Assembly: GCA_944320495.1 (NCBI GenBank)
Contig: CALUHR010000001.1
Coordinates: forward strand, 21,697-85,696
Reading direction: 5' to 3'
Length of the DNA stretch: 64,000 nt
From: Candidatus Methanomethylophilaceae archaeon
GTDB lineage: Archaea > Thermoplasmatota > Thermoplasmata > Methanomassiliicoccales > Methanomethylophilaceae
In this document: piece after piece, positions 1 to 64,000 of the stretch
Layout: every line of letters starts with the position of its first letter
Numbering within the stretch: the first letter of the stretch is position 1
Notes under the pieces: model-generated
Database searches by the model: none
What the model was told of the DNA's origin: nothing
Seen by the model: only the letters and a program-made list of their open reading frames with translations
Translations under genes and position numbers: made by a program

Positions 1-531
1 AAGCCCTCCGCCGACGGCTACCACGCGGAGATAGCGGCGAAGCTGGCGCCGCTTATGGAGCCCAACATGCCGCTGGTGCTCCTCGGCCCCGGGTTCGAGA
101 AGGAGACCCTCTCGGAGGACCTGAAGAAGGCGGATCCGTCCGCGTTCGGCAGGATGTACGTCTACCACACCGGTCAGTGCGGGATGGCGGGGATCAACGA
201 GCTCCTCAAGGGGGGCATGGGCGCCGACGTCCTCAGGGACTCCGCGGTCGGAACGGAGATCGAGGCCGTGGAGAGGCTGATGGCCGAGATATCCAAACCC
301 AACGGCCTGGGGACCTACGGGACCCAGGAGGTGATGGACGCCGCCATGGCCGGAGCGGTCGACACGCTGCTGGTGCTCGACTCCAAGGTCCGCGAGCAGG
401 ACATGGACGACGTGGTCCGCGCCGTGGAGTCCCAGAAGGGCAGCGTCATCGTGGTCTCGGGGCAGCACGACGGCGGTCGCGCCCTCGCATCCCTGGGGGG
501 CATGGGAGCCATCCTCAGGTACCGTCTCCGA
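1..531 (+). CDS. pelA: Pelota/Dom34 mRNA surveillance (ribosome rescue) protein, 5'-truncated; ends at CGA 529-531
   Basis: eRF1 domain 2/3-like motifs (LVLLGPGFEK, GTQEV..A..GAVDTLLVLD, GGMGAILRY). The family C-terminus coincides with in-frame CGA, followed by TATA-like AT-rich sequence. Confidence 0.9.
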
Positions 532-544
532 CGTCTCGCCGAGC

Positions 545-565
545 TTATATATCGCGCATTTATAT
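545..565 (+). promoter_or_regulatory. Archaeal TATA-like boxes (TTATATA, TTTATAT) upstream of the AksA/LeuA-like gene
   Basis: AT-rich island in GC-rich DNA lying inside the apparent pelota-AksA read-through linker. Confidence 0.6.
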
Positions 566-621
566 GGCGGGTCAGCGAAGGCCGTGCCAATGCGGGCATG
601 GACCATTCGGATGGGATGCAT

Positions 622-1806
622 ATGAAGACCAAGAGCGAGGTAGTAGAACGTCTGAACGCCCCCCTCTGCATCTGCGACTCCACCCTCGGAGCCGGAGAGC
701 AGGCCGCCGGTGTGGTGTTCTCGAACATCGAGAAATACAGGATCGCGCAGCACCTGGACAACGCCGGCGTCCCCCAGCTGGAGGTCGGGAACCCGATGGT
801 GGGTACCGAGGAGAAGACCGCCGTGAAGCACATCGCCCACATGGGGCTCAGTGCATCCGTCATGTCCACCAACAGGGCGGACATCGCGGACATCAACGCC
901 AGCATCGAGTGCGACGTGGACGCCGTCTCCATCTCGCTCCCCACCTCCCAGCTCCAGATGGCCGAGATCCTCGGCAAGGACTCCAACTGGGTGCTCGACA
1001 AGGTCTTCGAGGCCGCTTCGTACGCCGCGCAGCACGGCCTCTACATCTGCTGTGTCGCGGAGGACGCCTCCAGGGCCGACCTCGGTTTCCTCATAGAATA
1101 CGCCAAGGCCGCCAAGGACGCCGGCGCCGACAGGTTCGGCTACGCGGACAGCATAGGCGTCGAGGATCCCTTCACCTGCAACGAGCGCATCAGGATGCTC
1201 AAGCAGATCTCCGGAATGGACGTGGAGATCATCACCCGCAACGACTTCGGCATGGCCACCGCGAACACCGTCGCCGCCGTCAAGGCAGGGGCCAGGTTCG
1301 CCAGGGTCACCGCGATGGGAATCGGCCCCAGGGCCGGATGTGCCCCGCTGGAGGAGGTCGTCATGGCCTCCAAGCACGTCCTCGGAATGGACACCGGCGT
1401 GGACACCGCCAAGCTCCGCCCAGTCGCCGAGTCCGTGTCCGTAGCCTCAGGCATCTCCATCTGGCCCAGCAAGCCCATCATAGGATCCAAGTGCTTCGCC
1501 CAGGAGACCGGGTTCGTCAACAACCCCGCCGTCACGGAGCCCTACGACCCCGCAGAGGTCGGAACCGAGAGGTCCCTGGTCATCGGAAAGCACTCCGTCA
1601 GGAATACCATCGTCGCCGCCATGAGCGACATGGGCATCGAGATCAGCAGGAACGATGCGGAGAACCTCCTCGTCCTCGTGAGGAAGGCCTCCTCCCAGAT
1701 GCACCGCTGCCTCAACCAGAGCGAGCTGTTCCTGCTCTACGAGGATATGATGTCCGGCAACAACACCTTCGACGACGTCCCCGTCCAGGACGCATCAGTC
1801 CAGTGA
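622..1806 (+). CDS. Homocitrate/isopropylmalate synthase (DRE-TIM, AksA/NifV/LeuA)-like protein with degenerate active site
   Basis: DSTLGAGEQ, AEDASRAD, NDFGMATAN and IGKHS motifs align with the family. Start could also be 598 or 616. Confidence 0.8.
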   Translation: MKTKSEVVERLNAPLCICDSTLGAGEQAAGVVFSNIEKYRIAQHLDNAGVPQLEVGNPMVGTEEKTAVKHIAHMGLSASVMSTNRADIADINASIECDVDAVSISLPTSQLQMAEILGKDSNWVLDKVFEAASYAAQHGLYICCVAEDASRADLGFLIEYAKAAKDAGADRFGYADSIGVEDPFTCNERIRMLKQISGMDVEIITRNDFGMATANTVAAVKAGARFARVTAMGIGPRAGCAPLEEVVMASKHVLGMDTGVDTAKLRPVAESVSVASGISIWPSKPIIGSKCFAQETGFVNNPAVTEPYDPAEVGTERSLVIGKHSVRNTIVAAMSDMGIEISRNDAENLLVLVRKASSQMHRCLNQSELFLLYEDMMSGNNTFDDVPVQDASVQ

Positions 1807-1812
1807 AACCTC

Positions 1813-1832
1813 TCCGGCCCTCCGGGGCCGGA
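1813..1832 (+). terminator. GC hairpin TCCGGCCC-TCCG-GGGCCGGA after the AksA-like gene
   Basis: Perfect 8-bp stem just after TGA. Confidence 0.55.
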
Positions 1833-1918
1833 ATTATGCTATTCCTCATGTTCTAAGGTATTAATATCTAATCAGATACCATCAACAATATAAACCGAAC
1901 CCGAAGGTCTGGCGGTCC

Positions 1919-2299
1919 ATGACCATCCTGAGGGTAAGCGAACTTATCGAATGCAAGCACATGACGAGCATACTCGCCTGTCTGTACATGCGCGGATCCA
2001 TGGGCAAGAGCGAGATCTACGACACGATCTCCAACAGCCCCAACATGGCACTGAAGCTCCGCATCCTCTCCGATGAGGGGCTGGTGGAGTCGAACCAGGT
2101 GGGGAGGCGCACCGAGTACAGTCTGACCGAGAAGGGGAGCTCCGTCGCGGAGAAGCTCTGCGGGCTGGAGGAGCTCGTCTACGGGAGGGTCGGGGACCTG
2201 AACCACCTGGAGGAGGGGACAATCCATCTGGACGGGGACGTCCCCGACGAGACCCGCGACTGGTTCGAGGACCGCAGGAGGGGCTGTTGTCCCCTGCGA
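1919..2299 (+). CDS. Winged-helix (HxlR/ArsR-like) transcriptional regulator; ends at CGA 2297-2299
   Basis: wHTH pattern (KLRILSDEGLVE...RTEYSLTEKG). CGA directly abuts the TGA of convergent paaK (2300-2302); otherwise the ORF runs 960 nt antisense into paaK. Confidence 0.8.
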
Positions 2300-3601
2300 T
2301 CACTCGTAGCTCCTGTTGTCGGTGACGTGGTTCGCCTTGCCCTCGAACCTCTCCAGGGTCCCGGGCAGCTCGAGCCTGACGTCCGCCTTGATGTTGAGGA
2401 CGCTCTTCAGACGGGCCGAGAGGGTCTTGGACATCTCGGCCAGCTTGTTCATGTCCTCGGTGAGGTACTCCTCGTTGAGCTCGACCCTGACGGTCATGGC
2501 GTCCATGTAGTTGGCGTTCTCCAGGGTGATGTGGTAGAACGGGGAGAGGAACGGCAGCTCGCCGATGACGCTCTCGATCTGGGACGGGAACACGTTGACC
2601 CCGCGGACCACGAGCATGTCGTCGGTCCTTCCCGAGATCCTCGAGAGACGAGGGTGGGTCCTGCCGCAGGCGCACTTCTCCCAGGTGATCGAGGAGATGT
2701 CCCCCATTCTGTAACGGATCAGGGGGAACGCCTCCTTCTGGAGCATGGTGACGACGATCTGTCCCTTCTCGCCCTCGGCGCAGGGCTCGTCGTTCTCGTC
2801 GAGGATCTCGACGTAGGCCAGGTCGGCCCAGACGTGGATGCCCTGCTGCTCGGAGCATTCGAGGAACATGGGTCCGGACATCTCGCTGGCCCCGTAGCAG
2901 TTGTGGACGCGGACGCCGGTCCTGTCCTGGAGCTTCCTCCTCATGCTCTCGGACCAGGGCTCGCCGCCGGCGATGGCCAGCTTGACCTTGGTGTCCCTGC
3001 GGATGTCGACGCCGATCTTGTCGCAGACGTCGGCGATGTGGAACATGTAGGAGGGCGTCCCGGCCCAGGCGGTCACGGGGAGGTCCTGCATGAGCTGGAT
3101 CTGCCTCTCGGTGTTCCCGGTGCTTATGGGCAGGACGGTGGCGCCGATCCTCTCCGCACCGTAGTGGACCCCGAGCCCTCCGGTGAAGAGGCCGTATCCG
3201 TGGAAGTTCTGGAGCATGTCCTTCTTGGTCATGCCGAAGGAGGTCATGCCCCTGGCTAGGGACTCGGTCCAGTTGTCCAGGTCCTTCTGTGTGTATCCGA
3301 CGACGGTCGGTCTGCCGGTGGTGCCAGACGAGACGTGGATCCTGGTGATGTCGTCGTAGGGGACGGTGAACAGCTTGTCCGGGTAGTTGTCCCTCAGGTC
3401 GGACTTGCGCATGAACGGGACCTTGCGGAAGGCCTCGAAGCTGTCGATGTCCTCGGGGAGTACGCCGGCCTCGCGCATCCTGTCGTGGAAGAACGGGGAC
3501 TTGTCATACATCTCGCGCACCTTGGCCTTGAGCAGGCTGAGCTGGAGCTTCTCCAGTTCCTCGCGCGGCATAGTCTCGATCCTCTCGTTCCAGAACGCCA
3601 T
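2300..3601 (-). CDS. paaK: Phenylacetate-CoA ligase (copy 1)
   Basis: SSGTTGRPT AMP-binding loop, YGLFTGGLG, YGASE, GRTDDML..RGVNVFPSQIE. Confidence 0.92.
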   Translation of the reverse strand: MAFWNERIETMPREELEKLQLSLLKAKVREMYDKSPFFHDRMREAGVLPEDIDSFEAFRKVPFMRKSDLRDNYPDKLFTVPYDDITRIHVSSGTTGRPTVVGYTQKDLDNWTESLARGMTSFGMTKKDMLQNFHGYGLFTGGLGVHYGAERIGATVLPISTGNTERQIQLMQDLPVTAWAGTPSYMFHIADVCDKIGVDIRRDTKVKLAIAGGEPWSESMRRKLQDRTGVRVHNCYGASEMSGPMFLECSEQQGIHVWADLAYVEILDENDEPCAEGEKGQIVVTMLQKEAFPLIRYRMGDISSITWEKCACGRTHPRLSRISGRTDDMLVVRGVNVFPSQIESVIGELPFLSPFYHITLENANYMDAMTVRVELNEEYLTEDMNKLAEMSKTLSARLKSVLNIKADVRLELPGTLERFEGKANHVTDNRSYE

Positions 3602-3717
3602 TTCCGTACCCTCTGCTATGTGCTATCATCTAGCACGGTTGGTCGCAGTTATGCATGCCCGTATATAAGGAGTGCGATGAGAAAGGAAATACTCCCCAGG
3701 AGGGGAGGAAGTGTTTT

Positions 3718-4680
3718 TCACTCGAGGGTGGCGGAGCCCGCGACGCGGAGCTTCCCGCCCTCGAGGTACATGATTGTGGCCTTGTCACCGGGCCTGTGGA
3801 TGATGTCCGACTCGAGCTCGAGGACGACGGAGGCGGACCTGAAGTCGCCGTCGCCGTCGACGGAGGCCACCCTGCAGGGGACCATCTGCATCCAGTGGCC
3901 GATGTGGAGCACCATGCCCTCCTTCAGGGGGCTGGGCCAGTACTTGACGAGGGAGATCTTGCCCTCGATCTTCCTAGACATCTTCACGGACGGGTCGGTA
4001 GTGACGACGAATCCCCTGTCGAGCTCGTCGGACTCGATGCCACGGAGGGCTAGTCCGACGTGGTCGCCCTTGACACCGAAGTCCGCGTCGAGGTCGTGCT
4101 TCTGGATGGACTTGAGGGTGACTTCGCGCCTGATCGGGAACACGGTCATCTTGTCGTGCTTCCTGAACCATCCGTCGATGACGGATCCGAGGACCACGGT
4201 GCCGACGCCGCGAACGTTGAAGTGGCTGTCCACGGGGCACGAGCCGCAGGTCCCGTCGCTGGGCTGCCTGCCGTCCGCCTTCGCCATGGCGATGAGCTCC
4301 TCGCGCAGCTTGATGGGGTCCTCGTCCCTGAACTCGTAGTTCTCCAGGCAGGTGCCCGCCAGCAGGGGCTTGAGCTGCTCCGGCTGGATGTAGTTGCGGA
4401 GGACGATCCATCCCTTGTCGATGCCGAGGCTGTCCGTCATGACGATGGTCTCGCCCAGGAAGGAGTCGATGCTGTCCACGACGAGGATGGCGAACTCGGA
4501 CATCGCCACCGAGTAGAACAGGGACGAGAGCTTCTCGGGGTACTTGGAGGGCTCGATCAGGGTGAAGGAGTCGGTCCCGGACTTGTAGTCGTAGAAGGTC
4601 ATGTCGGTGACGGTTCCCTTCTTTCCGACCTCGCCGGCGAGGCCCTTGGCGCCGATGACGGCCACGTTCAGGTTGCCCAT
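3718..4680 (-). CDS. SelB-like / EF-Tu domain II-III translation-factor paralog with degenerate G domain
   Basis: DSHFNVRGVGTVVLG, KSIQKHD and GDHVGLALRG (EF-Tu domain II). No canonical GxxxxGK(S/T). Confidence 0.75.
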   Translation of the reverse strand: MGNLNVAVIGAKGLAGEVGKKGTVTDMTFYDYKSGTDSFTLIEPSKYPEKLSSLFYSVAMSEFAILVVDSIDSFLGETIVMTDSLGIDKGWIVLRNYIQPEQLKPLLAGTCLENYEFRDEDPIKLREELIAMAKADGRQPSDGTCGSCPVDSHFNVRGVGTVVLGSVIDGWFRKHDKMTVFPIRREVTLKSIQKHDLDADFGVKGDHVGLALRGIESDELDRGFVVTTDPSVKMSRKIEGKISLVKYWPSPLKEGMVLHIGHWMQMVPCRVASVDGDGDFRSASVVLELESDIIHRPGDKATIMYLEGGKLRVAGSATLE

Positions 4681-4682
4681 GT

Positions 4683-5111
4683 TCAGATCTCCGCGTCGTC
4701 GAGGAGTCTGATGCCCGCCTTCTCGAGGATGTCGACGGCCTTCTCGGTGTCGTCGACGCGAACGAAGAGCACGCTGTCGCTCACTCCGGTGTAGAAGTAG
4801 CCGTACTCGATGTTGACGCCGGCGTTGCCGAGTACGTCGGCGGCCTCGAAGAAGGAGTCCGCCGCGTCGGTGACCGCGATGGCGATGATGTCCGTCTTGC
4901 GGATGATGATGCCCTTCTCCCTCAGCTTCTCGAAGGAGTCGTCGGGGTTCTCGACGATGGCCCTCAGGATGCCGAACTCGGCGGATTCCGCGAGGTTGAA
5001 CGCCCTCACCCTGATGCCCACGGACTTGATTATCTTGCAGACGTTGGCCAGACGGCCAGGCTCGTTGTTCACGAAAATCGAAAGCTGGGTAATGATCTTG
5101 CTCTCATCCAT
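4683..5111 (-). CDS. ACT-domain amino-acid-binding regulatory protein
   Basis: QLSIFVNNEPGRL...AESAEFGILR, tandem ACT folds, typical paaK neighbour. Confidence 0.88.
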   Translation of the reverse strand: MDESKIITQLSIFVNNEPGRLANVCKIIKSVGIRVRAFNLAESAEFGILRAIVENPDDSFEKLREKGIIIRKTDIIAIAVTDAADSFFEAADVLGNAGVNIEYGYFYTGVSDSVLFVRVDDTEKAVDILEKAGIRLLDDAEI

Positions 5112-6410
5112 TCAAATCACCCTTGTGTCGACGACCCTCTTGGCCTTGCCCTCGAACCTCGGCAGCTCGCCGGGAGCCTTGAGTTCCACCTTGGCATAGA
5201 TGTTCAGGTACTTCTTCAGCTCGGCCTCGATCTTCGCCCTGAGCTGGGCCATCTGGGCCATGTTGTCGCTGAAGGCCTCCGGACGGATCTCGACCTGGAC
5301 GGTCATCTCGTCCAGGGCACCCTCTCTGGAGACGTAGATCATGTACTGCTGACCGACCTCGGGGATGCGCATGAGCGTGTACTCGATCTGGGACGGGAAC
5401 ACGTTGATTCCGCGGACGATGAGCATGTCGTCGGACCTTCCGGAGATCCTCCCGATGCGGGGGGACGTGCGTCCGCAGGCGCACTCGTCCTCCATGAGGT
5501 AGGAGATGTCGCGGATCCTGTAGCGGATCATGGGCATGGCCTCCTTCTGGAGCATGGTGACGACCATCTCTCCCTTGTCGCCGTTCTCGACGGGTTCCCC
5601 GGAGTCGGGGTCGACGATCTCGACGAGCATGATGTCGCCGGCGACGTGGATCCCGTTCCTCTCGGTGCACTCGGTGAACATGGGTCCGGCCTGCTCGGAG
5701 GTGCCGTAGATGTCGTAGGCCTCGATGCCCATCTCGTCATGGATGAACTTGCGCATGCTCTCGGACCAGGGCTCGGCTCCGAGCAGTCCCTTGCGGAGCT
5801 TGGTGTCGTTCTTGATGCTGACGCCCATGGAGTTGGCGACGTCGTTGAGGTGGATCAGGTAGGACGGGGTGCACGCGATGGCGGTGACGCCGAGGTCCTG
5901 GATGAGCTCTACCTGCCTCTGGGTGTTACCGGTGCTGGAGGGCAGGACGGTCGCCCCGACCTTCTCGCCGCCGTAGTGGGCGCCGAGACCGCCGGTGAAC
6001 AGGCCGTAGCCGTAGGAGACCTGGAGGACGTCCCCAGGTCCGATGCCGACGGAGGTCATGGAGCGGGCGAGGGCCTCGGTCCAGTAGTCCAGGTCGTTCT
6101 GGGTGTATCCGACCAGCGTGGGCTTCCCGGTGGTCCCTGAGGAGACGTGGTACCTCACGATCTCGTTCTTCGGGACGGTGAAGAGCTTGTCCGGGTAGTT
6201 GTCGCGCAGGTCCTGCTTGTACATGAACGGGAGCTTGCGGATGTCCGCCAGACAGGTGATGTCGTCGGGGTGGACCTTGTTCTCGACCATGCGGTCGTGG
6301 TAGAACTTGTTGAAGGAATAGAGGTTGTATACCAGCTGTTTGAGCTCGCGGTACTGAAGCTTCTTGAGCTCCTCCACGGGCATGCATTCGATTCTGGGGT
6401 TCCAGTACAT
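5112..6410 (-). CDS. paaK: Phenylacetate-CoA ligase (copy 2)
   Basis: SSGTTGKPT, YGYGLFTGG, YGTSE, GRSDDML. Confidence 0.92.
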   Translation of the reverse strand: MYWNPRIECMPVEELKKLQYRELKQLVYNLYSFNKFYHDRMVENKVHPDDITCLADIRKLPFMYKQDLRDNYPDKLFTVPKNEIVRYHVSSGTTGKPTLVGYTQNDLDYWTEALARSMTSVGIGPGDVLQVSYGYGLFTGGLGAHYGGEKVGATVLPSSTGNTQRQVELIQDLGVTAIACTPSYLIHLNDVANSMGVSIKNDTKLRKGLLGAEPWSESMRKFIHDEMGIEAYDIYGTSEQAGPMFTECTERNGIHVAGDIMLVEIVDPDSGEPVENGDKGEMVVTMLQKEAMPMIRYRIRDISYLMEDECACGRTSPRIGRISGRSDDMLIVRGINVFPSQIEYTLMRIPEVGQQYMIYVSREGALDEMTVQVEIRPEAFSDNMAQMAQLRAKIEAELKKYLNIYAKVELKAPGELPRFEGKAKRVVDTRVI

Positions 6411-6482
6411 GTTCGCCCTCTGGGATTATACGGGCTCGATGCGCAGACACTACTAAAAAGATACTATCGCGATGGAGGGTGC

Positions 6483-7061
6483 ATGGGACAGCAGGACGTC
6501 TGGGACTCGTTCTACCGCTCCAACGGCCGGGCGTGGAGGGGCAACTGCAGGATGCCGGACCCGCTGGGAGGCGGGGGCGACGCCCTCGACCTGGGGTGCG
6601 GGAGCGGCAAGAGCGTGTCCACGCTGATCGACATGGGCTACAGGGCGGTCGGCCTCGACTTCTCGGATGAGGCCGTGTCCATGTGCAGGGAGAGGTTCGG
6701 CGGGGCGGCGGAGTTCGTCTCCGGCGATGTGCTGGCACTGCCGTTCGATGACGGTTCCTTCGACTATGTGACGGCTGTCCATGTGCTCGAGCACCTGACC
6801 GACGAGGCTCTCCGTACGGCTGCGGGGGAGATCGCGAGGGTCCTGCGCCCGGGCGGATACGCCTTCGTCAGGGACTTCGCCCCGGGGGACCTGAGATCGG
6901 AATCCAGGGAGGGGTCCGACATCAGGTACATTCACCGCACCCCCGAGGAGCTGGTCTCAGCGTTCGGGGACGTGGAGGTCGTGTCGGCTGGTGTCGTGGA
7001 GGAGAAGACGCGGTTCGGGGCGGTCCGCCGCCGTTCCGAGGTCCTCCTGAGACGCAGGCGA
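6483..7061 (+). CDS. Class I SAM-dependent methyltransferase; ends at CGA 7059-7061
   Basis: LDLGCGSG motif I, VGLDFS, LPFDDGSFD, RVLRPGG. First CGA is at the fold end, followed by TATA-like CTATATG and the next ATG. Confidence 0.85.
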
Positions 7062-7112
7062 TGCTTCCCCGGTCATCGAAGCCTATATGTTGTCGGGCCC
7101 AATCGGCCGTTT

Positions 7113-7469
7113 ATGAAGTGCCCCCGTTGTGGTCACGAGAATCCGGATGAGGTCCTCTTCTGCGAGGAGTGCGACTGGAGGGTCGACGTCCCTTACATAC
7201 CGGAGAAGAAGCGCAATCCAGTGCATTTCGCAGGCGCGACGATCGTCCTGGGACTCATCGCCGCGGTGTGCGCGTTCATGAGCGGAACCGAGCTCGTGGC
7301 ACTGGCCGTCGGAGCCATCGCCCTCATCCTGGGAGGATACTCCATGGGCGTCGCCAGACTAGTCGAGACCGACAAGACCCAGCTGTGCCTCGCCATCTCA
7401 GGTGTCGGTATGATCCTCGGGGTCCTCGGATTCCTCATCGGCTTCGCGTCCTTCGTGGGAGCGATGTGA
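7113..7469 (+). CDS. Zinc-ribbon plus three-TM membrane protein
   Basis: MKCPRCG..N...FCEEC followed by hydrophobic helices. ATG about 24 nt after the TATA-like element. Confidence 0.8.
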   Translation: MKCPRCGHENPDEVLFCEECDWRVDVPYIPEKKRNPVHFAGATIVLGLIAAVCAFMSGTELVALAVGAIALILGGYSMGVARLVETDKTQLCLAISGVGMILGVLGFLIGFASFVGAM

Positions 7470-7990
7470 TGGCAGTCTACCGCGGGAAGTACATACTCGA
7501 GGGTCTCGGAAGCATAAGCCCCGAGATGGAGCACAACCTCGACATCGCCTACGACATCTGCATGTCCTACAAGGGGGACTTCCCCTGCGAGATGTGCGGG
7601 AGGTGCTGCCACCAGCCCCACATAGTCGTGAGGCCGGAGGAGATCGACCGCGTCTCCACGGCCGCGGGCATCCCCCTTCCCGTCTTCATGACCGAGTACC
7701 TGGTACGCATGCCGGACGGAAGGTTCCTGTTCAGGAAGACCGATCCGTGCGCGTTCCTAGGGAAGGACAACAGGTGCACCATCTGGAAGGACCGTCCTCA
7801 GATCTGCGACGACTTCCCCTACGCGGTCTCGATGTTCATGAGCCGCGTGTATCTCGCGCTCACGAATCCTGACGCGGACATCATGTCCCTCATATCCTAC
7901 ATGGATGACGAGTGGCCGTGCACTCGCGTCATCAAGGCGGACATAGCCTCCAAGATAGAGGCGGCCCGCAAGGACGTCGTCGTCCAGCGA
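7469..7990 (+). CDS. YkgJ-family CxxCxxCC (Zn/Fe-chelating) protein; ends at CGA 7988-7990
   Basis: CEMCGRCC, CAFL...CTIW.DRPQIC..FP. TGATG overlap with the upstream gene. Confidence 0.82.
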
Positions 7991-8765
7991 TCGGGTGCTC
8001 CGAGAAGAAGCCGAGCAGCTCGTCCGCGTACGCGTCGAACGGTATGCCATGGCCCTGTCCCTCCAGGATGATCATCCTGCTGTCGGGGATGCGATCCGCC
8101 ACCTTGATCCCCTGCTCGCAGGGGACCATGATGTCCTCGTCGCCGTGGATGAGCAGTGTCGGTGCGGTTATTCCGAGGTCCGGCTCGCCGGAATCGTTGT
8201 CGCCGATGGCGTCCAGCTGCAGGAGGAGACCGTGCGGGTCCAGGGGCTCACGCGGCAACGGTGCGTCCCTCCCCTCGGCCTCGAACCTCCTGAACGTGGA
8301 CTCGGTCAGGCAGAACGCGTTTATCGACCTGAACAGGCACTCCATAGGGGCCCTCCCGTCCAGGACCATGCCGATCATCCCCCTCAGGACGTAATCCGAT
8401 CTGGCCGGTCTCTGGAGATAGGTCCCCACGAGGGTCAGGTCGGCGACCCTGTCGGGATGCCTGCAGGCGAGCTTTCTCGCTATGTGGGATCCCATGGACC
8501 AACCCACCACATGCGCCTTCCCGATCCCGAGTTCGTCCATGACGGCGACGGCGTCGTCCGCCATGTCGGCCATCGAGAAGGGTCCGTCGTACACGGTGTC
8601 GCCCACCCCGCGATTGTCCATCGTCACGCAGAGGCACCCATCGAGCAGAGGAGGTATCCTCCTCCAGTAGGAACCGGCGGCTCCGAACCCGGCCAGTAGG
8701 ATGACGGGCTCCCCGTCACCGGAGGTCTCGTAGCATATCCTGGCCCCGACGGATTCGGCGAACAT
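7980..8765 (-). CDS. Alpha/beta hydrolase; ends at CGA 7980-7982 (second CGA at 7977-7979)
   Basis: DNRGVG, GWSMG nucleophile elbow, IHGDED, GQGHG catalytic His near the C-terminus. Confidence 0.85.
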
Positions 8766-8836
8766 GAAGCCGTCATGTCCGCATCCGCCTTAAACCAACG
8801 CGTAGCATAATTATCGTGGTAGGCGATTCCGCGTGC

Positions 8837-10075
8837 ATGTCCGAGTCCAAGAAGAGGATCCTTCTGATGGTCCTCGACGGTGCCGGTGACCGCGCCTGTC
8901 CCGAACTCAGGGGTCTCACCCCGTTGCAGCACGTCAGGACGCCGAACCTGGACTGGTTCGTCGAGCACGGGATCGCCGGGCTCTGCGATCCCATATCGCC
9001 CGGGGTGCGCGCCGGCAGCGACACCGCCCATCTCTCCATCCTGGGGTATGACGCCCGGGCCGTGTACACCGGCAGGGGTCCTTTCGAGGCCATCGGGGCG
9101 GGTGTGGACATACAGCCCGGCGATGTGGCGTTCAGATGTAACTTCGCCACCGTCAACAGCGACATGGAGATCCTGGACCGCAGGGCAGGCAGGATAAGGG
9201 AGCCTGAGACGGAACAGCTCGCCGAGGCGCTGGACGGCATAGAGATAGACGGGATCGAGTGCTCGGTCCACGCCGGAACGGAGCACAGGGCGGTGCTCGT
9301 CCTGAGGGGGGACGGGCTTTCGCCCGATGTCACGGACTGCGATCCGGGGGAGGACTCCCATCTGCTCAGGTGTGAGCCGCTCACCGAGGAGGCGCAACTC
9401 ACCGCGGACGTCGTCAACGGATTCCTGGACGAGGCCTACGAGAGGCTAAGGTCTCACACCGTCAACAGGAAGAGGTCCGCCGCCGGCCTCCCTCCGGCCA
9501 ACATTCTGGTCCCCCGTGGGGCTGGCGGATATCCCGACATCGAGTCGTTCCAGGAGAAGTACGGCATCAGCGCAACCTGCGTTGCCGGTGTCGGTCTCGT
9601 CAAGGGCATATGCAAGGTCTGCGGACTGGACGTCTATCCGCTCCCGCCAGTCTGCGACGGGGGCATGGACTCTGATCTCATCATGAAGATGGAGGGAGTC
9701 CTCGAAGCTCTCGAGGAGTACGATTTCGTCCTGATGAACATCAAGGCCCCGGACGTGGCGGGGCATGACGGCGACGCCAAGGCGAAGAGCGAGGTCATCA
9801 AGCGTATAGACGCGGCGGTGGGATTCTTCCGTTCCAGGATGCCTGAGGACCTGGTCGTCGTGATTACCTGCGACCACTGCACCCCGTGCTCGCTCCAGGA
9901 CCATAGTGGCGATCCGGTGCCCATAGCGTTCTACACCCAGGGCATGATCTGGGACGATGCCGGGGAGTTCAGCGAGACCGGATGCTCCAGGGGCATGGTC
10001 GGGAGGATCAGGGCGACAGACATCATCCCGATCTGCATGGACCTGGCAAACCGCACGTCGAAGTTCGGATCGTGA
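8837..10075 (+). CDS. apgM: 2,3-bisphosphoglycerate-independent phosphoglycerate mutase (archaeal type)
   Basis: LDGAGD, TPLQ..TPNLD, GSDTAHL, PDVAGHDG, TCDHCTP, HSGDPVP. Confidence 0.92.
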   Translation: MSESKKRILLMVLDGAGDRACPELRGLTPLQHVRTPNLDWFVEHGIAGLCDPISPGVRAGSDTAHLSILGYDARAVYTGRGPFEAIGAGVDIQPGDVAFRCNFATVNSDMEILDRRAGRIREPETEQLAEALDGIEIDGIECSVHAGTEHRAVLVLRGDGLSPDVTDCDPGEDSHLLRCEPLTEEAQLTADVVNGFLDEAYERLRSHTVNRKRSAAGLPPANILVPRGAGGYPDIESFQEKYGISATCVAGVGLVKGICKVCGLDVYPLPPVCDGGMDSDLIMKMEGVLEALEEYDFVLMNIKAPDVAGHDGDAKAKSEVIKRIDAAVGFFRSRMPEDLVVVITCDHCTPCSLQDHSGDPVPIAFYTQGMIWDDAGEFSETGCSRGMVGRIRATDIIPICMDLANRTSKFGS

Positions 10076-10522
10076 GCACAGGCCCAGTTGTACCGTGAGG
10101 CTACCTCCTGTGGTGACCGGGACCGTCAGTCCCGCCGAGATGTCCGGTGTTCCGTAACCGTCCCCGATGCTCGTCCCCAGGACGTCACCGGATGGTGCCG
10201 AGAACGACAGATCCAGCAGATACGGTCTCCCCTTGCAGAAAGCATCCAGAGACTCCTCGAGATATTCCAGCGCCTCGCCCTTTCCCGTGACCAGGGACAG
10301 AGCCGCCATGTCGGACAGGCGGACCAGCGTGTCGTCCCCCTCCGACATGTCCGACATGCGGACCTTGGAGGACATCACGTCCTCCAGGAACCCGTAGGCG
10401 TCCCTGTCGTCATCCGCACCGGTGTCCGCGACCTGGGTGACCACGGAGGCCGCGATCATTATGACGAAGATGAACAGCATGGCGTCGACCATGGCGACGA
10501 ATCCGCGGTCGCTCGTGCGCAC
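10070..10522 (-). CDS. Pilin-like protein with class III signal-type N-terminus; GTG start, ends at CGA 10070-10072
   Basis: MRTSDRG|FVAMVDAMLFIFVIMIAASVV. CGA lies immediately past the convergent apgM TGA. Confidence 0.65.
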
Positions 10523-10920
10523 AGGACCACCTCGAACACCGCGAGCACCTCCCTGCCGCCGTCGCACCCTATCACGGACGTGACCGACCTCGACCACGGC
10601 GAGCCGTCGGTGGACCCGATCACGAAGGGCCCCGTCGCCTCGCAGAACCCCCCGGGCACGGTCACTGTGACGGAGGCGCCGGAAAGGCCCCTGGACCCCA
10701 GATACCTCTCGATATAATCCTGAAACGCGGGGATAAACTCCCCGTCGACGATCTCTCCCGTGATTCTGTCGGGATCAAGCCCCTCGGTGGGGTCCGACGT
10801 GATACCTGCCGCGCCGACCGCCAGTCCGAGGAATGCCGTCAGCACGAGGATGACGGCCATCGCGGCTATCATCGACTCCAGGAATCCCATGTCGCCCCTG
10901 TCGTCCGCATACATGGTCAC
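10513..10920 (-). CDS. Pilin-like protein with class III signal-type N-terminus; ends at CGA 10513-10515
   Basis: DDRG|DMGFLESMIAAMAVILVL. CGA lies 5 nt past the GTG of the next gene. TATA-like GGTTATATG upstream. Confidence 0.65.
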
Positions 10921-10976
10921 ATGTGCGTCGGACCGGACATATAACCCTGAGCCGCTGCGTCAGTACTGCACCATCG

Positions 10977-12890
10977 TCATTCCTGGCGCAGGCCCCTCTT
11001 GTAGAGGCCTTGGGTGAAAGTCCCGCCGCACATCTCCAGGATCTTCTCCCTTAGCTTGGGGTCCTGGTCCCTGGAGTACCTCGCCACGGCCTTCGCGAGA
11101 GCCGGAGGCCTCTTCCTCACATCGATGCCCACGGAGGACACACCGGACCTGCCGAGCTCCGAGATGTCGTCGAGGAGGAACAGGTCCACGGAGTTCAGGA
11201 CGCGGGCGAACCCGCGGGAGTCGCGGTACACCGGGAACGACGCGCCCATGTCGTCAGTGATGGCCCCCGTCTCGATCCCCGGATCGCGGGTGTACATGAG
11301 CTCCGTCCTTCCGAAGGCCATGACCTCCGTCCTGGCGGGGTAGCGCGCCACGAGGTCGGACACCTCGTTCCTGGAGAGCTCCACTGAAAGCGTGGCCTGG
11401 TAGACGTCGCCGGGGAACAGCGAGTTGAAGGCGTTCATGGATGCCGCCGTGTATATCCTGGACCCCTTGGCGGACGCGAACTGCGACGGGTTCGCGATCA
11501 TGACGGATCCCTCCGCCTTGCACTCGTCCCTGCTGTCGAACCTCGGCAGGATGGTGACGAACTCCCTGCCGGCGGCCTCGCACGCTTCGCGGGCCTCGGT
11601 CAGGTGCGGGCCCCATTCGAAGTAGATCCTGTCGGCGTATGGCAGGACCGCGTCCAGCACCTTCATCCCGCTGACGTAGAACGACCTGTCCGGGACGGAG
11701 TCCCTGTGCGGGTTCCTGGCGGGGACGGTGCCCTCAACCTTCGGCCTCTGGGTGCTCCCGTTGAGCCTGGGGGCTCCGCCGATGAGGTTCTTGACCTCGT
11801 CTATGCGAGGGTCATAGGTGCGGTAGATGTCGTAGGTTCCGTCGGGGATCTTGAACGGCACGGTGATGGGGTCGAGGGTTCCGACCTTGAACCCGCCGAC
11901 CTTCTCGTCCCCTCTGAATATCGATATGCCGTCCTTCCTGCCGATGGGGTCCCTGAAGTCCACGGGCGTGAGGCGCTGGGCTCTGATCTCCGCGGTCCCT
12001 AGGCGGAACCCGCGATTGTCCGGGTAGAGCGGCTGGACGGGCGACACGACGCCGTCCAGGTATCCTGTGGACGTCCCGCGGTTGAACACGGTGCGCAGGA
12101 GTCCGAGGGCCTCCTCGTACTCCTCCCCGCGGTCCCCGTCCTCAGCGAGCGAGTAGACCTTGGCGGAGAGGTAGGCGTACGCCGGTGAGCGCATCCTCCC
12201 CTCGATCTTCAGAGAATCGACGCCGATGTCCCTCAGGGCCTCTATGCGGTCGGCCCCGAACAGGTCGGCGCAACTCAGCAGGTATCCGGAAGATCCCTTT
12301 GTCTCGTATCTCTTCCGGCACGGCTGCGCGCAGGATCCGCGGTTGCCGCTCCTGCCGCCCATGAAGCTGGACATGAGGCATCCGCCAGACATGCAGTAGC
12401 AGAGCGCCCCCTGGATGAACACCTCCGTCTCAATCGGGGAGTCGGGGACGATGCCGGCGAGCTCCTCCAGCGTGAGCTCCCTGGCGAGGACGGCGCGGTC
12501 GAGCCCCTGCTCTGCGCACCACTCCAGCCCCCTGAGGGAATGGATCTGCATCTGCGTGGAGGCGTGCTTCGGGATGTCTATCTCGGAGACGGCCCTCAGG
12601 AGTCCGAGGTCCTGTACGAGCACCGCGTCCGCGTCTATGTCCCTCAGGAACCTGACGAACGAGACGGCCTCGTCCATCTCCCTGTTCAGTATCGACGTGT
12701 TAACGGCGACATGCACCTTGACGTGGCGGTCGTGGGCGTAGCCTATTGCCCCCTCGAGCTCGCGATCGGTGAAATTCCCCGCGAACGCACGGGCGCCGAA
12801 GCTCTTGCCCGCCAGATAAACGGCGTCGCATCCGCCCTTAATCGCTGCTGCCAGTCCTTCCGGGTTGCCTGCCGGCGAAAGTATCTCCAC
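10977..12890 (-). CDS. U32 peptidase family (RlhA/TrhP-like Fe-S RNA hydroxylase)
   Basis: EILSPAG, ADAV, HASTQ, LARE, GALCYCMSGGC..S...NRGSCAQPCR, LKIEGRMR. GTG start inferred. Confidence 0.88.
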   Translation of the reverse strand: MEILSPAGNPEGLAAAIKGGCDAVYLAGKSFGARAFAGNFTDRELEGAIGYAHDRHVKVHVAVNTSILNREMDEAVSFVRFLRDIDADAVLVQDLGLLRAVSEIDIPKHASTQMQIHSLRGLEWCAEQGLDRAVLARELTLEELAGIVPDSPIETEVFIQGALCYCMSGGCLMSSFMGGRSGNRGSCAQPCRKRYETKGSSGYLLSCADLFGADRIEALRDIGVDSLKIEGRMRSPAYAYLSAKVYSLAEDGDRGEEYEEALGLLRTVFNRGTSTGYLDGVVSPVQPLYPDNRGFRLGTAEIRAQRLTPVDFRDPIGRKDGISIFRGDEKVGGFKVGTLDPITVPFKIPDGTYDIYRTYDPRIDEVKNLIGGAPRLNGSTQRPKVEGTVPARNPHRDSVPDRSFYVSGMKVLDAVLPYADRIYFEWGPHLTEAREACEAAGREFVTILPRFDSRDECKAEGSVMIANPSQFASAKGSRIYTAASMNAFNSLFPGDVYQATLSVELSRNEVSDLVARYPARTEVMAFGRTELMYTRDPGIETGAITDDMGASFPVYRDSRGFARVLNSVDLFLLDDISELGRSGVSSVGIDVRKRPPALAKAVARYSRDQDPKLREKILEMCGGTFTQGLYKRGLRQE

Positions 12891-13080
12891 GCCACCCAAT
12901 CCCCCGCCGATATAATGGTTGTTGTGGCGCTGGCCGTCGTCTCGTATCCTCTGACGGTCCGAGAGGGCTGCCGATTTGTATCGCAGAGGGTTCGTCATAT
13001 TGTTCAACTTATCTAAGAACGTGCATTAATACTTGCACTGACGGTCTCCGATTATAATCTTGGACGAGGAACCGCGCCCC

Positions 13081-13593
13081 ATGGAATCCAAATTCGGATT
13101 GGACAGGCTGTTCGGGCATTCGGAGGAGCCCCCTCCGGCAGAGGTCTGCGACGACCTCCTGACGATTGACTGCAGGGGATGCGGGTACGCACCCGTCCCC
13201 GGGTCCAGGGAGTGCCTTGGATGCATGGTGGAGAGGATGAGCGCCGTAGGCGGCGCGGACAGGCTGATCCTCCGCACCGGGAGGGACACCGAGATATCCG
13301 GCAGGGCGGGCATGGCCGTCAGGGAGGCGGCTTCGCTTAGGCGTTGGTCGATGCCCCAGGAGCCTCCCAAGGGGCGCTGCAGGGCATGTCCGGTGTCTAG
13401 GCATGGGATCCTCTCCCGCGCGTGGGAGCGCTTCCCGGAGGGCATGACGGACGGTCTGGCGGAGGAGGCTCTGTCGCAGGTCCCGGAGAGGGACGGGTGC
13501 AGGGAGTGTGTGGAATCCACCGTTCGCGCCCTCGCGCAGCTGGACGAGGGCATGGCGGAGATCCTCTCCAAGATGACTGGTGGTCTGCCATGA
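13081..13593 (+). CDS. Cys-rich (CxxC x4) protein coupled to the pilus ATPase
   Basis: CRGC, CLGC, CRAC, CREC motifs. ATG 13081 fits TATA ATTATAAT at 13051-13058. ATGA overlap with the next gene. Confidence 0.7.
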   Translation: MESKFGLDRLFGHSEEPPPAEVCDDLLTIDCRGCGYAPVPGSRECLGCMVERMSAVGGADRLILRTGRDTEISGRAGMAVREAASLRRWSMPQEPPKGRCRACPVSRHGILSRAWERFPEGMTDGLAEEALSQVPERDGCRECVESTVRALAQLDEGMAEILSKMTGGLP

Positions 13594-15347
13594 AACTGCG
13601 CCTGCCGCCGTTCGCGACCATCATCCGCCCGTCGCCGGAGGACGATTTCGTCATCCCAGGGACCAAGGGCGGGGGACAAAACCCGCCCGGGAGACCTCCG
13701 TCCGCGCTCCAGAGGGCAGGGGGCAGCCCCTCGGCGTTCTCCGAGGCCTTCACGGTGCTCATGGGGGAGAACGTTCGCACCAAACCGTCATACACGGACT
13801 GCTGGATAGCATCGGTCCCCGAGCTCCGCCCGATCGCGTCGTACATGACAGACATGGGCTCCGTCCTCATCGGGCTGTCAGAGGGCGGTGAGACCGTGTA
13901 CTCCGTCACACCGAGGGAGTACGCGTACCCCGATCCGCTAAACGCGGTGGTGATGGACGTCATCGACGGGATCCGCGACGTGTACAGGGACGGCGGTGGG
14001 AGTCTGGACCGCGACACGGTCATGGGCATGACCCGCTCGGTCCTGACAGATAGGTGGGACGACCTGGAGAGGGCGTGCGGGGGCGGGGACGTGGAGTCGG
14101 TCATGAGGGACGTCTGCGCCATTGCGTACCGCCATTCCGTCGGCGCGGGGATATTCGAGGTCCTGCTGGCCGACCGCCACATCGAGGACATCTATGTGGA
14201 CGCACCTTGCAGCATGAACCGCATCCACGTCACGGTGAACGGGATCAACGGTCTGAACTCCCACATCAGATGCTCCACCAATCTGATGGCGGAGGAGCGC
14301 GAGGTATCCAACCTCCTGAACATCCTGAAGAGGGACAGTGGCCTTCGCTTCTGCAGGTCCTGCCCCGTCCTTGAGACGGATATGCGCGGGTTCGACGCGA
14401 GGGCGACCGTGGTGGGCTACCCGCTCAGCCCCAGGGGGAACGCGATTGCCATCAGGAAGCACTCCGTACGCCCGTGGACCCTTTCCCGTTTGATCGCCAA
14501 CGGCACCGTCAGCCCGAGGGCAGCCGGCATCCTCTCGTTCATAGTCAACAGCAGGGCGACCGTCCTGATATGCGGGGCGCGCGGGGCAGGCAAGAGCGCC
14601 CTCCTCAGCGCCCTGATGTTCGAGTTCCCGCTGAGCCAGAGGATACTCACCATCGAGGACACCCTGGAGCTGCCTGGAGACCACATGAGGAGGATGGGCT
14701 ACAAGGTGCAGACCATGCTGGTGGACGACCGCATCCAGGGGTCCGTCTCATCCCGCTCCGACGAGGCGTTGCGCGTGTCCCTGAGGCTGGGGGAGTCGGC
14801 GATAGTCATGGGGGAGGTCCGCGGGGAGGAGGCCAGGACGCTCTATCAGAGCATGCGCGCGGGCCGCGCCGGGAGCGCGATCATGGGCACGGTGCACGGC
14901 GACTCCGCCGCATCCGTCTACCAGAGGATGGTCTTCGACATGGGCATCCCACCCGAGGCGTTCGGCGCCACGGACATACTGGTGACCCTCGGGACGGTGA
15001 GGGACAGGCGCACGGGGAACCTCATCCGCAGGGTTAACGAGCTGGTGGCCACCGGTACATCCCCGGGAGAATTCCTGGATGTCTCAGGGGTGGACGGGCT
15101 TCTCGCATCGCCGTTCGCAGAGAGGGCCCTGTCCTCCCTTCAATTGGGCCGCAGGGACGTCGTGAAGGAGATCAGGGCGAGGTCGATGATGCGCTCGTAT
15201 CTGGCGTCCCTCGGCACCGAGGACGAGGGGTTCCTGGGACCGGAATGGGTCCTGGCGTCGAACGAGATCCTCGCCGGAATGCCCCAGTCGGCTTCCGCGG
15301 AGGAAGCCCTGGCCGTGCTGAAGGGGAGGACCGGTAGGGATGACCGA
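13590..15347 (+). CDS. Type II/IV secretion (VirB11/TadA-like) ATPase; ends at CGA 15345-15347
   Basis: Walker A GARGAGKS, TIEDTLEL, MGEVRG, GTVHGD. CGA 3 nt after the ATG codon of the next gene. Confidence 0.9.
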
Positions 15348-16728
15348 TCCGAGGAGGCTGACCAACGAGGGCCCGACGGTCGTCGGGCTGATGACCTCCG
15401 TCATAGAGTCGGGGGGATCCCTGGATACGGCGGCCAGGGCGGTGTCCGAGGAGGGGCCGAGACTCTCCGCTGAGCTGTTCTCCGGAGCCGTGAGGCTCAC
15501 GGACACCAAGGGCTCCGTCGGAATCTCTCAGGCGCTATCCGAATCGCTTTCCGTTCTGCCGGAGTCCGCTTCGGGCTACAGGCAGGCGATGCTGCTGTGC
15601 ATCTCCGCATCCGAGGCGGCCGAACCGCAGGAGAGGCTCAGGATCCTCAAGGAGGCTTCCGATGTGGCCCTGGACGCCGTGCGCATCATTGGGGAGAAGT
15701 ACGCCGCAGGCCTCTCCACGCCGTGCATGGCGGTCTTCGGCCTGGGGATAATGGCACCTATGATCCTGATGTCCATACTGCCGATCATGGGCCTCGGCGG
15801 GATGTTCGCTGAGATGCCGGTGGACAGCGGCACGATGCTCATGGCGACTCTGGTCCTGATCCCGGCGGCGATTCTCTGCCTGGCGTACTGGCTGCGCCAA
15901 TCGAACCCGTTCCTGGAGCGTTCGGGGAGTCCCCGCGACGCGGTGTGCGCACTACCACTCCTCACAGCAATCCCGCTCTATCTGGCGATGATGTCCCTGC
16001 GCACGGGGGCCGTGGAGGCCCTGATTCTCTCGATCGCCCCGTCCGCGGTGGCCTGTCTGATAATGATGTTCGACGGCCGCAGGGCGGACCAGGCCAGGGC
16101 CAGGTCCGAGAAGGGGCTGAGGGACTGCGTCTTCGAGCTTGGCAACTCCCTGCTGGGAGGAGACAACTTCGAGACCGTGGCCGTGGAGGCTGTGTCGTCC
16201 AGGGTCGAGTGCAGGGATGTGGGCACTGCGCTCAGCAGGGAACTCGACCTGTGCAGGGGAGATGTCCGCGGTGCGATCAGGAGATCGGTGGGACCGGTAT
16301 CGCCCGAGGTCTCCAGGACCCTCTGCGACATCCAGCACTGCTCCGAGAAGGACACCGAGGACGCGGGGAGGTTGGCCATCGCCGTGGGGAGGCAGTACCA
16401 GAACACGTCCAACATCAGGAACGAGCTGGGCCTGAAGCTCAAGGGGATGACCGACATGATGGTGGGCACGGCGATGCTGTTCGCCCCGATGGTCCTCGGG
16501 ATGAGCACATCGATGCTCGGGCCGCTAAGCGAGATATCCGGATACGCCGGCCTTGAGGGCACGGAGGTGGTGCTGGCCGTGTATCTCGTAGAGCTCTGCG
16601 CGATCATCGCCGTGCTCACGTCGAGCCTGGGGGACGGCGATGGCATCAGGGGGATGGTGTGGAGGTTCTGTCTCTCGTGTCCGATCGCCCTGGTCGTGTT
16701 CTGGTTCTGCATCGGGGTCCAGCTCCGA
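15340..16728 (+). CDS. TadB/TadC (T2SS F-domain)-like platform membrane protein; ends at CGA 16726-16728
   Basis: Two repeats of a soluble domain plus TM helices, next to the ATPase. CGA three codons before TAA. Confidence 0.75.
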
Positions 16729-16760
16729 AGGTGTTAACCCAGGGGAGGGGATGCGAGGGT

Positions 16761-17264
16761 ATGGACGGCAGGACCAGACTGTTGGTGGCGGGATGCATCG
16801 CATCTGGGGTGGTACTCGCCCTGATGTTCCTGTCGCCCCTCCTATCCCCCTACGGTCTCTTCAGGGGGCTTGACGGGTCCCCCGGATTCATAGACGGAGG
16901 CTGGGAGGGCGGAGGCCCGGCCAGTCTGGCGTATCTGCTGGGGGATCTCGTCTGTCATCAGGAGGAGGCCAGGAGCCTGATCCTGAACGGCTCCCAGATG
17001 CCCGTCTGCGCGAGGGACACCGGGATCCTCATAGGTCTCACGATCGGTTTCGCCGCATGTCTGCCCATCGGCAACAGGCTGGCGGACAGGCGCATCGCGG
17101 CCCTGGGCGTGGTGCTCGTAGCGGTCATGGCGGTCGAGTGGCTTGTGGAGACGACGGGCTTCGATTCGCAGGCCTGCAGGCTCATCTCTGGGGTTTCTGC
17201 CGGGGTCGGTGCGAGCCTATTTCTGGCTTGGATGCTATATAGGCAGGATGACCGGGGAGAGCGA
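16761..17264 (+). CDS. DUF2085-like membrane protein; ends at CGA 17262-17264
   Basis: CHQ...RS.......PVCARDTGI motif plus TM helices. Short overlap with the ATG at 17248. Confidence 0.8.
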
Positions 17265-17970
17265 CGCGGGTATCGACTGGGAGTACGGCAGGGCCGCCTC
17301 CGATGCGGTGGAGTGGCTCCTGAAGGAGGGATTCCTGAAAGAGGACGACTGCTCCATGAACGTCGCCTGCGGTCGCGGCGGATTCGCCGTTCCGATGAGC
17401 AGGGCGGTCCGTGTGCTGGTCTGCATGGACAGCAGCAGGGACTCCCTCGACATAACCGGTCAGCGCTGCGCCGGGGGATGTCGCACCGAGCTCTTTCAGC
17501 AGGACTGGCGCTCCTACGTCCCCGCCAGGGGGAGGTACGACTCATGTGTCATGTCGCCGTCGTACCTGTGCTTCAACATGGAGGCCATACGCAGGATCGA
17601 GACAGTCTCCAAAAGGGGATGCGCCGTGGTCTTCCCGCTAGAGTTCGACTACCGCAGGCTCCGGAAGGGATTCCTCCAGAGTCTCGGCGTCGATGCGGGC
17701 TTCCTGTCGATGCCGGAGTTCCCTGACCCGCGCCCGTTCGCCGTCTGGCTGTCGGAGAAGGGCAGGAACATGGAGACGCGTCGCTTCCAGTCCACAGTGG
17801 AGTGTCCCGACGAGGTCTTCAGGACGGCGATCGTCCGCGATTCCGTCCTTCACGGGGCCGACGAGGCCGCCGCAGCCTCCATGGCCGACAGATACGTCTC
17901 GAAGGTCAGCAGGGGCGGTGCGGTCAAGTACAAGTTCTCCGCCAACGTCGTTGCCTGGAACATGGTGCGA
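17248..17970 (+). CDS. SAM-methyltransferase-like fold protein; ends at CGA 17968-17970
   Basis: MNVACGRGG motif I, VLVCMDSS motif II. Confidence 0.6.
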
Positions 17971-17995
17971 TCAAGTTCGGATCGTGGATAAGGGT

Positions 17996-18108
17996 GAGAC
18001 GAGCAGGCACGAAGTCCTGACGCCGGCCCGGCATGGTTGAAAGTTGAGGCACGCGGGTCTGTCTAAAGATGCGTGTATGTCGCACGGGTCTTACTGGCTA
18101 CTCGTCTC
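17996..18108. ncRNA. Candidate structured RNA (closing stem GAGACGAG/CTCGTCTC, about 113 nt)
   Basis: Perfect 8-bp terminal complement plus internal GCACGC/GCGTGT pairing in an intergenic gap. No family recognised. Confidence 0.3.
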
Positions 18109-18184
18109 GACACGCCGTATCGGGACGTATTGAAAAAGCCTTCGGAGAGGTTTGTCGGGAGGGGTGTTGCCCCTCCCATGAGAT

Positions 18185-20422
18185 TCACTCGCACTTGGTC
18201 CATCCGCAGGACTTGCAGACGTTGCAGCCGCCCTGGAACTCGAGCTCCGCCCCGCACTTGGGGCAGGGGTTCTTGATCTCCCTGACGGGTGTCTCCTCCG
18301 GTGCCTCCTCGGGGATCCCGCGGATCTGGGTCTGCATCTCGTTGTACATGTCCATCAGCGCCCAGCCGACGGCCATGGGGCAGCAGGATCCGAGGGAGGT
18401 GTCCCTCTTGGTGTGGGTCCTGACCACGTAGGATGGGCAGGAGCCGCAGGACTTGAGCTGGTCGACGATCTTGTCGATGCTGCATCCGGACCTGGCGGCC
18501 AGGGAGATCATTCTGGACAGTCCGACCATGAAGTTGTTGCATCCGCCGGTGGATCCCTTGTTGAGGTAGGCCTCCTTGAGCTCGCCGGTGTCGGGGTCGA
18601 AGAACGCGGTGCAGTGCAGGCTGCCGCATCCGGTCATCAGCTTCCTCTTCTTGCCGACGACGTTGTTGCTGACCTCCTCGACGGCCCCGCGCTTCTCCTC
18701 CTTGACGGCGGGTGCGGGCGCAGGTTCGGGGGCCTTGTCCTTGGTTGAGAGGATGCCGAGGCGCTTGCAGCCGTCGCGGAAGACGGTGACACCCTTGCAT
18801 CCGGACTCCCATGCGAGCATGTAGATGTTGTAGACGTCCTTCTCGGGGAAGTCCTCGGGGAGATTGACGGTGGAGCTGATCGACGCGTCGATGTGCTTCT
18901 GCCAGGTGGCCTGCATCCCGATCCTGTTCTTGTAGTCAAGGTTCTGGGCGGTGACGAAGTATCCGGGGAGCTGCTCCTCGGTCGTCACGTCGGGGTGCCT
19001 GTCCATGTAGGACTGCACGATGGGGGTGTAGACCTTGTAGTACTCGTCGTGGTCCGAGAGGGAGGTGGTCCTCCTCTCGTACGAGATGGCGAAGATCGGC
19101 TCGATGCCGCCGGAGATGCCCAGCATGGTCGAGAGCGTCCCGGTGGGGGCGATGGTGAGGAGCTGGGAGTTCCTGAGTCCGTACTCGGCGACCAGGGCGC
19201 GGGTCTCGTCGGAGGCGTTCTCCTTGAAGAAGGGAGATTCGAGGATCTGCTCGGGGACGCACTTGGCGAACATGCCCTTGTCCCTGGCCAGGACGGCGGA
19301 CTCGTTGAGGGCGGTGTCCATCATGAGCCTTCCGAGCTTGTCGCAGAAGTCGACGGCCTCGGGGGATCCGTAGGTGTAGCCGAGCATGATCAGCATGTCG
19401 GCGAGTCCCATGATGCCCAGCCCGATCTGCCTCCAGTTGCTGACGGACTCCTTCTGCTCCTGCAGGGGGTGCAGCGGGAGCCCCTCCTCCAGCACGTCGT
19501 TCAGGGCGCGGACGCAGATGCGGACCGACTCGATGAAGTCCTCGGACTGGAACTTCCCGTCTCTTACGAAGGCGGCCAGGTTCATGCTTCCGAGGAGGCA
19601 GCTGCCTCCGGCCGGGAGCGGCTCCTCGGCGCAGGGGTTGGTTCCGGCGTAGGAGTAGTCGGGGAACTCGGAGAGGAGGTTCCAGGAAGAGATCCTGTCC
19701 CAGAACAGGCATCCGGGCTCTCCGTAGTCCCAGTTGTTGTAGCATAGCCTCTCGAAGAACGCGTTGGCGTCGAGCTCCTTCTCGATGTGCTGGTTGCTCT
19801 CGGGGCGGTCGAACCACTGGATGAACTTCCTCCTGTCCCTGACGCAGTTCATGAACTCGTCGGTCACGCGGATGGACATGTTGGCCTTGGTGACCCTCTC
19901 GAGGTCGGTCTTGACGGACATGAACTCCTCGAGGTCGGGGTGCTCGCACGACATGGTGAGCATCAGCGCGCCGCGCCTACCGTGCTGGCCGATGAGGCCG
20001 GTGACCATGGAGAAGAGGTCGGTGAAGGACACAGCACCGGAGGTCTCCGAGGCGGTGTTGTTGATCCTGGCTCCCCTGGGGGCGAGCTTGGAGATGTCGA
20101 TTCCGCATCCTCCGCCGTAGCTGAAGGTGCGGGCGAGCCTCCCGGCGGTCTCGAAGATGGACTCGATGGAGTCCTCGGGCGGACTGAGCACGTAGCAGTT
20201 GGAATATGTGACCTTGAGCCCACCCTTGTAGAGGCCCCTGTTGGCGAGGATCCTACCTCCGAAGAGGAACTTCTTCTCGGCGATCAGCCTGCGGAGGTCC
20301 TGGTCCCCGTTGCTGACCCTGTCGAGCCACTCGTCGAAGGTCTCCCCGTCGTGGCAGTACTTCTTGTTCCAAATGTCTATTCCAAGCTGATTGTCGCTTC
20401 CAAGCCAATCCTCGATCTGCAC
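18185..20422 (-). CDS. nrdJ: Class II (adenosylcobalamin-dependent) ribonucleotide reductase with C-terminal TSCPD/Zn ribbon
   Basis: FLFGGRI, NCYV, GGGCG, RRGA, TNPCAEE, CLLGS, TIAPTGT, CKGVTVFRDG. GTG start inferred. Confidence 0.92.
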   Translation of the reverse strand: MQIEDWLGSDNQLGIDIWNKKYCHDGETFDEWLDRVSNGDQDLRRLIAEKKFLFGGRILANRGLYKGGLKVTYSNCYVLSPPEDSIESIFETAGRLARTFSYGGGCGIDISKLAPRGARINNTASETSGAVSFTDLFSMVTGLIGQHGRRGALMLTMSCEHPDLEEFMSVKTDLERVTKANMSIRVTDEFMNCVRDRRKFIQWFDRPESNQHIEKELDANAFFERLCYNNWDYGEPGCLFWDRISSWNLLSEFPDYSYAGTNPCAEEPLPAGGSCLLGSMNLAAFVRDGKFQSEDFIESVRICVRALNDVLEEGLPLHPLQEQKESVSNWRQIGLGIMGLADMLIMLGYTYGSPEAVDFCDKLGRLMMDTALNESAVLARDKGMFAKCVPEQILESPFFKENASDETRALVAEYGLRNSQLLTIAPTGTLSTMLGISGGIEPIFAISYERRTTSLSDHDEYYKVYTPIVQSYMDRHPDVTTEEQLPGYFVTAQNLDYKNRIGMQATWQKHIDASISSTVNLPEDFPEKDVYNIYMLAWESGCKGVTVFRDGCKRLGILSTKDKAPEPAPAPAVKEEKRGAVEEVSNNVVGKKRKLMTGCGSLHCTAFFDPDTGELKEAYLNKGSTGGCNNFMVGLSRMISLAARSGCSIDKIVDQLKSCGSCPSYVVRTHTKRDTSLGSCCPMAVGWALMDMYNEMQTQIRGIPEEAPEETPVREIKNPCPKCGAELEFQGGCNVCKSCGWTKCE

Positions 20423-20650
20423 TTCTCTCCCCCCGATGATTCCTCTCTTTTCGTTCGAGCCCAAGGTAACTTTTCCCCCTATTAAGGTCCAACGTGGATT
20501 ATGCATCCATCCATTATAAATTGGTGTGCAGATGTCGACAATGGACTGTTCTTTGTTAAGCTATGAGCTAGATTATTCCATAAATGTCTGAAATCAGACG
20601 ATTTTCGGCGGAAACAAGGCGATAGAGGAGGGGGAGGGACCCCCATCCCG

Positions 20651-22105
20651 TCACTGGCCGGGGCTCTGGCTCTTCCTGAGCAGCTCCATCTTGTCGGAGT
20701 AGTAGGACGGACTCATGTCCATATGGTGGACATGGGGGTTCTCGAACCTCTGCTCCTCCTCCCATATCTCCTCGGAGAGCTGCCTCCTCACATGGGCGCG
20801 GATGTCCCCGAGGGGGACGAAGGGCGCGACGCGCTCCCCCTTGGACACAACCTTCCTGAGAAGGGGCTTCGCGGTGCAATCCGTGAGCACGACGTCCTTC
20901 CAGGGACGTACGGTGTCGATGCACCTGTACGGTTCGGAGAGGTCCACCTCCTCGTAGTCGTGGGTTATCAGGTCGGCGGTGGCATGGCCGGTGGAGTCGT
21001 ACACCCTGTACACGGCCTTCCTGCCTGGGTTTGTGATCTTCTCGACGGTCTCCGAGACCTTGATTTTCGGCACGACGGTGCCGTCGCGCTCCAGCGCTGC
21101 GATCTTGTAGACGCCTCCGAACACCGGGTCGCTGCTGGAAGTGATGAGCCTCTCGCCCACCCCGAATGCGTCGATGCATCCGCCCTGGTCTATGATCGAG
21201 CTGATGGAATGCTCATCGAGGCTGTTGGACGCGACGATCCTGCAGTCCTCCAGGCCGGCGGCGTCGAGCATCCTGCGCACCTCCTTGGTTAGATAGGCGA
21301 GGTCGCCGGAGTCCAGGCGGACCCCCTTGAGCCTCCTGCCCATGGGTTCCAGGACCTCCTTCGCGCAGCGTATGGCGTTGGGGGTCCCGGATCTGAGCAC
21401 ATCGTAGGTGTCGATCAGCAGGATGGTGTCGTCCGGGTACAGTCTGGCGTAGCTCTCGAAGGCCTCGTACTCCGAGCGGTGGTACATGACCCAGCTGTGG
21501 GCCATGGTACCCGTGATGGGTATGCCGAACATCTTGCCGGCGAGGACGGTGGCGCTGCCGGACGCCCCGCCGATATAGGCGGCCCTGGCTCCGTAGACGG
21601 CGGCATCCATGTTGTGCGCCCTGCGGGCGCCGAAGTCGGAGACGCCCCTGCCCCTGGCCGCCCTGACGATGCGGGCGGTCTTGGTGGCGATGAGCGACTG
21701 ATGGTTGAACTGCGCGAGGATGGCGGTCTCTATCATCTGCGCGTCTATCATCGGGGCGGTGACGGTGATCACCGGCTCACCGGGATAGATGACGGTGCCC
21801 TCGTCGAAGGCGCAGACGTCTCCCCTGAAGCGGAAGCCCCTCAGGAACTCGAGGAACCTCTCGTCGAACATCCCCAGCGAGTTGAGGTAGTCTATGTCGT
21901 CATCGTCGAAGTGCATCTCCGTGATGAACTCGACGATCTGTTCCAGGCCGGCGAAAACAGCGTAGCCTCCCCCGTCCGGGACCCTGCGGAAGTACACATC
22001 GAAGGTGGCGATGTCGTCGCATCCCTCGATGAAGTATCCGTTGGACATAGTCAGTTCATACAGGTCCATCACCATGGACAGGTTGCGTCTGTCTCCCATG
22101 CTCAT
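20651..22105 (-). CDS. pncB: Nicotinate phosphoribosyltransferase
   Basis: DLYELTM, DFGARRAH, GTMAHSW, LIDTYD, GVRLDSGD, GVGERL. Start 22105/22099 lies downstream of an in-frame CGA. Confidence 0.92.
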   Translation of the reverse strand: MSMGDRRNLSMVMDLYELTMSNGYFIEGCDDIATFDVYFRRVPDGGGYAVFAGLEQIVEFITEMHFDDDDIDYLNSLGMFDERFLEFLRGFRFRGDVCAFDEGTVIYPGEPVITVTAPMIDAQMIETAILAQFNHQSLIATKTARIVRAARGRGVSDFGARRAHNMDAAVYGARAAYIGGASGSATVLAGKMFGIPITGTMAHSWVMYHRSEYEAFESYARLYPDDTILLIDTYDVLRSGTPNAIRCAKEVLEPMGRRLKGVRLDSGDLAYLTKEVRRMLDAAGLEDCRIVASNSLDEHSISSIIDQGGCIDAFGVGERLITSSSDPVFGGVYKIAALERDGTVVPKIKVSETVEKITNPGRKAVYRVYDSTGHATADLITHDYEEVDLSEPYRCIDTVRPWKDVVLTDCTAKPLLRKVVSKGERVAPFVPLGDIRAHVRRQLSEEIWEEEQRFENPHVHHMDMSPSYYSDKMELLRKSQSPGQ

Positions 22106-22146
22106 GAGAACGCTCTCCGCTCGCCGCCCCATCGTCGCATCGTAGT

Positions 22147-23205
22147 TCATTCTTTTGGGGCCGGATCCATCACCAGGGCGACCTTCATGATCCCGTCGCC
22201 GCGCTCGGAGAAGAGGTCGTAGGCCTCCATCGCCCTGCTGAATGGGAACCTGTGCGTGATCAGGCAGGACGCGTCCACTCTTCCCGCGGCGATGAGTTCC
22301 ATAATCTCGCCGCAGTGGCATCCGTCCACGCCCCCGGTCTTGAAGGTGAGGTTCTTGCCGTACATGTCGGGGAGCGGCAGTGTCTGGGTCTCCTCGTACA
22401 TCGCCACGACAACGACGACGGCGTTCGGTCTCGCGATCCGCCAGGCGGTCTGCAGAGTGTCCCTGCCCCCGGCGACCTCAAGGACAACGTCTGCCCCGCG
22501 GCCGTCCGTCAACCCCTCGATGACCGTGCGCGGGTCCTCCGTTGCTGGGTCGATGTGGATGTCGCCGATGCCGTGCCTCCTCGCGAATACGAGGCGGAAC
22601 GGGTCGGTGTCGATCAGGACGATCTTCGCAGGGTTGCGCAGGGCGGCCATCATGGCGCAGCACAGTCCCGTCGGTCCAGCGCCTATGATCGCCACCACGT
22701 CGCCCTCCGAGATGCCGCCGATGTCAACCGCCCAATATCCCGTGGAGAGGAGGTCCCCGGTCAGGAGGGCCCTCTCGTCGGAGACGCCGTCGGGGATCCG
22801 AGTGAGGCAGTTGTCCGCGTAGGGTACGCGCGCGTACTCCGCCTGTCCCCCGTCGATCCTGCAGCCCAGGGCCCATCCGCCCTTGGGGTCCGTGCAGTTG
22901 TTCACCCAGCCATGCCTGCAGAAGAAGCAGTCCCCACAATAGGTCTCGCAGTTCACCGCGACCCTGTCCCCCGGCCTTATGCCATGCACATCCTCCCCGA
23001 CATCGGTCACGACGCCGACGAACTCGTGGCCTACGGCGATGCCCGGGACGGCCCTGGGCACGGCCCCGGCGCGTATGTGCAGGTCGCTGGTGCAGATCGC
23101 AGCCATGGTCACCCTGACGATCGCGTCCCTCGGGTCTTGGATACAGGGTTCCGGCTTCTCGGTGATGCGGAAATCGCCCTTTCCGACGTAGGTTACCGCC
23201 TTCAT
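22147..23205 (-). CDS. Zn-dependent alcohol dehydrogenase (MDR family)
   Basis: ICTSDLH, GHEFVG, CGDCFFC..G..NNC, GAGPTG. Confidence 0.9.
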   Translation of the reverse strand: MKAVTYVGKGDFRITEKPEPCIQDPRDAIVRVTMAAICTSDLHIRAGAVPRAVPGIAVGHEFVGVVTDVGEDVHGIRPGDRVAVNCETYCGDCFFCRHGWVNNCTDPKGGWALGCRIDGGQAEYARVPYADNCLTRIPDGVSDERALLTGDLLSTGYWAVDIGGISEGDVVAIIGAGPTGLCCAMMAALRNPAKIVLIDTDPFRLVFARRHGIGDIHIDPATEDPRTVIEGLTDGRGADVVLEVAGGRDTLQTAWRIARPNAVVVVVAMYEETQTLPLPDMYGKNLTFKTGGVDGCHCGEIMELIAAGRVDASCLITHRFPFSRAMEAYDLFSERGDGIMKVALVMDPAPKE

Positions 23206-23348
23206 GCCCCCTGGATGAGGAGGACCCTATATCCATCCAGCGGACCGGATCGGGGCGGAAGTACTGTTATATAGAGGTCCATCCTTCCCAATTGACAGCA
23301 CGGTCGAGGACGGTGCCTTTTTCCATCACTCGATGAGGAGATTGACCA

Positions 23349-23981
23349 ATGACTGAGGACACTCTTAAGACTGGCACGACCACAATAGGGCTCAAGCTGA
23401 AGGACGGAGTCATACTGGCCTCCGACCAGAGGGCCACGATGAGCAACCTCATCGCCCACAGCCATGTCCAGAAGGTCTACAGGCTCTCGGACAACATCGG
23501 CATGACCATCGCCGGGGTAGTCGGGGACGCCCAGCTCATGGTCCGCTACATGCAGAGCGAGATCTCCATCTACACGATGAAGAAGGGAGCACCCATGTCC
23601 GTCACCGCGGCCGCCACCCTCATCGCCAGCGTCATCCGTCAGGGATTCTATCTCGGACTCATCGTCGGAGGATATGACAGGACCGGAGGGCACATCTTCA
23701 GCATCGACGGCGCCGGAGGATACATCGAGGACAACTACTGCTCCGTCGGATCCGGCTCCCTCTTCGCCCTCGGCGCGCTCGAGTCCAACTTCAAGGAGGG
23801 CATGACCAAGGAGGAGGGCATCGATGTTGCCATCACCGCCCTCAACTCCGCCAGGAGGAGGGACAACTGCACCGGAGACGGCATGCTCATCTCCTACATC
23901 GGCCCGGACGGCTACGAGGAGATCCCACGCGACAGGATCGTCTCCCGCTGCGAGGAGCTCGGGTTCAACTTCCCCAACTGA
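23349..23981 (+). CDS. psmB: Proteasome beta subunit
   Basis: Propeptide then TGTTTIG, ASDQRAT, GSGS, RRD..TGDG. Confidence 0.95.
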   Translation: MTEDTLKTGTTTIGLKLKDGVILASDQRATMSNLIAHSHVQKVYRLSDNIGMTIAGVVGDAQLMVRYMQSEISIYTMKKGAPMSVTAAATLIASVIRQGFYLGLIVGGYDRTGGHIFSIDGAGGYIEDNYCSVGSGSLFALGALESNFKEGMTKEEGIDVAITALNSARRRDNCTGDGMLISYIGPDGYEEIPRDRIVSRCEELGFNFPN

Positions 23982-24052
23982 GATTCATCACAAACCCCTT
24001 CCCAAAACCGATTTTCTACTCTCTTCAATCAAGATAGCAAGCAGGTCATCAC

Positions 24053-25957
24053 ATGAATGTCGACAGACTTTTCGACTCCCTGAGGGAGGAGGTGAGACGC
24101 GCGATGCCCCCGGACGTAAGCATCAAGGACATCAAGTTCGAGGGGCCGCTGGTGGTCGTGTACACGGACGAGTACGAGAAGCTCTCCGCCAACGACTCGG
24201 TCGCCAGGACAGTGGCGCAGACGATACACCGCAGGGTGGACATACGCCCCGACCCCGCCGGACTAGAGGACCCGGCGAAGGTCGAGGAGATGATCCGCTC
24301 CATGATTCCCGAGAAGGCGGACATCTTCGACATCAACTTCCTTGAGGAGACCGGGGAGGCCCTGGTCGAGGCGATCAACCCGTCAGAGGTGGTCGGGAAG
24401 GAGGGCAAGCTGCTGGCCGACCTGCGCAAGCAGTCCGGATGGAACGTCAAGGTCATCCGCGCCCCGCCGATACCGTCCAAGACCGTCTCCGACGTGAGGG
24501 GGTACCTGAGGGTCAACCACGAGGAGCGCCAGGAGATGCTGACATCGGTCGCCAGGCGCATCGCCAGGCCGAAGCTCGAGGGGGAGCAGTGGGTCCGTGT
24601 CACCGCCATGGGCGGATTCAGGCAGGTCGGACGCTCCGCGTCCCTCCTGACCACCCGTGAGAGCAAGATCCTCATCGACTGCGGTCTCGACCCGTCCTCG
24701 GACAACACGCCATACTTCGGCATCCCGGAGGCCCAGCCTCTGGCGGACATCGATGCCGTCGTCATCACCCATGCCCATCTGGACCACTGCGGCACCCTTC
24801 CGGCGCTGTTCAAGTACGGTTACAGGGGGCCCGTGTACTGCACGCCGCCCACCAGGGACCTCATGGCGCTGCTCCAGTTGGACAACATCAAGCTGGGGTT
24901 CGGGGAGAACAAGAAGACCCCCTACGAGGCGCAGCACGTCAGGCAGGAGATCCTGCACACGATCACGCTCAAGTACAACGAGGTCACCGACATCGCTCCG
25001 GATGTGCGCCTCACCTTCTACAACGCCGGACACATCCTCGGTTCCGCCATCGCCCACTTCCACATCGGCGAGGGCCTGCACAACGTGGCCTTCTCCGGCG
25101 ATACCAAGTACGAGAAGACCTGGCTGTTCAATCCCGCGAACACGAGGTTCCCCAGGCTCGAGACCCTGGTCATGGAGTCCACCTACGGAGGCCACAACGA
25201 CATGCAGCCCTCCAGGGCGGATGCGTCCGAGCAGCTAGGTCAGTACCTGCAGCAGGCCGTCGAGCACGGCGGCAAGGTGCTGATCCCCGTCTTCGCCGTC
25301 GGAAGGTCCCAGGAGGTCATGCTGGTCATCGAGGAGCTCATCCGCACCGGCAAGATCCCCAAGATGACCGTGTGGCTCGACGGTATGATCTGGGAGGCCA
25401 CAGCCATCCACACCGCGTACCCCGAGTACCTCAACAGCCAACTCAGGACCCAGATATTCCAGCAGAACAACAACCCGTTCCTGTCCCCCATCTTCAAGAG
25501 GGTCGAGACGGCCGACATGAGAGAGGAGATCTGCCACTCGCCCGACCCGTGCATCGTGCTCGCCACGAGCGGTATGATGTCCGGCGGACCGGTCATGGAG
25601 TACTTCCGCGAGTGGGCGGACGACGAGAGGAACTGGCTGCTCTTCGTAGGTTACCAGTCCGAGGGGAGCATCGGCCGCACCATCCAGAGGGGCAGGCCGG
25701 AGATCACCCTCAACATGCGCGGCAAGCCGATCACCCTGAAGATCAAGATGCAGAGGGAGACGGTGGACGGATTCTCCGGACACTCGGACAGGAAGCAGCT
25801 CATGCGCTACATATCGTCCCTCGACCCGAAGCCGGACAGGATCATCATCGGGCACGGCGACGACCGCAAGTGCACGGACCTGGCGTCCTCGATCTACAAG
25901 AAGTACGGCATCGAGACCAAGGCCCCGCAGAACCTCGAGACCATCAGGCTCAGGTGA
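24053..25957 (+). CDS. aCPSF1 KH/beta-CASP ribonuclease (transcription termination factor)
   Basis: N-terminal KH domains, HAHLDH, AGHILGSA, MESTYG, FSGHSD. Canonical position after psmB. Confidence 0.93.
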   Translation: MNVDRLFDSLREEVRRAMPPDVSIKDIKFEGPLVVVYTDEYEKLSANDSVARTVAQTIHRRVDIRPDPAGLEDPAKVEEMIRSMIPEKADIFDINFLEETGEALVEAINPSEVVGKEGKLLADLRKQSGWNVKVIRAPPIPSKTVSDVRGYLRVNHEERQEMLTSVARRIARPKLEGEQWVRVTAMGGFRQVGRSASLLTTRESKILIDCGLDPSSDNTPYFGIPEAQPLADIDAVVITHAHLDHCGTLPALFKYGYRGPVYCTPPTRDLMALLQLDNIKLGFGENKKTPYEAQHVRQEILHTITLKYNEVTDIAPDVRLTFYNAGHILGSAIAHFHIGEGLHNVAFSGDTKYEKTWLFNPANTRFPRLETLVMESTYGGHNDMQPSRADASEQLGQYLQQAVEHGGKVLIPVFAVGRSQEVMLVIEELIRTGKIPKMTVWLDGMIWEATAIHTAYPEYLNSQLRTQIFQQNNNPFLSPIFKRVETADMREEICHSPDPCIVLATSGMMSGGPVMEYFREWADDERNWLLFVGYQSEGSIGRTIQRGRPEITLNMRGKPITLKIKMQRETVDGFSGHSDRKQLMRYISSLDPKPDRIIIGHGDDRKCTDLASSIYKKYGIETKAPQNLETIRLR

Positions 25958-25970
25958 AAAACATCCCCAT

Positions 25971-25993
25971 CCCCCGGCGGATCCTGCCGGGGG
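25971..25993. terminator. Hairpin between convergent aCPSF1 and surface-protein genes
   Basis: CCCCCGGC-(7 nt)-GCCGGGGG perfect stem. Confidence 0.55.
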
Positions 25994-26038
25994 ACGGTTC
26001 TCAAGAAGTTTCGGAGGGACGGCGGTGCCGCCCCGGAC

Positions 26039-28909
26039 TCAGGCGTTCCTGCGACGTACGACCACGACGGCGGCTATCGCTATCACCGCTATGACCGCTA
26101 TCGCGATGCCGACGATCAGCACGGTGTCGATGCCCCCGTCCTCGGTACCGGTCTCGGTCAGCGTGAAGGACGAGATCATGTCGGCGCCGGTTGTGGTGAA
26201 GGATGTGACCCCGTCGGAGACGGTTACGTCGAAGGGGTAGCCGAAGCCGTCGGAGCCGTATCCGTCCACATCCCATTCGCCGTTCAGGGTGATCGAGGCG
26301 TCCAGGTAGGTCTGGGACCCCTCCTCGTCCAGCGTGGATGCGTACATGGCGTACAGCGGGGCATCCACCCAGGTCATGTAGTCGGGCACGCTGTCGTTGC
26401 GCTCCAGCTCGAACCATACCGGACCTGCGGGGATGTCCGCCAGCGCGACGGTCACGCTCCCGATGTCGTTTCTGACGGTCAGGTGCGTCGTCGGACCGGT
26501 CCTCGCGTTCGTGAGCGAGGAGGCGTCGGCCAGATAGAACACGGAGTCGGAGCCGATGTCCACCTTCAGTACGGAGCCTTCCTGGGCGAAGTCGTAGGAC
26601 GGCACCCATACATCGGTCAGGGTCTCGTCGGCGTGGACGTGGTATTCGGTGCCTGCCGGATAGTAGTAGAATCCGCCGAACCATCCGGCGAACGTCATCC
26701 CCTCCGATTCGGACGAGGGCTCCACCGCTATGGTCTGACCGAACTCGTAGGTGGATGTGACTCCGCCGATGGTGACCTCGAAGGACGGCATGGACTGGTT
26801 CACGATGACGTATCTGTCCCCATGCCCGAGGTCGGTGACGGTGGCGGAGCCGTCGTCGTTGAGTTCGTACGGCATCCCGCTGAGGTACGGGTTGTAGGGC
26901 TCGATGATGTACTGTGCGCCGAAGCCCAGTCCGTGCTGGCAGGGCACCATGGTCACGGATACGACCTCGGAATCCACAATCTCCACGGTGGCGTCGATGT
27001 AGCTCCAGCTCGGGAAGTAGTACTCGCGATCGGCGATGATCGAGTCGTCGGTTCCGCTGCAGAAGATGGCGGTCCCGTTCACGCTCCCGCCCCCTATCTC
27101 CACGAAGTCCACGTGGCTGTCCTCGAAGGTCACGCTGACGTCTTCCGGCACGTAGAGTTCGGTCGATGCGAAGGTCAGGTAGTTGGAGATGTCGTTGCCT
27201 CCGTGGTCGAGGGCGTAGACCAGATCGCCGGAGACCACCGATGCGCCGGAGAACACGAGATCCGATCCTTCGATGTAGCTCATGGTGCCTTCGATGCTCT
27301 CGAGGTCCGCACGGTAGGTGTCGACGTTGAAGTCGGTCATGGCGGAGCCCTCGGCGGTCATTCCCGTGAGGGTCTCGGTCACTCCGAAGTTGCTTCCCCC
27401 GTTGTAGACGGTCATCGATCCGATCTCGATGGACTGCCCGTCGGAGCCGGAAACCGCCCTCAGATCGGAGATCTCGTAGGATGCGTTCCTGTGGAACTCG
27501 TCCGTGATGGATATCCGCCCCTCGGCCATGAGGGATCCGATCTCAATGAGGGTCTCGGCGCCCGTCTCCGAGGAGGAGGTCTGCACGTGCACTCCGCTGA
27601 TCCTCACGGCGGACATGACGGCCTCCTCGTTCCAGGAGGATCCGGTCGCCGAACCCAGCGAGACGGCGAGGTCCACATCGCCGGCGGATGCGCTGATGTC
27701 AGCTGAGATGTCGGAGAGTGCGAACTCCCCACCCATGGAACCGGTCTCGGCGGTGAGGTCGGACTTCACGGAGGCCGACGGTAGGTCGATGTTCAGGGCG
27801 AGGTCTGCGGCCGTCTGATCGGCGGAGATGCTGATCCTCGCACCGATCTCTGCGCCGGTGGCATCGAACTCGAAGGATAGCGACTGTTCGGCCGTAGTCT
27901 GGTGGATTGTCGCCGAGACCGATCCCACGGAAACGCCGAAGGTCTCGCCTTCGAGGTCTCCTCCGATCGTCATGGACCCGTCCTTTCCCTGGAGCAGGTC
28001 GAACTCGGTTCTGATGTCATCCGCACTGATGTCCATCGAGAAGTATTCGGTCTCGTACGAGAGCGAGACGGAACCAACCGAAACGGATGCGGGAATAGCC
28101 GTGCCATCATCGGATTGGGCGAGTCCGAATTCGACCCTGACATCCTCTGTGGATGCTGCCCCGATCCCTGGGATGGACATGGACAGCGACGCCGCGGAGA
28201 TGAATGCGGGGCCGTCCCCGGAGATGTCCGTCATGGACATGGCGCCGGTGGCCAGGTCGGCGGTCATGCGGATCTCTGCTCTCATATCGGTGCAGTCCGA
28301 GCTCAGGCTGGAGAATGGGAATTGGATCTCGGGGTACAGTGCCGATATGACCGATGTCGGCAGGGTGCCGGCGGATTCGGGTATATCGATGAGGACGGAC
28401 ACCTCGAAAGAGGTCTCGGTGATCGACACCCTGCCGTCCATCTCCTTGGAAGGGCCTCCGACGGTGACGCCGTCGAACATCGTGATCCTCCCGCCGTCGC
28501 TGATGTCCATCGAGACGATCATGTCAGCGGGGTCCGTCAGGTCTATGACGAGGTCAAAGGTGCCATCGAATCCGACATCTGTCCTGTCCGCCACCAGATA
28601 GGGGGTGGCCATGTACCATACCGTGGATCCGGGCATGAGCACTATGGTGCCGTCGCCCGATACGCTGGTGCTACCGTTGACGAGGAGGGATGACCCGGTC
28701 TCGAAGGTCATGGTGGCCCCATCCGCGAATGTCACGTTCTTTCCTGAGAGATCGAAGGTCTCCAGGGCCCCGAAGCTCCGGTCGCCGGAGACCTCGTAAG
28801 GCTCCAGATCCCCCGTCGCCGCTTCGCACCCATCCTCGGCCAGGATGGCCACGCCGGCGAAGGCGATTACGACTGCCAGCATGGCAGTCAGCGCTATTCT
28901 TCTGTCCAT
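26039..28909 (-). CDS. Large acidic Ser/Thr-rich cell-surface (adhesin-like) protein, signal peptide plus C-terminal TM anchor
   Basis: N-terminal MDRRIALTAMLAVVIAF, beta-rich body, B-repeat-like segment (GMTFAGWF...ETLTDVW), C-terminal TM plus VRRRNA. Confidence 0.8.
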   Translation of the reverse strand: MDRRIALTAMLAVVIAFAGVAILAEDGCEAATGDLEPYEVSGDRSFGALETFDLSGKNVTFADGATMTFETGSSLLVNGSTSVSGDGTIVLMPGSTVWYMATPYLVADRTDVGFDGTFDLVIDLTDPADMIVSMDISDGGRITMFDGVTVGGPSKEMDGRVSITETSFEVSVLIDIPESAGTLPTSVISALYPEIQFPFSSLSSDCTDMRAEIRMTADLATGAMSMTDISGDGPAFISAASLSMSIPGIGAASTEDVRVEFGLAQSDDGTAIPASVSVGSVSLSYETEYFSMDISADDIRTEFDLLQGKDGSMTIGGDLEGETFGVSVGSVSATIHQTTAEQSLSFEFDATGAEIGARISISADQTAADLALNIDLPSASVKSDLTAETGSMGGEFALSDISADISASAGDVDLAVSLGSATGSSWNEEAVMSAVRISGVHVQTSSSETGAETLIEIGSLMAEGRISITDEFHRNASYEISDLRAVSGSDGQSIEIGSMTVYNGGSNFGVTETLTGMTAEGSAMTDFNVDTYRADLESIEGTMSYIEGSDLVFSGASVVSGDLVYALDHGGNDISNYLTFASTELYVPEDVSVTFEDSHVDFVEIGGGSVNGTAIFCSGTDDSIIADREYYFPSWSYIDATVEIVDSEVVSVTMVPCQHGLGFGAQYIIEPYNPYLSGMPYELNDDGSATVTDLGHGDRYVIVNQSMPSFEVTIGGVTSTYEFGQTIAVEPSSESEGMTFAGWFGGFYYYPAGTEYHVHADETLTDVWVPSYDFAQEGSVLKVDIGSDSVFYLADASSLTNARTGPTTHLTVRNDIGSVTVALADIPAGPVWFELERNDSVPDYMTWVDAPLYAMYASTLDEEGSQTYLDASITLNGEWDVDGYGSDGFGYPFDVTVSDGVTSFTTTGADMISSFTLTETGTEDGGIDTVLIVGIAIAVIAVIAIAAVVVVRRRNA

Positions 28910-29075
28910 GAAATATCACCTTGCGGAATCCGTCGGGATACTGCAGAAATCGTATCGACGGGAATGCATTTAACAGGTATGTAAAGAGAATGGGCAGAGG
29001 TACTGATAGAAGGAGTGGGAAGAGGGATAGAATATGGAATGGGCCCGCCGTAGCGGACCCTTGAGTTTTAGAGAA

Positions 29076-29615
29076 TCACCAGTTGGTGGCCCTGACCTCG
29101 AAGAAAGACTGGGCGTGCTTGCACACCGGGCAGACCTGGGGCGCGGTCTCTCCGACGTGGATGTATCCGCAGTTGCGGCATTTCCACATGACGACCTGGT
29201 CCTTCTTGAAGACCATTCCGCCCTCGAGGTTCTTCAGGAGGTCGTTGTACCTGGCCTCGTGGGTCTTCTCGATTCCGCCGACGGCCTCGAACAGGGCGGC
29301 GATCTCGTCGAATCCCTCCTCCCTCGCGGTCTTCGCGAAGTCGGCGTACATGGTGGTCCACTCGTAGTTCTCGCCGGCGGCGGCGTCCTTCAGGTTCTCG
29401 ACGGTCTTGGGGACCTTGTTGTCGTGGAGGGCCTTGAACCACAGCTTGGCGTGCTCCTTCTCGTTCTCGGCGGTCTCGAGGAAGATGTCGGCGATCTGCT
29501 CGTATCCCTCTTTCTTGGCCTGGGAGGCGTAGTAGGTGTATTTGTTCCTGGCCATGGACTCGCCAGCGAAGGCGGCGTTCAGGTTGGCTTCTGTTTTGGA
29601 TCCTTTGAGTTCCAT
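29076..29615 (-). CDS. rbr: Rubrerythrin
   Basis: FAGES.ARNKY, ENEKEHA, EKTHE, WKCRNCG...CPVC. Confidence 0.95.
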
Positions 29616-29719
29616 AATATCCTCGGATAGGGGGATGGACGCCGACGATTAATAAGTTAACGGCGTTAGGACGACCTAAGACAAAGATATGCATTGCTGA
29701 CCTCACGATATGTGGGATA

Positions 29720-30346
29720 TCGGTGCCTGAGCTTGTCCTTCCACGACCTCTTCAGATTGCCGTCCTTGTCGAACTTGGTCCTCATCAGCTTGTCGTAGTT
29801 GCTCCGGATCTTCGGGTCGGCCGGCTTGATCTCCATCAGCAGCTCCAGCTCCGCCTTCGCCTTCCGATAGTCCTTGAGATCGTTCAGGAGCAGGACCGCG
29901 TAGTTCTGATGGTAGACGTAGTTGGACGGATCCGTGGCGATAGCCTTCTCGTAGAATTCGCCCGCCCTCCTGAAGTCAGTTATCTGGTTGCGGAGGAATC
30001 TGGCATACTCGTTGTACAGGTCGCCAGAGGGACAGAGTTCCACAAGTCTTTTGAAGAGCTCGTCGGTCTCCTTGTTGTTCCTCTTGTCGCGGGCGAGGAC
30101 CGAGACCTTCGCCTTCATGGCATCGGTGTTGACGGGGTCCAGATCCAGGATGACGTCCAGCTGCATCAGCCCGTAGCTGACGTCCTGGAGGTCCCTGATG
30201 GCGATCTCCGCGAGGACCAGCCTGGGCTTGGTGTTGTGCGGGTCTGTGGCCAGATACGCCTCCAGCGTGTTAGCGGCTCCCGTGGGGTTGCCGCTGGACG
30301 CCTGGTTCCTCGCCTTGGTGATGGCCTCGAATGCCGGATCGCTCAT
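29720..30346 (-). CDS. TPR-repeat protein; ends at CGA 29720-29722
   Basis: TPR-like helical repeats (LEAYLATDPHN, YEKAIATDPSN). CGA follows a basic tail KRSWKDKLRH. Confidence 0.75.
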
Positions 30347-30434
30347 GACACCCCGAGCGGTGACCTGTTTATAATGGGTTTATCGGAAGCCTCGTCGGAG
30401 TCGGGATCGACCGTTCGAAGGTCTCTTAACCGCG

Positions 30435-30845
30435 ATGGCGGTTGTACGGTCGATGGGAGCTCGCAAGGCGGCCGTTTCGTTCCTGGCCGGGATGCTGATG
30501 ACCGTGCTACTGGTGGTCATCATACCGGTCATAGTCGATGAGTACATCCAGGAGTGGATACGGGAGGCGGTCGGGGACACCGGACTTGCCTTCTTGACAT
30601 CCGATGTCATAGTGACCATACTCATCTGGGTCGTCATCCTGGGATTCATGATAGTCCTCGGGGCCGGAGGCATACTCAGACGCTTCGGCATTTTCGGGAT
30701 CCTCGGCCTGATCTTCGCCTATTGGATCATGGGCGATGTGACGGATGCTGTCCTGCCGCTGCTGATCCTCGTGGCGATGCTTGTCGTCTCATGGGTGCGC
30801 GATGTCAGGAGGAGGAAGAGGGATGGTACCCTCAAAACCAGATGA
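30435..30845 (+). CDS. Conserved hypothetical membrane protein (about 4 TM)
   Basis: Hydrophobic helices and basic C-tail. Start may be 30453. Confidence 0.7.
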   Translation: MAVVRSMGARKAAVSFLAGMLMTVLLVVIIPVIVDEYIQEWIREAVGDTGLAFLTSDVIVTILIWVVILGFMIVLGAGGILRRFGIFGILGLIFAYWIMGDVTDAVLPLLILVAMLVVSWVRDVRRRKRDGTLKTR

Positions 30846-31078
30846 TGAGGTCTCAACGAACATCAACACCGTTAATCTGGGCAGTTAGTTTTAAATATAA
30901 GATGAAAATGCCCATTACAGGGAAGCCCGACGTCCGTAGCCCGTCAGTCGTTTTCCTCCTTTACCCGACACGGAACCATTTACTGGCGACGGCTCTCCCC
31001 CCCCCCCTTCTTGTCCAACAACATCTGATGTCTGAGATCGGACGCATCCATCTTTAATCCGCATCCTCATGACGGGTC

Positions 31079-31918
31079 GTGGATCGCAGTTCCATCGATC
31101 GTTCGGATTCATCCGGTAGGAAGGAGCCGGATGAGGGCAGGAGTTTCGATGTCGATGCATATCTGGCTCGCATCGGGATGCCCCGTCCCTCCGAGCCGGA
31201 TCTCGGATACGCCGACTCCCTGGTCCTCTCGCATCAGTGCTCGGTCCCATTCGAGAATCTGGACTGCTACGACCTTGGGAAGGTCCCGGACACATCGATG
31301 GGAGCCGTGTTCGCGAAGGTCGTCCGCGATCATCGCGGCGGGTACTGCTTCGAGATCAACAAGCTGTTCTCCCGTCTGCTCTCGGAATGCGGATACAGGG
31401 CGTGGCCGATATCCTGCAGCGTCCTTCACGGCAGCGACCATGCGGAGATGATGCTTCATCGCGCCACGCTGGTCGAGATCGACGGCTCTGTCTACTACTG
31501 CGATGTCGGCATCGGAGGTCCGCAGCCTGCCGGGCTTGTCCCCCTGGACGGATCCAGGACCCTTCTAGGAGAGCACTATTCCGTCGAGAGGGACGATGGG
31601 CCCTGGTGCTATCTGGTCCGCCATCGCGACGACGGCACATGTGCCAGATTGGTCGCGTTCCTCGACTTCCCCGTGCCGGATGGGTTCTTCGTTCCATTCA
31701 ACCACTACTGCTCCACCAGCGCGGATTCCAAGTTCACCAGGAGGCGCATCGTCAACATGCGCACGCATCGCGGCAGCCTGTCCCTCGTGGGCGGGACACT
31801 GACCGAGCGTTGCGACGGGAGGACCACCGTGACGGAATACGATCGCTGCGAGGATCTGGCAATGATGCTCCGCGAGAAGTTCGGGATAGAGGTCCAGCCG
31901 TCCGATCTGAGGGTGCGA
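31079..31918 (+). CDS. Arylamine N-acetyltransferase family; ends at CGA 31916-31918
   Basis: YLARIG, VPFENLD, RGGYCFE (catalytic Cys), His and YCDVG Asp triad. CGA 10 nt before the convergent stop. Confidence 0.88.
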
Positions 31919-31928
31919 TCCCCTTCGG

Positions 31929-33068
31929 TCATTCCTTCCCATTCCTCTTCCTCTCGAATCCTTCGCATATCATCCTGCGATCGGTGTTCTCGAAGTTGTT
32001 GGCGTAGAGGAATCCGTACATCACCGATGTGACCAGCAGCGGGATGAGGAACGAGAGGTAGTTGACGATGATGCGCTCCACATCGTTGCCCAGGTACACG
32101 GACAGCAGGAACATCATCATGAACGCACCCAGCGTGGCGAAGGTGGTGAAGAGCCTGTGCTTGGCACCCTCCCACAGGTAGTAGTCCCTCGGGGCGTCGG
32201 AGGTCACCCTGGCGCCGACGCAGCGGACGATCTGCCACGGGAGTATGAGGGCCGGTGTGAACATGGACAGCATGAGGGTGATGGAGAGCATCGTCTTCCA
32301 GTCCATGACCTCCAGGAAGTACGGGTTGACGAAGAGATAGGACGAGACCAGGAGCCCGAGCATGAACAGATAGGTGGAGATGCTCACCGCCCTGCCGAGG
32401 TCGAATGCATGCTCCCCCCTCGGATCCAGTTCGATGCTTCTGATATCGATGATGTCCGGGACCATGAAGAAGCGCTCGGCCTTCCCGCGTTTCCCTTCCT
32501 TGGCATGGGATGCCATGGACGAGAAGACGTTCGGCATGTAGATGCGCAGGTAGGACGAGATCACGCTGGTCACTCCGATGGAGGTGAAGAGCACGACCGC
32601 GTAGGTGGCCAGGAAGCAAACAATCTCCCTGGTGAGCCCGTGGAGCTCTATCCCGATTGCCCCGAGCATGTCCGACACGGCGACCAGGAACGAGAAGTCC
32701 CCGAATATCGCGCCGCACACCCACAGAAGCAGAGAGAGAGCGGCGGCGAACAGGATGATCACCCAGCCGGGGAAGACGCCCTTGGACATCATCAGGCTGC
32801 AGGGGACGCCCAGTATCGCGAAGCAGAACACGAACGACAGGCACAGGAGCTCTATGAGTCCCGGGATGGTGAACTCGCCGAGATAGATCGCGGCCGCCAG
32901 CCATATGAGCAGGGCGACCACGACGAAGTACGGGAATCCGCGGGCGATCTTCGTCTCGCCGCTGGCTATGCGGGGCTCGCCGTCCCCGTCGCGCCCCATG
33001 CCCTCGGCCGCGGCGTCGAGCCTGTCGGCGAATCCGTCGACCGCGCTGTCGATCCTGTCCCTCTTCAC
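31929..33068 (-). CDS. Hypothetical multi-pass membrane protein
   Basis: About 8 hydrophobic segments, host-like codon usage. Confidence 0.7.
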   Translation of the reverse strand: MKRDRIDSAVDGFADRLDAAAEGMGRDGDGEPRIASGETKIARGFPYFVVVALLIWLAAAIYLGEFTIPGLIELLCLSFVFCFAILGVPCSLMMSKGVFPGWVIILFAAALSLLLWVCGAIFGDFSFLVAVSDMLGAIGIELHGLTREIVCFLATYAVVLFTSIGVTSVISSYLRIYMPNVFSSMASHAKEGKRGKAERFFMVPDIIDIRSIELDPRGEHAFDLGRAVSISTYLFMLGLLVSSYLFVNPYFLEVMDWKTMLSITLMLSMFTPALILPWQIVRCVGARVTSDAPRDYYLWEGAKHRLFTTFATLGAFMMMFLLSVYLGNDVERIIVNYLSFLIPLLVTSVMYGFLYANNFENTDRRMICEGFERKRNGKE

Positions 33069-33142
33069 GGCGAGAAGATTGCTGTCTCATTTAAAAAGGG
33101 TCTGATACCTTTTTATCAGATGTCACTGCGATGCGGGTACTC

Positions 33143-34297
33143 ATGGCCGAGCAGAGCGGACTGAAGAATCGCGGACACACAGTCGCAGACATGGAGGAGA
33201 GGCGCGCGGCCGCCGAGGCCTTCACCGGAGCGACACTCGAGGAGATAGCCAGAGGGGGCATGGACCCCGAGACGGCGTCCAAGAACATCGAGAACATGAT
33301 CGGGACGACCCAGATTCCGCTCGGCTATGCCGGACCGGTCGACATCCACGGAGGGTACGCCCAGGGCAGGTTCCTCATCCCGCTCGCGACCACCGAGGGC
33401 GCGCTCATCGCATCGATCTCCCGCGGCATGTCGGTCATCAACGACGGCGGAGGGGTGAGCGTCGCCGTCTTCCAGGATGCCATGACGAGGGCGCCCGTGT
33501 TCCGCGTCGAGGGCGTCGAGCATGCTACCAGGGTCATGCAGTGGGTCGACACCCACCACGAGGAGATCGATTACGCCGTGTCCACCACGACCTCTCATGG
33601 GAAGCTCGTGAGGATCGAGATGTTCCCGTCCGGCAGGAGCCTGTACATGCGCCTGTCCTTCCAGACCGGGGACGCCATGGGGATGAACATGGCCACCATA
33701 GCCAGCGAGGCCGTCTGCAGGCTGGTCGAGACAGAGACCGGGGCCACGCTCGTCTCGGTCTCCGGGAACATGTGCTCGGACAAGAAGCCCGCCGCCATCA
33801 ACATGATCGAGGGTCGCGGGAAGACCGTGGTCGCAGAGGCCCGCATACCCAGGGAGGTCGTCGAAGGGCGCCTCCACGCCACGTCCGAGGCGATCGTCGA
33901 GACCAACTACCGCAAGAACCTGGTCGGCAGCAGCATGGCCGGCACGATGGGCGCCAACGCCCATGCGGCCAACATGGTCGCCGCGCTGTACATAGCGACC
34001 GGTCAGGACCCGGCGCAGGTCGTGGGCGGGAGCATGGCCATCACCACCTGCGAGGACATCGACGGCGACCTCTACATCGCCGTGCGCATGCCCGCGGTCG
34101 AGGTCGGCACCGTCGGCGGCGGGACCAGGCTCCCCTGCCAGAGGGAGGCCCTCTCCATGATCGGGTGCGTCGGCGAGGGCAAGGCGAGGAAGCTGGCCGA
34201 GATCGTGGCCACCACCGTCCTCGCGGGCGAGCTCTCGACGCTCGCGGCGCAGGCCGCGGGTCAGCTCGGCGCCGCACATGCCCGTCTGGGCCGCTGA
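33143..34297 (+). CDS. hmgA: HMG-CoA reductase (class I, NADPH)
   Basis: ENMIG, PLATTEGAL, DAMGMNM, DKKPA, NAHAAN, GTVGGGT. Confidence 0.95.
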   Translation: MAEQSGLKNRGHTVADMEERRAAAEAFTGATLEEIARGGMDPETASKNIENMIGTTQIPLGYAGPVDIHGGYAQGRFLIPLATTEGALIASISRGMSVINDGGGVSVAVFQDAMTRAPVFRVEGVEHATRVMQWVDTHHEEIDYAVSTTTSHGKLVRIEMFPSGRSLYMRLSFQTGDAMGMNMATIASEAVCRLVETETGATLVSVSGNMCSDKKPAAINMIEGRGKTVVAEARIPREVVEGRLHATSEAIVETNYRKNLVGSSMAGTMGANAHAANMVAALYIATGQDPAQVVGGSMAITTCEDIDGDLYIAVRMPAVEVGTVGGGTRLPCQREALSMIGCVGEGKARKLAEIVATTVLAGELSTLAAQAAGQLGAAHARLGR

Positions 34298-34348
34298 GGC
34301 TCGCGCGCGTGCGCGTCCATTTATAGGGCATCCCCGTTCCGCGTAAGC

Positions 34349-36007
34349 ATGCCAGTCATAAACTTCAGGTACAGCGACCTGTGCTCGATGCTCGGGGAGG
34401 AGGTACCGGAGCAGACGCTCGTAGACAGGATCCCGATGATCGGGGCCGACATGGGGGACACCGAGGGCGGTTCCGACGAGATGTCTGTGGAGTTCTTCCC
34501 GGACCGTCCCGACATGTACAGCGTCGAGGGTGTAGCCAGGGCCATGAGGGCCTTCCTCGACATCGAGCCCGGGATGAAGACCTACCCCGTGGGGGAATCG
34601 GACATCGAGGTCACCATCGACCGGAGCGTCAAGGAGGTCCGTCCGTACTTCCTCTGCGGGATCGTACGCGGCGTCGACGTCACCGACGAGCTCCTGAAGT
34701 CCATGATGGAGACGCAGGAGAAGCTCCACATCACCATCGGCAGGAAGAGGAGCAAGCTGGCAATCGGCATCCACGACCTCTCCAAGGTCAAACCACCGTT
34801 CATCTACAGGCTCGCCGAGCCCCACTCCATCCGCTTCGTCCCCCTCGCCATGGACGAGGAGATGGACATGGCCGAGATCCTCGAGAGGAATGAGAAGGGC
34901 AGGGAGTACAACAAGCTCCTGGAGGGGATGTCCGAGTACCCCGTCATCCTCGATTCCGAGGGGCAGGTCCTTTCGTTCCCGCCCATCATCAACGGCCGTC
35001 TCACCACCGTGACGGTCGGCAGGCACGACCTCTTCATCGATGTCACCGGAAACGACGCAAAGGCCGTCAAGGGCGCCCTGGACATCGTCGCTTGCGCTCT
35101 CGCCGAGCGTGGCGGGAAGATCGAGTCCGTGATCATGCACGAAGGGGACGCCACGTTCAGGTCCCCAGACCTCACCCCCACCGTCAGGAGGATCTCCGCA
35201 TCCGCCTGCGACAGGTTCCTGGGCAAGGACATCGGCCCGGAGGGCACCGTCGAATGCCTCCGCAGGATGGGCATGGACGCCGTCGCCGAGGGAGACGAGG
35301 TCACCGTGACCATCCCGCCAGTCAGACTGGACATCATGCACGACGTGGACATCTACGAGGATGTCGCCACCGGATACGGCTTCGAGAGGTTCGGGGGATC
35401 GTACACTGTCACCCAGACCCCTGGTGCCCTGCTTCCGGAGACCGCGTTCTCCGAGTCGCTGAGGGACATCCTCGTCGGTCTCGGGTTCACCGAGGTCAAC
35501 ACCCTCACCCTGAGCAACCAGAGGGAGGAGTTCGAAATCCCCGGATTCCCGGAGGTCGATGTCGTGCGCGTCCTCAACCCGATCACCGAGGACCACACAT
35601 GCCTCAGGGCGTACCTCGCCCCCAGCCTCGTCAGGATCCTCAGGCACAACAAGCACCGCGACCTGCCCCAGAGGATCTTCGAGGTCGGATACGTAGTCAG
35701 GGACCAGCTCACCCAGCTCCGCCTCTGCGCCATGGCCACAGCGTCCAAGGTCCCCTTCACCGAGGTCAAGTCCTGGACCGAGTCCATCCTCCGCGAGGCC
35801 GGCGTCGAATACACGCTCGAACCCTGCGAGTACCCCACATTCGTCCGCGGGAGGGGCGCCCAGGTGATCTCAGGAGGGAAGGTCATCGGCATGTTCGGCG
35901 AGATGTCCCCGAAGGTCGTCGTCGACTACGGCATAACCCATCCCATCGGATTCTGCGAGCTGGATCTGGAGCCCATCATCGCCGGGAAGAGCGACACCCT
36001 GTTCTGA
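34349..36007 (+). CDS. pheT: Phenylalanyl-tRNA synthetase beta subunit
   Basis: DRPDMYSVEG, QEKLH..IGRKR, FPPIING, RLDIMHDVDI.ED, RIFEVG. Confidence 0.95.
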   Translation: MPVINFRYSDLCSMLGEEVPEQTLVDRIPMIGADMGDTEGGSDEMSVEFFPDRPDMYSVEGVARAMRAFLDIEPGMKTYPVGESDIEVTIDRSVKEVRPYFLCGIVRGVDVTDELLKSMMETQEKLHITIGRKRSKLAIGIHDLSKVKPPFIYRLAEPHSIRFVPLAMDEEMDMAEILERNEKGREYNKLLEGMSEYPVILDSEGQVLSFPPIINGRLTTVTVGRHDLFIDVTGNDAKAVKGALDIVACALAERGGKIESVIMHEGDATFRSPDLTPTVRRISASACDRFLGKDIGPEGTVECLRRMGMDAVAEGDEVTVTIPPVRLDIMHDVDIYEDVATGYGFERFGGSYTVTQTPGALLPETAFSESLRDILVGLGFTEVNTLTLSNQREEFEIPGFPEVDVVRVLNPITEDHTCLRAYLAPSLVRILRHNKHRDLPQRIFEVGYVVRDQLTQLRLCAMATASKVPFTEVKSWTESILREAGVEYTLEPCEYPTFVRGRGAQVISGGKVIGMFGEMSPKVVVDYGITHPIGFCELDLEPIIAGKSDTLF

Positions 36008-36017
36008 GGCGCATCCC

Positions 36018-36491
36018 ATGGAAGTCGGCGACAGGTTCCCGGAGTTCAGGCTCAGGGACGAGAACGGCGAGGAGCTGGACAGCTCGTCGCTGGAGGGCAT
36101 AAGGTACGTGATCTACTTCTATCCGAAGGACAACACGCCCGGATGCACCAAGGAGGCCGAGGAGTTCAGCGCCAGCATCGGGCAGTTCCTGATGCGCAAC
36201 ATCCCTGTGATAGGTGTGAGCAAGGACTCCGTCGAATCCCATCGGAAGTTCATCGACAAGCACCAGCTCAGGGTGAAGCTCCTCAGCGATCCCGACCACG
36301 AGCTGATGGAGAAGGTCGGCGCCTGGGGCACCAAGGTCTCCTACGGCAAGGAGACCGTCGGCACCATCAGGTCGACCTTCCTGGTCGGCAGGGACGGGAC
36401 CGTCGAGGCCGTCTGGCGCAACGTCAAGGTCAACGGGCATGTGGACAAGGTCCTCGCATGCGCCGTGTCCTGTTCGAAATCGAAGAGCTGA
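36018..36491 (+). CDS. bcp: Peroxiredoxin (BCP family)
   Basis: YFYPKDNTPGCTKEA. Confidence 0.93.
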   Translation: MEVGDRFPEFRLRDENGEELDSSSLEGIRYVIYFYPKDNTPGCTKEAEEFSASIGQFLMRNIPVIGVSKDSVESHRKFIDKHQLRVKLLSDPDHELMEKVGAWGTKVSYGKETVGTIRSTFLVGRDGTVEAVWRNVKVNGHVDKVLACAVSCSKSKS

Positions 36492-37541
36492 ATCCAGGCT
36501 CCTCAGGACCTCTCCGGCATCCGCCAGGAGGCTGAGGTCCGCGAAACCGTGTATGGGGGCGTCGGGATCGCTGTTGACGGCGATGATCCTGCGCGCCCCC
36601 GTCATGCCAACCCTGTGCTGTACGGCGCCGGATATCCCGAACGCGATGTAGAGGTCGGGGGACACGATCCTCCCGGACATGCCGACCTGACGGGAGCGGG
36701 GCATCCATCCCCTCTCGACCAGGGCGCGGGAGCAGCACACGGCCCCTCCCATCTTCTTCGCCACGGATTCCGCCACATCGATCAGGCCCCTGTCGCGTAT
36801 GCCGTCGCCGAGCGCGATGAGCACACGGGCGTCCTCGATCCCGTGATCGGCATCGATCCGCTCGTCCGATACGATGTCCTTCACGGAATCGCCCGGGTAC
36901 TGCCAGTAGATCGCCGTGCCCTTCCTGTCCTCCCTCTCCGGCATCCCGAAGGCGCCCGGACGGACCGTGGCGACCTGCGGATACCCCACATACCTGATGT
37001 CGGCCATCAGGGAGCCTCCGAAGGCGGGTCTCGTCGCGACAAGGTCGCGTCCGTCGGCACCGAGGCCGGTGCAGTCCGCGGTGATCCCCGAGCCGATGGA
37101 TGCGGCCACACGAGGCGCCAGCTCCCTTCCGAAGGGGGTGGCCGAGAACAGGACGATCGCAGGTTCGATCCTCGCGATGACGGCGGAGATGCATTCCGCA
37201 TACGCCTCGGGCATGTAGGTCTCGAGTCTGGCGTCCCTGACGTGGTAGATCGTGTCCACGCCGTATCCGAACGCATCGGGATACATTCCCTTGACCTCCG
37301 GTCCGCCGAACACCACTCCGAAGACGCGGCCGACACCGAGCGAGCGGGCCGCGCCGATGAGCTCCGCGGAGTGGTCCGCGAGCCTGACGCCCTCCCCGGA
37401 GCCCGTAGTCTCCAGATGGACCAGGATGCCGTCAGCCACGGACTGGTTGATGTCGTAGCGCTTGAGCATGCCGGGCGGGAGCCTGTCGGGGTCGTCCCCT
37501 CCGCCGCACGTGGAGCATGAGCCCCCTTCGCATCCGCTCAT
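36480..37541 (-). CDS. etfA: Electron transfer flavoprotein alpha subunit; ends at CGA 36480-36482
   Basis: GRELAPRVAA, GITADC, TRPAFGG, CSRALV, QVGMSG..VSPDLYIAFGISGAVQH, AVNSDPDAPI. CGA at the family C-terminus. Confidence 0.9.
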
Positions 37542-38311
37542 CTGGATCCAGCCTCCCTGATGATTATGTCGGCGGCCTTGGACGGATCGGTGATCTCGAC
37601 CATCATGTTCCTCCTGGCGGACTGCACGGTCCTGGTGGATGCTATCCTGGTGAGCGATCCCTTCAGTCCGACCGAGTACAGGCCGAGGCCGACGTCTATG
37701 CGATTGAGTATGTGCGGCTCGTGCCCCCTCGCCCTCAGGTACCCATCGGCGTTGGGGATGGAACCGTTGGGGTCCACGTTGCCGAACGCAACCACGGACC
37801 CCTTCGGGACCCTGGCGGTCCTCGTGAAGGTGCCGTAGTCCTGAACCGCGACGAAGCCATCGCCTTCCCTTGACAGCTCGGTCACGTATGCGAACTGCTG
37901 AACGTCCATGAGCGCTGCGAACTCGAAGGGCACCTGGCCCGTCTCGCCGTCGATGGCGCGCCCTCCGAAGACGTAGAGGCAGGCGTCGCAGGCGTATCTG
38001 CCGGCGTATGCGGCGAGCGTCCTGGAAGTTGCCCACGTGTCGGCACCGGCGAAGTCCCTGTCCGATATGAGGAAGGAGTCGTCCGCTCCGAGTTCGATGC
38101 AGCGTCTGAGCGCATCTGCGGCCTGCATGGGCCCCATCGTGACCGCGACGACCTCGTCGTCATCACCCCTGATGCGGAGGGTCCTGAGGAGCGCAAGCTC
38201 GGAATAGGGGTCTAGTATGCTCGGGACGCCCGCTCTGACGAGCGAGCCGTCTTCGTCCACGGTGACGGACATCGTGTCGGGGACCTGCTTCACGAAGACG
38301 ACGAACCTCAT
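37538..38311 (-). CDS. etfB: Electron transfer flavoprotein beta subunit
   Basis: VKQVPD, TMGP, GAD, FAGADTWATS, AIDGETGQV. Confidence 0.92.
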   Translation of the reverse strand: MRFVVFVKQVPDTMSVTVDEDGSLVRAGVPSILDPYSELALLRTLRIRGDDDEVVAVTMGPMQAADALRRCIELGADDSFLISDRDFAGADTWATSRTLAAYAGRYACDACLYVFGGRAIDGETGQVPFEFAALMDVQQFAYVTELSREGDGFVAVQDYGTFTRTARVPKGSVVAFGNVDPNGSIPNADGYLRARGHEPHILNRIDVGLGLYSVGLKGSLTRIASTRTVQSARRNMMVEITDPSKAADIIIREAGSR

Positions 38312-39861
38312 CTCCTCTCCTCCAGGATGTTACCGGGGCACAGGATGCCCTTGGGATCGATCACGCTCTTGACGCATCTTAGCTCCTCGATCCCCTCGTC
38401 GCCGTACATCATGCGCATGTACTCGCGCTTGATCTTGCCTATCCCATGCTCCGCGCTGGGGGACCCGCCGAGCTCGACCGCCTTCCTCGCGAACTCCGCG
38501 TAAACGGCCTTGGCCTTCTCGAAGTCGTCCATCGACTTCAGTATGATCTCCACGTGCGGGTGGTTGTTCCCCAGGTGTCCGAATACGACGTATTCGAGGC
38601 CGGCCTCCTCGAGTTTCTTCCTGTAGAACGACATCATCTCGTCGGCGCGGTCGTCGGGCACCGCCATGTCCGTCCCCATCTTGTGGATGCCCGGCATGGT
38701 CCCTTTAAGCGAGGCGACGTACTCGAAGATGGACCTCGGTATGGCATGGCGCATGTCCCTCATGCGCCCCTGGTCCTCGCGACCCCTGCCGCACCAGATC
38801 ATGGATGCGTCGCCACCGTGTGCCTCCGCCATGCGGCAGACGGCCTCGATGCGGGAGTCCTCAGTACCGTCGGCGGCCACGTCGAGGAAGACGGCCGCCC
38901 CGGCACAATCGGGCAGGTCCGGGATCCTTATCGCCGCCGGGTCGTCGGTCCTCACGCGGCGGATCAGGTCGAGTGACCCGCCGTCCATGTACTCCAGGAA
39001 CTCGGGACCGATCCCATCATCGGCGCGGATGTCGCGTATCATGCCGAGAGCATCCGCATCAGAAGGCAGGAACGCTATGAGCGAAACTGTCGGGTGCCAC
39101 GGCGCCAGATAGACATCGGCCTCTGCGATGATTCCGAAGATCCCCTCGGACCCCACGAACAGGTCCACGAGGTCCATGTCCTTTCCGAACCTCGGGCCCA
39201 TCGCGCTCTTGACGTTGTCGTTGTAGGTGTATCTGGGCACATCGAAGGAGTAGAGCTCCCTGCCGGCGGGGAATGTCATGCGCCATCCGTCGGCGCATAT
39301 GTCCCCGCGGGTGATGTCCAGCCCCTGTCCGTCCGGCAGGACCATGTAGAGCCTTCTCACCCAGTCCCTCGTGGGGCCGTACTTGAACGTCCTCGGTCCC
39401 GAGGAGTTGCAGGCTATGTTCCCTCCGATGGAGCCGTCCAGCTCCGTCGGGTCTATGGGATAGAGCCACGGGACCAGCTCCGATCTGAGCGATTCGATGG
39501 CCCCGGGCGTGATGTCCGCAAGGTCATCGAAGTCCCTGCGCTCCAGCAGGGAGTTCATCTCGCGGACGGTGGTGCATGGGAGCACCCTGACGAAGTACCC
39601 CCTCTCGTCCCTGCCGATGCCGATGACGCCGGTCATGCGCTCGAGCGAGAGCACGTAGCCGTCGGTGGGCACGCATCCTCCGCACACCCCTGTGCGCATG
39701 GCGCTGACGGTCATGCGGTTGCCCTTGGAGTGGTTGATCCTCATGGCCTCCCTGAGCTCGGCCTCGTCGTTCGGAAGGACGACGTAGTCGGCGCGGCCGG
39801 TCATCTTCGATTCATCCGTGAGGTACTTGGACCCCTGGCGGATCTGCCTCCTGTCGAACAT
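38308..39861 (-). CDS. FAD-linked oxidase (GlcD/D-lactate dehydrogenase-like)
   Basis: TGVCGG, PIDPT, SIGGNIACNSSG, GSEGIFG, C-terminal SAEHGIGK. Confidence 0.85.
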   Translation of the reverse strand: MFDRRQIRQGSKYLTDESKMTGRADYVVLPNDEAELREAMRINHSKGNRMTVSAMRTGVCGGCVPTDGYVLSLERMTGVIGIGRDERGYFVRVLPCTTVREMNSLLERRDFDDLADITPGAIESLRSELVPWLYPIDPTELDGSIGGNIACNSSGPRTFKYGPTRDWVRRLYMVLPDGQGLDITRGDICADGWRMTFPAGRELYSFDVPRYTYNDNVKSAMGPRFGKDMDLVDLFVGSEGIFGIIAEADVYLAPWHPTVSLIAFLPSDADALGMIRDIRADDGIGPEFLEYMDGGSLDLIRRVRTDDPAAIRIPDLPDCAGAAVFLDVAADGTEDSRIEAVCRMAEAHGGDASMIWCGRGREDQGRMRDMRHAIPRSIFEYVASLKGTMPGIHKMGTDMAVPDDRADEMMSFYRKKLEEAGLEYVVFGHLGNNHPHVEIILKSMDDFEKAKAVYAEFARKAVELGGSPSAEHGIGKIKREYMRMMYGDEGIEELRCVKSVIDPKGILCPGNILEERR

Positions 39862-39862
39862 C

Positions 39863-40810
39863 TCATCCCTCCCAGATGCGGGGTATCATCGCCGCGGTGA
39901 TGGCCTGCTCCGTAAGCCCGAGACGGTCCAGAAGCCCGTGGCTGAGCATTCCGACCGCGCCCTGGCGCTTGCCTATCCCCTCGCCGCCGTAGAGCTCCCT
40001 GACGGCGTCGCCGACGGTCCTTCCGGATCTGACCAGGGACGCTATGTCGTCCGGGTAGCGGAACCCGGAACCCTGGCCGTAGGTTATCCTCCCGTCCGAG
40101 CTGACGACGGCGCAGTGCTGAATGTCGTACAGGCCATCCGGGAACTCGAAGACGCCCGCCTCTATCCCGACGGCCATCCCGTGGTTGCCGAGGGCGTTCC
40201 TCGCACGGTTCTCCGCCCCGAGGCGCGTCTCCCCCTCGAAGGGCTGCTGCGGCACGCCGCCCTGGACGTCAACAGCGGTGATCCGCACATCGCCGTATAT
40301 GCGCTCCATGACGTTGCGGACGGCCTCCACCTTCACGGGGTTGAGAGACCCGACGGCGATGTCTGGGACATCCCTCCTGCCGGTGCGGCCGTATTCGCCG
40401 CGGAGGATGGCGGAAGCGCTGATCTTGGACCCGTCGTCGGCGTCCACAAGGGGGACAACGGACAGCTCCAGCGGACGCACCCCTCTGGAGGCGCGCTCCT
40501 CGTTGAGCATCCTGCCGTTCCCGAGGGTCTCATCGGAGACCACTAGGACGTCTGCGGAGTCCATAATCTCCCTCGGGCCGTACATGTCGTCGATGACGAA
40601 CAGCTCGTATCCGCCCAGCTGGTCGAGGAACGCTTTTAGCTCGCGCTCACGGACCTCAAGCGGCACGTACACGGGCCTCCCTGATGCGGCCATGCGGTCC
40701 GACGTTATCCCCACGAGGACCCTGTCACCGACCTCGAAGGCCCTCCTCAGGAGGGCGGCGTGGCCGTCATGCAGGACGTCGAAGGTCCCTGCGACAGCGG
40801 AAGTCCTCAT
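39863..40810 (-). CDS. coaD: Phosphopantetheine adenylyltransferase fused to YjjX-type non-canonical NTPase
   Basis: AGTFDVLHDGH, LVVSDET, KISASAI; then VGSLNPVKVEAV, QPF, GIEAG, GAVGMLS. Confidence 0.85.
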   Translation of the reverse strand: MRTSAVAGTFDVLHDGHAALLRRAFEVGDRVLVGITSDRMAASGRPVYVPLEVRERELKAFLDQLGGYELFVIDDMYGPREIMDSADVLVVSDETLGNGRMLNEERASRGVRPLELSVVPLVDADDGSKISASAILRGEYGRTGRRDVPDIAVGSLNPVKVEAVRNVMERIYGDVRITAVDVQGGVPQQPFEGETRLGAENRARNALGNHGMAVGIEAGVFEFPDGLYDIQHCAVVSSDGRITYGQGSGFRYPDDIASLVRSGRTVGDAVRELYGGEGIGKRQGAVGMLSHGLLDRLGLTEQAITAAMIPRIWEG

Positions 40811-41010
40811 ATCGTGATCACTACGCAGACAACGACGACGGCCACGAGCGCGACCCAGATCAGCATGAGCTTCCTGAGCTTCCCCTTGACCTCGCCCCTG
40901 GCCGTTTCCTCGCACTCGGGGGAGCAGAAGTTCCCCTTGCCGACGAACGCCTTCCCGCACTTCTCGCAGTGGCGGTGCTGCGGTATCCTCTCTACTGTTG
41001 GCTCTGTCAT
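40807..41010 (-). CDS. DUF2116-like Zn-ribbon plus TM protein
   Basis: PQHRHCEKCG...FCSPEC plus C-terminal TM. ATGA overlaps on both sides. Confidence 0.85.
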   Translation of the reverse strand: MTEPTVERIPQHRHCEKCGKAFVGKGNFCSPECEETARGEVKGKLRKLMLIWVALVAVVVVCVVITI

Positions 41011-41603
41011 GATGATGCCTCTCTGCGGTCCATCTCGTTGTGCACGACCACTATGCAGTGGTTGGCGTGCAGGCTCTTGGGACCCAGGTTGATCCTGTCA
41101 GGATCGTGTGATTCGAAAATGCGCTCCTCTTCCTCGGTGGGGTCCCTGTCGTCGCCCATGACGAACACTGGGTTCTCGGGGAACTCGTATCCCCTGCAGT
41201 CGGTCCCGTCCTCCCTGAGGTAGATTAGCTTGCTGTCGCGGGTCAGCTCTTCGAGGACCTGCTCCAGGGACCTGCGCACGACGCTGACGCCGGGCGAGGC
41301 CAGGACCTCGCGGTCCTCGAGAGGCTTCATGAGGGCGTTGCGGATCAGCGATGCGGTGCTCCTCTCGTCCGGGTTGAGGTATCTGACGGTCTCCCCTCTG
41401 AATATGACCGTCTTGGGGGCATCGTCGCCCCCTTCCAGGACCAGGTAGACCTCCACATCCCTGCGGATGCCGTGACTCAGGAACAGGGATGCGTTGACGC
41501 ATCTCACCAGGATGTCGAGCCTACCGGCCCCTCCCGCTATGTCGTCCAGCTTGAAGTCCCCGGTTGTGGAGGCACGATGGCCGATGACGACGAATCTCTT
41601 CAT
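41007..41603 (-). CDS. trmY: tRNA (pseudouridine54-N1)-methyltransferase
   Basis: GRLDILVRC, LSHGIR, PDERS, SPOUT knot GPKSLHANHC. Confidence 0.92.
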   Translation of the reverse strand: MKRFVVIGHRASTTGDFKLDDIAGGAGRLDILVRCVNASLFLSHGIRRDVEVYLVLEGGDDAPKTVIFRGETVRYLNPDERSTASLIRNALMKPLEDREVLASPGVSVVRRSLEQVLEELTRDSKLIYLREDGTDCRGYEFPENPVFVMGDDRDPTEEEERIFESHDPDRINLGPKSLHANHCIVVVHNEMDRREASS

Positions 41604-41607
41604 CGGA

Positions 41608-42960
41608 TCACTGGAGGTCCTTGATGCTGTCGAGATCGATTCCGCCCATCTGCTTCATCATCATCTTGCGCATCTTGCGGTCCTTGCCGAACCTCTCCAT
41701 CGTGTTCTTGGTGGTGTTGTATTGCTTGAGAAGCTCGCGCACGTCGTGGACGGAGACGCCTGCGCCGGCGGCGATCCTCTCCACGCGCTTCGATTTGATG
41801 ATCTCGGGGTTCTCCTTTTCCTGGGGGGTCATGGAGTCCATGATCACGCGGAAGACCTCGAGCTTCTTCTGGGAGGCCTCGTAGTCGATCTTGTCCTCGT
41901 ATCCGCTCATCCCTGGGAGCATGCTCATGAGCTTCTGGAGGGTCCCCATCTTGCCGACGGCCTTCATCTGATAGTACATGTCGTTCAGATTGAACTTGCC
42001 CTTGGCGAGGCTCTTGGAGATCTGCTCGATCATCTCGTCGTCGCCCATCTCCTCGGTGGCGGTAGCGATGAGCGTGCCTATGTCGCCCATGCCGAGCAGG
42101 CGGCCGATGAACTTCTTGGCGTCGAAGGGCTCGAGGTCGCGTATGTGTTCCCCCACTCCGAGGAACACGATCCTCGCCTTGGTCTTGGACATGGCGGAGA
42201 TGGCGCCACCTCCCTTGGCGGTTCCGTCCATCTTCGTCAGGATGACCCCCGTGACGCCGACGGCGTTGTGGAAGGCCTCAGCCTGGGGTCCGGCCTGCTG
42301 ACCCACCTGGGAGTCGAGGACGAGGAGCCTTTCCTCGGGCTTCGCCACCTCGGCGATGCGCTTGATCTCCTCGATCAGGTCGTCCTCGAGGGCGTGTCTT
42401 CCGGACGTGTCGATGATGATGACCTTCTTGTCCTTGAAGTGGGCCATTCCGTGCTCGACAATCTTCGCTGCATCGGTCTCGCCGGGCTCCCCGTAGACCT
42501 CGACGTTGACCTTCTCTCCGAGCTGCTTCAGCTGGTCGAGAGCGGCGGGCCTGTATACGTCGGCGCCGATGAGTCCCACGGAGAGGTTCTTCTTCGAGAA
42601 GTAGAGTGCGAGCTTCCCCGTGGTAGTGGTCTTTCCCTGTCCGTACAGTCCGACCATCATGATCGTCTGCGGTTTGAGGGCCAGCCCTTCGCCGTTGTCG
42701 ACGAGCCTCACGAGCTCCTCGCGGATGATGTTGGTGAGGTGCTGCTTCATGCTGGTGCCCGCGGGGGGAGCATCCTCCTTCACCCTCTGCTTGATCCCGT
42801 TGGTGACGTCCAGGACCAGCTTGACGTTGACATCAGCTTCGAGCAGCGCGCGCTGCAGGTCCTTGCAGATGTCGTTGACCAGCTCGTCATCCACCGACGA
42901 TGCGTGGCCGACGCGGCCCATGACGTTCCTCAGAGATTTCCCGAGACCTTCCAAGACCAT
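41608..42960 (-). CDS. srp54: Signal recognition particle 54 kDa protein
   Basis: ALLEADV, GLYGQGKTTT, DTSGRH, TKMDGTAKGGG, Met-rich M domain. Confidence 0.96.
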   Translation of the reverse strand: MVLEGLGKSLRNVMGRVGHASSVDDELVNDICKDLQRALLEADVNVKLVLDVTNGIKQRVKEDAPPAGTSMKQHLTNIIREELVRLVDNGEGLALKPQTIMMVGLYGQGKTTTTGKLALYFSKKNLSVGLIGADVYRPAALDQLKQLGEKVNVEVYGEPGETDAAKIVEHGMAHFKDKKVIIIDTSGRHALEDDLIEEIKRIAEVAKPEERLLVLDSQVGQQAGPQAEAFHNAVGVTGVILTKMDGTAKGGGAISAMSKTKARIVFLGVGEHIRDLEPFDAKKFIGRLLGMGDIGTLIATATEEMGDDEMIEQISKSLAKGKFNLNDMYYQMKAVGKMGTLQKLMSMLPGMSGYEDKIDYEASQKKLEVFRVIMDSMTPQEKENPEIIKSKRVERIAAGAGVSVHDVRELLKQYNTTKNTMERFGKDRKMRKMMMKQMGGIDLDSIKDLQ

Positions 42961-43185
42961 CTGTATCGCGCGCCCATATGCGCGACTTAATATAAAGTGT
43001 AGCGAAGGAGAATCGGATAACGAGTAAGGTTGTGGGGACCGGCCAGATTATAAGAAGGGATGGGATGCACTCTACAGCCTGGCCGAATCCCAGCAAAACT
43101 CTATACTCCGAGAAGATATTTAAAAGTTATTGCAAAAATAAAGCATGGAGCTAATTTAGTTTCTGTTTGAAGTTTATAAAAGATT

Positions 43186-43203
43186 GGCGGGGCGAACCCC
43201 GCC
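43186..43203 (-). terminator. GGCGGGG-TTCG-CCCCGCC hairpin after the coiled-coil gene
   Basis: Perfect 7-bp stem with UUCG loop on the minus strand. Confidence 0.6.
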
Positions 43204-43212
43204 TGAAATGTT

Positions 43213-44196
43213 TCAGAGGTACCCGGACTTCTGCAGGGCCATGAGGTCCTCGGTGGAGAGCTTCTCTCCCGCCTTGAAGCGCTCGAAGATCTCCTTGGCC
43301 TCCTTCCTGCCCTCGACGTCGGCACGCCTCTTGTTGGCGCGGGCGCTGTTCTTCTTGCCGTGGAATCCGGCAGCGTCCCTGTCGATCTCGTGGACGGACT
43401 TGATCTGGGCGATGTGCTTGCGGTGCTCCTCGTCGGCAGCCTGCTTGCACTCGACGAACTTCGCCTGGGCGGCGTCGGCCTCCTTCCTGAGCCTGTCGGC
43501 CTGCTCGTAGAAGCCGATCATCTTGTCGTGAGCGGACTGGGCCTTCTCGGCGTACTCGGAGACCTGGTGGTGGTAGGTCTCGGCCTCGGCCTTGGCGTCC
43601 CTCAGCTGCTGGACGAGTCCTTTGACCTCGTCGTTCTCGGAGTAGGCCTTCTCCCTCTCCTCGATCTGCTTGGCGAGCAGGGAGATCTGCTTGACGATCT
43701 CGTTCTCCTTGTCCTTGCCCAGGGATTTGGTCATCTGGGTGTACTCGAGGTCCTGGAGTTGCTTCTTCAGCTGCTTGACGGGAACCTCGTTCCTGTCGTC
43801 GGACTTCTCGTTGCGGTAAGGCGCAAGCTGCTCCTTGAGGGCGCTGACCTTCTGGTTCCACTCGTCCCTGAGCTCTTTCGTCTCCCTTACCTTCTGGTTG
43901 AAGGAGTCGCGTTCCTCCCTGCACTTGCCTGCCTCGTCGACGAGCTCCCTGACCTGGGCGTTGAGAGCGTCCCTCTTGGACTTCCACTCCTTGGTCTGCG
44001 CGTTGAGCTCATCGCGCTTCTTCCTGTGCATGTCTGCCTCTTCGTTGAGGCTCTCGCGGTTCGCTTCCGGTGCCGCGGCTTCCTGAGTCGCAGTCTCCTC
44101 CGGGTTGCAGGGGGCATCTGTAGACTCAGTTACCATGACTTCCTGCTCCTCCATCTGAGAATCCTGCTGCTGTGCTTCCTCCGTAAAACCTTCCAT
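43213..44196 (-). CDS. Archaeal coiled-coil protein (COG1340-like)
   Basis: Heptad-rich, C-terminal GEKLSTEDLMALQ. Start ATG 44196 lies downstream of an in-frame CGA. Confidence 0.82.
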   Translation of the reverse strand: MEGFTEEAQQQDSQMEEQEVMVTESTDAPCNPEETATQEAAAPEANRESLNEEADMHRKKRDELNAQTKEWKSKRDALNAQVRELVDEAGKCREERDSFNQKVRETKELRDEWNQKVSALKEQLAPYRNEKSDDRNEVPVKQLKKQLQDLEYTQMTKSLGKDKENEIVKQISLLAKQIEEREKAYSENDEVKGLVQQLRDAKAEAETYHHQVSEYAEKAQSAHDKMIGFYEQADRLRKEADAAQAKFVECKQAADEEHRKHIAQIKSVHEIDRDAAGFHGKKNSARANKRRADVEGRKEAKEIFERFKAGEKLSTEDLMALQKSGYL

Positions 44197-44371
44197 AAAT
44201 CCACACTCAAACATTCGACGCGGCCATGATTTAAGCATGGCCCACTTCGTCGGAGGCTATCCGAATCTTGTTTATAAGGATTTTTATCGTCGACCCGCGG
44301 GGCCGATCGCTGGTCCTCCTTTATGCGTGCGACTATTTATCTATGGACATTCAATCGCCGGCCCGATTCAA

Positions 44372-45739
44372 ATGAGCAACGTCTGTCCCTTGGACTACAG
44401 GTACGGTCGCGAGGACATGAAGAATGTCTTCAGCGAGGACAGCCGCATACGCAACGAGATGCTCGTCGAGGCCGCCCTCGCCAGGGCGCACGCCTCTCTC
44501 GGCACCATCCCGCAGTCTGCGGCCGACGAGATCACCCGCGCTGCGACGCTGGACGTCGTCAGCGTCGACAGGATAAAGCAGATCGAGTCGGAGACCCGCC
44601 ACGACCTCATGGCCATGGTCAAGGCCGTGACCGAGAAGTGCGAGGGGGATGCCGGCAAGTACGTCCATCTCGGAGCAACATCAAACGACATCGTGGACAC
44701 AGCCACCGCCCTCCAGCTCAAGGAGGCCATGGGCATCGTCCTCGAGGACGTCGACAACCTGATCATGACGTTCGCCGCCCTGGCCAAGAGGGAGAGGGAC
44801 ACCCTCGAGATCGGCAGGACGCACGCGCAGTTCGCCATCCCGATCACCTACGGGTTCAAGGTCGCCGGATACATCGCGGAGATGATCAGGCACAGGGAGA
44901 GGATCATAGAGGCCATGCCCAGGGTGTGCGCCGGCAAGATGGCCGGTGCCGTCGGTACTGGAGCGGCCCTCGGAGCCAACTTCTTCGAGGTCCAGCGCAG
45001 GGTGATGTCCGATCTCGGGCTCACCTACGAGCCCGCGGCTACGCAGGTCGTCGGACGCGACAGGTACACCGAGGCCATATGCCTCATGGCGAACATCGCC
45101 GCATCCCTCGAGAGGTACTGCACCGAGGTCAGGAACCTCCAGAGGTCCGAGGTCGCCGAGGCGTCCGAGTACTTCGACGTGTCCAAGCAGGTGGGCAGCT
45201 CCACGATGGCTCAGAAGAGGAATCCGATGAACTCCGAGAACGTCTGCGGTCTGGCCCGCGTCATCCGCGGATTCGTCACGCCCGCCTTCGAGAGCCAGAT
45301 TCTCTGGCACGAGAGGGATCTGTGCAACTCCTCCACCGAGAGATTCACCCTGCCCCATGTGTTCGTCCTCATCGACGAGATTCTCAAGAAGACCGCCTGG
45401 ATCTACTCCGGGCTGGAGATCCATCGCGACAGGATGCTCGAGAACATCGAGTCCTCCCGCGGACTGGTCATGGCCGAGCCCCTCATGATGAAGCTCACCG
45501 AGAAGGGCATCGGCAGGCAGGACGCGCACGAGATCATCCGCTCATCCGCCATGGTCGCCGAGGACACCGGCAGGCACCTGAGGGATGTCCTGATGGAGAG
45601 GGAGGACCTCAAGGGTGTCCTCACCCCGGAGGAGATCGTCGCCACCATGGATGCCTCCAACTACGTTGGCGGAGCCAGGGAGATCGTCGACAAGATGGTC
45701 GCCGCCGCCGAGGACGTCGTTGGAAGGAAGGTCGAGCGA
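44372..45739 (+). CDS. purB: Adenylosuccinate lyase; ends at CGA 45737-45739
   Basis: PLDYRYG, TRHD, HLGATSND, GRTH, GSSTMAQKRNP signature. CGATG overlap with the next start. Confidence 0.95.
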
Positions 45740-45903
45740 TGGACAGGAAGCATCAGGGGCTCGTCCTCGGGGCGATCGTCGGAGCCGCGCTCTGCGCCTT
45801 CATGTACTTCGAGTCCCACAGCTGGGTGAGTCTCATACTGATCCCGATCGGCGCGCTCATGGGAGCAGCGCCCCAGTACCTCAGACCCAAGGACGAGGAC
45901 TGA
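45739..45903 (+). CDS. Small two-TM membrane protein (54 aa)
   Basis: MDRKHQGLVLGAIVGAALCAFMYF...LIPIGALMG...KDED. ATG shares its A with the purB CGA. Confidence 0.75.
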   Translation: MDRKHQGLVLGAIVGAALCAFMYFESHSWVSLILIPIGALMGAAPQYLRPKDED

Positions 45904-45915
45904 AAAAACGAAGAT

Positions 45916-45938
45916 GGGTCGGGGTTCCCTCCCGACCC
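45916..45938. terminator. Hairpin between convergent genes
   Basis: GGGTCGGG-(7 nt)-CCCGACCC. Confidence 0.55.
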
Positions 45939-45953
45939 TGTTTATCTCTATTA

Positions 45954-46379
45954 TCAGAGGACCTTCTTGCCGGCTTTCGGTCCGGGGGCGACGTTGTACA
46001 CGTCCTCGATGCACATCTTGACGAGGTGCTTGGCAGGGGCGGTCTCCATCCTGGAATGGGCGATGGTGACGGCCTTCTCGTAGTCGGAGCCGGAGTCCAA
46101 GATCTCGAGGGATCCCTTGACCTGCCAGCATCCGCCCTTGTACTCGGGGGACCAGAGGAAGAAGGACGCCTTGGGGTTCTCCTTCATGTTGGCGATGGTC
46201 TTGTCGAAGAAGTTGTCGATAATCCAGATCTTCCCGTCCTCGCCGGGGAAGAGCATCCCGACGGGTACGACGTTGGGGACGCCGTCCTTGCTGGCCGTGG
46301 CGAGGGAGAAGATGCGCATGGCCTTCATACACTCCTTCATCTCGGGGGTCAGCTCCTTGTCGCAGTTGTTGCACGACAT
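45954..46379 (-). CDS. Pyridoxamine 5'-phosphate oxidase-like FMN-binding protein
   Basis: LATASKDGVPNVVP, DNFFDKTIANMKENP, QVKG. Confidence 0.88.
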   Translation of the reverse strand: MSCNNCDKELTPEMKECMKAMRIFSLATASKDGVPNVVPVGMLFPGEDGKIWIIDNFFDKTIANMKENPKASFFLWSPEYKGGCWQVKGSLEILDSGSDYEKAVTIAHSRMETAPAKHLVKMCIEDVYNVAPGPKAGKKVL

Positions 46380-46497
46380 GAGGGACTAATCTAATTCCGG
46401 ATATTAACGGAGGAGCTTTGCGATAGGTGTTATCATTATCCTATTTGTATAATCAATGGAGAATTCTATTATAAGGGGAATTTTTTTAACGAGACTT

Positions 46498-47706
46498 ATG
46501 GCGCAGAAGGAGAGGATCTTCACAAGGGATTTCACCATAGATGCGGTAATCTCCCTCTGCTGTTCGCTGAACTACTTCACTCTGCTGATCAACATCACCG
46601 GGTATGCTTCGTTCGCCTTCGGAGCCGACCCTGCTGCCGGCGGGACCGCGGCGGGCATCTACGTCATCGGCGGGCTGCTGTCCCGTGTTCTCATAGGGAA
46701 GTACGTCGAGCTCGTCGGACGCAAGAAGATGCTGATCGCAGGTCTGCTCCTGGCCGTGGTCATGTCGGCATCGTACTTCTTCGTCACATCCATAGCCATG
46801 CTGTATGTCGTCCGCTTCATTCACGGGATGAGCTACGGTCTGAGCAGCACGTGCACGTCAGACATCGTGGCAAAGCTCGTCCCGCCCAGCAGGCGCGGCG
46901 AGGGTCTCGGTTACTTCTTCCTCGGAACTACCATCGCATGCGCCATCGGTCCCCTCCTGGGCATGAGCCTGGGTCAGGCGCATAACTACGACGGGGTGTT
47001 CACCGTGGGGTTGGTGATGTATTCGATCTCCCTGCTGCTCGCCCTTTTCATCCACGTCCCGGAGGAGGACCTCACCGAGGAGCAGAAGGCGGAGGCCAGG
47101 AGCTTCAGCGTGCACAACCTGTTCCAGTGGTCCGCGGTCCCCCTGGCCGTGACCGTCATGGTGTTCTACTTCTCCTACTCCGGGGTCCTCTCGTTCATTT
47201 CGGAGTACGCCGAGGAGATCGACATGGTCGAGGCGGCGACCTACTTCTATCTGGCCGTCGCCGCAGGCACCCTGATATCCAGGATATTCGCCGGGCGCAT
47301 CTATGATTCCAAAGGGCCGAACGTGGTCATGATTCCCGCGTTCATCTGCTTCATAGTCGGCATGGTGGTGTTCGCGGAGGCCCCGAACGAGGTCCTGTTC
47401 CTAGGAGCCGGGTTCATAATCGGATTCGCGATCTCGATCGTGTTCTCGATATGCCAGTCCATCGTCGTCGCCCGCAGCCCACCGAGGAGGTACGGGGTCA
47501 CCACGTCCACGTTCTCAGCTCTCAACGATCTGGGGACGGGGATCGGCCCCTCGGTCCTGGGGGTTCTGATCACCGCCATCGGCTATCAGAACATGTACCT
47601 CACATGTGCGGGTGTGGCCTGCGTCAGCATGCTGATGTACTGGACGATCCACGGCAGGAGGGAGGGCAACAGGCCCGGCCGCGACATCGTCCAGGACTCC
47701 GAATGA
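46498..47706 (+). CDS. MFS transporter (paralog 1)
   Basis: 12 TM, GRKKML motif A, PPSRRGEGLGYF, GIGP. Confidence 0.9.
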   Translation: MAQKERIFTRDFTIDAVISLCCSLNYFTLLINITGYASFAFGADPAAGGTAAGIYVIGGLLSRVLIGKYVELVGRKKMLIAGLLLAVVMSASYFFVTSIAMLYVVRFIHGMSYGLSSTCTSDIVAKLVPPSRRGEGLGYFFLGTTIACAIGPLLGMSLGQAHNYDGVFTVGLVMYSISLLLALFIHVPEEDLTEEQKAEARSFSVHNLFQWSAVPLAVTVMVFYFSYSGVLSFISEYAEEIDMVEAATYFYLAVAAGTLISRIFAGRIYDSKGPNVVMIPAFICFIVGMVVFAEAPNEVLFLGAGFIIGFAISIVFSICQSIVVARSPPRRYGVTTSTFSALNDLGTGIGPSVLGVLITAIGYQNMYLTCAGVACVSMLMYWTIHGRREGNRPGRDIVQDSE

Positions 47707-47766
47707 GGTTGTCGATGGACGGCCGATAAACATCAGGATATACCTGCTATCGCAATCAGTAATCTG

Positions 47767-48972
47767 ATGGGTCAGCAGAGACTATTCACGAAGGATTTCG
47801 TCCTCAACACGTTGGTGTCGTTCTGCTGCTATCTCAATTTCTACACGCTGCTCATCAATATGAACGGCTTCGCCTCCGATGAGTTTGGAGCCGATCCCGC
47901 CATGGGCGGCGTGGTAGCGGGAATCTATGTCATCGGCGGACTGCTAACCAGGGTCCTGCTCGGGAAATATGTCGAGATGTTCGGACGCAAGAGGATGCTG
48001 GTGTGCAGCCTCGTGCTGGCGGTGGTCATGTCCGTGTGTTATCTGATGGCAACATCGATGGTCATGCTCTGCATCGTGCGGCTGGTCCATGGGATGAGCT
48101 ATGGTCTGAGCAGCACGTGCACGTCGGACATAGCTGCCAAGCTGGTGCCACCCAGCAGGAGGGGCGAGGGTCTGGGGTATTTCTTCCTGAGCATCACCGT
48201 GTCCTGCGCGATAGGTCCGCTTCTGGGGATGACGTTGGGATCCTCCAACCACTATCAGGACGTGTTCATGGTCGCAATGGCAATGCAGATCCTGGCCCTT
48301 CTGATGGCCCTGCCGCTCCATGTTCCCGAGGAGAGGCTCTCGGAATCCCAAAAGAAGGAGGCCAGAAGCTTCAGGCTGAACAGTCTCCTGCAGGTCTCCG
48401 CTCTCCCGCTCTCGTTCACGGCCCTCATCTTCTTCTTCGCCTACTCGGGGGTTCTCGCCTTTCTTTCCGAGTATACGGCGGATATAGGGCTGTCCGATGT
48501 GGCCCCTTATTTCTACCTGGTCGTTGCCGCTGGTACGCTGGTGTCGAGGCTGTACGCCGGCAGGGTCTACGATATGAAGGGCTCCAACGTCGTGATGATC
48601 CCAGGATTCATCCTCTTCGTGCTCGGGATGGCAATCTTCGCCACGGTGCACAATGTCGTCGTGTTCATGATGTCGGGGTTCCTGATCGGAGTGGGAATCT
48701 CGATCATATTCGCGATTACTCAGTCCATCCTGGTTGCCCACAGTCCTCCGAGGAGGTACGGTGTCACCACGTCGACTTTCTCAGCTTTCGATGACCTTGG
48801 TACTGGAATAGGCCCATCCATACTCGGTATGCTGATAATGTCCATCGGTTACCAGGACATGTTCCTGCTATGTTCGGCCCTGGGATTGGTCAGTATGGCG
48901 ATGTACTGGGTCATCCACGGCAGGAAGGAGGGGGATAGCCCCGGCCGCGACATCGTCCAGGATTCGGATTGA
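47767..48972 (+). CDS. MFS transporter (paralog 2)
   Basis: Same motifs as paralog 1. Confidence 0.9.
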   Translation: MGQQRLFTKDFVLNTLVSFCCYLNFYTLLINMNGFASDEFGADPAMGGVVAGIYVIGGLLTRVLLGKYVEMFGRKRMLVCSLVLAVVMSVCYLMATSMVMLCIVRLVHGMSYGLSSTCTSDIAAKLVPPSRRGEGLGYFFLSITVSCAIGPLLGMTLGSSNHYQDVFMVAMAMQILALLMALPLHVPEERLSESQKKEARSFRLNSLLQVSALPLSFTALIFFFAYSGVLAFLSEYTADIGLSDVAPYFYLVVAAGTLVSRLYAGRVYDMKGSNVVMIPGFILFVLGMAIFATVHNVVVFMMSGFLIGVGISIIFAITQSILVAHSPPRRYGVTTSTFSAFDDLGTGIGPSILGMLIMSIGYQDMFLLCSALGLVSMAMYWVIHGRKEGDSPGRDIVQDSD

Positions 48973-48987
48973 GAATCGTGATGGAGG

Positions 48988-49073
48988 TGGTGTCGGAGAG
49001 GGGATTCGAACCCCTGAACCACTAAGGACAGGATCCTAAGTCCTGCATCTTTGGCCTGCTTGATTACCCCGAC
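48988..49073 (-). tRNA. tRNA-Leu, anticodon UAG, encoded CCA
   Basis: Acceptor GTCGGGG/CTCCGAC-A-CCA, anticodon stem CAGGA/TCCTG with loop CT-TAG-GA, variable arm, GGTTCGAATCC T-arm. Confidence 0.95.
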
Positions 49074-49269
49074 CTATGACCCTCCATTCGCTGGTCCGAT
49101 ATTAGGGTTGCGAGAATCACGGACGTCTCACGGAGTAGGCTACGAGCGGCTCTGGACATGCCATTGCTACAACGATCCAGTCTGTATTGTCATATCCATG
49201 CGGTCGATGGCTGGATGTCAGCCAATCGCGGGAATTCATTAATAAAGGTTATAGGTGAATACATCCAGC

Positions 49270-50475
49270 ATGCCCAAGGAGAAGATCTTCACCAAGGATT
49301 TCACCCTCGATTCGATCATCTCCTTCTGCTGTTCCCTGAACTACTTCATGCTGTTGATCAACATAGCGGGATTCGCCTCCGTTGAGTTCGGAGCCGATCC
49401 CGCTGCAGGCGGCATGGCTGCTGGAATCTACGTCATCGGCGGTCTGATCTCAAGGGTGTTCATCGGGAAGTACGTGGAGCTGTTCGGACGCAAGCGGATG
49501 CTCGTGATTAGCCTCCTCGCGGCAGCGCTGATGTCCGCATCCTATTTCTTCGTCTCATCGCTGATCATGCTGTTCGCAGTACGTTTCCTGCACGGCATGT
49601 GCTACGGTCTAAGCAGCACGTGCACATCAGACATCGTGGCAAAGCTAGTCCCGCCAAGCAGGCGCGGCGAGGGGCTGGGATACTTCTTCCTCAGCCTGAC
49701 CCTCTCATGCGCGATTGGTCCTCTGCTCGGAATGACCCTCGGGGCCTCCCAGAGTTATGACACCGTGTTCGCGATAGGTCTCGTCATGTACTCGGTCGCT
49801 CTGGTCATGGCTCTGATACTTCATGTCCCAGAGGAGGAGCTGACAGAGGGTCAGAAGGCCGAGGCAAGGAGCTTCGACATCCGCAACCTCTTCCAGGTGT
49901 CCGCAATCCCTCTGTCCCTCATGGTCATGGTATTCTACTTCGCCTACTCGGGGGTCCTCTCCTTTCTGGCGGAGTACGCCGAATTCCTGGACATCGTGGG
50001 CATAGCCTCGTTCTTTTACGTGGCAGTGGCGATCGGCACTCTGGTATCGAGGCTCTCAGCTGGAAGGATCTACGATGCCAGGGGCTCCAATATCGTCATG
50101 ATACCCGGTCTCCTGAGCTTTATCTCCGGCATGGTGATATTCGCCACGACGGACAACGAGATGCTCTTCCTGGGAGCAGGGCTCCTGATAGGGTTCGGGA
50201 TTTCCATCGTGTACTCGATAACCCAGTCCATCATCGTGGCCCACAGCCCGCCGAGGAGGTACGGCGTTACTATGTCCACCTACTCGGCCTTCGATGATCT
50301 CGGCTCCGGGATAGGTCCGTCCATCCTGGGTCTGCTTATCACGTCCGTGGGATTCCGCGACATGTACCTCTTCAGTGCAGGCGTGGCCTGCCTCAGCCTG
50401 CTGATGTATTGGGTCATCCACGGCAGGAGGGAGGGACGGACGCCCGGGTGCGAGATCAGGCCCGACACGGATTGA
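49270..50475 (+). CDS. MFS transporter (paralog 3)
   Basis: Same motifs as paralogs 1 and 2. Confidence 0.9.
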   Translation: MPKEKIFTKDFTLDSIISFCCSLNYFMLLINIAGFASVEFGADPAAGGMAAGIYVIGGLISRVFIGKYVELFGRKRMLVISLLAAALMSASYFFVSSLIMLFAVRFLHGMCYGLSSTCTSDIVAKLVPPSRRGEGLGYFFLSLTLSCAIGPLLGMTLGASQSYDTVFAIGLVMYSVALVMALILHVPEEELTEGQKAEARSFDIRNLFQVSAIPLSLMVMVFYFAYSGVLSFLAEYAEFLDIVGIASFFYVAVAIGTLVSRLSAGRIYDARGSNIVMIPGLLSFISGMVIFATTDNEMLFLGAGLLIGFGISIVYSITQSIIVAHSPPRRYGVTMSTYSAFDDLGSGIGPSILGLLITSVGFRDMYLFSAGVACLSLLMYWVIHGRREGRTPGCEIRPDTD

Positions 50476-50708
50476 ACGTAGCCCCGACTCATGACCCATG
50501 TGGGAGAGTAATCTGGATCTTCGGAATCCAATCGTGCCGTCATTAAATACGGGGTGCCAATCACCGTTCATGGTCCCGGCGGATGTGCCAGCCAGTATCG
50601 ATACGAGCCACGGTCTCATGGTCGCGCAATCAGTCAGTGGGACGTCAGGTCGTGACGATGCCCTCCGTTCCGATGTGGCATGTACGATTGGTCCGCGGAG
50701 GTCGTCGG

Positions 50709-52085
50709 TTGCCGAGCGATCACGAAATCTATGGTACGATGCAGGTCGGCCAGCTCTTCGCCAGATGCGCGGTTCCGGGCGTCATCTCTGGTCTGGTGTG
50801 GGCGCTCTGCTCCATCGCGGACGGGATCTTCGTGGGCAACTATCTCGGCAGCGATTCGCTGGCCGCCGTGAATCTGGCTTGGCCCGTCATGACCGTCGTC
50901 ATGGCGCTGGTGGATATGATAGCGGCCGGCTCCTCGGTCAGGATCTCGATGCATCTCGGCTCGGGGGATGTCGAATCAGCCAGGAGGGTCTTCTCGGGAT
51001 CGGTCCGGTTCATTGTCGTCATATCGGTTCTTTTCACCCTGTTCGGGGTGTTTCTCGCCGATCCGGTTGTACGCGTATTCGGCGCCGAAGGTGAGCTGGC
51101 CGAAGTCACTGCCCAGTACATCGCCGTATTCAGTCTGTTCGCTCCTGTGGGTCTGTTGTTCTTCGCCACGGACAACTACCTGAGGATATGCGGAGCCGTC
51201 GGGCTGAGCATGTGGATCAACGTGGGCGTCACGGTCCTCAACATAGGGCTCCTGGCACTGCTGATCGGCGTGATGGGGTACGGGACTTGGGCTAGCGCTT
51301 TCGCCACGGGCTTCAGCGTCTGCGTGGGTTCGGTGGTCGCCCTGGTCCCCTTTCTCCGCGGGAGGTACGTGCTCACATTCGTTAGGGGATGGATGGATCT
51401 GCGCACCACGGCCCGCGTGATGTACAACGGGATCTCCACGTTCTTCAACGGTGTCTCCGGGTCGCTCTACATGATGGTGGCTAACACTGTGCTCCTGGCG
51501 ATCGCGGGCAATGCCGGCGTCTCCTCCTTCGGGATCATCATGTACGTGAACTCGGTGATCGGGTCGCTGTTCTTCGGTACGGCGTCGGCCATGCAGCCGG
51601 CGCTCAGCTACAACCACGGTGCTGGCGACGGTCACAGGGTGAGGTCGCTTTCCGCGGTCATGTTCGCCGTGTCCATGGCGATGGGCGTCGGCATGTGCGC
51701 CGCATGCATCCTATTGGACGACGGTATCGTGTCTGTCTTCCTGAGCGACGGCGACTCATCCGTGGCGGCGATGGCCGCTGCCGGTCTCTCGATATATGCG
51801 TTCTCGTACCTCACGATGTGGGCGTCCACGGAGGTCAACCAGGTCCTGGCTGCGACGGACCTCCCGACGTACGCGCTGTCTGTCGGCGTGACGTCCCAGC
51901 TCGTCATACCGGTACTGCTCCTGCTCCCGATGTCGGAATGGGGGGTGGACGGCGTGTGGTGGTCGATGGTCCTTGGTTATGCGGTGTCCGCTGTGTTCGC
52001 GGCGGTCATGCTGTTCCTGGGCATCCGCAGGGGGATATTCTCGGCAGGATCCCCGTGCCCTCCGTCCGATCCCGATGCATTCCGA
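50709..52085 (+). CDS. MATE family efflux transporter; TTG start, ends at CGA 52083-52085
   Basis: DGIFVG..LG...LAAVNL, QPALSYNHGA. GGAGGT RBS before TTG. CGA precedes the iorA TATA-like CTATAAC. Confidence 0.85.
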
Positions 52086-52151
52086 GCCCCCGTCCGCACG
52101 CGCACCTATAACTAATGGAGACTGGATGCCAGACCCATCGAGGGTTTTCAA

Positions 52152-53966
52152 ATGTCGGATCTACTGTCAGACGGGGGGAGGAGACTCCTCCTGGGGAACG
52201 AGGCTATCGTCCGCGGTCTGTTCGAGGCGGGCGCAGGATTCGCCTCCACGTATCCCGGGACCCCCTCCTCCGAGATCGGGAACCTCCTGGAGGCCCTGTC
52301 CGCGGACGCGGGCATGTACTTCGAGTTCTCCGATAACGAGAAGGTGGCGATGGAGGTCTCCGCCGCCGCCGCATCCGCGGGGGTACGCTCGTTCGTTTTC
52401 ATGAAGCACGTCGGCCTCAACGTCGCGGCCGACCCGATGATGACCCTGGCCTACTCCGGTGTCAGGGCGGGCATGCTCATCCTCACCGCCGACGACCCGT
52501 CGGCCCACAGCTCCCAGAACGAGCAGGACAACAGGTTCTACGCGAAGCTGTCCCTCCTGCCGATGGTGGAGCCTTCCACACCGATGGAGGCCAAGGCCAT
52601 GGTCCCGGAGGCCTACCGCATCTCCGAGGAGCTCGGCCTGCCGGTGATCTTCAGGACCACCACCAGGGTCAACCACGCCCGTGCTCCCGTCGAGTTCGGC
52701 CAGAGGGCCGAGCCCAGAACCAAGGGCCATTTCGACAGGGACTTCGTCCGCTTCGTCAACATCCCCGCCAACGCGAGGGTCAACAGGAAGAGGCTCCTCC
52801 AGCTCAACGAGAGGGCCCTGGAGATGTCCGAGTCCTCCAGCCTCAACTTCGTCGAGGGCGAGGGGGACGTCGGCGTGATCACCTCCGGCGTGTCCTACAC
52901 CTACGTGAAGGAGGCACTGAAGGGCGTCTCCATCCTGAAGCTAGGATTCACGCATCCCGTGCCCGAGAGGATGGTGGCCGACTTCGTCCGTGGCAAGAAG
53001 TCCATCATCGTCGTGGAGGAGCTCGACCCGTACCTGGAGGACGAGGTCCTCAGGATCTGCGCCCAGAACGGCCTCTCGGTCCCCGTCTTCGGGAAGAGGT
53101 CCGGACACCTCCCCTATGCATGGGAGTACTCGCCGGACACCCTGAAGGGCGTGGCCGATATCGCCGAAGTGACGGAGTTCAGGGAGCCCATGCCCCAGCC
53201 GGACATCAAGCTCCCGGCTAGGCCCCCGACGCTGTGCGCCGGATGCCCCCACAGGGGTATCTTCGCGGCCACCAAGAGGGCAGTCGGCAACAGGGACGTC
53301 GTCTACTGCTCGGACATCGGATGCTACACCCTCGGCGGTTCCCCGCCGTTCAACGAGGCCGACTTCATCATCTGCATGGGAGGCGGCGCCGGAGCTGCCG
53401 GAGGATTCGCCCAGACCACCGACCAGCTGCCCATAGCGTTCATGGGAGACTCCACGTTCTTCCATTCCGGTGTCAACCCGCTGATCAACGCCCTGTTCAA
53501 CGATCACAAGATCGTCATGGTGGTGCTCGACAACCGCACCACCGCCATGACCGGGCACCAGCCCAACCCCGGCACCGGCAGGGAGTTCGGAGGGATCACC
53601 ACCGAGCCCCTGGACATCGAGGCCATCGCCCGCGGGGTGGGGGCCAAGTTCGTCAGGACCGTGGATCCCTACGATGTGAAGGCCGCCACCGAGGTCATGA
53701 AGGAAGCGATTGAGTACGACGGCGTCGCCGTCGTGATCTCCAAGCAGGCCTGCCCCCTGGAGCTCAAGAAGCGCAGGATGCTCGCCGCGAGGACCTGCGA
53801 GGTGGACCAGGAGCTGTGCATCCAGTGTTTCAACTGCCTGCGCACCATAGCATGTCCGGCGCTGATCAAGAGGGACGGTCTCGTGGAGACCGATCCCACC
53901 CAGTGCATCGGGTGCGGCATGTGTGCGAACGTCTGTCCCAAGCACGCCATAGGGGTGAAGAAGTGA
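52152..53966 (+). CDS. iorA: Indolepyruvate:ferredoxin oxidoreductase alpha subunit
   Basis: GNEAI, YPGTPSSE, MKHVGLNVAAD, RPPTLCAGCPHR, SDIGC, GDSTFFHSG, 2x[4Fe-4S] C-terminus. Confidence 0.95.
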   Translation: MSDLLSDGGRRLLLGNEAIVRGLFEAGAGFASTYPGTPSSEIGNLLEALSADAGMYFEFSDNEKVAMEVSAAAASAGVRSFVFMKHVGLNVAADPMMTLAYSGVRAGMLILTADDPSAHSSQNEQDNRFYAKLSLLPMVEPSTPMEAKAMVPEAYRISEELGLPVIFRTTTRVNHARAPVEFGQRAEPRTKGHFDRDFVRFVNIPANARVNRKRLLQLNERALEMSESSSLNFVEGEGDVGVITSGVSYTYVKEALKGVSILKLGFTHPVPERMVADFVRGKKSIIVVEELDPYLEDEVLRICAQNGLSVPVFGKRSGHLPYAWEYSPDTLKGVADIAEVTEFREPMPQPDIKLPARPPTLCAGCPHRGIFAATKRAVGNRDVVYCSDIGCYTLGGSPPFNEADFIICMGGGAGAAGGFAQTTDQLPIAFMGDSTFFHSGVNPLINALFNDHKIVMVVLDNRTTAMTGHQPNPGTGREFGGITTEPLDIEAIARGVGAKFVRTVDPYDVKAATEVMKEAIEYDGVAVVISKQACPLELKKRRMLAARTCEVDQELCIQCFNCLRTIACPALIKRDGLVETDPTQCIGCGMCANVCPKHAIGVKK

Positions 53967-54553
53967 AGTACACAATCCAGATCGTGGGGGTCGGGGGACA
54001 GGGAGTCCTCCTGGCTTCGAACGTCCTGGGCACGGCGGCCATGAACGCCGGCCACAGGGTCATGATGAGCGAGGTCCATGGGATGGCCCAGAGGGGAGGG
54101 AGCGTCCTGTCCACCGTCAGATTCGGGGACGAGGTGTACAGCCCTCTCGAGGCAGAGGGAGGCGCCGACCTCATCCTGGGATTCGAGCCCGCCGAGACCG
54201 TCAGGAGCCTCCATCTCGGTAACGGGTCCTCGTCCATCGTGATGAACCTGGATCCCGTGCTGCCCTCGATGGTGGCCGCGGGGTTCGACGAGTATCCCGA
54301 TGTGGGATCGCTCGTGGAAGCGGTGAGGTCCGTCAATCCCAACGTCGTGACCCTCGATGCCACCAAGCTGGCCATCGAGGCCGGCAAGGCGGTCGCGGCA
54401 AACGCCGTCATGATCGGCGCCGTCGCCGCCATGAAGGACATCCCGCTCACCAGGGATCAGCTCAGAGACGCGCTCATCGCGTCCGTTCCAGAGAAGTTCA
54501 GGGACCTGAACCTCAAGGCCTTCGACCTCGGGTTCATGGCCATCCAGAACTGA
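53963..54553 (+). CDS. iorB: Indolepyruvate:ferredoxin oxidoreductase beta subunit
   Basis: GVGGQG, EVHGMAQRGGSV, N.VMIGA. GTGA overlap. Confidence 0.93.
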   Translation: MKYTIQIVGVGGQGVLLASNVLGTAAMNAGHRVMMSEVHGMAQRGGSVLSTVRFGDEVYSPLEAEGGADLILGFEPAETVRSLHLGNGSSSIVMNLDPVLPSMVAAGFDEYPDVGSLVEAVRSVNPNVVTLDATKLAIEAGKAVAANAVMIGAVAAMKDIPLTRDQLRDALIASVPEKFRDLNLKAFDLGFMAIQN

Positions 54554-54560
54554 GGAAACC

Positions 54561-54584
54561 GGGTCGGGGGACCCCCCCCGGCCC
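54561..54584. terminator. GC hairpin between convergent iorB and cdd
   Basis: GGGTCGGGGG/CCCCCGGCCC stem. Confidence 0.55.
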
Positions 54585-54586
54585 AT

Positions 54587-54979
54587 TCAGTCCCCTGTTT
54601 TCATCGCATCCCACCTCATGGGGAGAAGCTCGCGGAGCGTCATGGCGGAATCGTTCGTCACGGCCACCTCCGCCTCCAGGTTCCCGTGGTCGATCTGGCT
54701 GAGGAGCTCCCTGCACCTTCCGCACGGCGGGATGACCCTGCCGTCCTTGTACACGGTGGCGATGCGGACGACCCTCGTGCGACCGGTTCCGAGCATGGCC
54801 GCAACCGCAGCGTGCTCCGCGCAGAAGCCCATGGAGCATGGGACGTCGATGTTCACGCCGGTGAATATCTCGCCGTCGGACGTCTCGAGGGCGCATCCGA
54901 CCAATCCCGATTCGCCGTCGCGGAAGCTGATCGGGATGCGAGCATCCGATGCCCTGGCAATGAGCGATTGCATGTCCAT
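54587..54979 (-). CDS. cdd: Cytidine deaminase (small CAE/PCGxC type)
   Basis: VGCAL, TGVN, CAEHAAV, PPCGRCRE, LRELLP. Confidence 0.85.
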   Translation of the reverse strand: MDMQSLIARASDARIPISFRDGESGLVGCALETSDGEIFTGVNIDVPCSMGFCAEHAAVAAMLGTGRTRVVRIATVYKDGRVIPPCGRCRELLSQIDHGNLEAEVAVTNDSAMTLRELLPMRWDAMKTGD

Positions 54980-55077
54980 GGGAGGCAGAATGTCGGACGC
55001 CTACGTCTAGGTGTCGGAGCATAAGATAGGAGGTGCAGAGGGGCGACGCCCCTCTGCGTGGGGGAGAAAATCCTGAA

Positions 55078-55779
55078 TCAGGCGCTGATGAGAGTCTCTA
55101 TCGGATAGGACGCCTTCGGCCTGGGTGTCTCGTCGGCCTGCACGGGCACGGACTTGGCGCGCCTGAAGATGGCCGCGATGGTGTCGACGTTGGCCAGGAC
55201 GTGGGCCCTGATGCTGATGTTGACCTCTCCGAATGCCTGGGGCATCGTGAGATCGGGCATCCTGAGGAGCACCTTGTCGTTGTCCACGAGGAGTGTGTTC
55301 TCGCAGATGGACCTGATGTGCTCCCAGCCCTTCCTGGCGACGTCCTTCCTGTCCCCCTCGATCATGAAGGGGCTGATGCCGATCGCGAAGGTCATGGCAC
55401 CTTGGGACTGAGCCGCGTCGATGACGACGGGCATGGCCCCTGTTCCGGTGCCTCCTCCGAGTCCGGCGATGACGAAGACGGCGTCGTATCCCGTGAGGGC
55501 GGAGCGTATCTCCTCCTCGTGGATGTCGGCGCACCTCTTCCCGATGACCGCGTCTCCCTTCGCGCCCTCGCCGTGCAGGACCTGCCTGCAGATGTAGATC
55601 TTGGTGTCGGCGCTGGTGCTGTGGAGCGCGTCCTTGTCGGTGTTGATAGCAATGGTGTCCACCGGGCAGCATGCCTCGTAGAACGAGCTGACGACGTTGC
55701 ATCCAGCTCCGCCCACGCCGACTACTGCCACGCGCGGCTCGGCCGCGATGTCCATTCCCTGTTCGTTCATTTTGCTCAC
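55078..55779 (-). CDS. Short FtsZ/tubulin-family GTPase-domain protein (no C-terminal subdomain)
   Basis: VVGVGGAGCN, AINTD, AGLGGGTGTG, DNDK. Only 233 aa. Confidence 0.85.
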   Translation of the reverse strand: MSKMNEQGMDIAAEPRVAVVGVGGAGCNVVSSFYEACCPVDTIAINTDKDALHSTSADTKIYICRQVLHGEGAKGDAVIGKRCADIHEEEIRSALTGYDAVFVIAGLGGGTGTGAMPVVIDAAQSQGAMTFAIGISPFMIEGDRKDVARKGWEHIRSICENTLLVDNDKVLLRMPDLTMPQAFGEVNISIRAHVLANVDTIAAIFRRAKSVPVQADETPRPKASYPIETLISA

Positions 55780-55867
55780 CCAATGGCTCTTTCTGTCGGT
55801 GAAATCGTTTGGCCAGCACCGTACCGGCCTCTGCCGGAGGCAGTCCCATCCGGCCGGCCGGTGCTAT

Positions 55868-56295
55868 GTTGTTTCCCATCCCTTGGTTTCTTCACTTGAG
55901 TGCAGCGTTCCTCTGTGCGGTCCTGAAGGAGTCGGCTACCGCCTCCTCCTCGACCGTCGCAGGCACGATCCTGTCCAGGACGCACTTGCGGACGAACTCC
56001 TCCTCGCTCAGGCATATGCCGCGCTGGACGAGGCCCTGGAGAGCGTCCATCTGGAGGTCGCTGAAGCGGACGAAGATCCCGCTTCCAGACGCGACGGTTC
56101 CACCGTTCCTCTGGGAGTCGATGTATCCCTTGATCGCGTCGCGGATGAAGTCGGACCTGTTGCCGATGTCATGCTCATCCATGAAGTCCTCCATCATCTG
56201 GATGACCTCCGGTCCCATCCTGAGCGTGACCTTGGTTCCTTCGTCCGTCATTCTCCATCCCTTTCCTCGCAAGAGAGAGTTGTTTCCCATCCCTT
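55868..56295 (-). repeat. Two exact 17-bp direct repeats AAGGGATGGGAAACAAC (55868-55884, 56279-56295)
   Basis: Read directly. One copy lies in each leader of the RHH and FtsZ-like genes. Confidence 0.85.
55892..56251 (-). CDS. Ribbon-helix-helix (CopG/CdrS-like) regulator
   Basis: KVTLRM...MEDFM......NRSDFIRDAI. Upstream of the FtsZ-like gene. ATG 56251 follows an in-frame CGA. Confidence 0.85.
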   Translation of the reverse strand: MTDEGTKVTLRMGPEVIQMMEDFMDEHDIGNRSDFIRDAIKGYIDSQRNGGTVASGSGIFVRFSDLQMDALQGLVQRGICLSEEEFVRKCVLDRIVPATVEEEAVADSFRTAQRNAALK

Positions 56296-56314
56296 CTCAC
56301 TTGCAAGTAGTCTA

Positions 56315-56600
56315 TGTCCGACGATGTATTTAAAACTGTCTTACATGGTCGGACATTGTCCGACAAGTCCTGAGGACAGGGGAAACGATCCCCGTCCGTC
56401 GGACATGCCGTATTCCGACCATGCAAGGAGGAAAAATCGGCCGAAACCGCTCCTCCTTTTAATAAAGAGATGCGGAGGATATAGATAAACATGGCGAAAT
56501 CGGCCCGTCGTACCTGTCGGACAGACCGTCTTACGCCATACGGTCGGCTCCGCACCGTCGGACATGCTTGCGCTCGTCGGACGGCATTGTTTCCTCCGAC
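56315..56600. promoter_or_regulatory. Array of GTCGGACA octamers including perfect palindrome GTCGGACA-T-TGTCCGAC in the divergent RHH/leuS intergenic region
   Basis: Exact copies at 56315, 56348, 56357, 56398, 56516, 56557; partials at 56576 and 56595. They flank TATTTAAA. Confidence 0.7.
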
Positions 56601-56687
56601 GGGCCCAGCCAGTTCGGCCGTCGGCCCGCTCTCCACGACACCTATTAATGCTATATCCTAATCGCGTGCGCATAGAGGGTACACCAG

Positions 56688-59570
56688 ATGACCGACTACG
56701 GTAGCATGGAGGCCAAATGGCAGGCACGCTGGCAGGAGGCGGGCCTCGACAAGGCCGAGAGGATTGACGGCAAGCCCAAGTTCATGATCATATTCGCCTA
56801 CCCCGGCGTTACGGGGTATCTCCACGTCGGACATCTGCGCGGCTACACGTACGTCGATGCCATCGGCAGATACAAGCGCATGACGGGCTACAACGTACTC
56901 TTCCCCGTGGGAACCCATGCCACCGGCAACGGAGGCATCAGCCTCGCCACCAAGATCGCCCGCAGGGACGAGAAGACCATAGATTACCTCCTCAGGAACG
57001 GATGCCCGGAGGACAAGATCCCCGAGCTCGAGAAGCCGATGTCCGTCATCGAGTTCTTCAACGACGTGTACGTCAACGAGTACTGGAAGAGATTCGGCTT
57101 CCTTGCTGACTGGAGGAGGTTCACCTGCACCCTGTACCCGGACTACGGCAAGTTCATACAGTGGCAGTTCCACAAGCTCAAGGATGCCGGTCTGCTGATT
57201 CAGAAGCCCTACTACGCGCCGTTCTGCCCCAACTGTGGGCCGGTAGCCGTCGATCCCTCCGAGACAGACATCTCCAAGGGCGGAAGGGCTGAGACGCAGG
57301 AGTACACCCTGCTCAAGTTCAGGCACGGCGATGAGTTCCTCGTGGCCGCCACCCTCAGGCCCGAGACCGTGTACGGCCAGGTATGCTTCTGGGTCAATCC
57401 CGAGGTGGAGTACAGGAGGATCAGGAAGGACGGCGAGACATGGATCGTCTCCCCGCAGGCCGCCGAGAAGCTGACCCTCCAGAAGGACGGCATCGAGGAG
57501 GTCGGCACCATACCCGGCTCCGAGATGATCGGCTGGATGTGCGAGGCCCCCATGATCCACCGCGAGATCCCCGTGTTCCCCGCGTCGTTCTGCAACCCCG
57601 ATGTCGGCACCGGGCTGGTCACCTCCGTTCCGTCCGACGCACCCGACGACTGGATCTCCCTCGAGGCGGTCAAGAAGGACCCTTCCCTGAAGGAGAAGTA
57701 CGGACTCACCCAGGAGCTGATCGACTCCGTCGTTCCGATATCGATCATCGACATCAAGGGATACGGAGACTTCCCGGCCAAGGACATGATCGAGCGCCTG
57801 GGCATCACCGCGCCCGGAGACCCGAAGCTCGTGGAGGCCAAGAAGCAGGTCTACAAGGACGGCTACCACATGGGCCGCATGAAGGACGTCTGCGGAGAGT
57901 TCGCCGGCATGCGCGTCGATGAGGCCAAAGACAAGATGCGCCAGGCCATGATCGACGCCGGCGAGGCCGAGCCCTTCCACGACCTCTCGGAGGAGGTTGT
58001 CTGCAGGTGCGGCGCCCGCGTCCACATCAGGAGGATCGACGACCAGTGGTTCATCAACTACGGCGATGCAGACCTGACGGAGAGGACCAAGGCCCACGCC
58101 AAGGAAATGGACCTCAACCCGCCCGAGTTCTCAGAGAACGTGCAGGGCATCCTGGACTGGTTCAGGGAGAGGGCCTGCGTCAGGCTGGGCAACTGGCTCG
58201 GGACCAGGTTCCCCTTCGATGAGAAGTGGATCATCGAGGCCATCTCAGACTCCACGCTCTATCCCATCTACTACACGATCTCGCTCTACGCCAATGACCA
58301 CAGGATCGAGCCCGAGCAGATGACCTTGGAGTTCTTCGACTACGTGGTGCTCGGAAAGGGCGACATCTCCGGTGTGTCCAAGTCCACCGGCGTGTCCGAG
58401 GAGCTTCTGGACAGGATCAGGAAGGACGTCCTCTACTGGTATCCGCTGGACATCAACCTGGGCGGCAAGGAGCACATGACCGTCCACTTCCCGGCGTTCC
58501 TGTTCAATCACATGGCCATCCTGCCCGACGAGATGCAGCCCCGCGGCATCACCGTCAACTGGTATGTCACCGGCAAGAACAGCGACAAGATCTCCAAGTC
58601 CAAGGGAGGGGCCCAGCCCATCCCCGGCGCGGCGGCCAAGTTCGGCGTCGACGCCATGCGCCTCTACTACGCCCACGTCGCATCCATGTTCGTGGACGTG
58701 GAGTGGAGCGAGGAGACCGTCCTAACCTACAGGCAGAGGGTCGACAGGGTGTTCGGCGCCGTCACGGAGCTCATCTCCAGGGAGTCCGATGCCCCGGCCG
58801 GCGAGATCGACGCCTGGCTGCTCTCCAGGTTCAACCGCCATCTCGCCGAGATCCGCACCGCCATGGAGAGGTACGACCTGAGGCAGATGTGCACCACCGT
58901 CTACTTCGACATGCTCAACGACATCCGCTGGTACACTAGACGCGGAGGCTCCTGCAGGGCCACCATCGATGCCGCCCTGAGGATCTGGATACAGGCCATG
59001 ATGCCCGTCACACCACACACCGCCGAGGAGCTGTGGGAGAGCGCCGGGTTCGACGGGCTCGTGTCCGCCGGTCAGCTGCCGGAGCCCGACAGGTCCGTCA
59101 TCTCCGCCGCGTCAGAGCACGGTGAGGACATGATCCGCGACGTGATGTCCGACATCACCGAGATCAGGAAGATCGCCGGCATCGAGGCGAAGCGCGTCGT
59201 GCTGTACACGTCCCCGGAGTGGAAGAGGGAGGTCATGAGGCGTGCGGCCGCCATGCGCGAATCCGGTGAGCTCAGCGTCCCCGCCCTCACCAAGGCGTGC
59301 ATGACCGACGAGGCCATCAAGAGGAACGGGAAGGCCGCATCCGAGCTCGCCAAGAAGGTCGCCATCGACTTCTCCAGGTCCGAGTCCGGCGCCTGGGAGC
59401 CCGTGTACTCCACCGACGAGTTCGCCCTGCTCGACGGCGCCAAGGGATTCCTGTCCGATGAGATCGGTCTCGAGGTCGACGTGCTCTCCGCCGATGCGGA
59501 GGACGTCTACGACCCTCAGAAGAAGGCCAGGGCCGCCGCCCCCGGAAGGCCCGCCATCCTGCTGGAGTGA
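56688..59570 (+). CDS. leuS: Leucyl-tRNA synthetase (archaeal type)
   Basis: FAYP..TGYLHVGH (HIGH-like), LRPET, GTGLVTSVPSDAPDD editing domain, KISKSKG (KMSKS-like). Confidence 0.96.
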   Translation: MTDYGSMEAKWQARWQEAGLDKAERIDGKPKFMIIFAYPGVTGYLHVGHLRGYTYVDAIGRYKRMTGYNVLFPVGTHATGNGGISLATKIARRDEKTIDYLLRNGCPEDKIPELEKPMSVIEFFNDVYVNEYWKRFGFLADWRRFTCTLYPDYGKFIQWQFHKLKDAGLLIQKPYYAPFCPNCGPVAVDPSETDISKGGRAETQEYTLLKFRHGDEFLVAATLRPETVYGQVCFWVNPEVEYRRIRKDGETWIVSPQAAEKLTLQKDGIEEVGTIPGSEMIGWMCEAPMIHREIPVFPASFCNPDVGTGLVTSVPSDAPDDWISLEAVKKDPSLKEKYGLTQELIDSVVPISIIDIKGYGDFPAKDMIERLGITAPGDPKLVEAKKQVYKDGYHMGRMKDVCGEFAGMRVDEAKDKMRQAMIDAGEAEPFHDLSEEVVCRCGARVHIRRIDDQWFINYGDADLTERTKAHAKEMDLNPPEFSENVQGILDWFRERACVRLGNWLGTRFPFDEKWIIEAISDSTLYPIYYTISLYANDHRIEPEQMTLEFFDYVVLGKGDISGVSKSTGVSEELLDRIRKDVLYWYPLDINLGGKEHMTVHFPAFLFNHMAILPDEMQPRGITVNWYVTGKNSDKISKSKGGAQPIPGAAAKFGVDAMRLYYAHVASMFVDVEWSEETVLTYRQRVDRVFGAVTELISRESDAPAGEIDAWLLSRFNRHLAEIRTAMERYDLRQMCTTVYFDMLNDIRWYTRRGGSCRATIDAALRIWIQAMMPVTPHTAEELWESAGFDGLVSAGQLPEPDRSVISAASEHGEDMIRDVMSDITEIRKIAGIEAKRVVLYTSPEWKREVMRRAAAMRESGELSVPALTKACMTDEAIKRNGKAASELAKKVAIDFSRSESGAWEPVYSTDEFALLDGAKGFLSDEIGLEVDVLSADAEDVYDPQKKARAAAPGRPAILLE

Positions 59571-59574
59571 TGGG

Positions 59575-60030
59575 ATGTTCATAGACATCGCTCGCTCCAG
59601 GCACAGCTGCAGGTCCTACACGGAGGCGCCCCTGTCGGACGAGCAGGTCCGCCTGATTATGGAGGCCGGCGAGCTCGCCCCCTCCTCCAGGGACCTCCAT
59701 CCAGTGAGGCTCATCCCCGTGTCGGACATCCCGACGATCAGGAGGCTGGCCGGATGCAAGGACCATGGCGCCGAGCCCCTGCGCGGGGCGACCTTCGCCG
59801 TCGTCGTTGCAGCAGACGAGGGGAAGGCCGACACATGGCTGGAGGACGCATCAATCGCATCCATTATGATGCAGCTGGAGGCGGAGGACCTCGGGATCGG
59901 CTCGTGCTGGATCCAGATCCACCTCAGGTCCCTGGGCGACCGTCCCGCGGAGGACGTCGTCAGGGAGATCATGGGTCTGGAGGACGGCACCAGGGTGCTG
60001 TCCGTCATCTCCTTCGGAAGGAAGGCATGA
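59575..60030 (+). CDS. Nitroreductase family protein
   Basis: RHSCRSY, LAPSS, DASIA, LGIGSCWI. Confidence 0.9.
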   Translation: MFIDIARSRHSCRSYTEAPLSDEQVRLIMEAGELAPSSRDLHPVRLIPVSDIPTIRRLAGCKDHGAEPLRGATFAVVVAADEGKADTWLEDASIASIMMQLEAEDLGIGSCWIQIHLRSLGDRPAEDVVREIMGLEDGTRVLSVISFGRKA

Positions 60031-60548
60031 TCGTCGAGCCCCTGCATCCCCAGGACGTCGAGGCCGCTCGGTCGCTGTATCTGGATGCGTTCCCGGAGTA
60101 CGAGCGCGCGGAATGGGAAGCTCTCGTCAACAATTCGGGATGGGGGGATGCAGAGCTGCTCGGGATATACGATGCCGGCCTTGCGGGCATCTCGTATGTG
60201 ATATTCGACGAGACGTTCCTCTTCGTCCTCTATCTCGCCATCGAACCCTCCCGCAGGGGGACGGGCGTGGGCTCCGGGGCATTACGCATCATCGAGAGCA
60301 TGTATTCCCATGGCAGGACATTCCTCAACGTAGAGCCCACGGACGAGGCCTGCGACAATCCCGAGCAGCGTTTACGCAGGGTGGCCTTCTACGAGCGCTG
60401 CGGTTACTCCGCAGCATGGAAGCTCGTCATCGACGAGAACGAGAAGTACACGGTCATGTGCAAAGGGGTCCCGATAACCCCTGACGAGATGGAATCCTTC
60501 AGGGTCAGGCACGGCTTCTCAAGACTGTTCGGGCATCAGGGGGAACGA
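60027..60548 (+). CDS. GNAT acetyltransferase; ends at CGA 60546-60548
   Basis: YLAIEPSRRGTGVGS, RRVAFYERCGY. ATGA overlap at the start. Confidence 0.85.
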
Positions 60549-60555
60549 TCCGACG

Positions 60556-61104
60556 TCGTTTCCATCTCTCATACAGTGAGTGCTCGATCCCGACCTGGTC
60601 CAGGCACCTGCCCACGACTATGTCCACGATGTCGCTGACGGTCCTGGGTCTGGGATAGAACCCCGGGTTGGCATCGACGATCGTGACGCCCAGTCTAGCG
60701 AGCTTCAGTTCGTTCTCCAGCATGATGGCGCTCTTGGGCGTCTCCCTGACCAGCAGGACGAGCCTCCTGTTCTCCTTTATGCACACCGATGCCGCACGGG
60801 ATATGAGGGTGTCGGCTATGCCGTTGGCGAACTTGGCAACGGAAGATTCGCTGCACGGGGCGACGAACATCGCTTCGTAGCGGAAGCTTCCGGATGCGAT
60901 AGAGGCGAACATCTCGTCGTCGGAGAAGACCTGGTCGGCCATGGACTCGACCTGTTCGACCGTGTAGTCGGTCTCGGCGGGGATGATCTCCCTGGCGGTG
61001 CGGGACATGACGAGTATCCTCTCGCCCTTCAGCTCCTGAAGGAGCCTTATCCCGTAGATGGCACCGGATGCGCCCGATATGGCGACGACGTACCTCACGA
61101 CCAT
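60556..61104 (-). CDS. ubiX: Flavin prenyltransferase; ends at CGA 60556-60558
   Basis: ISGASGAIYG, IASGS, APCS, RAA.V.IKE.R.LVL..RETP, PGFY, terminal RW. Confidence 0.92.
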
Positions 61105-61230
61105 CACCATGGCCATGGCGTAGAAAACTGTTAGGGTCCGAAGCGATAGAGGGCTCGTTCCCCCCCCCCCCATATAATTACGTATTATACTTCGGTTCGC
61201 GTTAAGAAACCTCAATCGGTTGTATTATGC

Positions 61231-62247
61231 ATGGGATGGAAAACCTATGCTATCCTGGCGGCCGCGGTCATTGCCATCGTCGTGACCGCCGTCGCTCTAT
61301 GGCCGGAAGACGGGGGCGATTCTCACGACCGTACCCCTCAGGACGTGTCATTGGACGTGAGGGAGGATCTCCGTGCCGGGGATTGGATGGACTTCGAATA
61401 CCGGTTCCCAGACCTTTTGGACATGTCTATGCCTGTGAGGGTGACCGTCACATCGGTTGATGAGAACGGGGTGAGGATCGTCGCCGAGGCAGGCGGGAAG
61501 ATAATCGCCGATGAGTACATGGACACGACTTCCGGATCATCCACCGAAACAGAGTATCTGGGAGAGGAGGCGATAGACACGGTCTATGGGTACGTGACTT
61601 GTCAAAAGTTCCTCGAGACGGACGAGGGCGGGACAGTTACTGCATGGTACTTGGATGGGATGGTGATGAAGATAGACGGGACCTACGACGGGATGAGATG
61701 CGTCATAGACCTCAAGGAATGTTCCTTCGTCACTCCCGTTAGTCCGGATGAGGTCGTGTCCGACGGGTCGATGTTCTTCTACGACGGGTCTTCCGACACG
61801 TTCACCGGGAGCTTCGACGTCTTCGACCAGAGCATGATAATGACTCTGCATGTCAATGAACAGGACTCTGCACGCGGACCCACCATCGACGTCCAGTACA
61901 ACATCGACCTATACGGAACCGGCGAACTGATTCCCTCTTCGATAAGGGTGGAGACCGTCGGTTCCGGGGACATCGACATGATAGGTCACAAACCAGCTAC
62001 TGGTCAGGAGTTCGACAAAAATCCGGGCATGACCGTGGTCAACAACTCCAACACCGCACAGGAGATCTACTCCGTTGAGTTCAGCGGATTCGGTCAGACG
62101 GACTACCTGTCTCTCGGCGGCATGGACTCGTTCTACTTCTTCGGGGAACGTGGTGCCAGAATCGTCGGGGAGGTCTCGGTGTCCACGCCTCAGGGCGAGG
62201 AGACCGTGATGTTCACACTGACGGTAGCTGCAGGGATTACCGGATAA
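61231..62247 (+). CDS. Exported/membrane-anchored acidic hypothetical protein
   Basis: N-terminal TM anchor, acidic beta-rich body. The only TAA-ending gene in the window. Confidence 0.7.
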   Translation: MGWKTYAILAAAVIAIVVTAVALWPEDGGDSHDRTPQDVSLDVREDLRAGDWMDFEYRFPDLLDMSMPVRVTVTSVDENGVRIVAEAGGKIIADEYMDTTSGSSTETEYLGEEAIDTVYGYVTCQKFLETDEGGTVTAWYLDGMVMKIDGTYDGMRCVIDLKECSFVTPVSPDEVVSDGSMFFYDGSSDTFTGSFDVFDQSMIMTLHVNEQDSARGPTIDVQYNIDLYGTGELIPSSIRVETVGSGDIDMIGHKPATGQEFDKNPGMTVVNNSNTAQEIYSVEFSGFGQTDYLSLGGMDSFYFFGERGARIVGEVSVSTPQGEETVMFTLTVAAGITG

Positions 62248-62311
62248 TACTGAAAATGCCGGCATCCGTAGGGGGATGCCGGCGGAATAAACGGGAACAC
62301 CCGGTGGACGG

Positions 62312-63307
62312 TCAGTCCATTGCCGAGTTTATCGCAATTTCCCCTATGTCCATGGAGTACTCGGCGATCCTCTTGACGGAGCTGGCGATGAGCTCCGCTG
62401 CCATAGCGGACTTGCCAGTGAGGTCGTCGGCCATCGCGCTGATGTCCCTGGAGCGTCTGACGAGGTCCTCCCCGCGCTCGATGCATGCGTTGGCCTTGTC
62501 CATGTCCTTGGATGACCAGGTACCGACGGAGTCGACCATCAGGGTGATGACCTCCCTGCCGGTGGAGAGTATGTCGTCGTCCAGGCTGCTGGGGTCATCG
62601 ATAAGAGGCCTCAGGTTGGATGCGAGAAGCACGGCGTGGTCACCGATCCTCTCGAGGGCGCGGCTGATGCTGCCGCAGCGGGAGATCTCGCAGAGGTCCA
62701 TGCCCATGCGGCGGGAGATGGTTATGTCCTTCTGGTGGATGTTGACCTGGCGTGAGATGAGCCAGTCTATCCTGTCCACCTCGCGGTCCCTGTCGGACAT
62801 GCCGTCCAATAGTCTGATGTCCTTGTTTTCGAGGCCGTCCATGGTGTCGGTCAGCATGTTGCGAACGAGCACCTTCATCCTCTCGACGGATTTGGCAGGC
62901 TTCATCTCGCCCTGGTCCATAAGGTCCTTGATGACGATGCTGTTGTCGCTCTCTTCCATTATCTCCAGACCGATGGCGGTCTGTGCGAAGGAGGAGGCGG
63001 CAGAAGCGGCCATGCTTGAGAGTCCCGATTCCGATTTGAGCACGATGGAGTCATGTCCCGCGATGTATGCTCCGACGAGCTTCCTGTAGAGGAAGTCCCT
63101 GTCGGTGATACCGTCAGCCTCGATGACCTTGACGGAAGCCGCGGATGCGGTCTGCTCCCCGCCGGGGTAAATCACCATGCTGCCGTCAGGCTGGGGCTGC
63201 AGTCCGACGGTGTCGTTCTTCTTCAGTCCGACGGAATCGGCCCAGTCCTTCGGCAGCGTGATCATGAAGGAGGAGCCACCGGTAATCTGAATCTTCCTTA
63301 GGTCCAT
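62312..63307 (-). CDS. phoU: Archaeal phosphate-uptake regulator PhoU with N-terminal AbrB/SpoVT domain
   Basis: RKIQITGGSSFMITLPKDW, DREVDR, LERIGDHA, KRIAEY. Confidence 0.9.
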   Translation of the reverse strand: MDLRKIQITGGSSFMITLPKDWADSVGLKKNDTVGLQPQPDGSMVIYPGGEQTASAASVKVIEADGITDRDFLYRKLVGAYIAGHDSIVLKSESGLSSMAASAASSFAQTAIGLEIMEESDNSIVIKDLMDQGEMKPAKSVERMKVLVRNMLTDTMDGLENKDIRLLDGMSDRDREVDRIDWLISRQVNIHQKDITISRRMGMDLCEISRCGSISRALERIGDHAVLLASNLRPLIDDPSSLDDDILSTGREVITLMVDSVGTWSSKDMDKANACIERGEDLVRRSRDISAMADDLTGKSAMAAELIASSVKRIAEYSMDIGEIAINSAMD

Positions 63308-63339
63308 ATGCTCCCTACCGGATTTCATCTTTATCATTA

Positions 63340-63740
63340 TAAAGATAATTAATAGAGTATATATTATAATATATTGACTATATATTCATCAAGGAATCAA
63401 GAGCACAACATATCGGGATGATCGAATCGGATTTTGCAAAGGTCATGTATATGCACTTATCAACGATTATGTCCGATATTATCTCAGGAACCATTATCCA
63501 TTATAGAGTCCAATATGATTTGAAAATACAGAGAATGGTACACAGTTGGATTAGATACCATAATGATAATAGAAAAATATCCACAAATATCTGATTTATT
63601 TATAAACAACGGATCTCGCTTATAAAACCCAATATGTATTCTAAGTACAATATGTATAATTACATATTATCTATATCTATACAAATAAATCAATATAATA
63701 AATCGGCTAACTATATACCAAGAACCGAGGTAGCGGGATA
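63340..63740. promoter_or_regulatory. Very AT-rich divergent phoU/pstS control region
   Basis: Multiple TATA-like runs (TATATTATAATATATT, TTATAAAA); GAGGTG RBS at 63743-63748. Confidence 0.6.
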
Positions 63741-63756
63741 TTGAGGTGTCACTACC

Positions 63757-64000
63757 TTGGACAAAAAGATAACCGCAATCATTGTGGTCGTCATCATAAT
63801 CGTTGCAGCCGCTGCCGTCTATGTAGGCTTCGGAGGAAGCAACGACGGAAACGATGATGGCAACTCTGATGTTCATGCCGTCACCCTCGATGGTGTCGTC
63901 GCTTCCGAGGACAACGTCCTCAACGGAACCTACCCCATCCAGAGGAACCTGATCGTCTGCACCCTTGGCGAGCCCACCGGCAACGTCAAGAACTTCATCG
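63757..64000 (+). CDS. pstS: Phosphate ABC transporter substrate-binding protein, 3'-truncated
   Basis: TM anchor then LDGVVASEDNVLNGTYPIQRNL..TLGEPTG.VKNFI. Divergent from phoU. Confidence 0.7.
   Translation, partial: MDKKITAIIVVVIIIVAAAAVYVGFGGSNDGNDDGNSDVHAVTLDGVVASEDNVLNGTYPIQRNLIVCTLGEPTGNVKNFI

Follow-up and report, generated by a model that had tools for sequence, protein, structure and literature searches.

CGA serves as a gene-end codon in a Methanomethylophilaceae archaeon from the genus of 'Ca. Methanoprimaticola sp. MG2'. This was first noticed in the initial annotation of a 64,000-nucleotide stretch of the genome (the window), and our analysis confirmed it: genome-wide, about 24% of gene ends in the source genome (G000, a chromosome of about 1.8 Mb) are CGA. 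These terminal CGAs are read as a candidate archaeal sense-to-stop change, a reading supported by the drop of the coding signal at them, the Pfam domains that end before them, the interchange of TGA and CGA at ortholog ends and the scarcity of CGA inside genes. To our knowledge, sense-to-stop code changes are established in organelles only, and this genus would be the first case in a free-living organism. With a probability of roughly 0.65, we propose that CGA is a fourth, somewhat leaky stop, which the single aRF1 of the organism would read in competition with a weakened tRNA-Arg(UCG), with feedback on aRF1 itself.

All 18 coordinates listed in the initial annotation hold an in-frame CGA at the point where the coding signal ends (Table 1). 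Read with four stops, the upstream frames run uninterrupted over 144 to 599 codons, and the standard code would extend the 18 frames by 2 to 424 codons. At most sites the codon-usage score indicated coding sequence before the CGA (up to 0.55) and non-coding sequence after it (0.06 to -1.63); the upstream score was weak (about 0.04 or less) at the second pilin-like, TadC-like, DUF2085-like and MATE genes, and we consider the MATE site the least certain of the 18. Gene ends scored within the window comprise 36 TGA, 16 CGA and 2 TAA (54 in total). Pfam domains stop before the terminal CGA in those window genes with a match. The extensions that would result from reading CGA as Arg are non-coding in composition and run into neighbours or make implausible fusions, such as that of pelota with an HMGL-like protein. 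Syntenic orthologs, compared at 12 of the sites (Table 1), terminate at the same codon or within about three codons of it, with TGA, TAA or CGA, except for wHTH, for which they were too diverged to align.

Table 1. CGA gene ends in the window. Positions on the minus strand run from the listed coordinate to that coordinate plus two; scores are codon-usage scores.
Gene end	Position	Strand	Observation at the site	Relatives
pelota (...GAILRYRL)	529..531	+	eRF1_3 runs to residue 176, directly before CGA; HMGL-like protein starts after CGA	TGA 0-2 codons later; CGA CGA in G045
wHTH	2297..2299	+	score 0.43 upstream, -0.73 downstream	orthologs too diverged to align at the end
methyltransferase	7059..7061	+	no Pfam match past residue 264	TAA or TGA 2-3 codons later in G009, G013
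alpha/beta hydrolase	7980..7982	-	convergent overlap with YkgJ-like gene; Abhydrolase_1 ends at 244/261	CGA CGA in G045
YkgJ-like	7988..7990	+		TGA at same position in G013 (alignment end q58 plus two codons, one residue past Q60)
pilin-like 1	10070..10072	-		TGA 1 codon later in G013, G043
pilin-like 2	10513..10515	-		same position: TGA in G013, CGA in G045
VirB11/T2SSE-type ATPase	15345..15347	+		TGA at same position or one codon earlier in G013, G043, G046
TadC-like membrane protein	16726..16728	+		same aligned position: CGA in G009, G013, G045, G046; TGA in G043
DUF2085-like	17262..17264	+		TGA at same position in G046
methyltransferase-like	17968..17970	+		TGA at same position in G009 (alignment end q58 plus two codons)
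TPR	29720..29722	-	score 0.27 upstream, -0.27 downstream	
arylamine N-acetyltransferase (NAT)	31916..31918	+	Acetyltransf_2 matched to profile position 236/240 at residue 273/279	
etfA	36480..36482	-	ETF_alpha ends at 313/353; 167-codon extension scores non-coding	
purB (...GRKVE)	45737..45739	+	overlaps ATG of next gene (CGATG); ADSL_C ends at 441/455	same codon: CGA in G018; TGA or TAA in ten other species of the genus
MATE transporter	52083..52085	+	upstream score weak; TAA 9 codons later	
GNAT-like	60546..60548	+	convergent with ubiX; score 0.27 upstream, -0.72 downstream	
ubiX (...YERWK)	60556..60558	-	Flavoprotein domain ends at 193/205	

The same pattern extends across the G000 genome, where 313 of 1301 long ORFs end at CGA (372 of 1535 in a second count) and in-frame GC3 drops to 0.58 after the terminal codon. 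CGA is absent from the 307,385 codons of long four-stop ORFs, but this absence is by construction, as CGA ends those ORFs; the comparison that is not built into the ORF definition is the ratio of internal to terminal-like CGA, which was 11/334. Chance is excluded because CGA is very common off frame, at up to 7% of codons in two non-coding frames, whereas the in-frame CGAs of 1.77 Mb comprise only about 3 plausible internal ones as against 334 to 372 terminal ones. CGA is thus nearly absent from conserved sense positions in G000, as in a sense-to-stop reassignment. An internal set selected on GC3 only had placed many CGAs at conserved Arg, and was rejected because antisense shadow frames contaminated it; the set used here comes from a six-frame codon model.

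A second mark of such reassignment, alignment of the codon with the stop codons of orthologs, was found for purB, for the window genes and across the genome. Of 67 orthologs aligned to CGA-ended G000 genes, 56 have TGA or CGA at precisely the corresponding codon, which matches the figure for TGA ends (300 of 350), and the interchange runs in both directions, with CGA in G045 and G009 where G000 has TGA. Both comparisons, homolog stop positions and internal CGA counts, had been proposed as checks in the initial annotation, and both came out in its favour. CGA gene ends are shared across independent assemblies from different studies and assemblers, including the RefSeq genome of MG2, which was assembled at a coverage of about 420 and is presumably from an organism in culture. 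In MG2, CGA closes the TadC-like gene and accounts for about 11% of gene ends.

It is very unlikely that CGA means Arg throughout, with the apparent ends being coincidence or tolerated C-terminal extensions, or that CGA is a sequencing or assembly error for TGA. A tRNA-Arg(UCG) gene does exist, and public gene calls pass through CGA, as in the 485-aa PurB from an NCBI source. Against this stand the identical ends in separately produced assemblies, the non-coding extensions that hit neighbouring genes or create fusions, the scarcity of internal CGA despite its off-frame abundance, and the lack of the pattern for control codons and in other genera.

The taxonomic spread was surveyed in G000, seven congeners and eight other genera of the family. 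The CGA-end pattern is present in eight of eight sampled species of the genus, with internal/terminal-like counts in the seven congeners of 0/24, 0/24, 3/27, 2/22, 0/8, 0/4 and 2/3. In the eight other genera, CGA is an Arg codon only, rare or unused (6/0, 10/0, 12/1, 0/0, 0/0, 1/0, 1/1 and 14/0). By these counts, the trait is a property of the whole genus rather than a peculiarity of G000. The species counted are related to each other, and few independent events therefore lie behind genus-wide correlations. Literature searches turned up no account of termination at CGA for Methanomassiliicoccales.

The CGA stop appears to be somewhat leaky. Its share of gene ends is 3.3% in the top codon-bias decile as against 34% in the bottom 40%, and an extra stop lies within five codons downstream of 44% of CGA ends compared with 27% of TGA ends; we take both the avoidance and the back-up stops as signs of leakiness. 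No sequence motif distinguishing terminal CGAs was found in their flanking contexts except a T at +4. Frameshifting at CGA was ruled out because neither the purB comparison nor the CGA contexts revealed a nearby out-of-frame stop pattern.

Two in-frame CGAs are conserved in the genus. The first lies in the gene of aRF1 itself, at the conserved Arg78, and shows no synonymous change in 75 of 76 genus-type loci, in which the preceding codon is GCT or TCT and the neighbouring codons vary synonymously around an invariant NCU-CGA-CUN context. The other Arg codons of this gene are AGG (271), AGA (54), CGT (46), CGC (26) and CGA (2), and codon 78 in other genera is AGG, CGC, CGT, AGA or CGA. No conserved RNA structure was found around CGA78. 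The second joins the two domains of a gmhA-gmhB fusion, gmhA(SIS_2)-CGA-gmhB(HAD). The junction codon is CGA in all six genus species examined, the HAD motif begins four residues past it, and the second domain has no start of its own, the arrangement of programmed read-through, in which a conserved in-frame stop separates domains. In the one readable outgroup the genes form a continuous fusion with Lys at the junction, and one congener has them split by TAA. On the conservation of both sites, CGA is not a pure stop and has to be still decoded as an amino acid at aRF1 Arg78 and at the gmhA-gmhB junction.

Such decoding would fall to tRNA-Arg(UCG). Its possible loss had been suggested, but the tRNA is kept in every genus member examined (20 of 20 species), each with a defect beside the anticodon. 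The defect is a 31.39 mismatch (a.a, c.a or t.c) in 16 species, in which compensatory changes preserve the other four stem pairs, and C33 in the other four; outside the genus the tRNA is canonical (defect in 0 of 20). We infer that the 31.39 or C33 defect weakens the tRNA and lowers decoding. Short anticodon stems are reported to be linked to broader rather than weaker decoding (PMC13092985).

The release-factor set of the genome consists of a single aRF1 and pelota, with no paralog, and aRF1 is the probable reader of CGA. Recognition of a first-position U by eRF1/aRF1 is normally strict. In the motifs that had been singled out for inspection (NIKS, YxCxxxF and the GTS loop of aRF1), no substitution fixed in the genus and absent elsewhere was found. 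The factor has Arg at aligned position 123, the x of YxCxxxF, which is also present in genera without CGA stops, and a genus-typical Asn (N51) at the residue aligned with human D54, adjoining E55; this Asn is found in two loci of other than genus type as well. In the GTS loop, G28S (human G31 in the alignment) was rejected as a cause, since only G000 and G018 have it and CGA stops do not require it.

These data allow us to propose a mechanism. aRF1 would accept CGA as a codon close to UGA, which is its main stop, and the retained but weakened tRNA-Arg(UCG) would compete with it. Termination would win at almost all CGA codons, so that CGA is purged from coding sequence, and gene ends could drift between CGA and TGA by a single T/C transition. 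The in-frame CGA of aRF1 is probably regulatory, in that high aRF1 activity would cause more premature termination on its own mRNA. At gmhA-gmhB, partial read-through would yield both GmhA alone and a GmhA-GmhB fusion. We lean slightly towards a fuller version, in which the genus has been caught at an ambiguous-intermediate stage: aRF1 would add CGA to the three usual stops, tRNA-Arg(UCG) would be kept in a deliberately weakened form for the two in-frame CGAs, the aRF1 site would serve as read-through feedback on termination capacity, and the gmhA-gmhB site would set the ratio of short to fused enzyme.

The proposed feedback follows the logic of bacterial RF2 (prfB), which is autoregulated via an in-frame UGA, minus the frameshift. 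In both, an early in-frame copy of a codon read by the factor itself (for aRF1, its candidate stop codon) is conserved across the clade. prfB, however, depends on a +1 frameshift and a Shine-Dalgarno-like stimulator, whereas the aRF1 frame runs on through CGA at a conserved Arg and read-through by tRNA-Arg is required. The site is not a member of the prfB mechanism, yet by analogy it may work like it.

Alternatively, C-to-U editing could turn CGA into UGA in the mRNA, with unedited copies read as Arg. This would account for interchange exclusively with TGA and, if editing were partial, for the dual use of CGA; we nevertheless consider it unlikely. We know of no mRNA C-to-U editing in archaea. 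Stop-creating CGA-to-UGA editing is established in plant mitochondria (PMC10983754), where a genomic CGA likewise stands at the protein end, but the plant-organelle process needs PPR-type factors and is visible as RNA-DNA differences. In a search for PF00383 only, the genus had no extra deaminase, one copy being found everywhere in the family, and the T at +4 is the only motif that terminal CGAs offer. Editing would also leave the conserved aRF1 CGA and the altered tRNA-Arg(UCG) without a reason.

Another possibility is that CGA is not a true stop, being unassigned or very slowly decoded, and that stalled ribosomes are rescued by Pelota/ABCE1 with peptidyl-tRNA hydrolase or by unspecific aRF1. 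The near-disuse of CGA in several sister genera (0/0, 0/0, 1/0 and 1/1) suggests such a stage, the altered tRNA-Arg(UCG) and the avoidance of CGA ends in high-codon-bias genes fit it, and a yeast study presents CGA termination as stalled-ribosome rescue (PMC7379694). It would be costly if a quarter of genes depended on stalling, however, and the compensatory stem changes place the tRNA under structural selection. The two conserved in-frame CGAs need decoding, and the occurrence of one specifically in aRF1 points to aRF1 as the sensed factor, so that we judge rescue an improbable explanation.

The proposed termination at CGA by aRF1 has a precedent in the same yeast work, in which termination by eRF1/eRF3 at CGA, competing with tRNA-Arg, is detectable and is raised by UGA-biased L123 mutants of eRF1, including L123R (Wada and Ito 2018, PMC7379694). 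The factors are homologous class-I release factors, and the genus aRF1 has Arg at the corresponding x of YxCxxxF; the yeast event is a minor side activity seen with reporter genes, whereas in G000 about one gene in four ends naturally with CGA.

AGA and AGG are stops in vertebrate mitochondria, and UUA is a stop in Thraustochytrium. UCA is a stop in the mitochondria of Scenedesmus and other green algae (PMC6821328). In these organelle codes, as in the genus, the sense codon is lost within genes and turns up at their ends. The genus differs in that the codon is CGA, on the roughly 1.8-Mb chromosome of an archaeal cell with a single aRF1 and no dedicated paralog, and in that the cognate tRNA and two conserved sense uses are kept. 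Codons with two outcomes, set by competition or context, are known from UAG/pyrrolysine in methanogens, an ambiguous stop/sense codon (PMC12626013; bioRxiv 10.1101/2024.09.30.615893), and from ciliates without dedicated stops (PMC4967479). There a stop gains sense, whereas here a sense codon gains stop. The organisms of the genus also carry the Pyl system. A possible CGA stop was raised for two hydrothermal-vent archaeal assemblies, in which CGA is absent from recognised domains (Melnykov 2026, bioRxiv 10.64898/2026.04.02.715157). Those archaea belong to another lineage that reads CGG as Trp; no tRNA(UCG) was found and stop positions were not examined, in contrast to the genus, in which stop positions are shown comparatively and tRNA-Arg(UCG) is present.

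If the proposed reading is true, the codons open to takeover by an eRF1/aRF1-type class-I release factor are not limited to those with a first-position U. Genetic-code expansion uses PylRS/tRNA-Pyl pairs from this family, so its translation apparatus also has practical relevance. Because standard gene callers read through CGA, as for the 485-aa PurB, false tails, fusions or overlaps would be present in the annotation of about one protein in four in these common gut methanogens. The genus seems to hold an intermediate state, in which the stop is leaky, the tRNA is still present and the gene of the release factor carries a feedback site; codon capture and ambiguous intermediate, the long-debated models of how the code evolves, would become open to direct tests in it.

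The initial annotation had placed 18 gene ends in the window, between 529 and 60558, at an in-frame CGA, and such a codon was present at every one (18/18). Under the standard code these frames would extend 2 to 424 codons further. With the genome under study (G000) as its training set, a six-frame codon model scored the 40 codons 5' of each CGA against the stretch 3' of it; at most of the 18 sites the score was coding-like before CGA and non-coding-like after it, the upstream score being weak (about 0.04 or less) at the second pilin-like, TadC-like, DUF2085 and MATE genes. The Pfam domains of the window proteins terminate 5' of CGA. The prediction that reading CGA as Arg creates false fusions was borne out by pelota, whose last Pfam domain ends at the residue preceding CGA 529 and which shares one frame of 601 codons with a separate downstream HMGL-like enzyme of the homocitrate/isopropylmalate synthase type; judged from its sequence, this open frame is a clear false fusion. 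Syntenic regions from five congeners allowed a comparison at 11 of the 18 sites; there the ortholog's stop, TGA, TAA or CGA, coincides with the CGA of G000 or lies no more than about three codons away. The TadC-like gene ends in CGA in four of five relatives and in TGA in the fifth. For PurB, G000 shares the terminal CGA with its nearest relative, and ten other species have TGA or TAA at that codon. The 54 scored gene ends of the window comprise 36 TGA, 16 CGA and 2 TAA.

The same usage extends across the G000 assembly (1.77 Mb, 14 contigs, 62% G+C), in which the window occupies C1:21697-85696. The 1301 long, compositionally coding ORFs end in TGA (913), CGA (313), TAA (43) or TAG (32), and the codon model gives 1091, 372, 52 and 20, respectively. 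CGA is among the commonest trinucleotides in G000, and two non-coding frames contain it at up to 7% of their codons. In 334 in-frame cases coding-like sequence gave way to non-coding sequence at the CGA, and in only 11 were both flanks coding-like; for the other Arg codons this ratio is reversed. Read one by one, about three of the 11 are real, the rest being either wrong-frame tails or stops whose downstream neighbour gene lies in the same frame; the count of internal CGA that the initial annotation had proposed as a check thus shows them to be near-absent. The alignment with homologous stop positions, also proposed there, agreed: in seven congeners, the codon that aligns exactly with a G000 CGA end is TGA or CGA in 56 of 67 orthologs, and the same test at TGA ends gave 300/350. 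Some G000 TGA ends are CGA in the congeners G045, G009, G018 and G046. Given this exchange at aligned ends, CGA and TGA behave as synonymous terminators, one transition apart.

TAG ends are rare in G000 and absent from the 54 scored window genes, and the frame behind them stays open for a median of 112 codons until a standard stop is reached. G000 has PylS, and TAG is probably read as pyrrolysine.

Terminal-like CGA outnumbers internal CGA in all eight members sampled of the genus, which also holds 'Candidatus Methanoprimaticola sp. MG2' (internal/terminal-like 2/22, 3/27, 0/8, 0/24, 0/4, 2/3, 0/24 and, in G000, 11/334), and CGA makes up about 5% to about 33% of their gene ends. Eight other genera of the family lack the pattern (6/0, 10/0, 12/1, 0/0, 0/0, 1/0, 1/1 and 14/0), CGA being nearly unused in four of them. 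Because these assemblies derive from separate studies and were built with different assemblers, an artefact of a single data set was excluded. At least 60 species of this large GTDB genus were sampled. The G000 aRF1 protein matches, at 100% identity, the one encoded by a gut MAG with the label 'uncultured Methanomassiliicoccales archaeon', and UBA480 and MG2 are 91-92% identical at this locus; other relatives are labelled Methanomethylophilaceae. Several public MAG records with the archaeal aRF1 locus (L126, L128, L129, L138, L142, L145, L146, L173) bear bacterial titles (Ruminococcus sp., Bifidobacteriaceae, Lachnospiraceae, Prevotella hominis, Dialister hominis and others), which are probably wrong.

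CGA accounts for 3.3% of G000 gene ends in the top codon-bias decile and 34% in the bottom 40%, and the five codons after the end include another stop, whatever its kind, for 44% of CGA and 27% of TGA ends. Both features look like signs of a weak stop. T directly follows 54% of terminal CGAs, stop-start overlaps explaining part of this (CGATG 19%, TGATG 8%). CGATCG hexamers are enriched at CGA ends (50/313, against 43/913 for TGATCG at TGA ends), as at window 7988-7993.

The proposed loss of tRNA-Arg(UCG) did not hold, as the gene is present in G000 and conserved in the genus; together with two conserved in-frame CGAs, it indicates that CGA remains decodable. The first lies in the aRF1 gene, at codon 78, which corresponds in alignment to R81 of human eRF1. 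This codon is CGA in 75 of 76 genus-type loci, with GCT or TCT before it and CTN after it. The surrounding codons differ synonymously among these loci, and elsewhere in the gene Arg is encoded by AGG, AGA, CGT or CGC; codon 78 of other genera is AGG, CGC, CGT, AGA or CGA. The context of the aRF1 site, T before and C after, is a combination rare at terminal CGA. The second lies at the junction of the SIS_2 (GmhA-type) and HAD (GmhB-type) domains in 6/6 genus species examined. The HAD motif starts four residues past this CGA and lacks a start codon. In most other genera the fusion is a single open frame (the only junction codon read there is Lys), and TAA splits it in one congener. This CGA is a candidate for programmed read-through, which would yield two products. 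A flavodoxin-like gene has CGA within its domain (...GKTI[CGA]PFCTNEGSG...); the nearest matches in relatives, which are paralogs, have His, Val or Gly at this position. A recent mutation, a pseudogene or tolerated sense use could each account for it.

Coordinates of features discussed in the text
Feature	Position	Strand	Location
Pelota and HMGL-like enzyme, one frame	1-1806	+	window
Second PF00383 match	54689-54913	-	window
aRF1 gene with in-frame CGA at Arg78	G000:C2:85936-87165 = L013:1495-2724	-	outside window
gmhA(SIS_2)-gmhB(HAD) fusion with in-frame CGA	G000:C13:193675-194718	-	outside window
Flavodoxin-like gene with internal CGA	G000:C8 around 55685	+	outside window
PylS	G000:C9:67854-68522		

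The tRNA-Arg(UCG) of the genus has a defect next to the anticodon. Positions 31 and 39, the lowest pair of the anticodon stem, are mismatched (a.a, c.a or t.c) in 16 of the 20 genus species, and the other four stem pairs are maintained through compensatory changes; in the remaining four species, position 33, at which U is near-universal, is C. Outside the genus, 20/20 have a paired 31-39 and U33. Such a defect would weaken CGA decoding. We infer, as the favoured reading, that CGA would be directly recognised by the single aRF1 (no paralog was found in G000) in competition with this weakened tRNA. Yeast eRF1/eRF3 terminates at CGA with low efficiency, in competition with tRNA-Arg, and UGA-biased eRF1 variants at L123, including L123R, raise CGA termination (PMC7379694). 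Methanomethylophilaceae aRF1 has Arg at the aligned position, and where the human factor has D54, adjoining E55, that of the genus typically carries Asn; neither is exclusive to the genus. In G000 and G018 alone, Ser replaces the Gly aligned with human G31 in the GTS loop. C-to-U editing of CGA to UGA would also produce a stop but appears unlikely, no genus-specific PF00383 deaminase having been found. A second, weak PF00383 (cytidine/dCMP-deaminase-like) match of 30.7 bits in the window is absent from four other genus genomes sampled. We consider it similarly improbable that ribosomes stall at CGA and are then rescued. Under direct recognition by aRF1, the in-frame CGA of its own gene may sense termination capacity, a feedback logic that would be shared with prfB but without the prfB frameshift.

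We know of no sense-to-stop change established in any cellular genome. Such changes are established in mitochondria (PMC6821328), and a 2026 preprint goes only as far as suggesting a possible CGA stop in two unrelated vent archaea (10.64898/2026.04.02.715157). A literature search yielded no description of termination at CGA in Methanomassiliicoccales, and papers on the Pyl code of Methanomethylophilaceae do not mention CGA. Public gene calls for these genomes read through CGA: the NCBI-source PurB record has 485 aa, including a false tail of 30 residues, where most cluster members have 455-461.

What the first reader, a model, noticed from the sequence alone, without database searches (positions are those of the whole stretch)
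1..64000. No CGA inside coding regions, while CGA marks spurious N-terminal extensions
Reading Arg codons gene by gene by eye, I found AGG, CGC, CGT, AGA and occasional CGG but no internal CGA in any inferred CDS, including leuS, nrdJ, aCPSF1, pheT, iorA and srp54. CGA does appear in-frame just upstream of the true starts where the ORF track over-extends (U32, purB, COG1340, MATE, RHH, pncB). Retained CGG indicates a codon-specific effect, not loss of the CGN box. Caveat: CGA is naturally rare in GC-rich genomes and a manual count can miss cases.
Basis: seen in the sequence. Interest (0 to 1): 0.72.

Follow-up and report, generated by a model that had tools for sequence, protein, structure and literature searches.

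The report
Arginine codon CGA ends genes
In this gut methanogen the arginine codon CGA is missing from inside genes because it apparently works as a fourth, somewhat leaky stop codon that ends about a quarter of all genes, a change of the genetic code not documented in any free-living organism.

Summary
Sixty gene models cover 19,499 codons of the window. None has an internal CGA, yet CGA occurs 1,674 times out of frame in the same genes, and CGG, CGT, CGC, AGA and AGG are all used.

CGA is not merely avoided. Eighteen of the 60 window genes (24% genome-wide) reach an in-frame CGA just where Pfam domains end and where same-genus orthologues have TGA or TAA. The sequence after the CGA looks non-coding, and the next gene often starts at a CGATG overlap. 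Genome-wide, only 2 of about 7,000 orthologue-aligned arginine codons are CGA.

My best reading (0.8) is that CGA acts as a leaky stop codon in this genus.

The tRNA was found in 12 of 13 genus genomes checked, with an abnormal anticodon arm. Conserved in-frame CGAs persist in the release factor aRF1, in ribosomal protein eL18 and at a NifH-like/NifD-like domain junction.

This scan reached the same conclusion earlier on other windows of this genome. I found no publication of it. There is no protein-level evidence.

The parts
1..531 (+). 3' part of the aPelota gene (starts before the window). It ends at CGA 529-531. Under table 11 it fuses in frame with the next gene for 424 more codons.
   Evidence: Pfam eRF1_3 profile 3-106/106 ends on the last residue before the CGA. 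G008 has TAA at the same codon, and G004 has TGA one codon later. CGA verified.
622..1806 (+). HMGL-like (homocitrate/isopropylmalate synthase type) gene. It becomes a separate gene only once CGA 529-531 is read as a stop.
   Evidence: the ORF listing with CGA=*; Pfam HMGL-like 3-260/260.
1919..2299 (+). HxlR-like regulator gene ending at CGA 2297-2299. The table-11 ORF runs 319 codons further, across the convergent gene 2300-3601.
6483..7061 (+). Methyltransferase gene ending at CGA 7059-7061.
   Evidence: Pfam Methyltransf_11 1-94/95.
7466..7990 (+). CxxCxxCC-domain gene ending at CGA 7988-7990.
7980..8765 (-). Alpha/beta hydrolase gene ending at tandem CGA CGA (first at 7980-7982).
   Evidence: Pfam Abhydrolase_1 to profile position 243/245. 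G004 has TGA 4 codons earlier, and G008 has TGA at the homologous codon by projection (alignment ends 4 codons before the CGA, then 4 sense codons, then TGA).
10070..10522 (-). Small gene of unknown family ending at CGA 10070-10072. The table-11 ORF runs 207 codons further.
   Evidence: No Pfam match, so this is the weakest of the set.
10513..10920 (-). Small gene ending at CGA 10513-10515.
   Evidence: G004 and G008 orthologues both have TGA at exactly this codon.
13590..15347 (+). T2SSE-type secretion ATPase gene ending at CGA 15345-15347. The next gene's ATG at 15340 then overlaps it by 8 nt, instead of 134 nt under table 11.
   Evidence: G004 has TGA at the same codon, and G008 has TGA one codon later. 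Pfam T2SSE.
15340..16728 (+). Gene with no Pfam match, ending at CGA 16726-16728, with TAA 3 codons later.
   Evidence: G008 has TGA at the same codon, and G004 also has CGA there.
16809..17264 (+). DUF2085 membrane-protein gene ending at CGA 17262-17264.
   Evidence: Pfam DUF2085 1-89/90.
17248..17970 (+). Methyltransferase gene ending at CGA 17968-17970.
   Evidence: No orthologue was present in the fetched relatives' DNA.
29720..30346 (-). TPR-repeat gene ending at CGA 29720-29722.
   Evidence: G004 and G008 orthologues have TGA at exactly this codon. Pfam TPR.
31178..31918 (+). Arylamine N-acetyltransferase-family gene ending at CGA 31916-31918. This removes a 104-nt convergent overlap with 31929-33068.
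   Evidence: Pfam Acetyltransf_2 profile 6-236/240 reaches residue 240 of 246.
36480..37541 (-). Electron-transfer flavoprotein alpha gene ending at CGA 36480-36482. Its ATG overlaps the TGA of the upstream gene 37538-38311 (ATGA). Under table 11 it runs 167 codons on, across 36018-36491.
   Evidence: Pfam ETF plus ETF_alpha 2-80/81.
44372..45739 (+). purB (adenylosuccinate lyase) ending at CGA 45737-45739. The next small ORF starts at the CGATG overlap.
   Evidence: Pfam ADSL_C 1-78/79 ends at residue 441 of 455. The tail of 29 codons is low-complexity.
50739..52085 (+). MATE transporter gene ending at CGA 52083-52085, with TAA 10 codons later.
60027..60548 (+). GNAT acetyltransferase gene ending at CGA 60546-60548.
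   Evidence: Pfam Acetyltransf_1 6-116/116.
60556..61116 (-). UbiX-type flavoprotein gene ending at CGA 60556-60558.
   Evidence: G004 and G008 have TGA at exactly this codon. Pfam Flavoprotein 2-161/162.
56688..59570 (+). leuS-type class I tRNA synthetase, 960 codons with no CGA. It is an example of the long CGA-free genes; others are 26039-28909, 18185-20506, 24053-25957, 52152-53966 and 34349-36007.

Best explanation
In this archaeon and its genus (a 62% GC member of the family that earlier notes call Methanomethylophilaceae), CGA is no longer an ordinary arginine codon. It works as a gene-ending signal, most likely a fourth stop codon read by the single release factor aRF1.

Shown here:
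- CGA is essentially absent from conserved internal positions.
- It sits where orthologues have TGA/TAA and where domain models end.
- The sequence after it is non-coding in composition.
- Downstream genes couple to it through CGATG overlaps, just as they couple to TGA through ATGA.

Inferred:
- Termination at CGA is leaky and competes with a retained but altered tRNA-Arg(UCG). That tRNA has a position 31-39 mismatch, or C33 in one subclade.
- The tRNA is kept because a few essential genes still carry a conserved in-frame CGA: aRF1, ribosomal protein eL18, and a NifH-like/NifD-like junction.
- The in-frame CGA in aRF1 would give negative feedback. Plentiful aRF1 would terminate its own synthesis at codon 78 of the protein. 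Scarce aRF1 would let the tRNA read through.
- TGA-to-CGA is one T-to-C change, so GC pressure would spread CGA stops. This fits 19-24% of genes in this 62% GC genome against a few per cent in a 54% GC congener.
For: - Internal depletion: at internal positions aligned to same-genus G008, AGG 3943, CGC 2300, CGT 331, AGA 337, CGG 120, CGA 2.
- Orthologue ends: 68 of 398 G000-G008 orthologue pairs meet CGA first. G008's standard stop lies at the identical codon in 26 (25 TGA, 1 TAA) and within 2 codons in 50. For standard-standard pairs the figures are 183 and 271 of 330. Out-of-family G018 gives a similar result.
- In the window: exact TGA/TAA matches at 529, 10513, 15345, 16726, 29720 and 60556.
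- After the first CGA: GC3 is 0.55 and coding log-odds -0.67, against 0.83-0.89 and +0.2 to +0.37 before it. The same test in standard-code G018 shows no drop (0.18 vs 0.20).
- Pfam domains end at the CGA.
- With CGA=* the window's ORFs of at least 100 aa fall from 216 to 125, and no long gene is cut.
- With CGA as a stop, the genome-wide gene count rises from 1397 to 1670, and 406 (24%) end in CGA.
- Coupling: 49 of 241 same-strand junctions after CGA are -1 overlaps (CGATG). For TGA, 235 of 879 are -4 overlaps.
- Leakiness: the next in-frame standard stop is nearer after CGA (median 12 vs 19 codons; tandem stop 9% vs 3.9%; p=1.7e-4). CGA-ended genes have weaker codon bias.
- aRF1: all 13 genus genes examined have exactly one CGA, at the same Arg, in the context (G/T)CT CGA CTN. 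Most other genera use CGC/CGT/CGG/AGG/AGA there and have CGA elsewhere; two other-genus genomes (G052, G023) also have CGA there.
- tRNA-Arg(UCG): 9 genus genomes have an A.A or C.A mismatch at 31-39, and 3 have C33. Eight genomes outside the genus have C31-G39 and U33.
Against: - There is no protein or ribosome-profiling evidence. Everything is comparative and compositional.
- A cognate tRNA-Arg(UCG) is retained and evolves with compensatory stem changes, so CGA can still be decoded as Arg.
- eL18, a highly expressed essential gene, keeps an in-frame CGA in 11 of 12 genus genomes. That is awkward if termination at CGA is efficient.
- I found no aRF1 substitution in the codon-recognition motifs that is specific to the genus. 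The R-to-M change after NIKS and the A before it occur in other genera of the family that still use CGA as a sense codon in aRF1.
- No release factor of the eRF1/aRF1 type is known to accept C at the first codon position as a normal function.
- Gene models closed at CGA have zero internal CGA by construction. The independent support therefore rests on orthologue alignments and Pfam ends.
Confidence: 0.8

Rival explanations
1. CGA is functionally unassigned or very slowly decoded because its tRNA is crippled. Ribosomes stall there and are resolved by a rescue route (aPelota/ABCE1, or unspecific aRF1 action). Gene ends at CGA would then work without true codon recognition by the release factor.
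For: The tRNA-Arg(UCG) has an abnormal anticodon arm in every genus genome where it was found. No genus-specific change was found in the aRF1 recognition motifs. Yeast eRF1/eRF3 can act on slowly decoded CGA (title and abstract of PMC7379694). Back-up stops are enriched after CGA.
Against: A quarter of all genes depending on stall rescue would be costly. The CGATG stop-start coupling in 20% of same-strand junctions looks like ordinary termination-reinitiation. The conserved single CGA in aRF1 points to the release factor itself sensing CGA.
Confidence: 0.1
2. CGA is only an extremely rare arginine codon. Many TGA stops have mutated to CGA under GC pressure, and the resulting C-terminal tails are translated and tolerated.
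For: The tRNA-Arg(UCG) is present. All A-ending codons are rare in this genome. In a paralogue test, 14 of 42 CGAs aligned to R.
Against: - It does not explain why CGA is about 60 times rarer than CGG at aligned internal positions.
- It does not explain why a 54% GC congener with 11-27% A-ending share in most other four-fold boxes (CC and CT 4-6%, GG 46%) has CGA at 0.5% of CGN.
- Read-through would produce tails of up to 424 codons across neighbouring genes.
- Downstream genes start at CGATG overlaps.
- The paralogue R matches are mostly reciprocal CGA-CGA ends, or the conserved junction site.
Confidence: 0.06
3. CGA is converted to UGA in the mRNA by C-to-U editing, so the translated code is standard.
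For: CGA and TGA differ by one transition and interchange at orthologous gene ends.
Against: Editing would have to hit only in-frame CGA. The window's genes hold 1,674 out-of-frame CGA trinucleotides that would be damaged by unselective editing. The in-frame CGAs in aRF1 and eL18 would have to be spared. No editing system of this kind is known in archaea (own knowledge). I did not search for deaminase genes.
Confidence: 0.03
4. The pattern is an artefact of assembly, binning or base calling in a metagenome-assembled genome.
For: The genome is in 14 contigs and 90.6% complete.
Against: The pattern is codon- and frame-specific. It is shared by independent genomes of the genus, including a single-contig one. 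It is also coupled to conserved tRNA and aRF1 features.
Confidence: 0.01

Closest known systems
Sense-to-stop codes of organelles (AGA/AGG in vertebrate mitochondria, NCBI table 2; UCA in Scenedesmus, table 22; UUA in Thraustochytrium, table 23). Own knowledge, with green-algal cases discussed in PMC6821328 and PMC12574857 (titles seen, not read).
   Same: A former sense codon is absent inside genes and ends reading frames.
   Different: Those are tiny organelle genomes with a handful of genes, and the cognate tRNA is lost. Here the genome is a free-living archaeon's, with about 1,700 genes and about 400 CGA ends. The cognate tRNA is kept, and a few in-frame CGAs are conserved.
Autoregulation of bacterial release factor 2 (prfB) through an in-frame UGA (own knowledge)
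   Same: The release-factor gene carries a conserved in-frame copy of a codon that the factor itself would terminate at, which gives negative feedback.
   Different: prfB needs a +1 frameshift. Here the frame simply continues, so read-through by tRNA-Arg(UCG) would be the escape. Nothing here has been tested experimentally.
Context-dependent stop/sense codons in ciliates (Condylostoma, Parduczia; PMC4967479)
   Same: One codon appears to have two outcomes: termination at gene ends and an amino acid at a few internal sites.
   Different: In the ciliates standard stop codons became mostly sense, and position near the mRNA 3' end decides the outcome. Here a sense codon became mostly stop in polycistronic archaeal mRNAs. 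I did not establish a deciding context (+4 T is favoured at ends; CTN or GAY follows the retained sites).
Misdecoding of CGA by eRF1/eRF3 in yeast (PMC7379694)
   Same: An eRF1-type factor acting on CGA, which resembles UGA.
   Different: In yeast it is a rescue side-reaction on a slow codon, not the normal end of genes.
Two hydrothermal-vent archaeal assemblies with CGG-to-Trp and no CGA in HMM domains (Melnykov 2026, bioRxiv 10.64898/2026.04.02.715157)
   Same: CGA is absent from conserved domains of an archaeon. The author raises the possibility that it is a stop codon.
   Different: It is a different lineage. There tRNA-UCG is missing, CGG is reassigned, and no evidence on gene ends is given. 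Here CGG stays Arg, the tRNA is retained, and ends are mapped against orthologues.
Arginine-codon reassignments found by Codetta (CGA/CGG to Trp in Absconditabacteria, and others; PMC8629427)
   Same: CGA is again the codon that changes, after becoming rare.
   Different: Those are sense-to-sense changes in low-GC bacteria. Codetta-type methods cannot infer a stop (stated).

Membership tests
Standard code (table 11), CGA as a rare Arg codon | CGA occurs at conserved internal Arg positions at a rate comparable to relatives or to other rare Arg codons. | tested here: not met
   2 CGA vs 120 CGG, 331 CGT and 337 AGA at positions aligned to G008. Out-of-family G018 has 1.15 CGA per 1000 mid-gene codons.
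Standard code (table 11), CGA as a rare Arg codon | Sequence downstream of an in-frame CGA remains coding. | tested here: not met
   GC3 0.55 and log-odds -0.67 after the CGA, vs 0.83-0.89 and positive before it. Control genome G018 shows no drop.
Standard code (table 11), CGA as a rare Arg codon | A cognate tRNA-Arg(UCG) gene is present. | tested here: met
   C13:413317-413388, Rfam tRNA 55.7 bits. It is conserved in the genus.
Sense-to-stop reassigned codon | The codon lies where orthologues have a standard stop codon. | tested here: met
   26 exact and 50 within 2 codons, of 68 pairs. Six exact cases in the window.
Sense-to-stop reassigned codon | Protein domain models end at the codon. | tested here: met
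   eRF1_3 106/106, ADSL_C 78/79, Flavoprotein 161/162, Acetyltransf_2 236/240, ETF_alpha 80/81, DUF2085 89/90.
Sense-to-stop reassigned codon | The cognate tRNA is lost. | tested here: not met
   The tRNA is retained, but with a 31-39 mismatch or C33 in the 12 genus genomes where it was found. It is normal in 8 genomes outside the genus.
Sense-to-stop reassigned codon | A release factor recognises the codon, and proteins end there. | not testable with these tools
   This needs release assays, C-terminal proteomics or ribosome profiling.
Unassigned codon | No tRNA and no factor reads the codon, and it is absent from all genes. | tested here: not met
   The tRNA is present. Conserved in-frame CGAs exist in aRF1, eL18 and a NifH-like/Oxidored_nitro junction.
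Release-factor autoregulation (prfB-like logic) | A conserved in-frame copy of the factor's own target codon lies early in the factor's gene. | tested here: met
   One CGA at the same Arg, 20 codons after NIKS, in 13 of 13 genus genes. Most other genera carry a different Arg codon there; two other-genus genomes (G052, G023) also carry CGA.
Release-factor autoregulation (prfB-like logic) | A programmed frameshift is needed to complete the protein. | tested here: not met
   The frame stays open through the CGA.
Altered release-factor specificity | Clade-specific substitutions in the NIKS, YxCxxxF or GTS-type recognition motifs. | tested here: inconclusive
   NIKS and YRCDS are intact. The changes near NIKS (A before SNIKS; M in KxTMK) are shared with other genera of the family that use CGA as a sense codon in aRF1.

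The most novel reading that the evidence does not exclude
CGA is a genuine fourth stop codon of a free-living archaeal genus. It is recognised by aRF1 in competition with a deliberately weakened tRNA-Arg(UCG). The release factor senses its own level through a conserved in-frame CGA, and a ribosomal protein and an enzyme junction use the same leaky codon. This would be the first sense-to-stop change of the genetic code outside organelles, and it carries built-in dual decoding.
Probability: 0.6. Interest if true: 0.95.

Novelty: new variant of a known kind. Interest (0 to 1): 0.88.

Why it matters
If confirmed, it shows that a sense codon can be captured by the termination machinery in a cellular genome of about 1,700 genes, not only in organelles. 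It would also offer a natural example of how this can happen:
- The codon becomes very rare. The sister genus already has only 0.15 CGA per 1000 codons.
- The tRNA is weakened.
- GC pressure then converts TGA stops to CGA.

It bears on how eRF1-type factors discriminate the first codon base.

On the practical side, standard annotation of these gut methanogens is wrong for about a quarter of the genes. Tails are added, neighbouring genes are fused, and overlapping real genes are missed. In this genome my simple caller found 1,670 genes with CGA as a stop, against 1,397 without. Code-inference tools that only assign amino acids cannot see such a change.

Tried and rejected
- Ordinary codon bias was my first reading. 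Genome-wide CGA is 3.7% of Arg codons in untrimmed ORFs, and the window's rate equals the genome's (19 observed vs 19.2 expected). I dropped it when the CGAs proved to sit almost only in 5' extensions and 3' tails.
- Paralogue test: 14 of 42 CGAs aligned to R, which seemed to show sense use. Inspection showed reciprocal CGA-CGA gene ends, 5' extensions, and the one conserved junction site.
- A mixture of non-coding sequence in gene tails caused by gene overlaps. This cannot give the sharp boundary at the CGA, and the control genome G018 shows none.
- aRF1 substitutions next to NIKS looked genus-specific against six other families. They turned out to be family-wide, so I do not use them as evidence.
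- The G-to-S change in the GRGTE loop is peculiar to this genome alone.
- The +4 base: T is favoured after terminator CGA (48% vs 26% after TGA), partly because of CGATG overlaps. It does not cleanly separate terminators from the retained in-frame sites.
- Literature searches for CGA stops in Methanomassiliicoccales or Methanomethylophilaceae found nothing relevant.
- I did not search for deaminase genes, fold the mRNA around the retained CGAs, or use structure prediction.

Full report
**Material.** The window is C1:21697-85696 of a 1.77-Mb, 14-contig, 61.6% GC archaeal genome. No gene caller was on hand, so I built a codon-model caller in Python. I trimmed 5' ends by maximal coding score. Later I repeated the calling with CGA treated as a stop.

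**Checking the observation.** Pfam confirms their identities: class I tRNA synthetase, ribonucleotide reductase, FttA/aCPSF1, PheT, IorA-type, peptidase U32, PurB, MatE and NAPRTase. In-frame CGAs lie in the 5' over-extensions of ten ORFs. Such extensions carry 23 CGA per 1000 codons genome-wide.

The window's start-trimmed ORFs still hold 19 CGAs, the same rate as the rest of the genome. Almost all of them lie in the last ~45 codons of the ORFs. Genome-wide, CGA is 12-fold enriched in the last ten codons relative to gene interiors. That is more than any other rare codon.

**What the 3' CGAs are.**
- After the first in-frame CGA, the rest of an ORF has GC3 0.55 and a negative coding score. Just before the CGA, GC3 is 0.83-0.89 and the score is positive. 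The same test on a standard-code relative of another family (G018) shows no change.
- I fetched the syntenic region of two same-genus genomes (G004, G008) and found their orthologues' ends. They stop with TGA or TAA at the very codon where this genome has CGA at window positions 529, 10513, 15345, 16726, 29720 and 60556, and within a few codons at 7980. G004 itself has CGA at the 16726 site.
- I fetched 872 kb of G008 and 800 kb of G018. Sixty-eight of 398 orthologue pairs with G008 meet a CGA first in this genome. The partner's standard stop is at the identical codon in 26 (25 TGA, 1 TAA) and within two codons in 50. Pairs of standard stops agree exactly in 183 of 330 and within two codons in 271. 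G018 gives the same picture with fewer pairs.
- Pfam models end at the CGA: eRF1_3 106/106 in Pelota, ADSL_C 78/79, Flavoprotein 161/162, Acetyltransf_2 236/240.

**Internal CGA.** At internal positions aligned to G008 with conserved flanks, this genome uses AGG 3943, CGC 2300, AGA 337, CGT 331, CGG 120 and CGA 2. In G008 itself (53.6% GC), CGA is 0.06 per 1000 mid-gene codons and 0.5% of the CGN box. A-ending codons make up 11-27% of most other four-fold boxes there (CC and CT 4-6%, GG 46%). In G018 CGA is 1.1-1.2 per 1000. A sister genus of the same family (G033, 48% GC) already has only 0.15 per 1000 but few CGA ends. This suggests that CGA became rare before it was captured.

**Re-annotation.**
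- With CGA=* the window's ORFs of 100 aa or more fall from 216 to 125, and every long gene stays whole.
- My caller then finds 60 window genes, 18 of which end at CGA. Genome-wide it finds 1,670 genes, 406 of which (24%) end at CGA. The share is 15% in the most codon-biased class.
- Seven CGA-ended genes that the table-11 ORF map had hidden or fused appear. Six have clear Pfam matches: ETF alpha, HxlR, a methyltransferase, CxxCxxCC, DUF2085 and GNAT. The seventh (10070-10522) has none. An HMGL-like gene also separates from the Pelota ORF.
- All 18 terminators were verified on the sequence. Read through, six of them would run 135-424 codons across neighbouring genes.
- Gene junctions become normal. 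Forty-nine of 241 same-strand junctions after CGA are CGATG one-base overlaps, matching the ATGA overlaps after TGA.

**Leakiness and exceptions.**
- In-frame standard stops follow CGA sooner than they follow TGA: median 12 vs 19 codons, tandem stop 9% vs 3.9%, p=1.7e-4.
- CGA-ended genes are less codon-biased.
- The unbiased scan of aligned internal CGAs returned three conserved sites:
  - aRF1, the only eRF1-type gene besides Pelota. It has exactly one CGA, at the Arg 20 codons after NIKS, in all 13 genus genomes examined, always as (G/T)CT CGA CTN. Most other genera and families use other Arg codons there and carry CGA elsewhere in the gene; two other-genus genomes (G052, G023) also have CGA at this codon.
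  - Ribosomal protein eL18. It has CGA at the IW-R-D arginine in 11 of 12 genus genomes, and also in two outgroups.
  - A fused NifH-like/Oxidored_nitro gene. It has CGA between the two domains in this genome and in G008.

**The tRNA.** The UCG gene scores 55.7 bits on Rfam's tRNA model. It was found in 12 of 13 genus genomes checked, with compensatory stem changes. Nine genus genomes have an A.A or C.A mismatch at positions 31-39, and a subclade of three has C33 instead of the universal U33. Eight genomes outside the genus have C31-G39 and U33. I infer, but cannot show, that this weakens decoding of CGA.

**Mechanism.** The data fit CGA as a stop codon that competes with a weak tRNA, with aRF1 feeding back on its own synthesis. 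Two things remain open.
- I found no genus-specific change in the aRF1 recognition motifs. The changes next to NIKS are family-wide.
- The conserved CGA in eL18 argues that termination at CGA is not always efficient.

A stall-and-rescue route, translated tails, mRNA editing and an artefact are the rivals. I rate them together at about 0.2.

**Literature.**
- Full-text searches found no report of CGA as a stop in this order or family.
- A 2026 preprint notes that CGA is absent from domains in two unrelated vent archaea. It raises the possibility of a stop without testing gene ends.
- Codetta reported only sense-to-sense Arg changes in bacteria.
- A yeast study reports eRF1/eRF3 acting on CGA.

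**Earlier notes.** Earlier notes of this scan reached the same reading on other windows of this genome, including the aRF1 site, the junction, the odd tRNA and eL18. I re-derived each of these from the sequences here.

Noticed in passing
G000 C13:191557-191952 (-) = L150:557-952: The ribosomal protein eL18 gene keeps an in-frame CGA at the conserved IW-R-D arginine in 11 of 12 genus genomes (one has CGT). Two outgroup genomes have it as well. This is an essential, highly expressed gene that must be read through CGA.
   Followed up: yes
G000 C5:79781-81961 (-) = L151:781-2961: A fused NifH-like plus nitrogenase-component-1-like gene has a CGA exactly between the two Pfam domains (residue 301). 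The G008 orthologue also has CGA there. Partial termination would yield both the NifH-like part alone and the fusion protein.
   Followed up: partly
G033 (sister genus, same family), C1:800001-1200000 = L201-L220: CGA is already very rare (0.15 per 1000 mid-gene codons, 1.2% of CGN). Yet the tRNA-Arg(UCG) has a normal 31-39 pair, aRF1 has CGT at the key site, and few genes end at CGA. This may be the state before capture.
   Followed up: partly
whole genome G000: TAG ends only 19 of 1,670 gene models (1%) and TAA 53 (3%). TGA (71%) and CGA (24%) do nearly all the work. The low TAG use fits a pyrrolysine-using lineage (own knowledge, not tested here).
   Followed up: no
whole genome G000: In convergent gene pairs the gap is much smaller when a CGA terminator is involved (median 3 nt vs 47 nt for TGA). 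This may be because TCG serine codons at the end of one gene read as CGA on the other strand. It could also be a gene-calling artefact.
   Followed up: no
G000 C2:85933-87195 (-) = L018:679-1941: This genome's aRF1 has GRSTE where all other genomes examined have GRGTE. That loop corresponds to the eukaryotic GTS loop. The change is peculiar to this one genome.
   Followed up: no
window 7980-7990: Two convergent genes (7466-7990 + and 7980-8765 -) both end at CGA and overlap by 11 nt. The minus-strand one ends with two CGAs in tandem.
   Followed up: no
window 48988-49073 (-): tRNA-Leu(UAG) is the only tRNA gene in the window.
   Followed up: no

Follow-up and report, generated by a model that had tools for sequence, protein, structure and literature searches.

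CGA as a probable stop codon, with a possible second meaning, in a Methanomethylophilaceae archaeon

The stretch of DNA analyzed here (the window, 64,000 nt) spans positions 21,697 to 85,696 of the forward strand of contig CALUHR010000001.1 in assembly GCA_944320495.1, from a Candidatus Methanomethylophilaceae archaeon. The organism is a gut methanogen, here called free-living, with a genome of 1.8 Mb, and belongs to the genus that contains Candidatus Methanoprimaticola (family Methanomethylophilaceae). The question raised by this locus is whether the arginine codon CGA ends genes. If CGA works mainly as a stop, convergent genes should sit end to end rather than extend into one another by hundreds of bases. 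Our analysis indicates that CGA, normally read as arginine, is probably used mainly as a translation stop in this archaeon.

Convergent gene ends in the window and in the genome

The initial annotation had located six convergent junctions in the window that close to within 12 nt once CGA is taken as a stop, and all six were recovered at those positions (Table 1), although the pairs are tail-to-tail, with converging 3' ends, and not "head-to-head" as they had been labeled. With CGA as arginine, antisense overlaps of tens to about 960 nt had been expected, and table 11 indeed gives 104 to 960 nt.

Table 1. Genes of the window that bear on the reading of CGA. Junction distances (in nt) are given with CGA as a stop and then under table 11; negative values are overlaps between the two gene ends.
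Gene	Coordinates	Strand	Terminator	Remarks
Pelota-like gene, 3' part, eRF1_3 domain	1..531	+	CGA 529-531	
HMGL-like synthase	598-1806	+		same frame as upstream Pelota-like gene
HxlR-type wHTH gene, 126 aa	1919..2299	+	CGA 2297-2299	junction 1: 0; -960; abuts paaK-like gene
paaK-like gene	2300-3601	-	TGA 2300-2302	junction 1
YkgJ-like CxxCxxCC gene	7385..7990	+	CGA 7988-7990	junction 2: -11; -140
alpha/beta hydrolase gene	7980..8765	-	CGA 7980-7982	junction 2
apgM (cofactor-independent phosphoglycerate mutase)	8816..10075	+	TGA 10073-10075	junction 3: -6; -630
small pilin-like gene	10070..10522	-	CGA 10070-10072	junction 3
small gene upstream of pilin-like gene	10513..10920	-	CGA 10513-10515	
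T2SSE-type secretion/pilus ATPase gene	13590..15347	+	CGA 15345-15347	overlaps start of next gene
462-aa gene	15340..16728	+	CGA 16726-16728	
240-aa gene	17248..17970	+	CGA 17968-17970	convergent with 18185-20506, gap 214 nt
TPR-repeat gene	29720..30346	-	CGA 29720-29722	
arylamine N-acetyltransferase (NAT) gene	31079..31918	+	CGA 31916-31918	junction 4: +10; -104; profile matched 6-236 of 240
unnamed convergent partner of NAT	31929-33068	-	TGA 31929-31931	junction 4
bcp/AhpC-TSA peroxiredoxin gene	36018..36491	+	TGA 36489-36491	junction 5: -12; -516
etfA (electron transfer flavoprotein alpha)	36480..37541	-	CGA 36480-36482	junction 5
adenylosuccinate lyase gene	44372..45739	+	CGA 45737-45739	ADSL_C ends at residue 441 of 455
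MatE transporter gene	50688..52085	+	CGA 52083-52085	
GNAT acetyltransferase gene	60027..60548	+	CGA 60546-60548	junction 6: +7; -134
ubiX-type flavoprotein gene	60556..61173	-	CGA 60556-60558	junction 6

The two codes were then compared over all 230 convergent pairs of the genome. The summed overlap was 49,691 nt under table 11 but 1,262 nt when CGA was a stop, a 40-fold drop, and the share of pairs overlapping by more than 30 nt fell from 35.7% to 5.2% (TGA/TGA pairs, 4.8%). In 125 of these pairs, one or both genes end in CGA; the two ends come to within 12 nt of abutting in about 51 of them when CGA stops translation but in about 3 under table 11, where 77 overlap by more than 30 nt. This junction pattern is far beyond chance, and it is also present in other genomes, from other studies.

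As a control, one gene-calling routine was run with each of the 61 sense codons added in turn to the stops of table 11. Coding coverage reached 84.3% with CGA, compared with 75.5% under table 11 and 80.4% with the next best codon, a gain that singled out CGA alone among the codons tried. Convergent neighbors lay within 20 nt of each other in 34% of cases with CGA as a stop, in 8.8% under table 11, and in at most 16% with other codons. None of the 60 control codons came close to CGA, which restores gene architecture better than any other codon. Together, the genome-wide overlaps and the codon controls support the annotation's reading that convergent neighbors meet end to end solely if CGA is a stop.

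Coding signal and orthologs at terminal CGA codons

Gene calling placed a terminal CGA on 365 of 1,510 genes (~24%). When 50 coding-like codons before the codon and 50 more after it were required, coding signal continued past 8 of 665 in-frame CGAs (1.2%), compared with 4.4% for TGA, 6.0% for TAA, 6.9% for TAG, and 32 to 76% for sense codons, and third-position GC fell from 0.84 upstream of CGA to 0.59 downstream. The codon is nearly missing inside genes, including their conserved positions; seven in-frame CGAs with coding signal on both sides were found genome-wide, one of them in the gene for the release factor aRF1. Orthologous stretches of congeners contain 0 to 2 CGAs per 3 to 8 thousand codons; all counts in relatives draw on 8 to 30 orthologs per genome. 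At the ends of genes, CGA stands where homologs carry a standard stop: in congeners, orthologs of CGA-ended genes terminate with TGA or TAA within 2 codons of the same site.

Individual genes of the window illustrate this correspondence. TGA occupies exactly the same codon in orthologs of the small gene upstream of the pilin-like gene (G013 and G004) and of the 462-aa gene (G008 and G006), and lies within one codon of the equivalent site for the pilin-like gene (G013, G004, and G006), the T2SSE-type ATPase gene (five congeners), and the MatE gene (G102). The YkgJ-like orthologs of seven congeners end in TGA or TAA 1 to 4 codons from the end of the alignment. Relatives also carry CGA at such ends: the hydrolase gene ends in TGA in G004 and in CGA, with TGA one codon on, in G006, and the 462-aa gene of G004 ends in CGA, with the next standard stop 125 codons further.

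Domain content follows the same boundary, as all Pfam domains of CGA-ended genes finish upstream of the CGA, and a profile search found no Pfam domain in the tails beyond it. The eRF1_3 profile is matched over positions 3 to 106 of 106 in the Pelota-like gene, where the last matched residue directly precedes the CGA. Since this gene shares its frame with that of the HMGL-like synthase, table 11 fuses the two; the Pelota open frame is 858 aa here, compared with ~350 aa in most relatives. ETF_alpha is matched over 2 to 80 of 81 in etfA, ending at residue 313 of 353, and Flavoprotein over 2 to 161 of 162 in the ubiX-type gene, while the pilin-like and 462-aa genes have no Pfam match. Under table 11, the wHTH gene acquires a 320-codon tail antisense to paaK, the pilin-like gene 208 further codons antisense to apgM, and etfA a further 168 codons.

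Two features suggest that CGA is a leaky stop. The median distance to the next in-frame stop is 7 codons after a CGA end, compared with 14 after TGA (p = 9e-11), and this enrichment of backup stops is specific to the reading frame. Strongly codon-biased genes appear to avoid CGA ends, which account for 8% of genes in the highest codon-bias quartile and for 38% in the lowest, a quartile that may include false gene calls.

The cognate tRNA, aRF1, and a possible dual meaning of CGA

A gene for tRNA-Arg(UCG) is present in the genome, scoring 55.7 bits against the Rfam tRNA model. In an alignment, positions 31 and 39 of this tRNA are unpaired in 7/7 sequences from the genus and paired in 11/11 from other genera, while its other stem pairs retain compensatory changes. 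The tRNA therefore looks to be under structural selection, and its existence and apparent selection imply that some CGA must be decoded as arginine. Every genome examined from the genus has a tRNA-Arg(UCG) with an abnormal anticodon arm. A31·A39 occurs in all six that frequently end genes in CGA, whereas C31·A39, U31·C39, or a C33 loop occurs in those where CGA stops are rare. The link between A31·A39 and CGA-stop frequency held in 5/5 further genomes, picked by CGA-stop frequency before the tRNA was inspected, and in two independent contrasts on an aRF1 tree. There are two exceptions: COG_1, from another genus, ends 5 of 14 sampled genes in CGA with positions 31 and 39 paired, carrying only U32, and G013 has an unpaired U31·C39 yet no CGA among 17 gene ends.

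The single aRF1 gene of the genome has its own CGA at codon 78, the position of a conserved arginine, and this CGA is kept within the genus. In G005, where residue 78 is lysine, the CGA has moved to codon 25. In 48 genomes of the family with CGA-free genes, the aRF1 gene carries a CGA exactly once, early in its frame, at codon 9, 11, 25, 50, 78, or 81/83. A conserved early in-frame terminator thus lies in the release factor gene, which suggests self-regulation. Because the base 3' of this CGA varies by lineage (C, G, or T), no simple context rule would govern its read-through. The protein has arginine at eRF1 position 123 (YRCDSTF aligned to human YLCDNKF), as is also the case in relatives using CGA as arginine, and our sequence comparison revealed no position in aRF1 by which CGA-free and CGA-using genomes can be cleanly told apart.

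The likely mechanism in this archaeon is that aRF1 accepts CGA in the way it accepts UGA and that a tRNA-Arg(UCG) with a weakened anticodon arm, here through the A31·A39 mismatch, competes for the same codon; this competition would make CGA a somewhat leaky stop. The aRF1 gene may exploit the residual read-through at codon 78: abundant aRF1 would cut its own translation short, and under a shortage of the factor the tRNA would prevail. Exchanging TGA for CGA at the end of a gene, a single transition, would then carry almost no cost, and such changes would pile up in the lineages with the weakest tRNA. More tentatively, we propose that CGA has a dual meaning across much of the Methanomethylophilaceae, a reading that we hold to be slightly more open to doubt than to belief. 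On this view, aRF1 would set its own level through its one early CGA, evolution may have tuned the strength of the tRNA through anticodon-arm positions 31·39, 32, and 33, and in the lineages with the weakest tRNA (A31·A39) TGA may have drifted to CGA at between a quarter and a half of gene ends.

Alternative explanations and known systems

A different, in our judgment unlikely, explanation is that CGA cannot be read, or is read only very slowly (a hungry codon), and that the stalled ribosomes are freed by a rescue pathway, for example through Pelota-type factors or peptidyl-tRNA drop-off, rather than through codon-specific recognition by aRF1. The abnormal anticodon arm and the avoidance of CGA within genes would agree with stalling, and eRF1 action at CGA has been cast as stalled-ribosome rescue in yeast (PMC7379694). 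However, stalling would be costly as the routine end of a quarter of genes. Furthermore, the conserved early CGA lies in aRF1 itself, in many genera and at shifting positions, which points to aRF1 as a CGA sensor, and the occurrence of CGA exactly at the TGA sites of relatives fits UGA-like recognition.

We consider it very improbable that the code is standard and that terminal CGA becomes UGA in the transcript through C-to-U RNA editing. CGA is one transition from TGA, and plant organelles are known to create stops by editing CGA to UGA; a frame-blind activity, however, would also hit tens of thousands of out-of-frame CGAs. Comparison with relatives showed that NCG codons followed by A retain the standard amino acid about as often as other NCG codons (Pro, 89 versus 78%; Thr, 71 versus 68%; Ala, 63 versus 65%), except for Ser (58 versus 72%), and that the Leu, Met, or Val substitutions predicted by editing are in no general excess at these codons. 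A minor Leu signal at TCG followed by A was seen on qualitative inspection. Frame-aware editing would be without a known basis, and editing leaves the retained, apparently selected tRNA and the aRF1 CGA at a conserved arginine unexplained.

It is scarcely credible that CGA simply encodes arginine and that genes bear real, long C-terminal tails antisense to their neighbors. Such a standard code would accommodate the tRNA-Arg(UCG) gene and the arginine needed at codon 78 of aRF1, but the tails have neither a coding signature nor a Pfam domain, they have no counterpart in orthologs, whose frames close at that codon, antisense overlaps would total 49.7 kb, and CGA would occur solely past the conserved region of each protein. 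A systematic miscalling of T as C at TGA codons could be suspected, as many congeners show TGA where this genome shows CGA and T follows 54% of CGA ends, but the chance of such an artefact is negligible, given that miscalls are blind to reading frame, that assemblies from other projects (UBA480, UBA537, sheep and deer gut MAGs, and COG_1) have the same pattern, and that the aRF1 CGA is conserved in dozens of genomes.

Unassigned codons, such as CGG in Mycoplasma capricolum and AGA/AUA in Micrococcus luteus, offer a partial parallel in that an arginine-family codon vanishes from coding sequence. Yet those codons are unused in reading frames, are not found at gene ends, and have lost their tRNA, whereas here CGA ends genes and its tRNA is kept. 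The early CGA of aRF1 recalls bacterial RF2 (prfB), which autoregulates via an in-frame UGA, and the read-through feedback of eRF1 in plants: in each, the release factor gene carries its own terminator codon early, and synthesis would fall when the factor is abundant. The prfB escape is a +1 frameshift, whereas here it would be decoding of CGA as a conserved arginine by tRNA-Arg(UCG), a feedback that we infer.

Sense-to-stop codes are known from organelles (NCBI tables 2 and 22). They comprise AGA/AGG in vertebrate mitochondria and UCA in mitochondria of Scenedesmus and other green algae (PMC6551751). As in these codes, gene ends are marked by a codon that specifies an amino acid in the standard code, and this codon is missing inside genes; in contrast to their tiny genomes, few genes, and reduced tRNA sets, the present case is a whole free-living archaeon that keeps the cognate tRNA and has a single nuclear-type release factor. 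In yeast, the sole precedent for release at this codon, eRF1/eRF3 competes with tRNA-Arg for CGA and decodes it as a stop (Wada and Ito 2018, PMC7379694). One terminal CGA is enough for stop reading to be detected, and L123R/F/Y in eRF1 enhance this decoding. The homologous aRF1 has arginine, an enhancing residue in yeast, at that position. What is a weak side reaction on reporter genes in yeast, however, appears here to be the normal way of terminating a quarter of the genes. In Blastocrithidia, a tRNA with a 4-bp anticodon stem and a mutant eRF1 underlie stop codon reassignment (PMC13092985). There, too, an anticodon-stem change in one tRNA together with release factor properties sets the meaning of a UGA-type codon, but the change runs from stop to sense and the short stem strengthens decoding, whereas the change proposed here runs from sense to stop and the 31·39 mismatch would weaken decoding. 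Finally, UAG is ambiguous (Pyl or stop) in methanogens, including Methanomethylophilaceae, in a paper that treats UAG only and does not mention CGA (PMC12626013). The same family thus tolerates a codon read by both a tRNA and aRF1.

We found no paper describing the CGA stop of this archaeon, nor any description in the literature of a sense-to-stop code change in a free-living cell. Two further features are possibly new: the single early CGA of aRF1 combined with CGA-free genes, which spans many Methanomethylophilaceae genera, and the patchy distribution of frequent CGA stops, which within the genus track the tRNA A31·A39 mismatch. If our reading is true, extant relatives, some of which can be cultivated, would display a sense-to-stop reassignment at several of its stages.

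CGA as a probable terminator in the window and across the genome

Our data support the interpretation of the initial annotation, in which CGA is read as a stop codon, as the best reading of this genome (GCA_944320495.1; G000). The assembly comprises 1.77 Mb in 14 contigs at 62% GC, with a completeness of 90.6%; its tRNA set is archaeal in type and contains no tmRNA, and no SSU rRNA was found in the assembly. Candidatus Methanoprimaticola sp. MG2 is a near relative, with 91% identity in aRF1, the single archaeal release factor. Within the window (C1:21697-85696), approximately 17 of approximately 58 genes have CGA as their terminator.

The six convergent gene pairs that had been described as abutting only if CGA stops were all recovered at the positions given, with agreeing gene names; only the wording "head-to-head" was wrong, as these junctions are convergent 3' ends. 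Of the 11 convergent pairs in the window, two others also have a CGA end, with gaps of 214 nt, and three are TGA/TGA or TAA/TGA pairs separated by 33 to 81 nt. All Pfam matches of the CGA-ended junction genes finish upstream of the CGA, and no Pfam domains were found in the tails beyond it. Since the Pelota-like and HMGL-like genes form one fused open frame under table 11 (window 1-1806), standard annotation would call a chimeric protein.

Window features, and distances between convergent gene ends (nt; negative values are overlaps) with CGA as a stop and under table 11, the standard code
Feature	Window position	Strand	CGA stop	Table 11	Remark
Pelota-like gene (eRF1_3 domain)	1-531	+			CGA at 529-531; same frame as following gene
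HMGL-like gene (homocitrate/isopropylmalate synthase type)	598-1806	+			downstream of Pelota-like gene
Junction 1, HxlR wHTH and AMP-binding paaK-like gene	2297-2302		0	-960	
Junction 2, CxxCxxCC protein and alpha/beta hydrolase	7980-7990		-11	-140	
Junction 3, apgM and small unnamed gene	10070-10075		-6	-630	
Junction 4, arylamine N-acetyltransferase and unnamed gene	31916-31931		+10	-104	
Junction 5, AhpC/TSA and ETF-alpha	36480-36491		-12	-516	
tRNA-Leu(UAG) gene	48988-49073	-			sole tRNA of the window
Junction 6, GNAT and UbiX-type flavoprotein	60546-60558		+7	-134	
UBA537 junction			0	-1,374	relative
UBA480 junction			0	-1,362	relative
Methanoprimaticola sp. MG2 junction			0	-672	relative

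Elsewhere in the window (13590-17970), genes for a T2SSE-type ATPase, for a protein of 462 aa that has no Pfam hit, and for one of 240 aa form a co-directional run, all CGA-ended and with short overlaps; a possible ORF of 201 aa lies between the second gene and the third. Lying beside two small pilin-like genes (10070-10920), this run may be a pilus or archaellum-like operon. Two other CGA-ended ORFs, 3335-4213 (+) and 6147-7061 (+), have a weak coding signature, overlap stronger opposite-strand genes, and are probably not genes.

To compare CGA with every other codon, we applied a single gene-calling routine to table 11 and to table 11 extended by one sense codon at a time, for all 61. With CGA as a stop, coding coverage was highest (84.3%; the next best codon gave 80.4% and table 11 gave 75.5%), double-covered sequence (0.49%) was the least among the codes keeping most coverage, and 34.3% of convergent neighbors lay no more than 20 nt apart, versus 8.8% under table 11 and at most 16.2% with other codons. 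The 1,510 genes called in this way (1,075 ending in TGA, 365 in CGA, 53 in TAA, and 17 in TAG) include 230 convergent pairs. As the initial annotation had anticipated, antisense overlap is shortened genome-wide: it totals 1,262 nt in these pairs, versus 49,691 nt when genes run on to a standard stop, and pairs overlapping by more than 30 nt fall from 35.7% with run-on to 5.2%. Since the latter value is close to the 4.8% found for pairs with two standard stops, reading CGA as a stop yields a normal picture. Pairs in which both genes end in CGA (n = 31) have a median distance of 0, with 77% at 12 nt or less.

In a continuation test, we took the codon after 50 stop-free coding-like codons and scored whether 50 such codons follow (coding signature, GC3 > 0.75 and GC1 > GC2). 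Genome-wide, coding continues past an in-frame CGA in 8 of 665 cases (1.2%), compared with 4.4% for TGA, 6.0% for TAA, and 6.9% for TAG, and with 32 to 76% for each of the sense codons. Across the CGA of 187 CGA-ended ORFs with at least 30 more codons ahead of a standard stop, GC by codon position shifts from 0.63/0.44/0.84 to 0.75/0.56/0.59. Only seven in-frame CGAs in the genome are flanked on both sides by coding signal; the six outside aRF1 (C13:194143, C8:55685, C8:98213, C5:178733, C1:9791, and C13:325759) may mark read-through or junctions between genes in the same frame.

Two further features fit a weaker terminator that is backed up by additional stops and that highly expressed genes avoid. 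The next in-frame stop (any of the four) comes a median of 7 codons after a CGA end versus 14 after TGA (p = 9e-11), and lies within three codons of 32% of CGA ends, versus 12 to 16% in the other two frames; CGA ends also become scarcer with rising codon bias, making up 38% of genes in the lowest quartile, which may include false calls, and 8% in the highest. CGA accounts for 34% of the ends in convergent pairs versus 24% overall. We think that this excess reflects how common CGA is on the strand opposite a coding sequence (as TCG, or as NTC then G), so that a gene losing its TGA soon meets a CGA. The base after a terminal CGA is T in 54% of cases versus 29% after TGA, and TCG directly follows the terminator in 54 of 365 genes, which yields the palindrome CGATCG at the junction of two abutting CGA-ended genes. 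A +4 context rule separating read-through from termination was rejected: the T excess comes largely from overlapping starts and partner stops, and the rule also fails on the CGA of aRF1, where the next base is C, G, or T by lineage.

Relatives and the anticodon arm of tRNA-Arg(UCG)

Relatives were sampled over approximately 10 to 60 kb each using orthologue-based stop counts, because greedy longest-ORF calling selected antisense ORFs at high GC and was too noisy. Congener orthologues of the window's CGA-ended genes stop at TGA or TAA within two codons of the same position, several of them exactly, and such agreement is also found around aRF1 in 19 genomes from 16 other genera. As the UBA537, UBA480, and MG2 assemblies, which have like junctions, come from different projects, an artefact of the G000 assembly is ruled out. 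Within the genus, CGA ends are frequent only in some genomes, the sampled range of 0/30 to 5/12 orthologues leading us to reject uniform use. They are frequent in G000 (approximately 24% of genes) and in orthologues from G010 (5/12), UBA537 (6/15), G128 (3/12), UBA480 (4/12), and G130 (3/10), and rare in G102 (0/30), G013 (0/17), G131 to G133 (0/17 each), and G008 and G015 (0/15 each).

The tRNA-Arg(UCG) gene is present (55.7 bits against the Rfam tRNA model); its seeming loss from the complete genomes G008 and G015 was a pattern artefact, as a covariance model recovers it. An alignment of 18 orthologues shows positions 31 and 39 unpaired in each of the 7 genus sequences and paired in each of the 11 that belong to other genera. 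Compensatory changes are retained in the remaining anticodon-stem pairs, which argues against decay of the gene. A31·A39 is present in all six genomes in which CGA ends are frequent, whereas those with rare CGA ends have C31·A39, U31·C39 (G013), or a paired stem with a C33/A37 loop. The last form occurs in one subclade (G008, G015, G019, and G007; loci L239, L247, L244, and L241, respectively) with the anticodon loop CCUCGAC and an intact 31-39 pair; U33 is otherwise near-universal in tRNA anticodon loops.

The A31·A39 rule held in 5 of 5 further genomes, which were picked by CGA-end frequency before their tRNA was inspected, and the association appears in two separate contrasts on a single-gene aRF1 tree (G000 versus G013 and MG2; G128 with G130 versus the C·A clade). 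There are two exceptions: G013, with 31-39 unpaired and few CGA ends, and COG_1, from another genus, with 5/14 CGA ends though 31-39 is paired and only U32 is present. Drawn from small samples of related genomes, the sequence association between the tRNA arm and CGA ends is thus a lead, not proof. COG_1 (Methanomassiliicoccaceae archaeon, L189/L200) has an aRF1 71% identical to that of G000, which carries its CGA at codon 25. Given the long contigs of this genome (670 kb), it may be a culture.

aRF1, its own CGA, and a proposed mechanism

G000 has one aRF1 gene (C2:85936-87165), with one in-frame CGA at codon 78, a conserved arginine in the RLK motif right after NIKS. The CGA is kept in the genus genomes examined, at codon 78 or 81/83, except in G005 (assembly contamination, 8%), where residue 78 is lysine and the single CGA lies at Arg25, as if the device had been re-created at another site. 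In a survey of 80 named loci of the Methanomethylophilaceae, 48 genomes are CGA-free in the sampled genes (0 to 1 CGA per 1.5 to 6.6 thousand orthologous codons). In all 48, which belong to many genera, aRF1 carries a single early CGA, located at codon 9, 11, 25, 50, 78, or 81/83 by lineage, and the genes neighboring aRF1 have none. CGA is used as arginine in 13 family and 7 outgroup genomes, in which aRF1 CGAs are scattered or absent. A codon purged elsewhere and kept once, early, and at shifting sites in aRF1 is the expected look of a feedback device. We infer a mechanism in which aRF1 would compete with a detuned tRNA-Arg(UCG) for CGA, with feedback on aRF1 through its own early CGA.

Among the alternatives, stalling followed by rescue, with no recognition of the codon by aRF1, is a less probable reading that leaves the retained CGA in aRF1 unexplained. 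Frame-blind CGA-to-UGA editing is not supported, since NCG codons before A show about the same conservation in relatives as the remaining NCG codons, with serine lower. Genuine arginine-containing C-terminal tails are contradicted by coding signature, domains, and orthologues alike.

Competition between aRF1 and tRNA for CGA has one direct experimental precedent, in yeast, where eRF1/eRF3 competes with tRNA-Arg for CGA and reads it as a stop, a single CGA at the gene end suffices, and the UGA-biased eRF1 substitutions L123R/F/Y enhance CGA termination (PMC7379694). The NIKS and YxC motifs of aRF1 are unchanged, and its YRCDSTF aligns to YLCDNKF of human eRF1, placing an arginine at position 123. 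As Arg123 also occurs in relatives reading CGA as arginine, it is at most a predisposition. No aRF1 residue cleanly separates CGA-free from CGA-using genomes, position 127 of the YxCxxxF motif (T/Q/S versus E/D) being a weak lead only.

Implications for annotation and the genetic code

In the literature searched, we found no archaeon or bacterium described as using CGA, or any sense codon, as a stop, and we are aware of no established change from sense to stop in a cellular (nonorganelle) genome. Codetta, the main tool for alternative-code screening, applied to 250,000 genomes, cannot detect sense-to-stop changes (PMC9825746), and a 2025 analysis of stop codons in archaea that encode Pyl, Methanomethylophilaceae among them, makes no mention of CGA (PMC12626013).

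Conventional gene callers join or overextend approximately one-quarter of genes in these gut and rumen methanogens, here fusing Pelota to the synthase and calling a 126-aa regulator as 446 aa, and such miscalled genes affect every downstream functional survey. The Methanomethylophilaceae are the source of PylRS/tRNA pairs that are in wide use for expanding the genetic code, and a natural CGA-reading aRF1 would be of interest for such work. If the code change is real, a codon can pass from amino acid to stop via a long ambiguous stage, in which CGA would be kept by a release factor together with a detuned tRNA, and relatives appear to be at different stages of this passage.

Follow-up and report, generated by a model that had tools for sequence, protein, structure and literature searches.

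An overlapping CGATG at the end of purB points to CGA as a probable context-dependent stop codon in the archaeal genus Candidatus Methanoprimaticola

Results

Genes at the purB junction

The window that we analysed, a stretch of 64,000 nucleotides, carries purB, the gene for adenylosuccinate lyase, and a gene for a small membrane protein that begins within the last codon of the purB frame (Table 1). That frame ends AAG GTC GAG CGA, and a reading of the letters alone (hereafter the sequence-only reading) had proposed that CGA and the next ATG overlap here by one nucleotide and that the ATG opens a reading frame (ORF) for a 54-residue protein with two helices; we find the CGATG and the ORF just where they had been placed, and the ORF ends at a TGA. 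Both ORFs at this junction are real, conserved genes, PurB on the strength of its Pfam matches and the small ORF on that of its presence in 14 congeners. Counted from the ATG, PurB matches Lyase_1 over residues 20-300 and ADSL_C over residues 364-441, and its domains thus stop at residue 441 of a protein that is complete at 455. Under the standard code the purB frame would continue past CGA for another 30 codons. This tail is rich in arginine and serine, overlaps the small ORF out of frame and has no counterpart among the orthologues parsed (13 congeners; 58 species of the family), and we judge it not to be translated.

The sequence-only reading had made its proposal depend on conservation of the small ORF. 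The 14 congeners keep it at 54-70 residues, with two hydrophobic helices, and its codon usage follows the C- and G-ending codons preferred by the genome. Between the analysed genome (G000) and an independent assembly that is about 95% identical to it in DNA (G018), the small ORF differs by four substitutions, and all four are synonymous in the small-ORF frame. A Pfam search with the 54-residue protein returned no family, and an Atlas search returned only weak matches with scores of 0.81, which is the level of chance. We note that in G010 (locus L005) the homologue has 70 residues and itself ends at CGA (...RRKRR-CGA). A candidate Shine-Dalgarno-like motif precedes the ATG and would also permit independent initiation at the small ORF. 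Beyond the small ORF, and before a convergent gene on the minus strand (45954-46379), lies an inverted repeat that looks terminator-like.

Table 1. Features of the purB junction and of the other loci discussed in the text. Positions are those of the window unless a contig of the analysed genome (G000) is given.
Feature	Position	Strand	Remarks
Pelota-type gene	253-531	+	eRF1_3 domain 253-528; end at CGA 529-531
purB (adenylosuccinate lyase), coding sequence	44372-45736	+	455 codons, ends ...GRKVE
GAAGGT, candidate Shine-Dalgarno-like motif	45727-45732	+	6 nt upstream of ATG, within conserved purB coding sequence
CGA, putative terminator of purB	45737-45739	+	aligned to TGA/TAA in relatives
CGATG, stop-start overlap of 1 nt	45737-45741	+	A shared by CGA and the next ATG
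Small membrane protein gene	45739-45903	+	54 aa, two hydrophobic helices; TGA 45901-45903
Phantom purB extension, standard code	45740-45829	+	30 codons; stop is TGA 45827-45829
Inverted repeat GGGTCGGG...CCCGACCC	45916-45938		followed by T-rich run
tRNA-Arg(UCG)	G000:C13:413317-413390 (locus L040)	+	A31.A39 mismatch, loop UU-UCG-GC
aRF1, sole copy	G000:C2:85936-87165 (locus L039:937-2166)	-	in-frame CGA at conserved Arg78
GmhA-like (SIS) and GmhB-like (HAD phosphatase), one frame	G000:C13:193618-194718 (locus L041)	-	single CGA at the joint
Flavodoxin-like gene	G000:C8:55277-55840	+	in-frame CGA, then C

The homologous site in relatives

The codon that follows ...KVE is TGA in 12 of 13 congeners and TAA in the other, mostly in the form TGATG and otherwise as TGAnATG; TGATG stands at this site in at least eight congeners and also in L158. 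Among the 58 species of the family in which the site could be parsed, TGA occupies it in 55, TAA in two and CGA in one, G018, and none of these 58 has a PurB that is longer than ...KVE. The sequence-only reading had pointed to TGATG at homologous purB 3' ends as a check and to orthologues some 30 residues longer as a refutation; TGATG is present in many relatives, and TGA or TAA is the very next codon, at the equal position, in 57 of the 58 species. CGATG itself is found only in G000 and G018 among the congeners compared. The nearest relative with TGA reads TGATGGAC where the analysed genome reads CGATGGAC (GAGTGATGGAC against GAGCGATGGAC), and it differs from the analysed genome here by the single T>C. 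Judged from these comparisons, the CGATG is a genuine stop-start overlap: translation of purB would end at CGA, the overlapping ATG would start the conserved membrane protein, and the motif would have derived from an ancestral TGATG by one T>C transition.

Two simpler explanations bear directly on this site. A frameshift or an assembly error might conceal either a fusion of PurB to the membrane peptide or a normal TGA, and the genome is indeed a metagenome-assembled draft in 14 contigs. However, the identical CGATG appears in the independent assembly G018, PurB is complete without the peptide, and the pattern described below is frame-specific and recurs in G013, G115 and G008; we give such an error scarcely any chance. 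Alternatively, the T>C change may have been a one-off loss of the purB TGA, with CGA read as arginine and a 30-residue extension of PurB over the small gene tolerated. The restriction of CGA at this site to G000 and its sister G018 would be in keeping with such an event, as would the existence of a gene for the cognate tRNA-Arg(UCG) and the presence in public databases of a PurB of 485 residues; the public entry is this read-through form, and the 455-residue form is absent from the records. The behaviour of CGA in the rest of the genome bears on this choice.

CGA at gene ends across the genome

We applied genome-wide a codon model built from 83 true-frame ortholog pairs between G000 and G013 (Candidatus Methanoprimaticola sp. 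MG2), chosen with a filter on third-position substitution bias; G013 and G018 each have a database record of their own. A first, self-trained ORF set was discarded because wrong-frame ORFs of this GC-rich genome had entered it, raising the apparent frequency of interior CGA to about 3 per 1000 and giving rise to spurious Arg-Gly alignments. With the codon model, the coding score at the CGA of purB is +0.77 upstream and -1.26 downstream. We then scored what lies past any given codon that follows 40 stop-free, high-coding codons, counting a downstream score below 0.1 as non-coding. The median downstream score was -0.87 for CGA (n = 323, 97% non-coding), -0.92 for TGA (n = 1034, 94%) and -0.99 for TAA (n = 46, 89%), as against +0.3 to +0.5 for the rare sense codons CGG, CGT, AGA and CAA that served as controls, and the loss of coding signal past CGA thus matches that past TGA. 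Within aligned true-frame genes of G000 only 3 of 24,195 codons are CGA; off frame, CGA trinucleotides are abundant, at about 35 per 1000 codons. A stricter census of gene ends counted TGA 947 times, CGA 284 times, TAG 88 times and TAA 36 times (1355 ends in total, about 21% of them CGA).

Comparison with relatives gives a similar picture. Where terminal CGAs of G000 could be followed into G013, G115 and G008, they correspond to TGA eight times, to CGA seven times and to another arginine codon not once. Between G000 and G018, CGA and TGA are swapped at 7 of 205 homologous ends, about half the rate of third-position substitution, and other stop-codon changes are very rare; one of the swaps yields a second CGATG/TGATG pair (C13:290632). 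In three cases CGA has changed to CGG or AGA, each time backed up by another stop no more than 1-7 codons away. Substitutions between these two genomes at codon positions 1, 2 and 3 number 40, 31 and 158 in the 150 nt upstream of CGA and 94, 29 and 40 in the tail past it, so that the third-position share falls from 69% to 25%; sequence past TGA behaves alike. In one place two flavoprotein genes lie in the same frame with nothing but CGA between them.

The claim of the sequence-only reading that CGA terminates is thus borne out by three lines of evidence that agree, namely the collapse of coding signal, the loss of third-position bias and the CGA/TGA swaps. Because the genome-wide tests agree in this way, we take the purB site to be one of about 284 CGA-ended genes. 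At the level of sequence, these results show that purB and about a fifth of the genes have CGA as their end mark, and that CGA and TGA are interchangeable in evolution. They also weigh heavily against an isolated stop loss at purB: some 284 ends share the pattern, exchange with TGA goes on where other stop-codon changes hardly occur, substitutions past CGA abandon the upstream frame with no in-frame selection on the tails, and CGA is nearly absent inside genes. The extension itself has a junk-like composition, and where it overlaps the small ORF it is the frame of the latter that is conserved. We leave stop loss a very slim chance.

It could also be asked whether the CGAs are changed before they reach the ribosome, since deamination of C to U would turn CGA into UGA in the mRNA and present the release factor with an ordinary stop. 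In the mitochondria of plants, stop codons are known to arise by editing of CGA to UGA, and DNA data cannot tell C from an edited U. Nevertheless, an editing enzyme would be blind to the reading frame, and with off-frame CGA so abundant, editing many of these sites would alter coding; a conserved in-frame CGA for an essential arginine in the release-factor gene and the retained tRNA(UCG), both described below, fit competition on the ribosome better. We know of no C-to-U editing of mRNA in archaea, and we regard this explanation as very improbable.

Some further gene ends deserve mention. The letters CGATCA at window positions 2297-2302 hold, without a gap, the ends of two convergent genes, a plus-strand CGA (2297-2299) and a minus-strand TGA (2302-2300), and similar convergent ends with CGA are found at 7982(-)/7988(+) and 60546(+)/60558(-). 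For the 88 candidate TAG ends of G000, coding signal continued past TAG in 16% of cases in the first test, figures that would fit the dual use of TAG for stop and pyrrolysine in the order Methanomassiliicoccales; Aragorn, searching G000 for intron-less genes, found no tRNA-Pyl, tRNA-Tyr or tRNA-Trp.

Junction geometry and the following base

TG directly follows 68 of 284 terminal CGAs and 76 of 947 terminal TGAs (Fisher p = 8e-12), with a background of 11.5% for all genomic CGA trinucleotides. When only junctions with a coding downstream ATG frame are counted, CGATG occurs at 35 of 284 CGA ends and TGATG at 16 of 947 TGA ends (odds ratio 8, p = 2e-12), that is, an xGATG overlap at 12% of the former and 2% of the latter. 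CGATG is the 1-nt overlap available to a CGA stop and an ATG start. About 25% of TGA ends overlap the next gene by at least 4 nt (start calling being approximate), mostly as ATGA, the commonest overlap of TGA-ended genes; because this form cannot exist for CGA, the overlaps of CGA-ended genes are shifted to xGATG. The sequence-only reading had called for a genome-wide test of CGATG at gene junctions and had treated coupling geometry as independent evidence for termination. The enrichment upholds that view, and the geometry therefore counts as genuine and independent evidence for a CGA stop. The couplings cited in its support are likewise present in the window: TGATG at 7467-7471, a near-coupling at 15340-15347 that reads ATGACCGA, with ...GRDD-CGA as the end of the upstream gene and the ATG as the start of the next, and a GTG/CGA near-coupling at 10513-10522 that reads GTGCGCACGA on the minus strand, with the CGA gene end at 10515. 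It is possible, given this geometry, that ribosomes re-initiate at the overlapping ATG after CGA.

The base that follows is also biased. T comes after 55% of terminal CGAs and A after 8%, as compared with 30% and 21% after TGA, and in the five CGAs that are flanked by coding sequence both before and after, the next base is C or G. Together with the junction geometry, this bias hints at context dependence of the CGA stop.

CGAs read as sense, the release factor and the tRNA

As far as conserved sequence can tell, CGA does not act as a stop at every occurrence: sense reading is required for a few in-frame CGAs, one of which is in the gene for aRF1, the release factor itself. We count about five interior exceptions in G000. 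In aRF1 the codon encodes Arg78 of the motif ...AA-R-LKTY...; each of the 12 species of the genus that we examined uses CGA here, always as T-CGA-C and amid synonymous sites that vary, and in 18 species of other genera the codon is CGC, CGT, AGG or AGA, with CGA once. An obligate stop at codon 78 would abolish the factor, and CGA must therefore be readable; because it must be sense here, CGA is not a pure stop. The in-frame CGA resembles a feedback sensor for termination activity. Two other exceptions are of interest. GmhA-like and GmhB-like domains share one frame and are joined by a single CGA (...ELFGS-CGA-AVFIDRDD...), past which there is no start codon; this may be programmed read-through that yields both short and fused products. 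A flavodoxin-like gene has CGA within a conserved motif (GKTI-CGA-PFCTNEGSG), which reflects either sense reading or a pseudogene. We think that CGA is probably read as sense at both of these places.

The gene for tRNA-Arg(UCG) is present, which led us to reject its absence as the cause of a CGA stop. BLAST found it in about 30 of 41 genomes of the genus, and G008 and G015 have it in a diverged form. Within the genus positions 31 and 39 are always mismatched (C.A, A.A or U.C) and the other four pairs of the stem covary; the branch of G008 and G015 has a C.C stem mismatch and C33 in the loop. In other genera the anticodon arm is canonical. The retained tRNA appears to be under selection, which counts against CGA being purely a stop, and a functional stop might be expected to have no competing cognate tRNA, whereas here one is kept. 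That this tRNA is retained, with an aberrant anticodon arm, is what makes CGA seem to be a stop that is leaky and dependent on context.

On the side of the release factor, a second, CGA-specialised aRF1 paralogue was looked for and not found, the genome having one aRF1 and one Pelota only. The Pelota-type gene ends at CGA, and the standard-code open frame over it runs to 858 aa and is fused to the next gene. We found no genus-specific change in the NIKS and YxCxxxF motifs of aRF1, and NIKS and YRCDS are identical inside and outside the genus. Residues D17, N/S51 and C142 are specific to the genus and have no known role; position 51 (N/S as opposed to D/E) was rejected as diagnostic, since two solved archaeal aRF1s have Q there. 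G000 alone has S for G in the equivalent of the GTS loop (RSTE for RGTE). The YxCxxxF motif reads Y-R-C in all aRF1s of the family, which is equivalent to L123R of yeast eRF1, a UGA-biased variant with enhanced release at CGA (PMC7379694). By analogy, Y-R-C may predispose the whole family to release at CGA.

These observations also bear on the possibility that CGA is simply unassigned, or decoded very slowly, and that stalled ribosomes are released by rescue of the Pelota/ABCE1 type or by low-level misreading by aRF1. The aberrant anticodon arm throughout the genus and the lack of a diagnostic motif change in aRF1 would fit, and yeast eRF1/eRF3 is able to release at a poorly decoded CGA (PMC7379694). 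It is difficult, however, to see a fifth of genes, including a housekeeping gene such as purB, depending on a signal of this sort, or CGA and TGA interchanging at a near-neutral rate if it were so; the conserved context preferences and the CGA in the aRF1 gene suggest instead a tuned system. Moreover, Pelota is not known to have peptide-release activity. We consider stalling and rescue improbable.

Spread across the genus and family

The genus is UBA71/Candidatus Methanoprimaticola, of the family Methanomethylophilaceae in the Methanomassiliicoccales. CGA and TGA ends number 21 and 157 in G013, 7 and 74 in G115, and 14 and 291 in G008 (GC 53.6%), where only 2 of 65,999 interior codons are CGA and several of the CGA ends have a canonical stop next to them as a backup. 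In the sister genus represented by G076, CGA is a rare sense codon (13 cases, 85% of them followed by coding sequence), and G052 is similar; in other sister genera CGA is too rare for a call between sense and stop. This distribution fits codon capture. CGA would have been nearly lost in the family and would have come back, now as a stop, where the genus branched off, its use rising with GC content.

Discussion

We think it very probable that the CGATG at the end of purB is a genuine overlap and that its best explanation is that this genus has captured CGA for termination, with aRF1 set against a weakened tRNA, the last being a mechanism deduced from sequence. CGA would have been taken up as a termination signal in UBA71/Candidatus Methanoprimaticola after its near-loss from coding sequence, and it would now end about a fifth of genes in the GC-rich species analysed. 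The single aRF1 would read CGA as it reads UGA, outcompeting a tRNA-Arg(UCG) that is retained but structurally weakened, and the outcome would depend on context, T past CGA being favoured at gene ends and C or G following the CGAs that are read as sense. The invariant U-CGA-C in the aRF1 gene could then act as a feedback sensor. From these patterns we infer recognition of CGA by aRF1, context-dependent leakiness and autoregulation of aRF1. The broader statement, that across the genus, an inhabitant of animal guts, CGA is a context-dependent fourth stop codon, with the weak tRNA reading U-CGA-C, aRF1 sensing itself and CGATG replacing TGATG as the preferred 1-nt junction, we regard as likely, if somewhat less secure.

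Sense-to-stop reassignment has, to our knowledge, been documented only in organelles, and if our reading is true, a free-living organism would for the first time be seen to have changed its code in this way. Such a genus, with its leaky CGA stop, would also represent a natural intermediate stage in codon capture, in which a rare codon, a decaying tRNA, a release factor and a rising GC content could be followed species by species. There would be practical consequences as well. Annotation of these common gut methanogens under the standard code would be wrong for about a fifth of genes, and it would fuse adjacent same-frame genes, as in the long frame over Pelota. The new stop, for its part, would be recognisable by the CGATG junction, a signature that is simple and can be counted. 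In the literature that we searched we found no published CGA stop in Methanoprimaticola, UBA71 or Methanomethylophilaceae. Two large screens for altered codes, Codetta (PMC8629427) and KACI (bioRxiv 10.64898/2026.04.02.715157), state that they are unable to detect new stop codons. In two archaeal metagenome-assembled genomes (MAGs) from hydrothermal vents, CGA was recently reported to be missing from conserved domains and to be a possible stop, although its meaning was not investigated by the authors (Melnykov 2026, bioRxiv 10.64898/2026.04.02.715157). Those genomes differ from the genus studied here in belonging to another lineage and in having a GC content of about 50%, CGG as a tryptophan codon and no tRNA(UCG) found.

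The purB junction resembles the TGATG and ATGA coupling overlaps of prokaryotes, in that a stop and an ATG overlap by one nucleotide at a site homologous to the TGATG of congeners and in a form that is enriched; the difference is that the stop there is canonical and here is CGA. As a change of code it is closest to organellar cases, which include AGA/AGG in vertebrate mitochondria, UCA in Scenedesmus and UUA in thraustochytrid mitochondria, with the green-algal cases described in PMC6821328 and PMC6551751. There too a codon with a sense meaning, in many cases a rare one for arginine, vanishes from genes and reappears at their ends as a terminator. What sets the present case apart from those organelles is that it concerns a free-living archaeon of the gut, whose genes number about 1,400, and that the codon in question, CGA, is still read as sense at a few sites and retains its cognate tRNA gene. 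A likeness of another kind is found in yeast, in which eRF1/eRF3 misdecodes CGA in competition with tRNA-Arg and the eRF1 variants F, R and Y at L123 enhance this release (Wada & Ito 2018, PMC7379694). Archaea share this eukaryote type of class-I release factor, and the aRF1s of the family have R at the position equivalent to L123; release at CGA in yeast, however, is a low-level error or rescue seen on reporters, whereas here CGA is the regular end of a fifth of genes. Lastly, the aRF1 gene recalls bacterial RF2 (prfB), which also carries an in-frame copy of a codon, UGA, at which its own product terminates. In prfB that codon is passed by a +1 frameshift, and in aRF1 we propose that it is passed through read-through by the tRNA.
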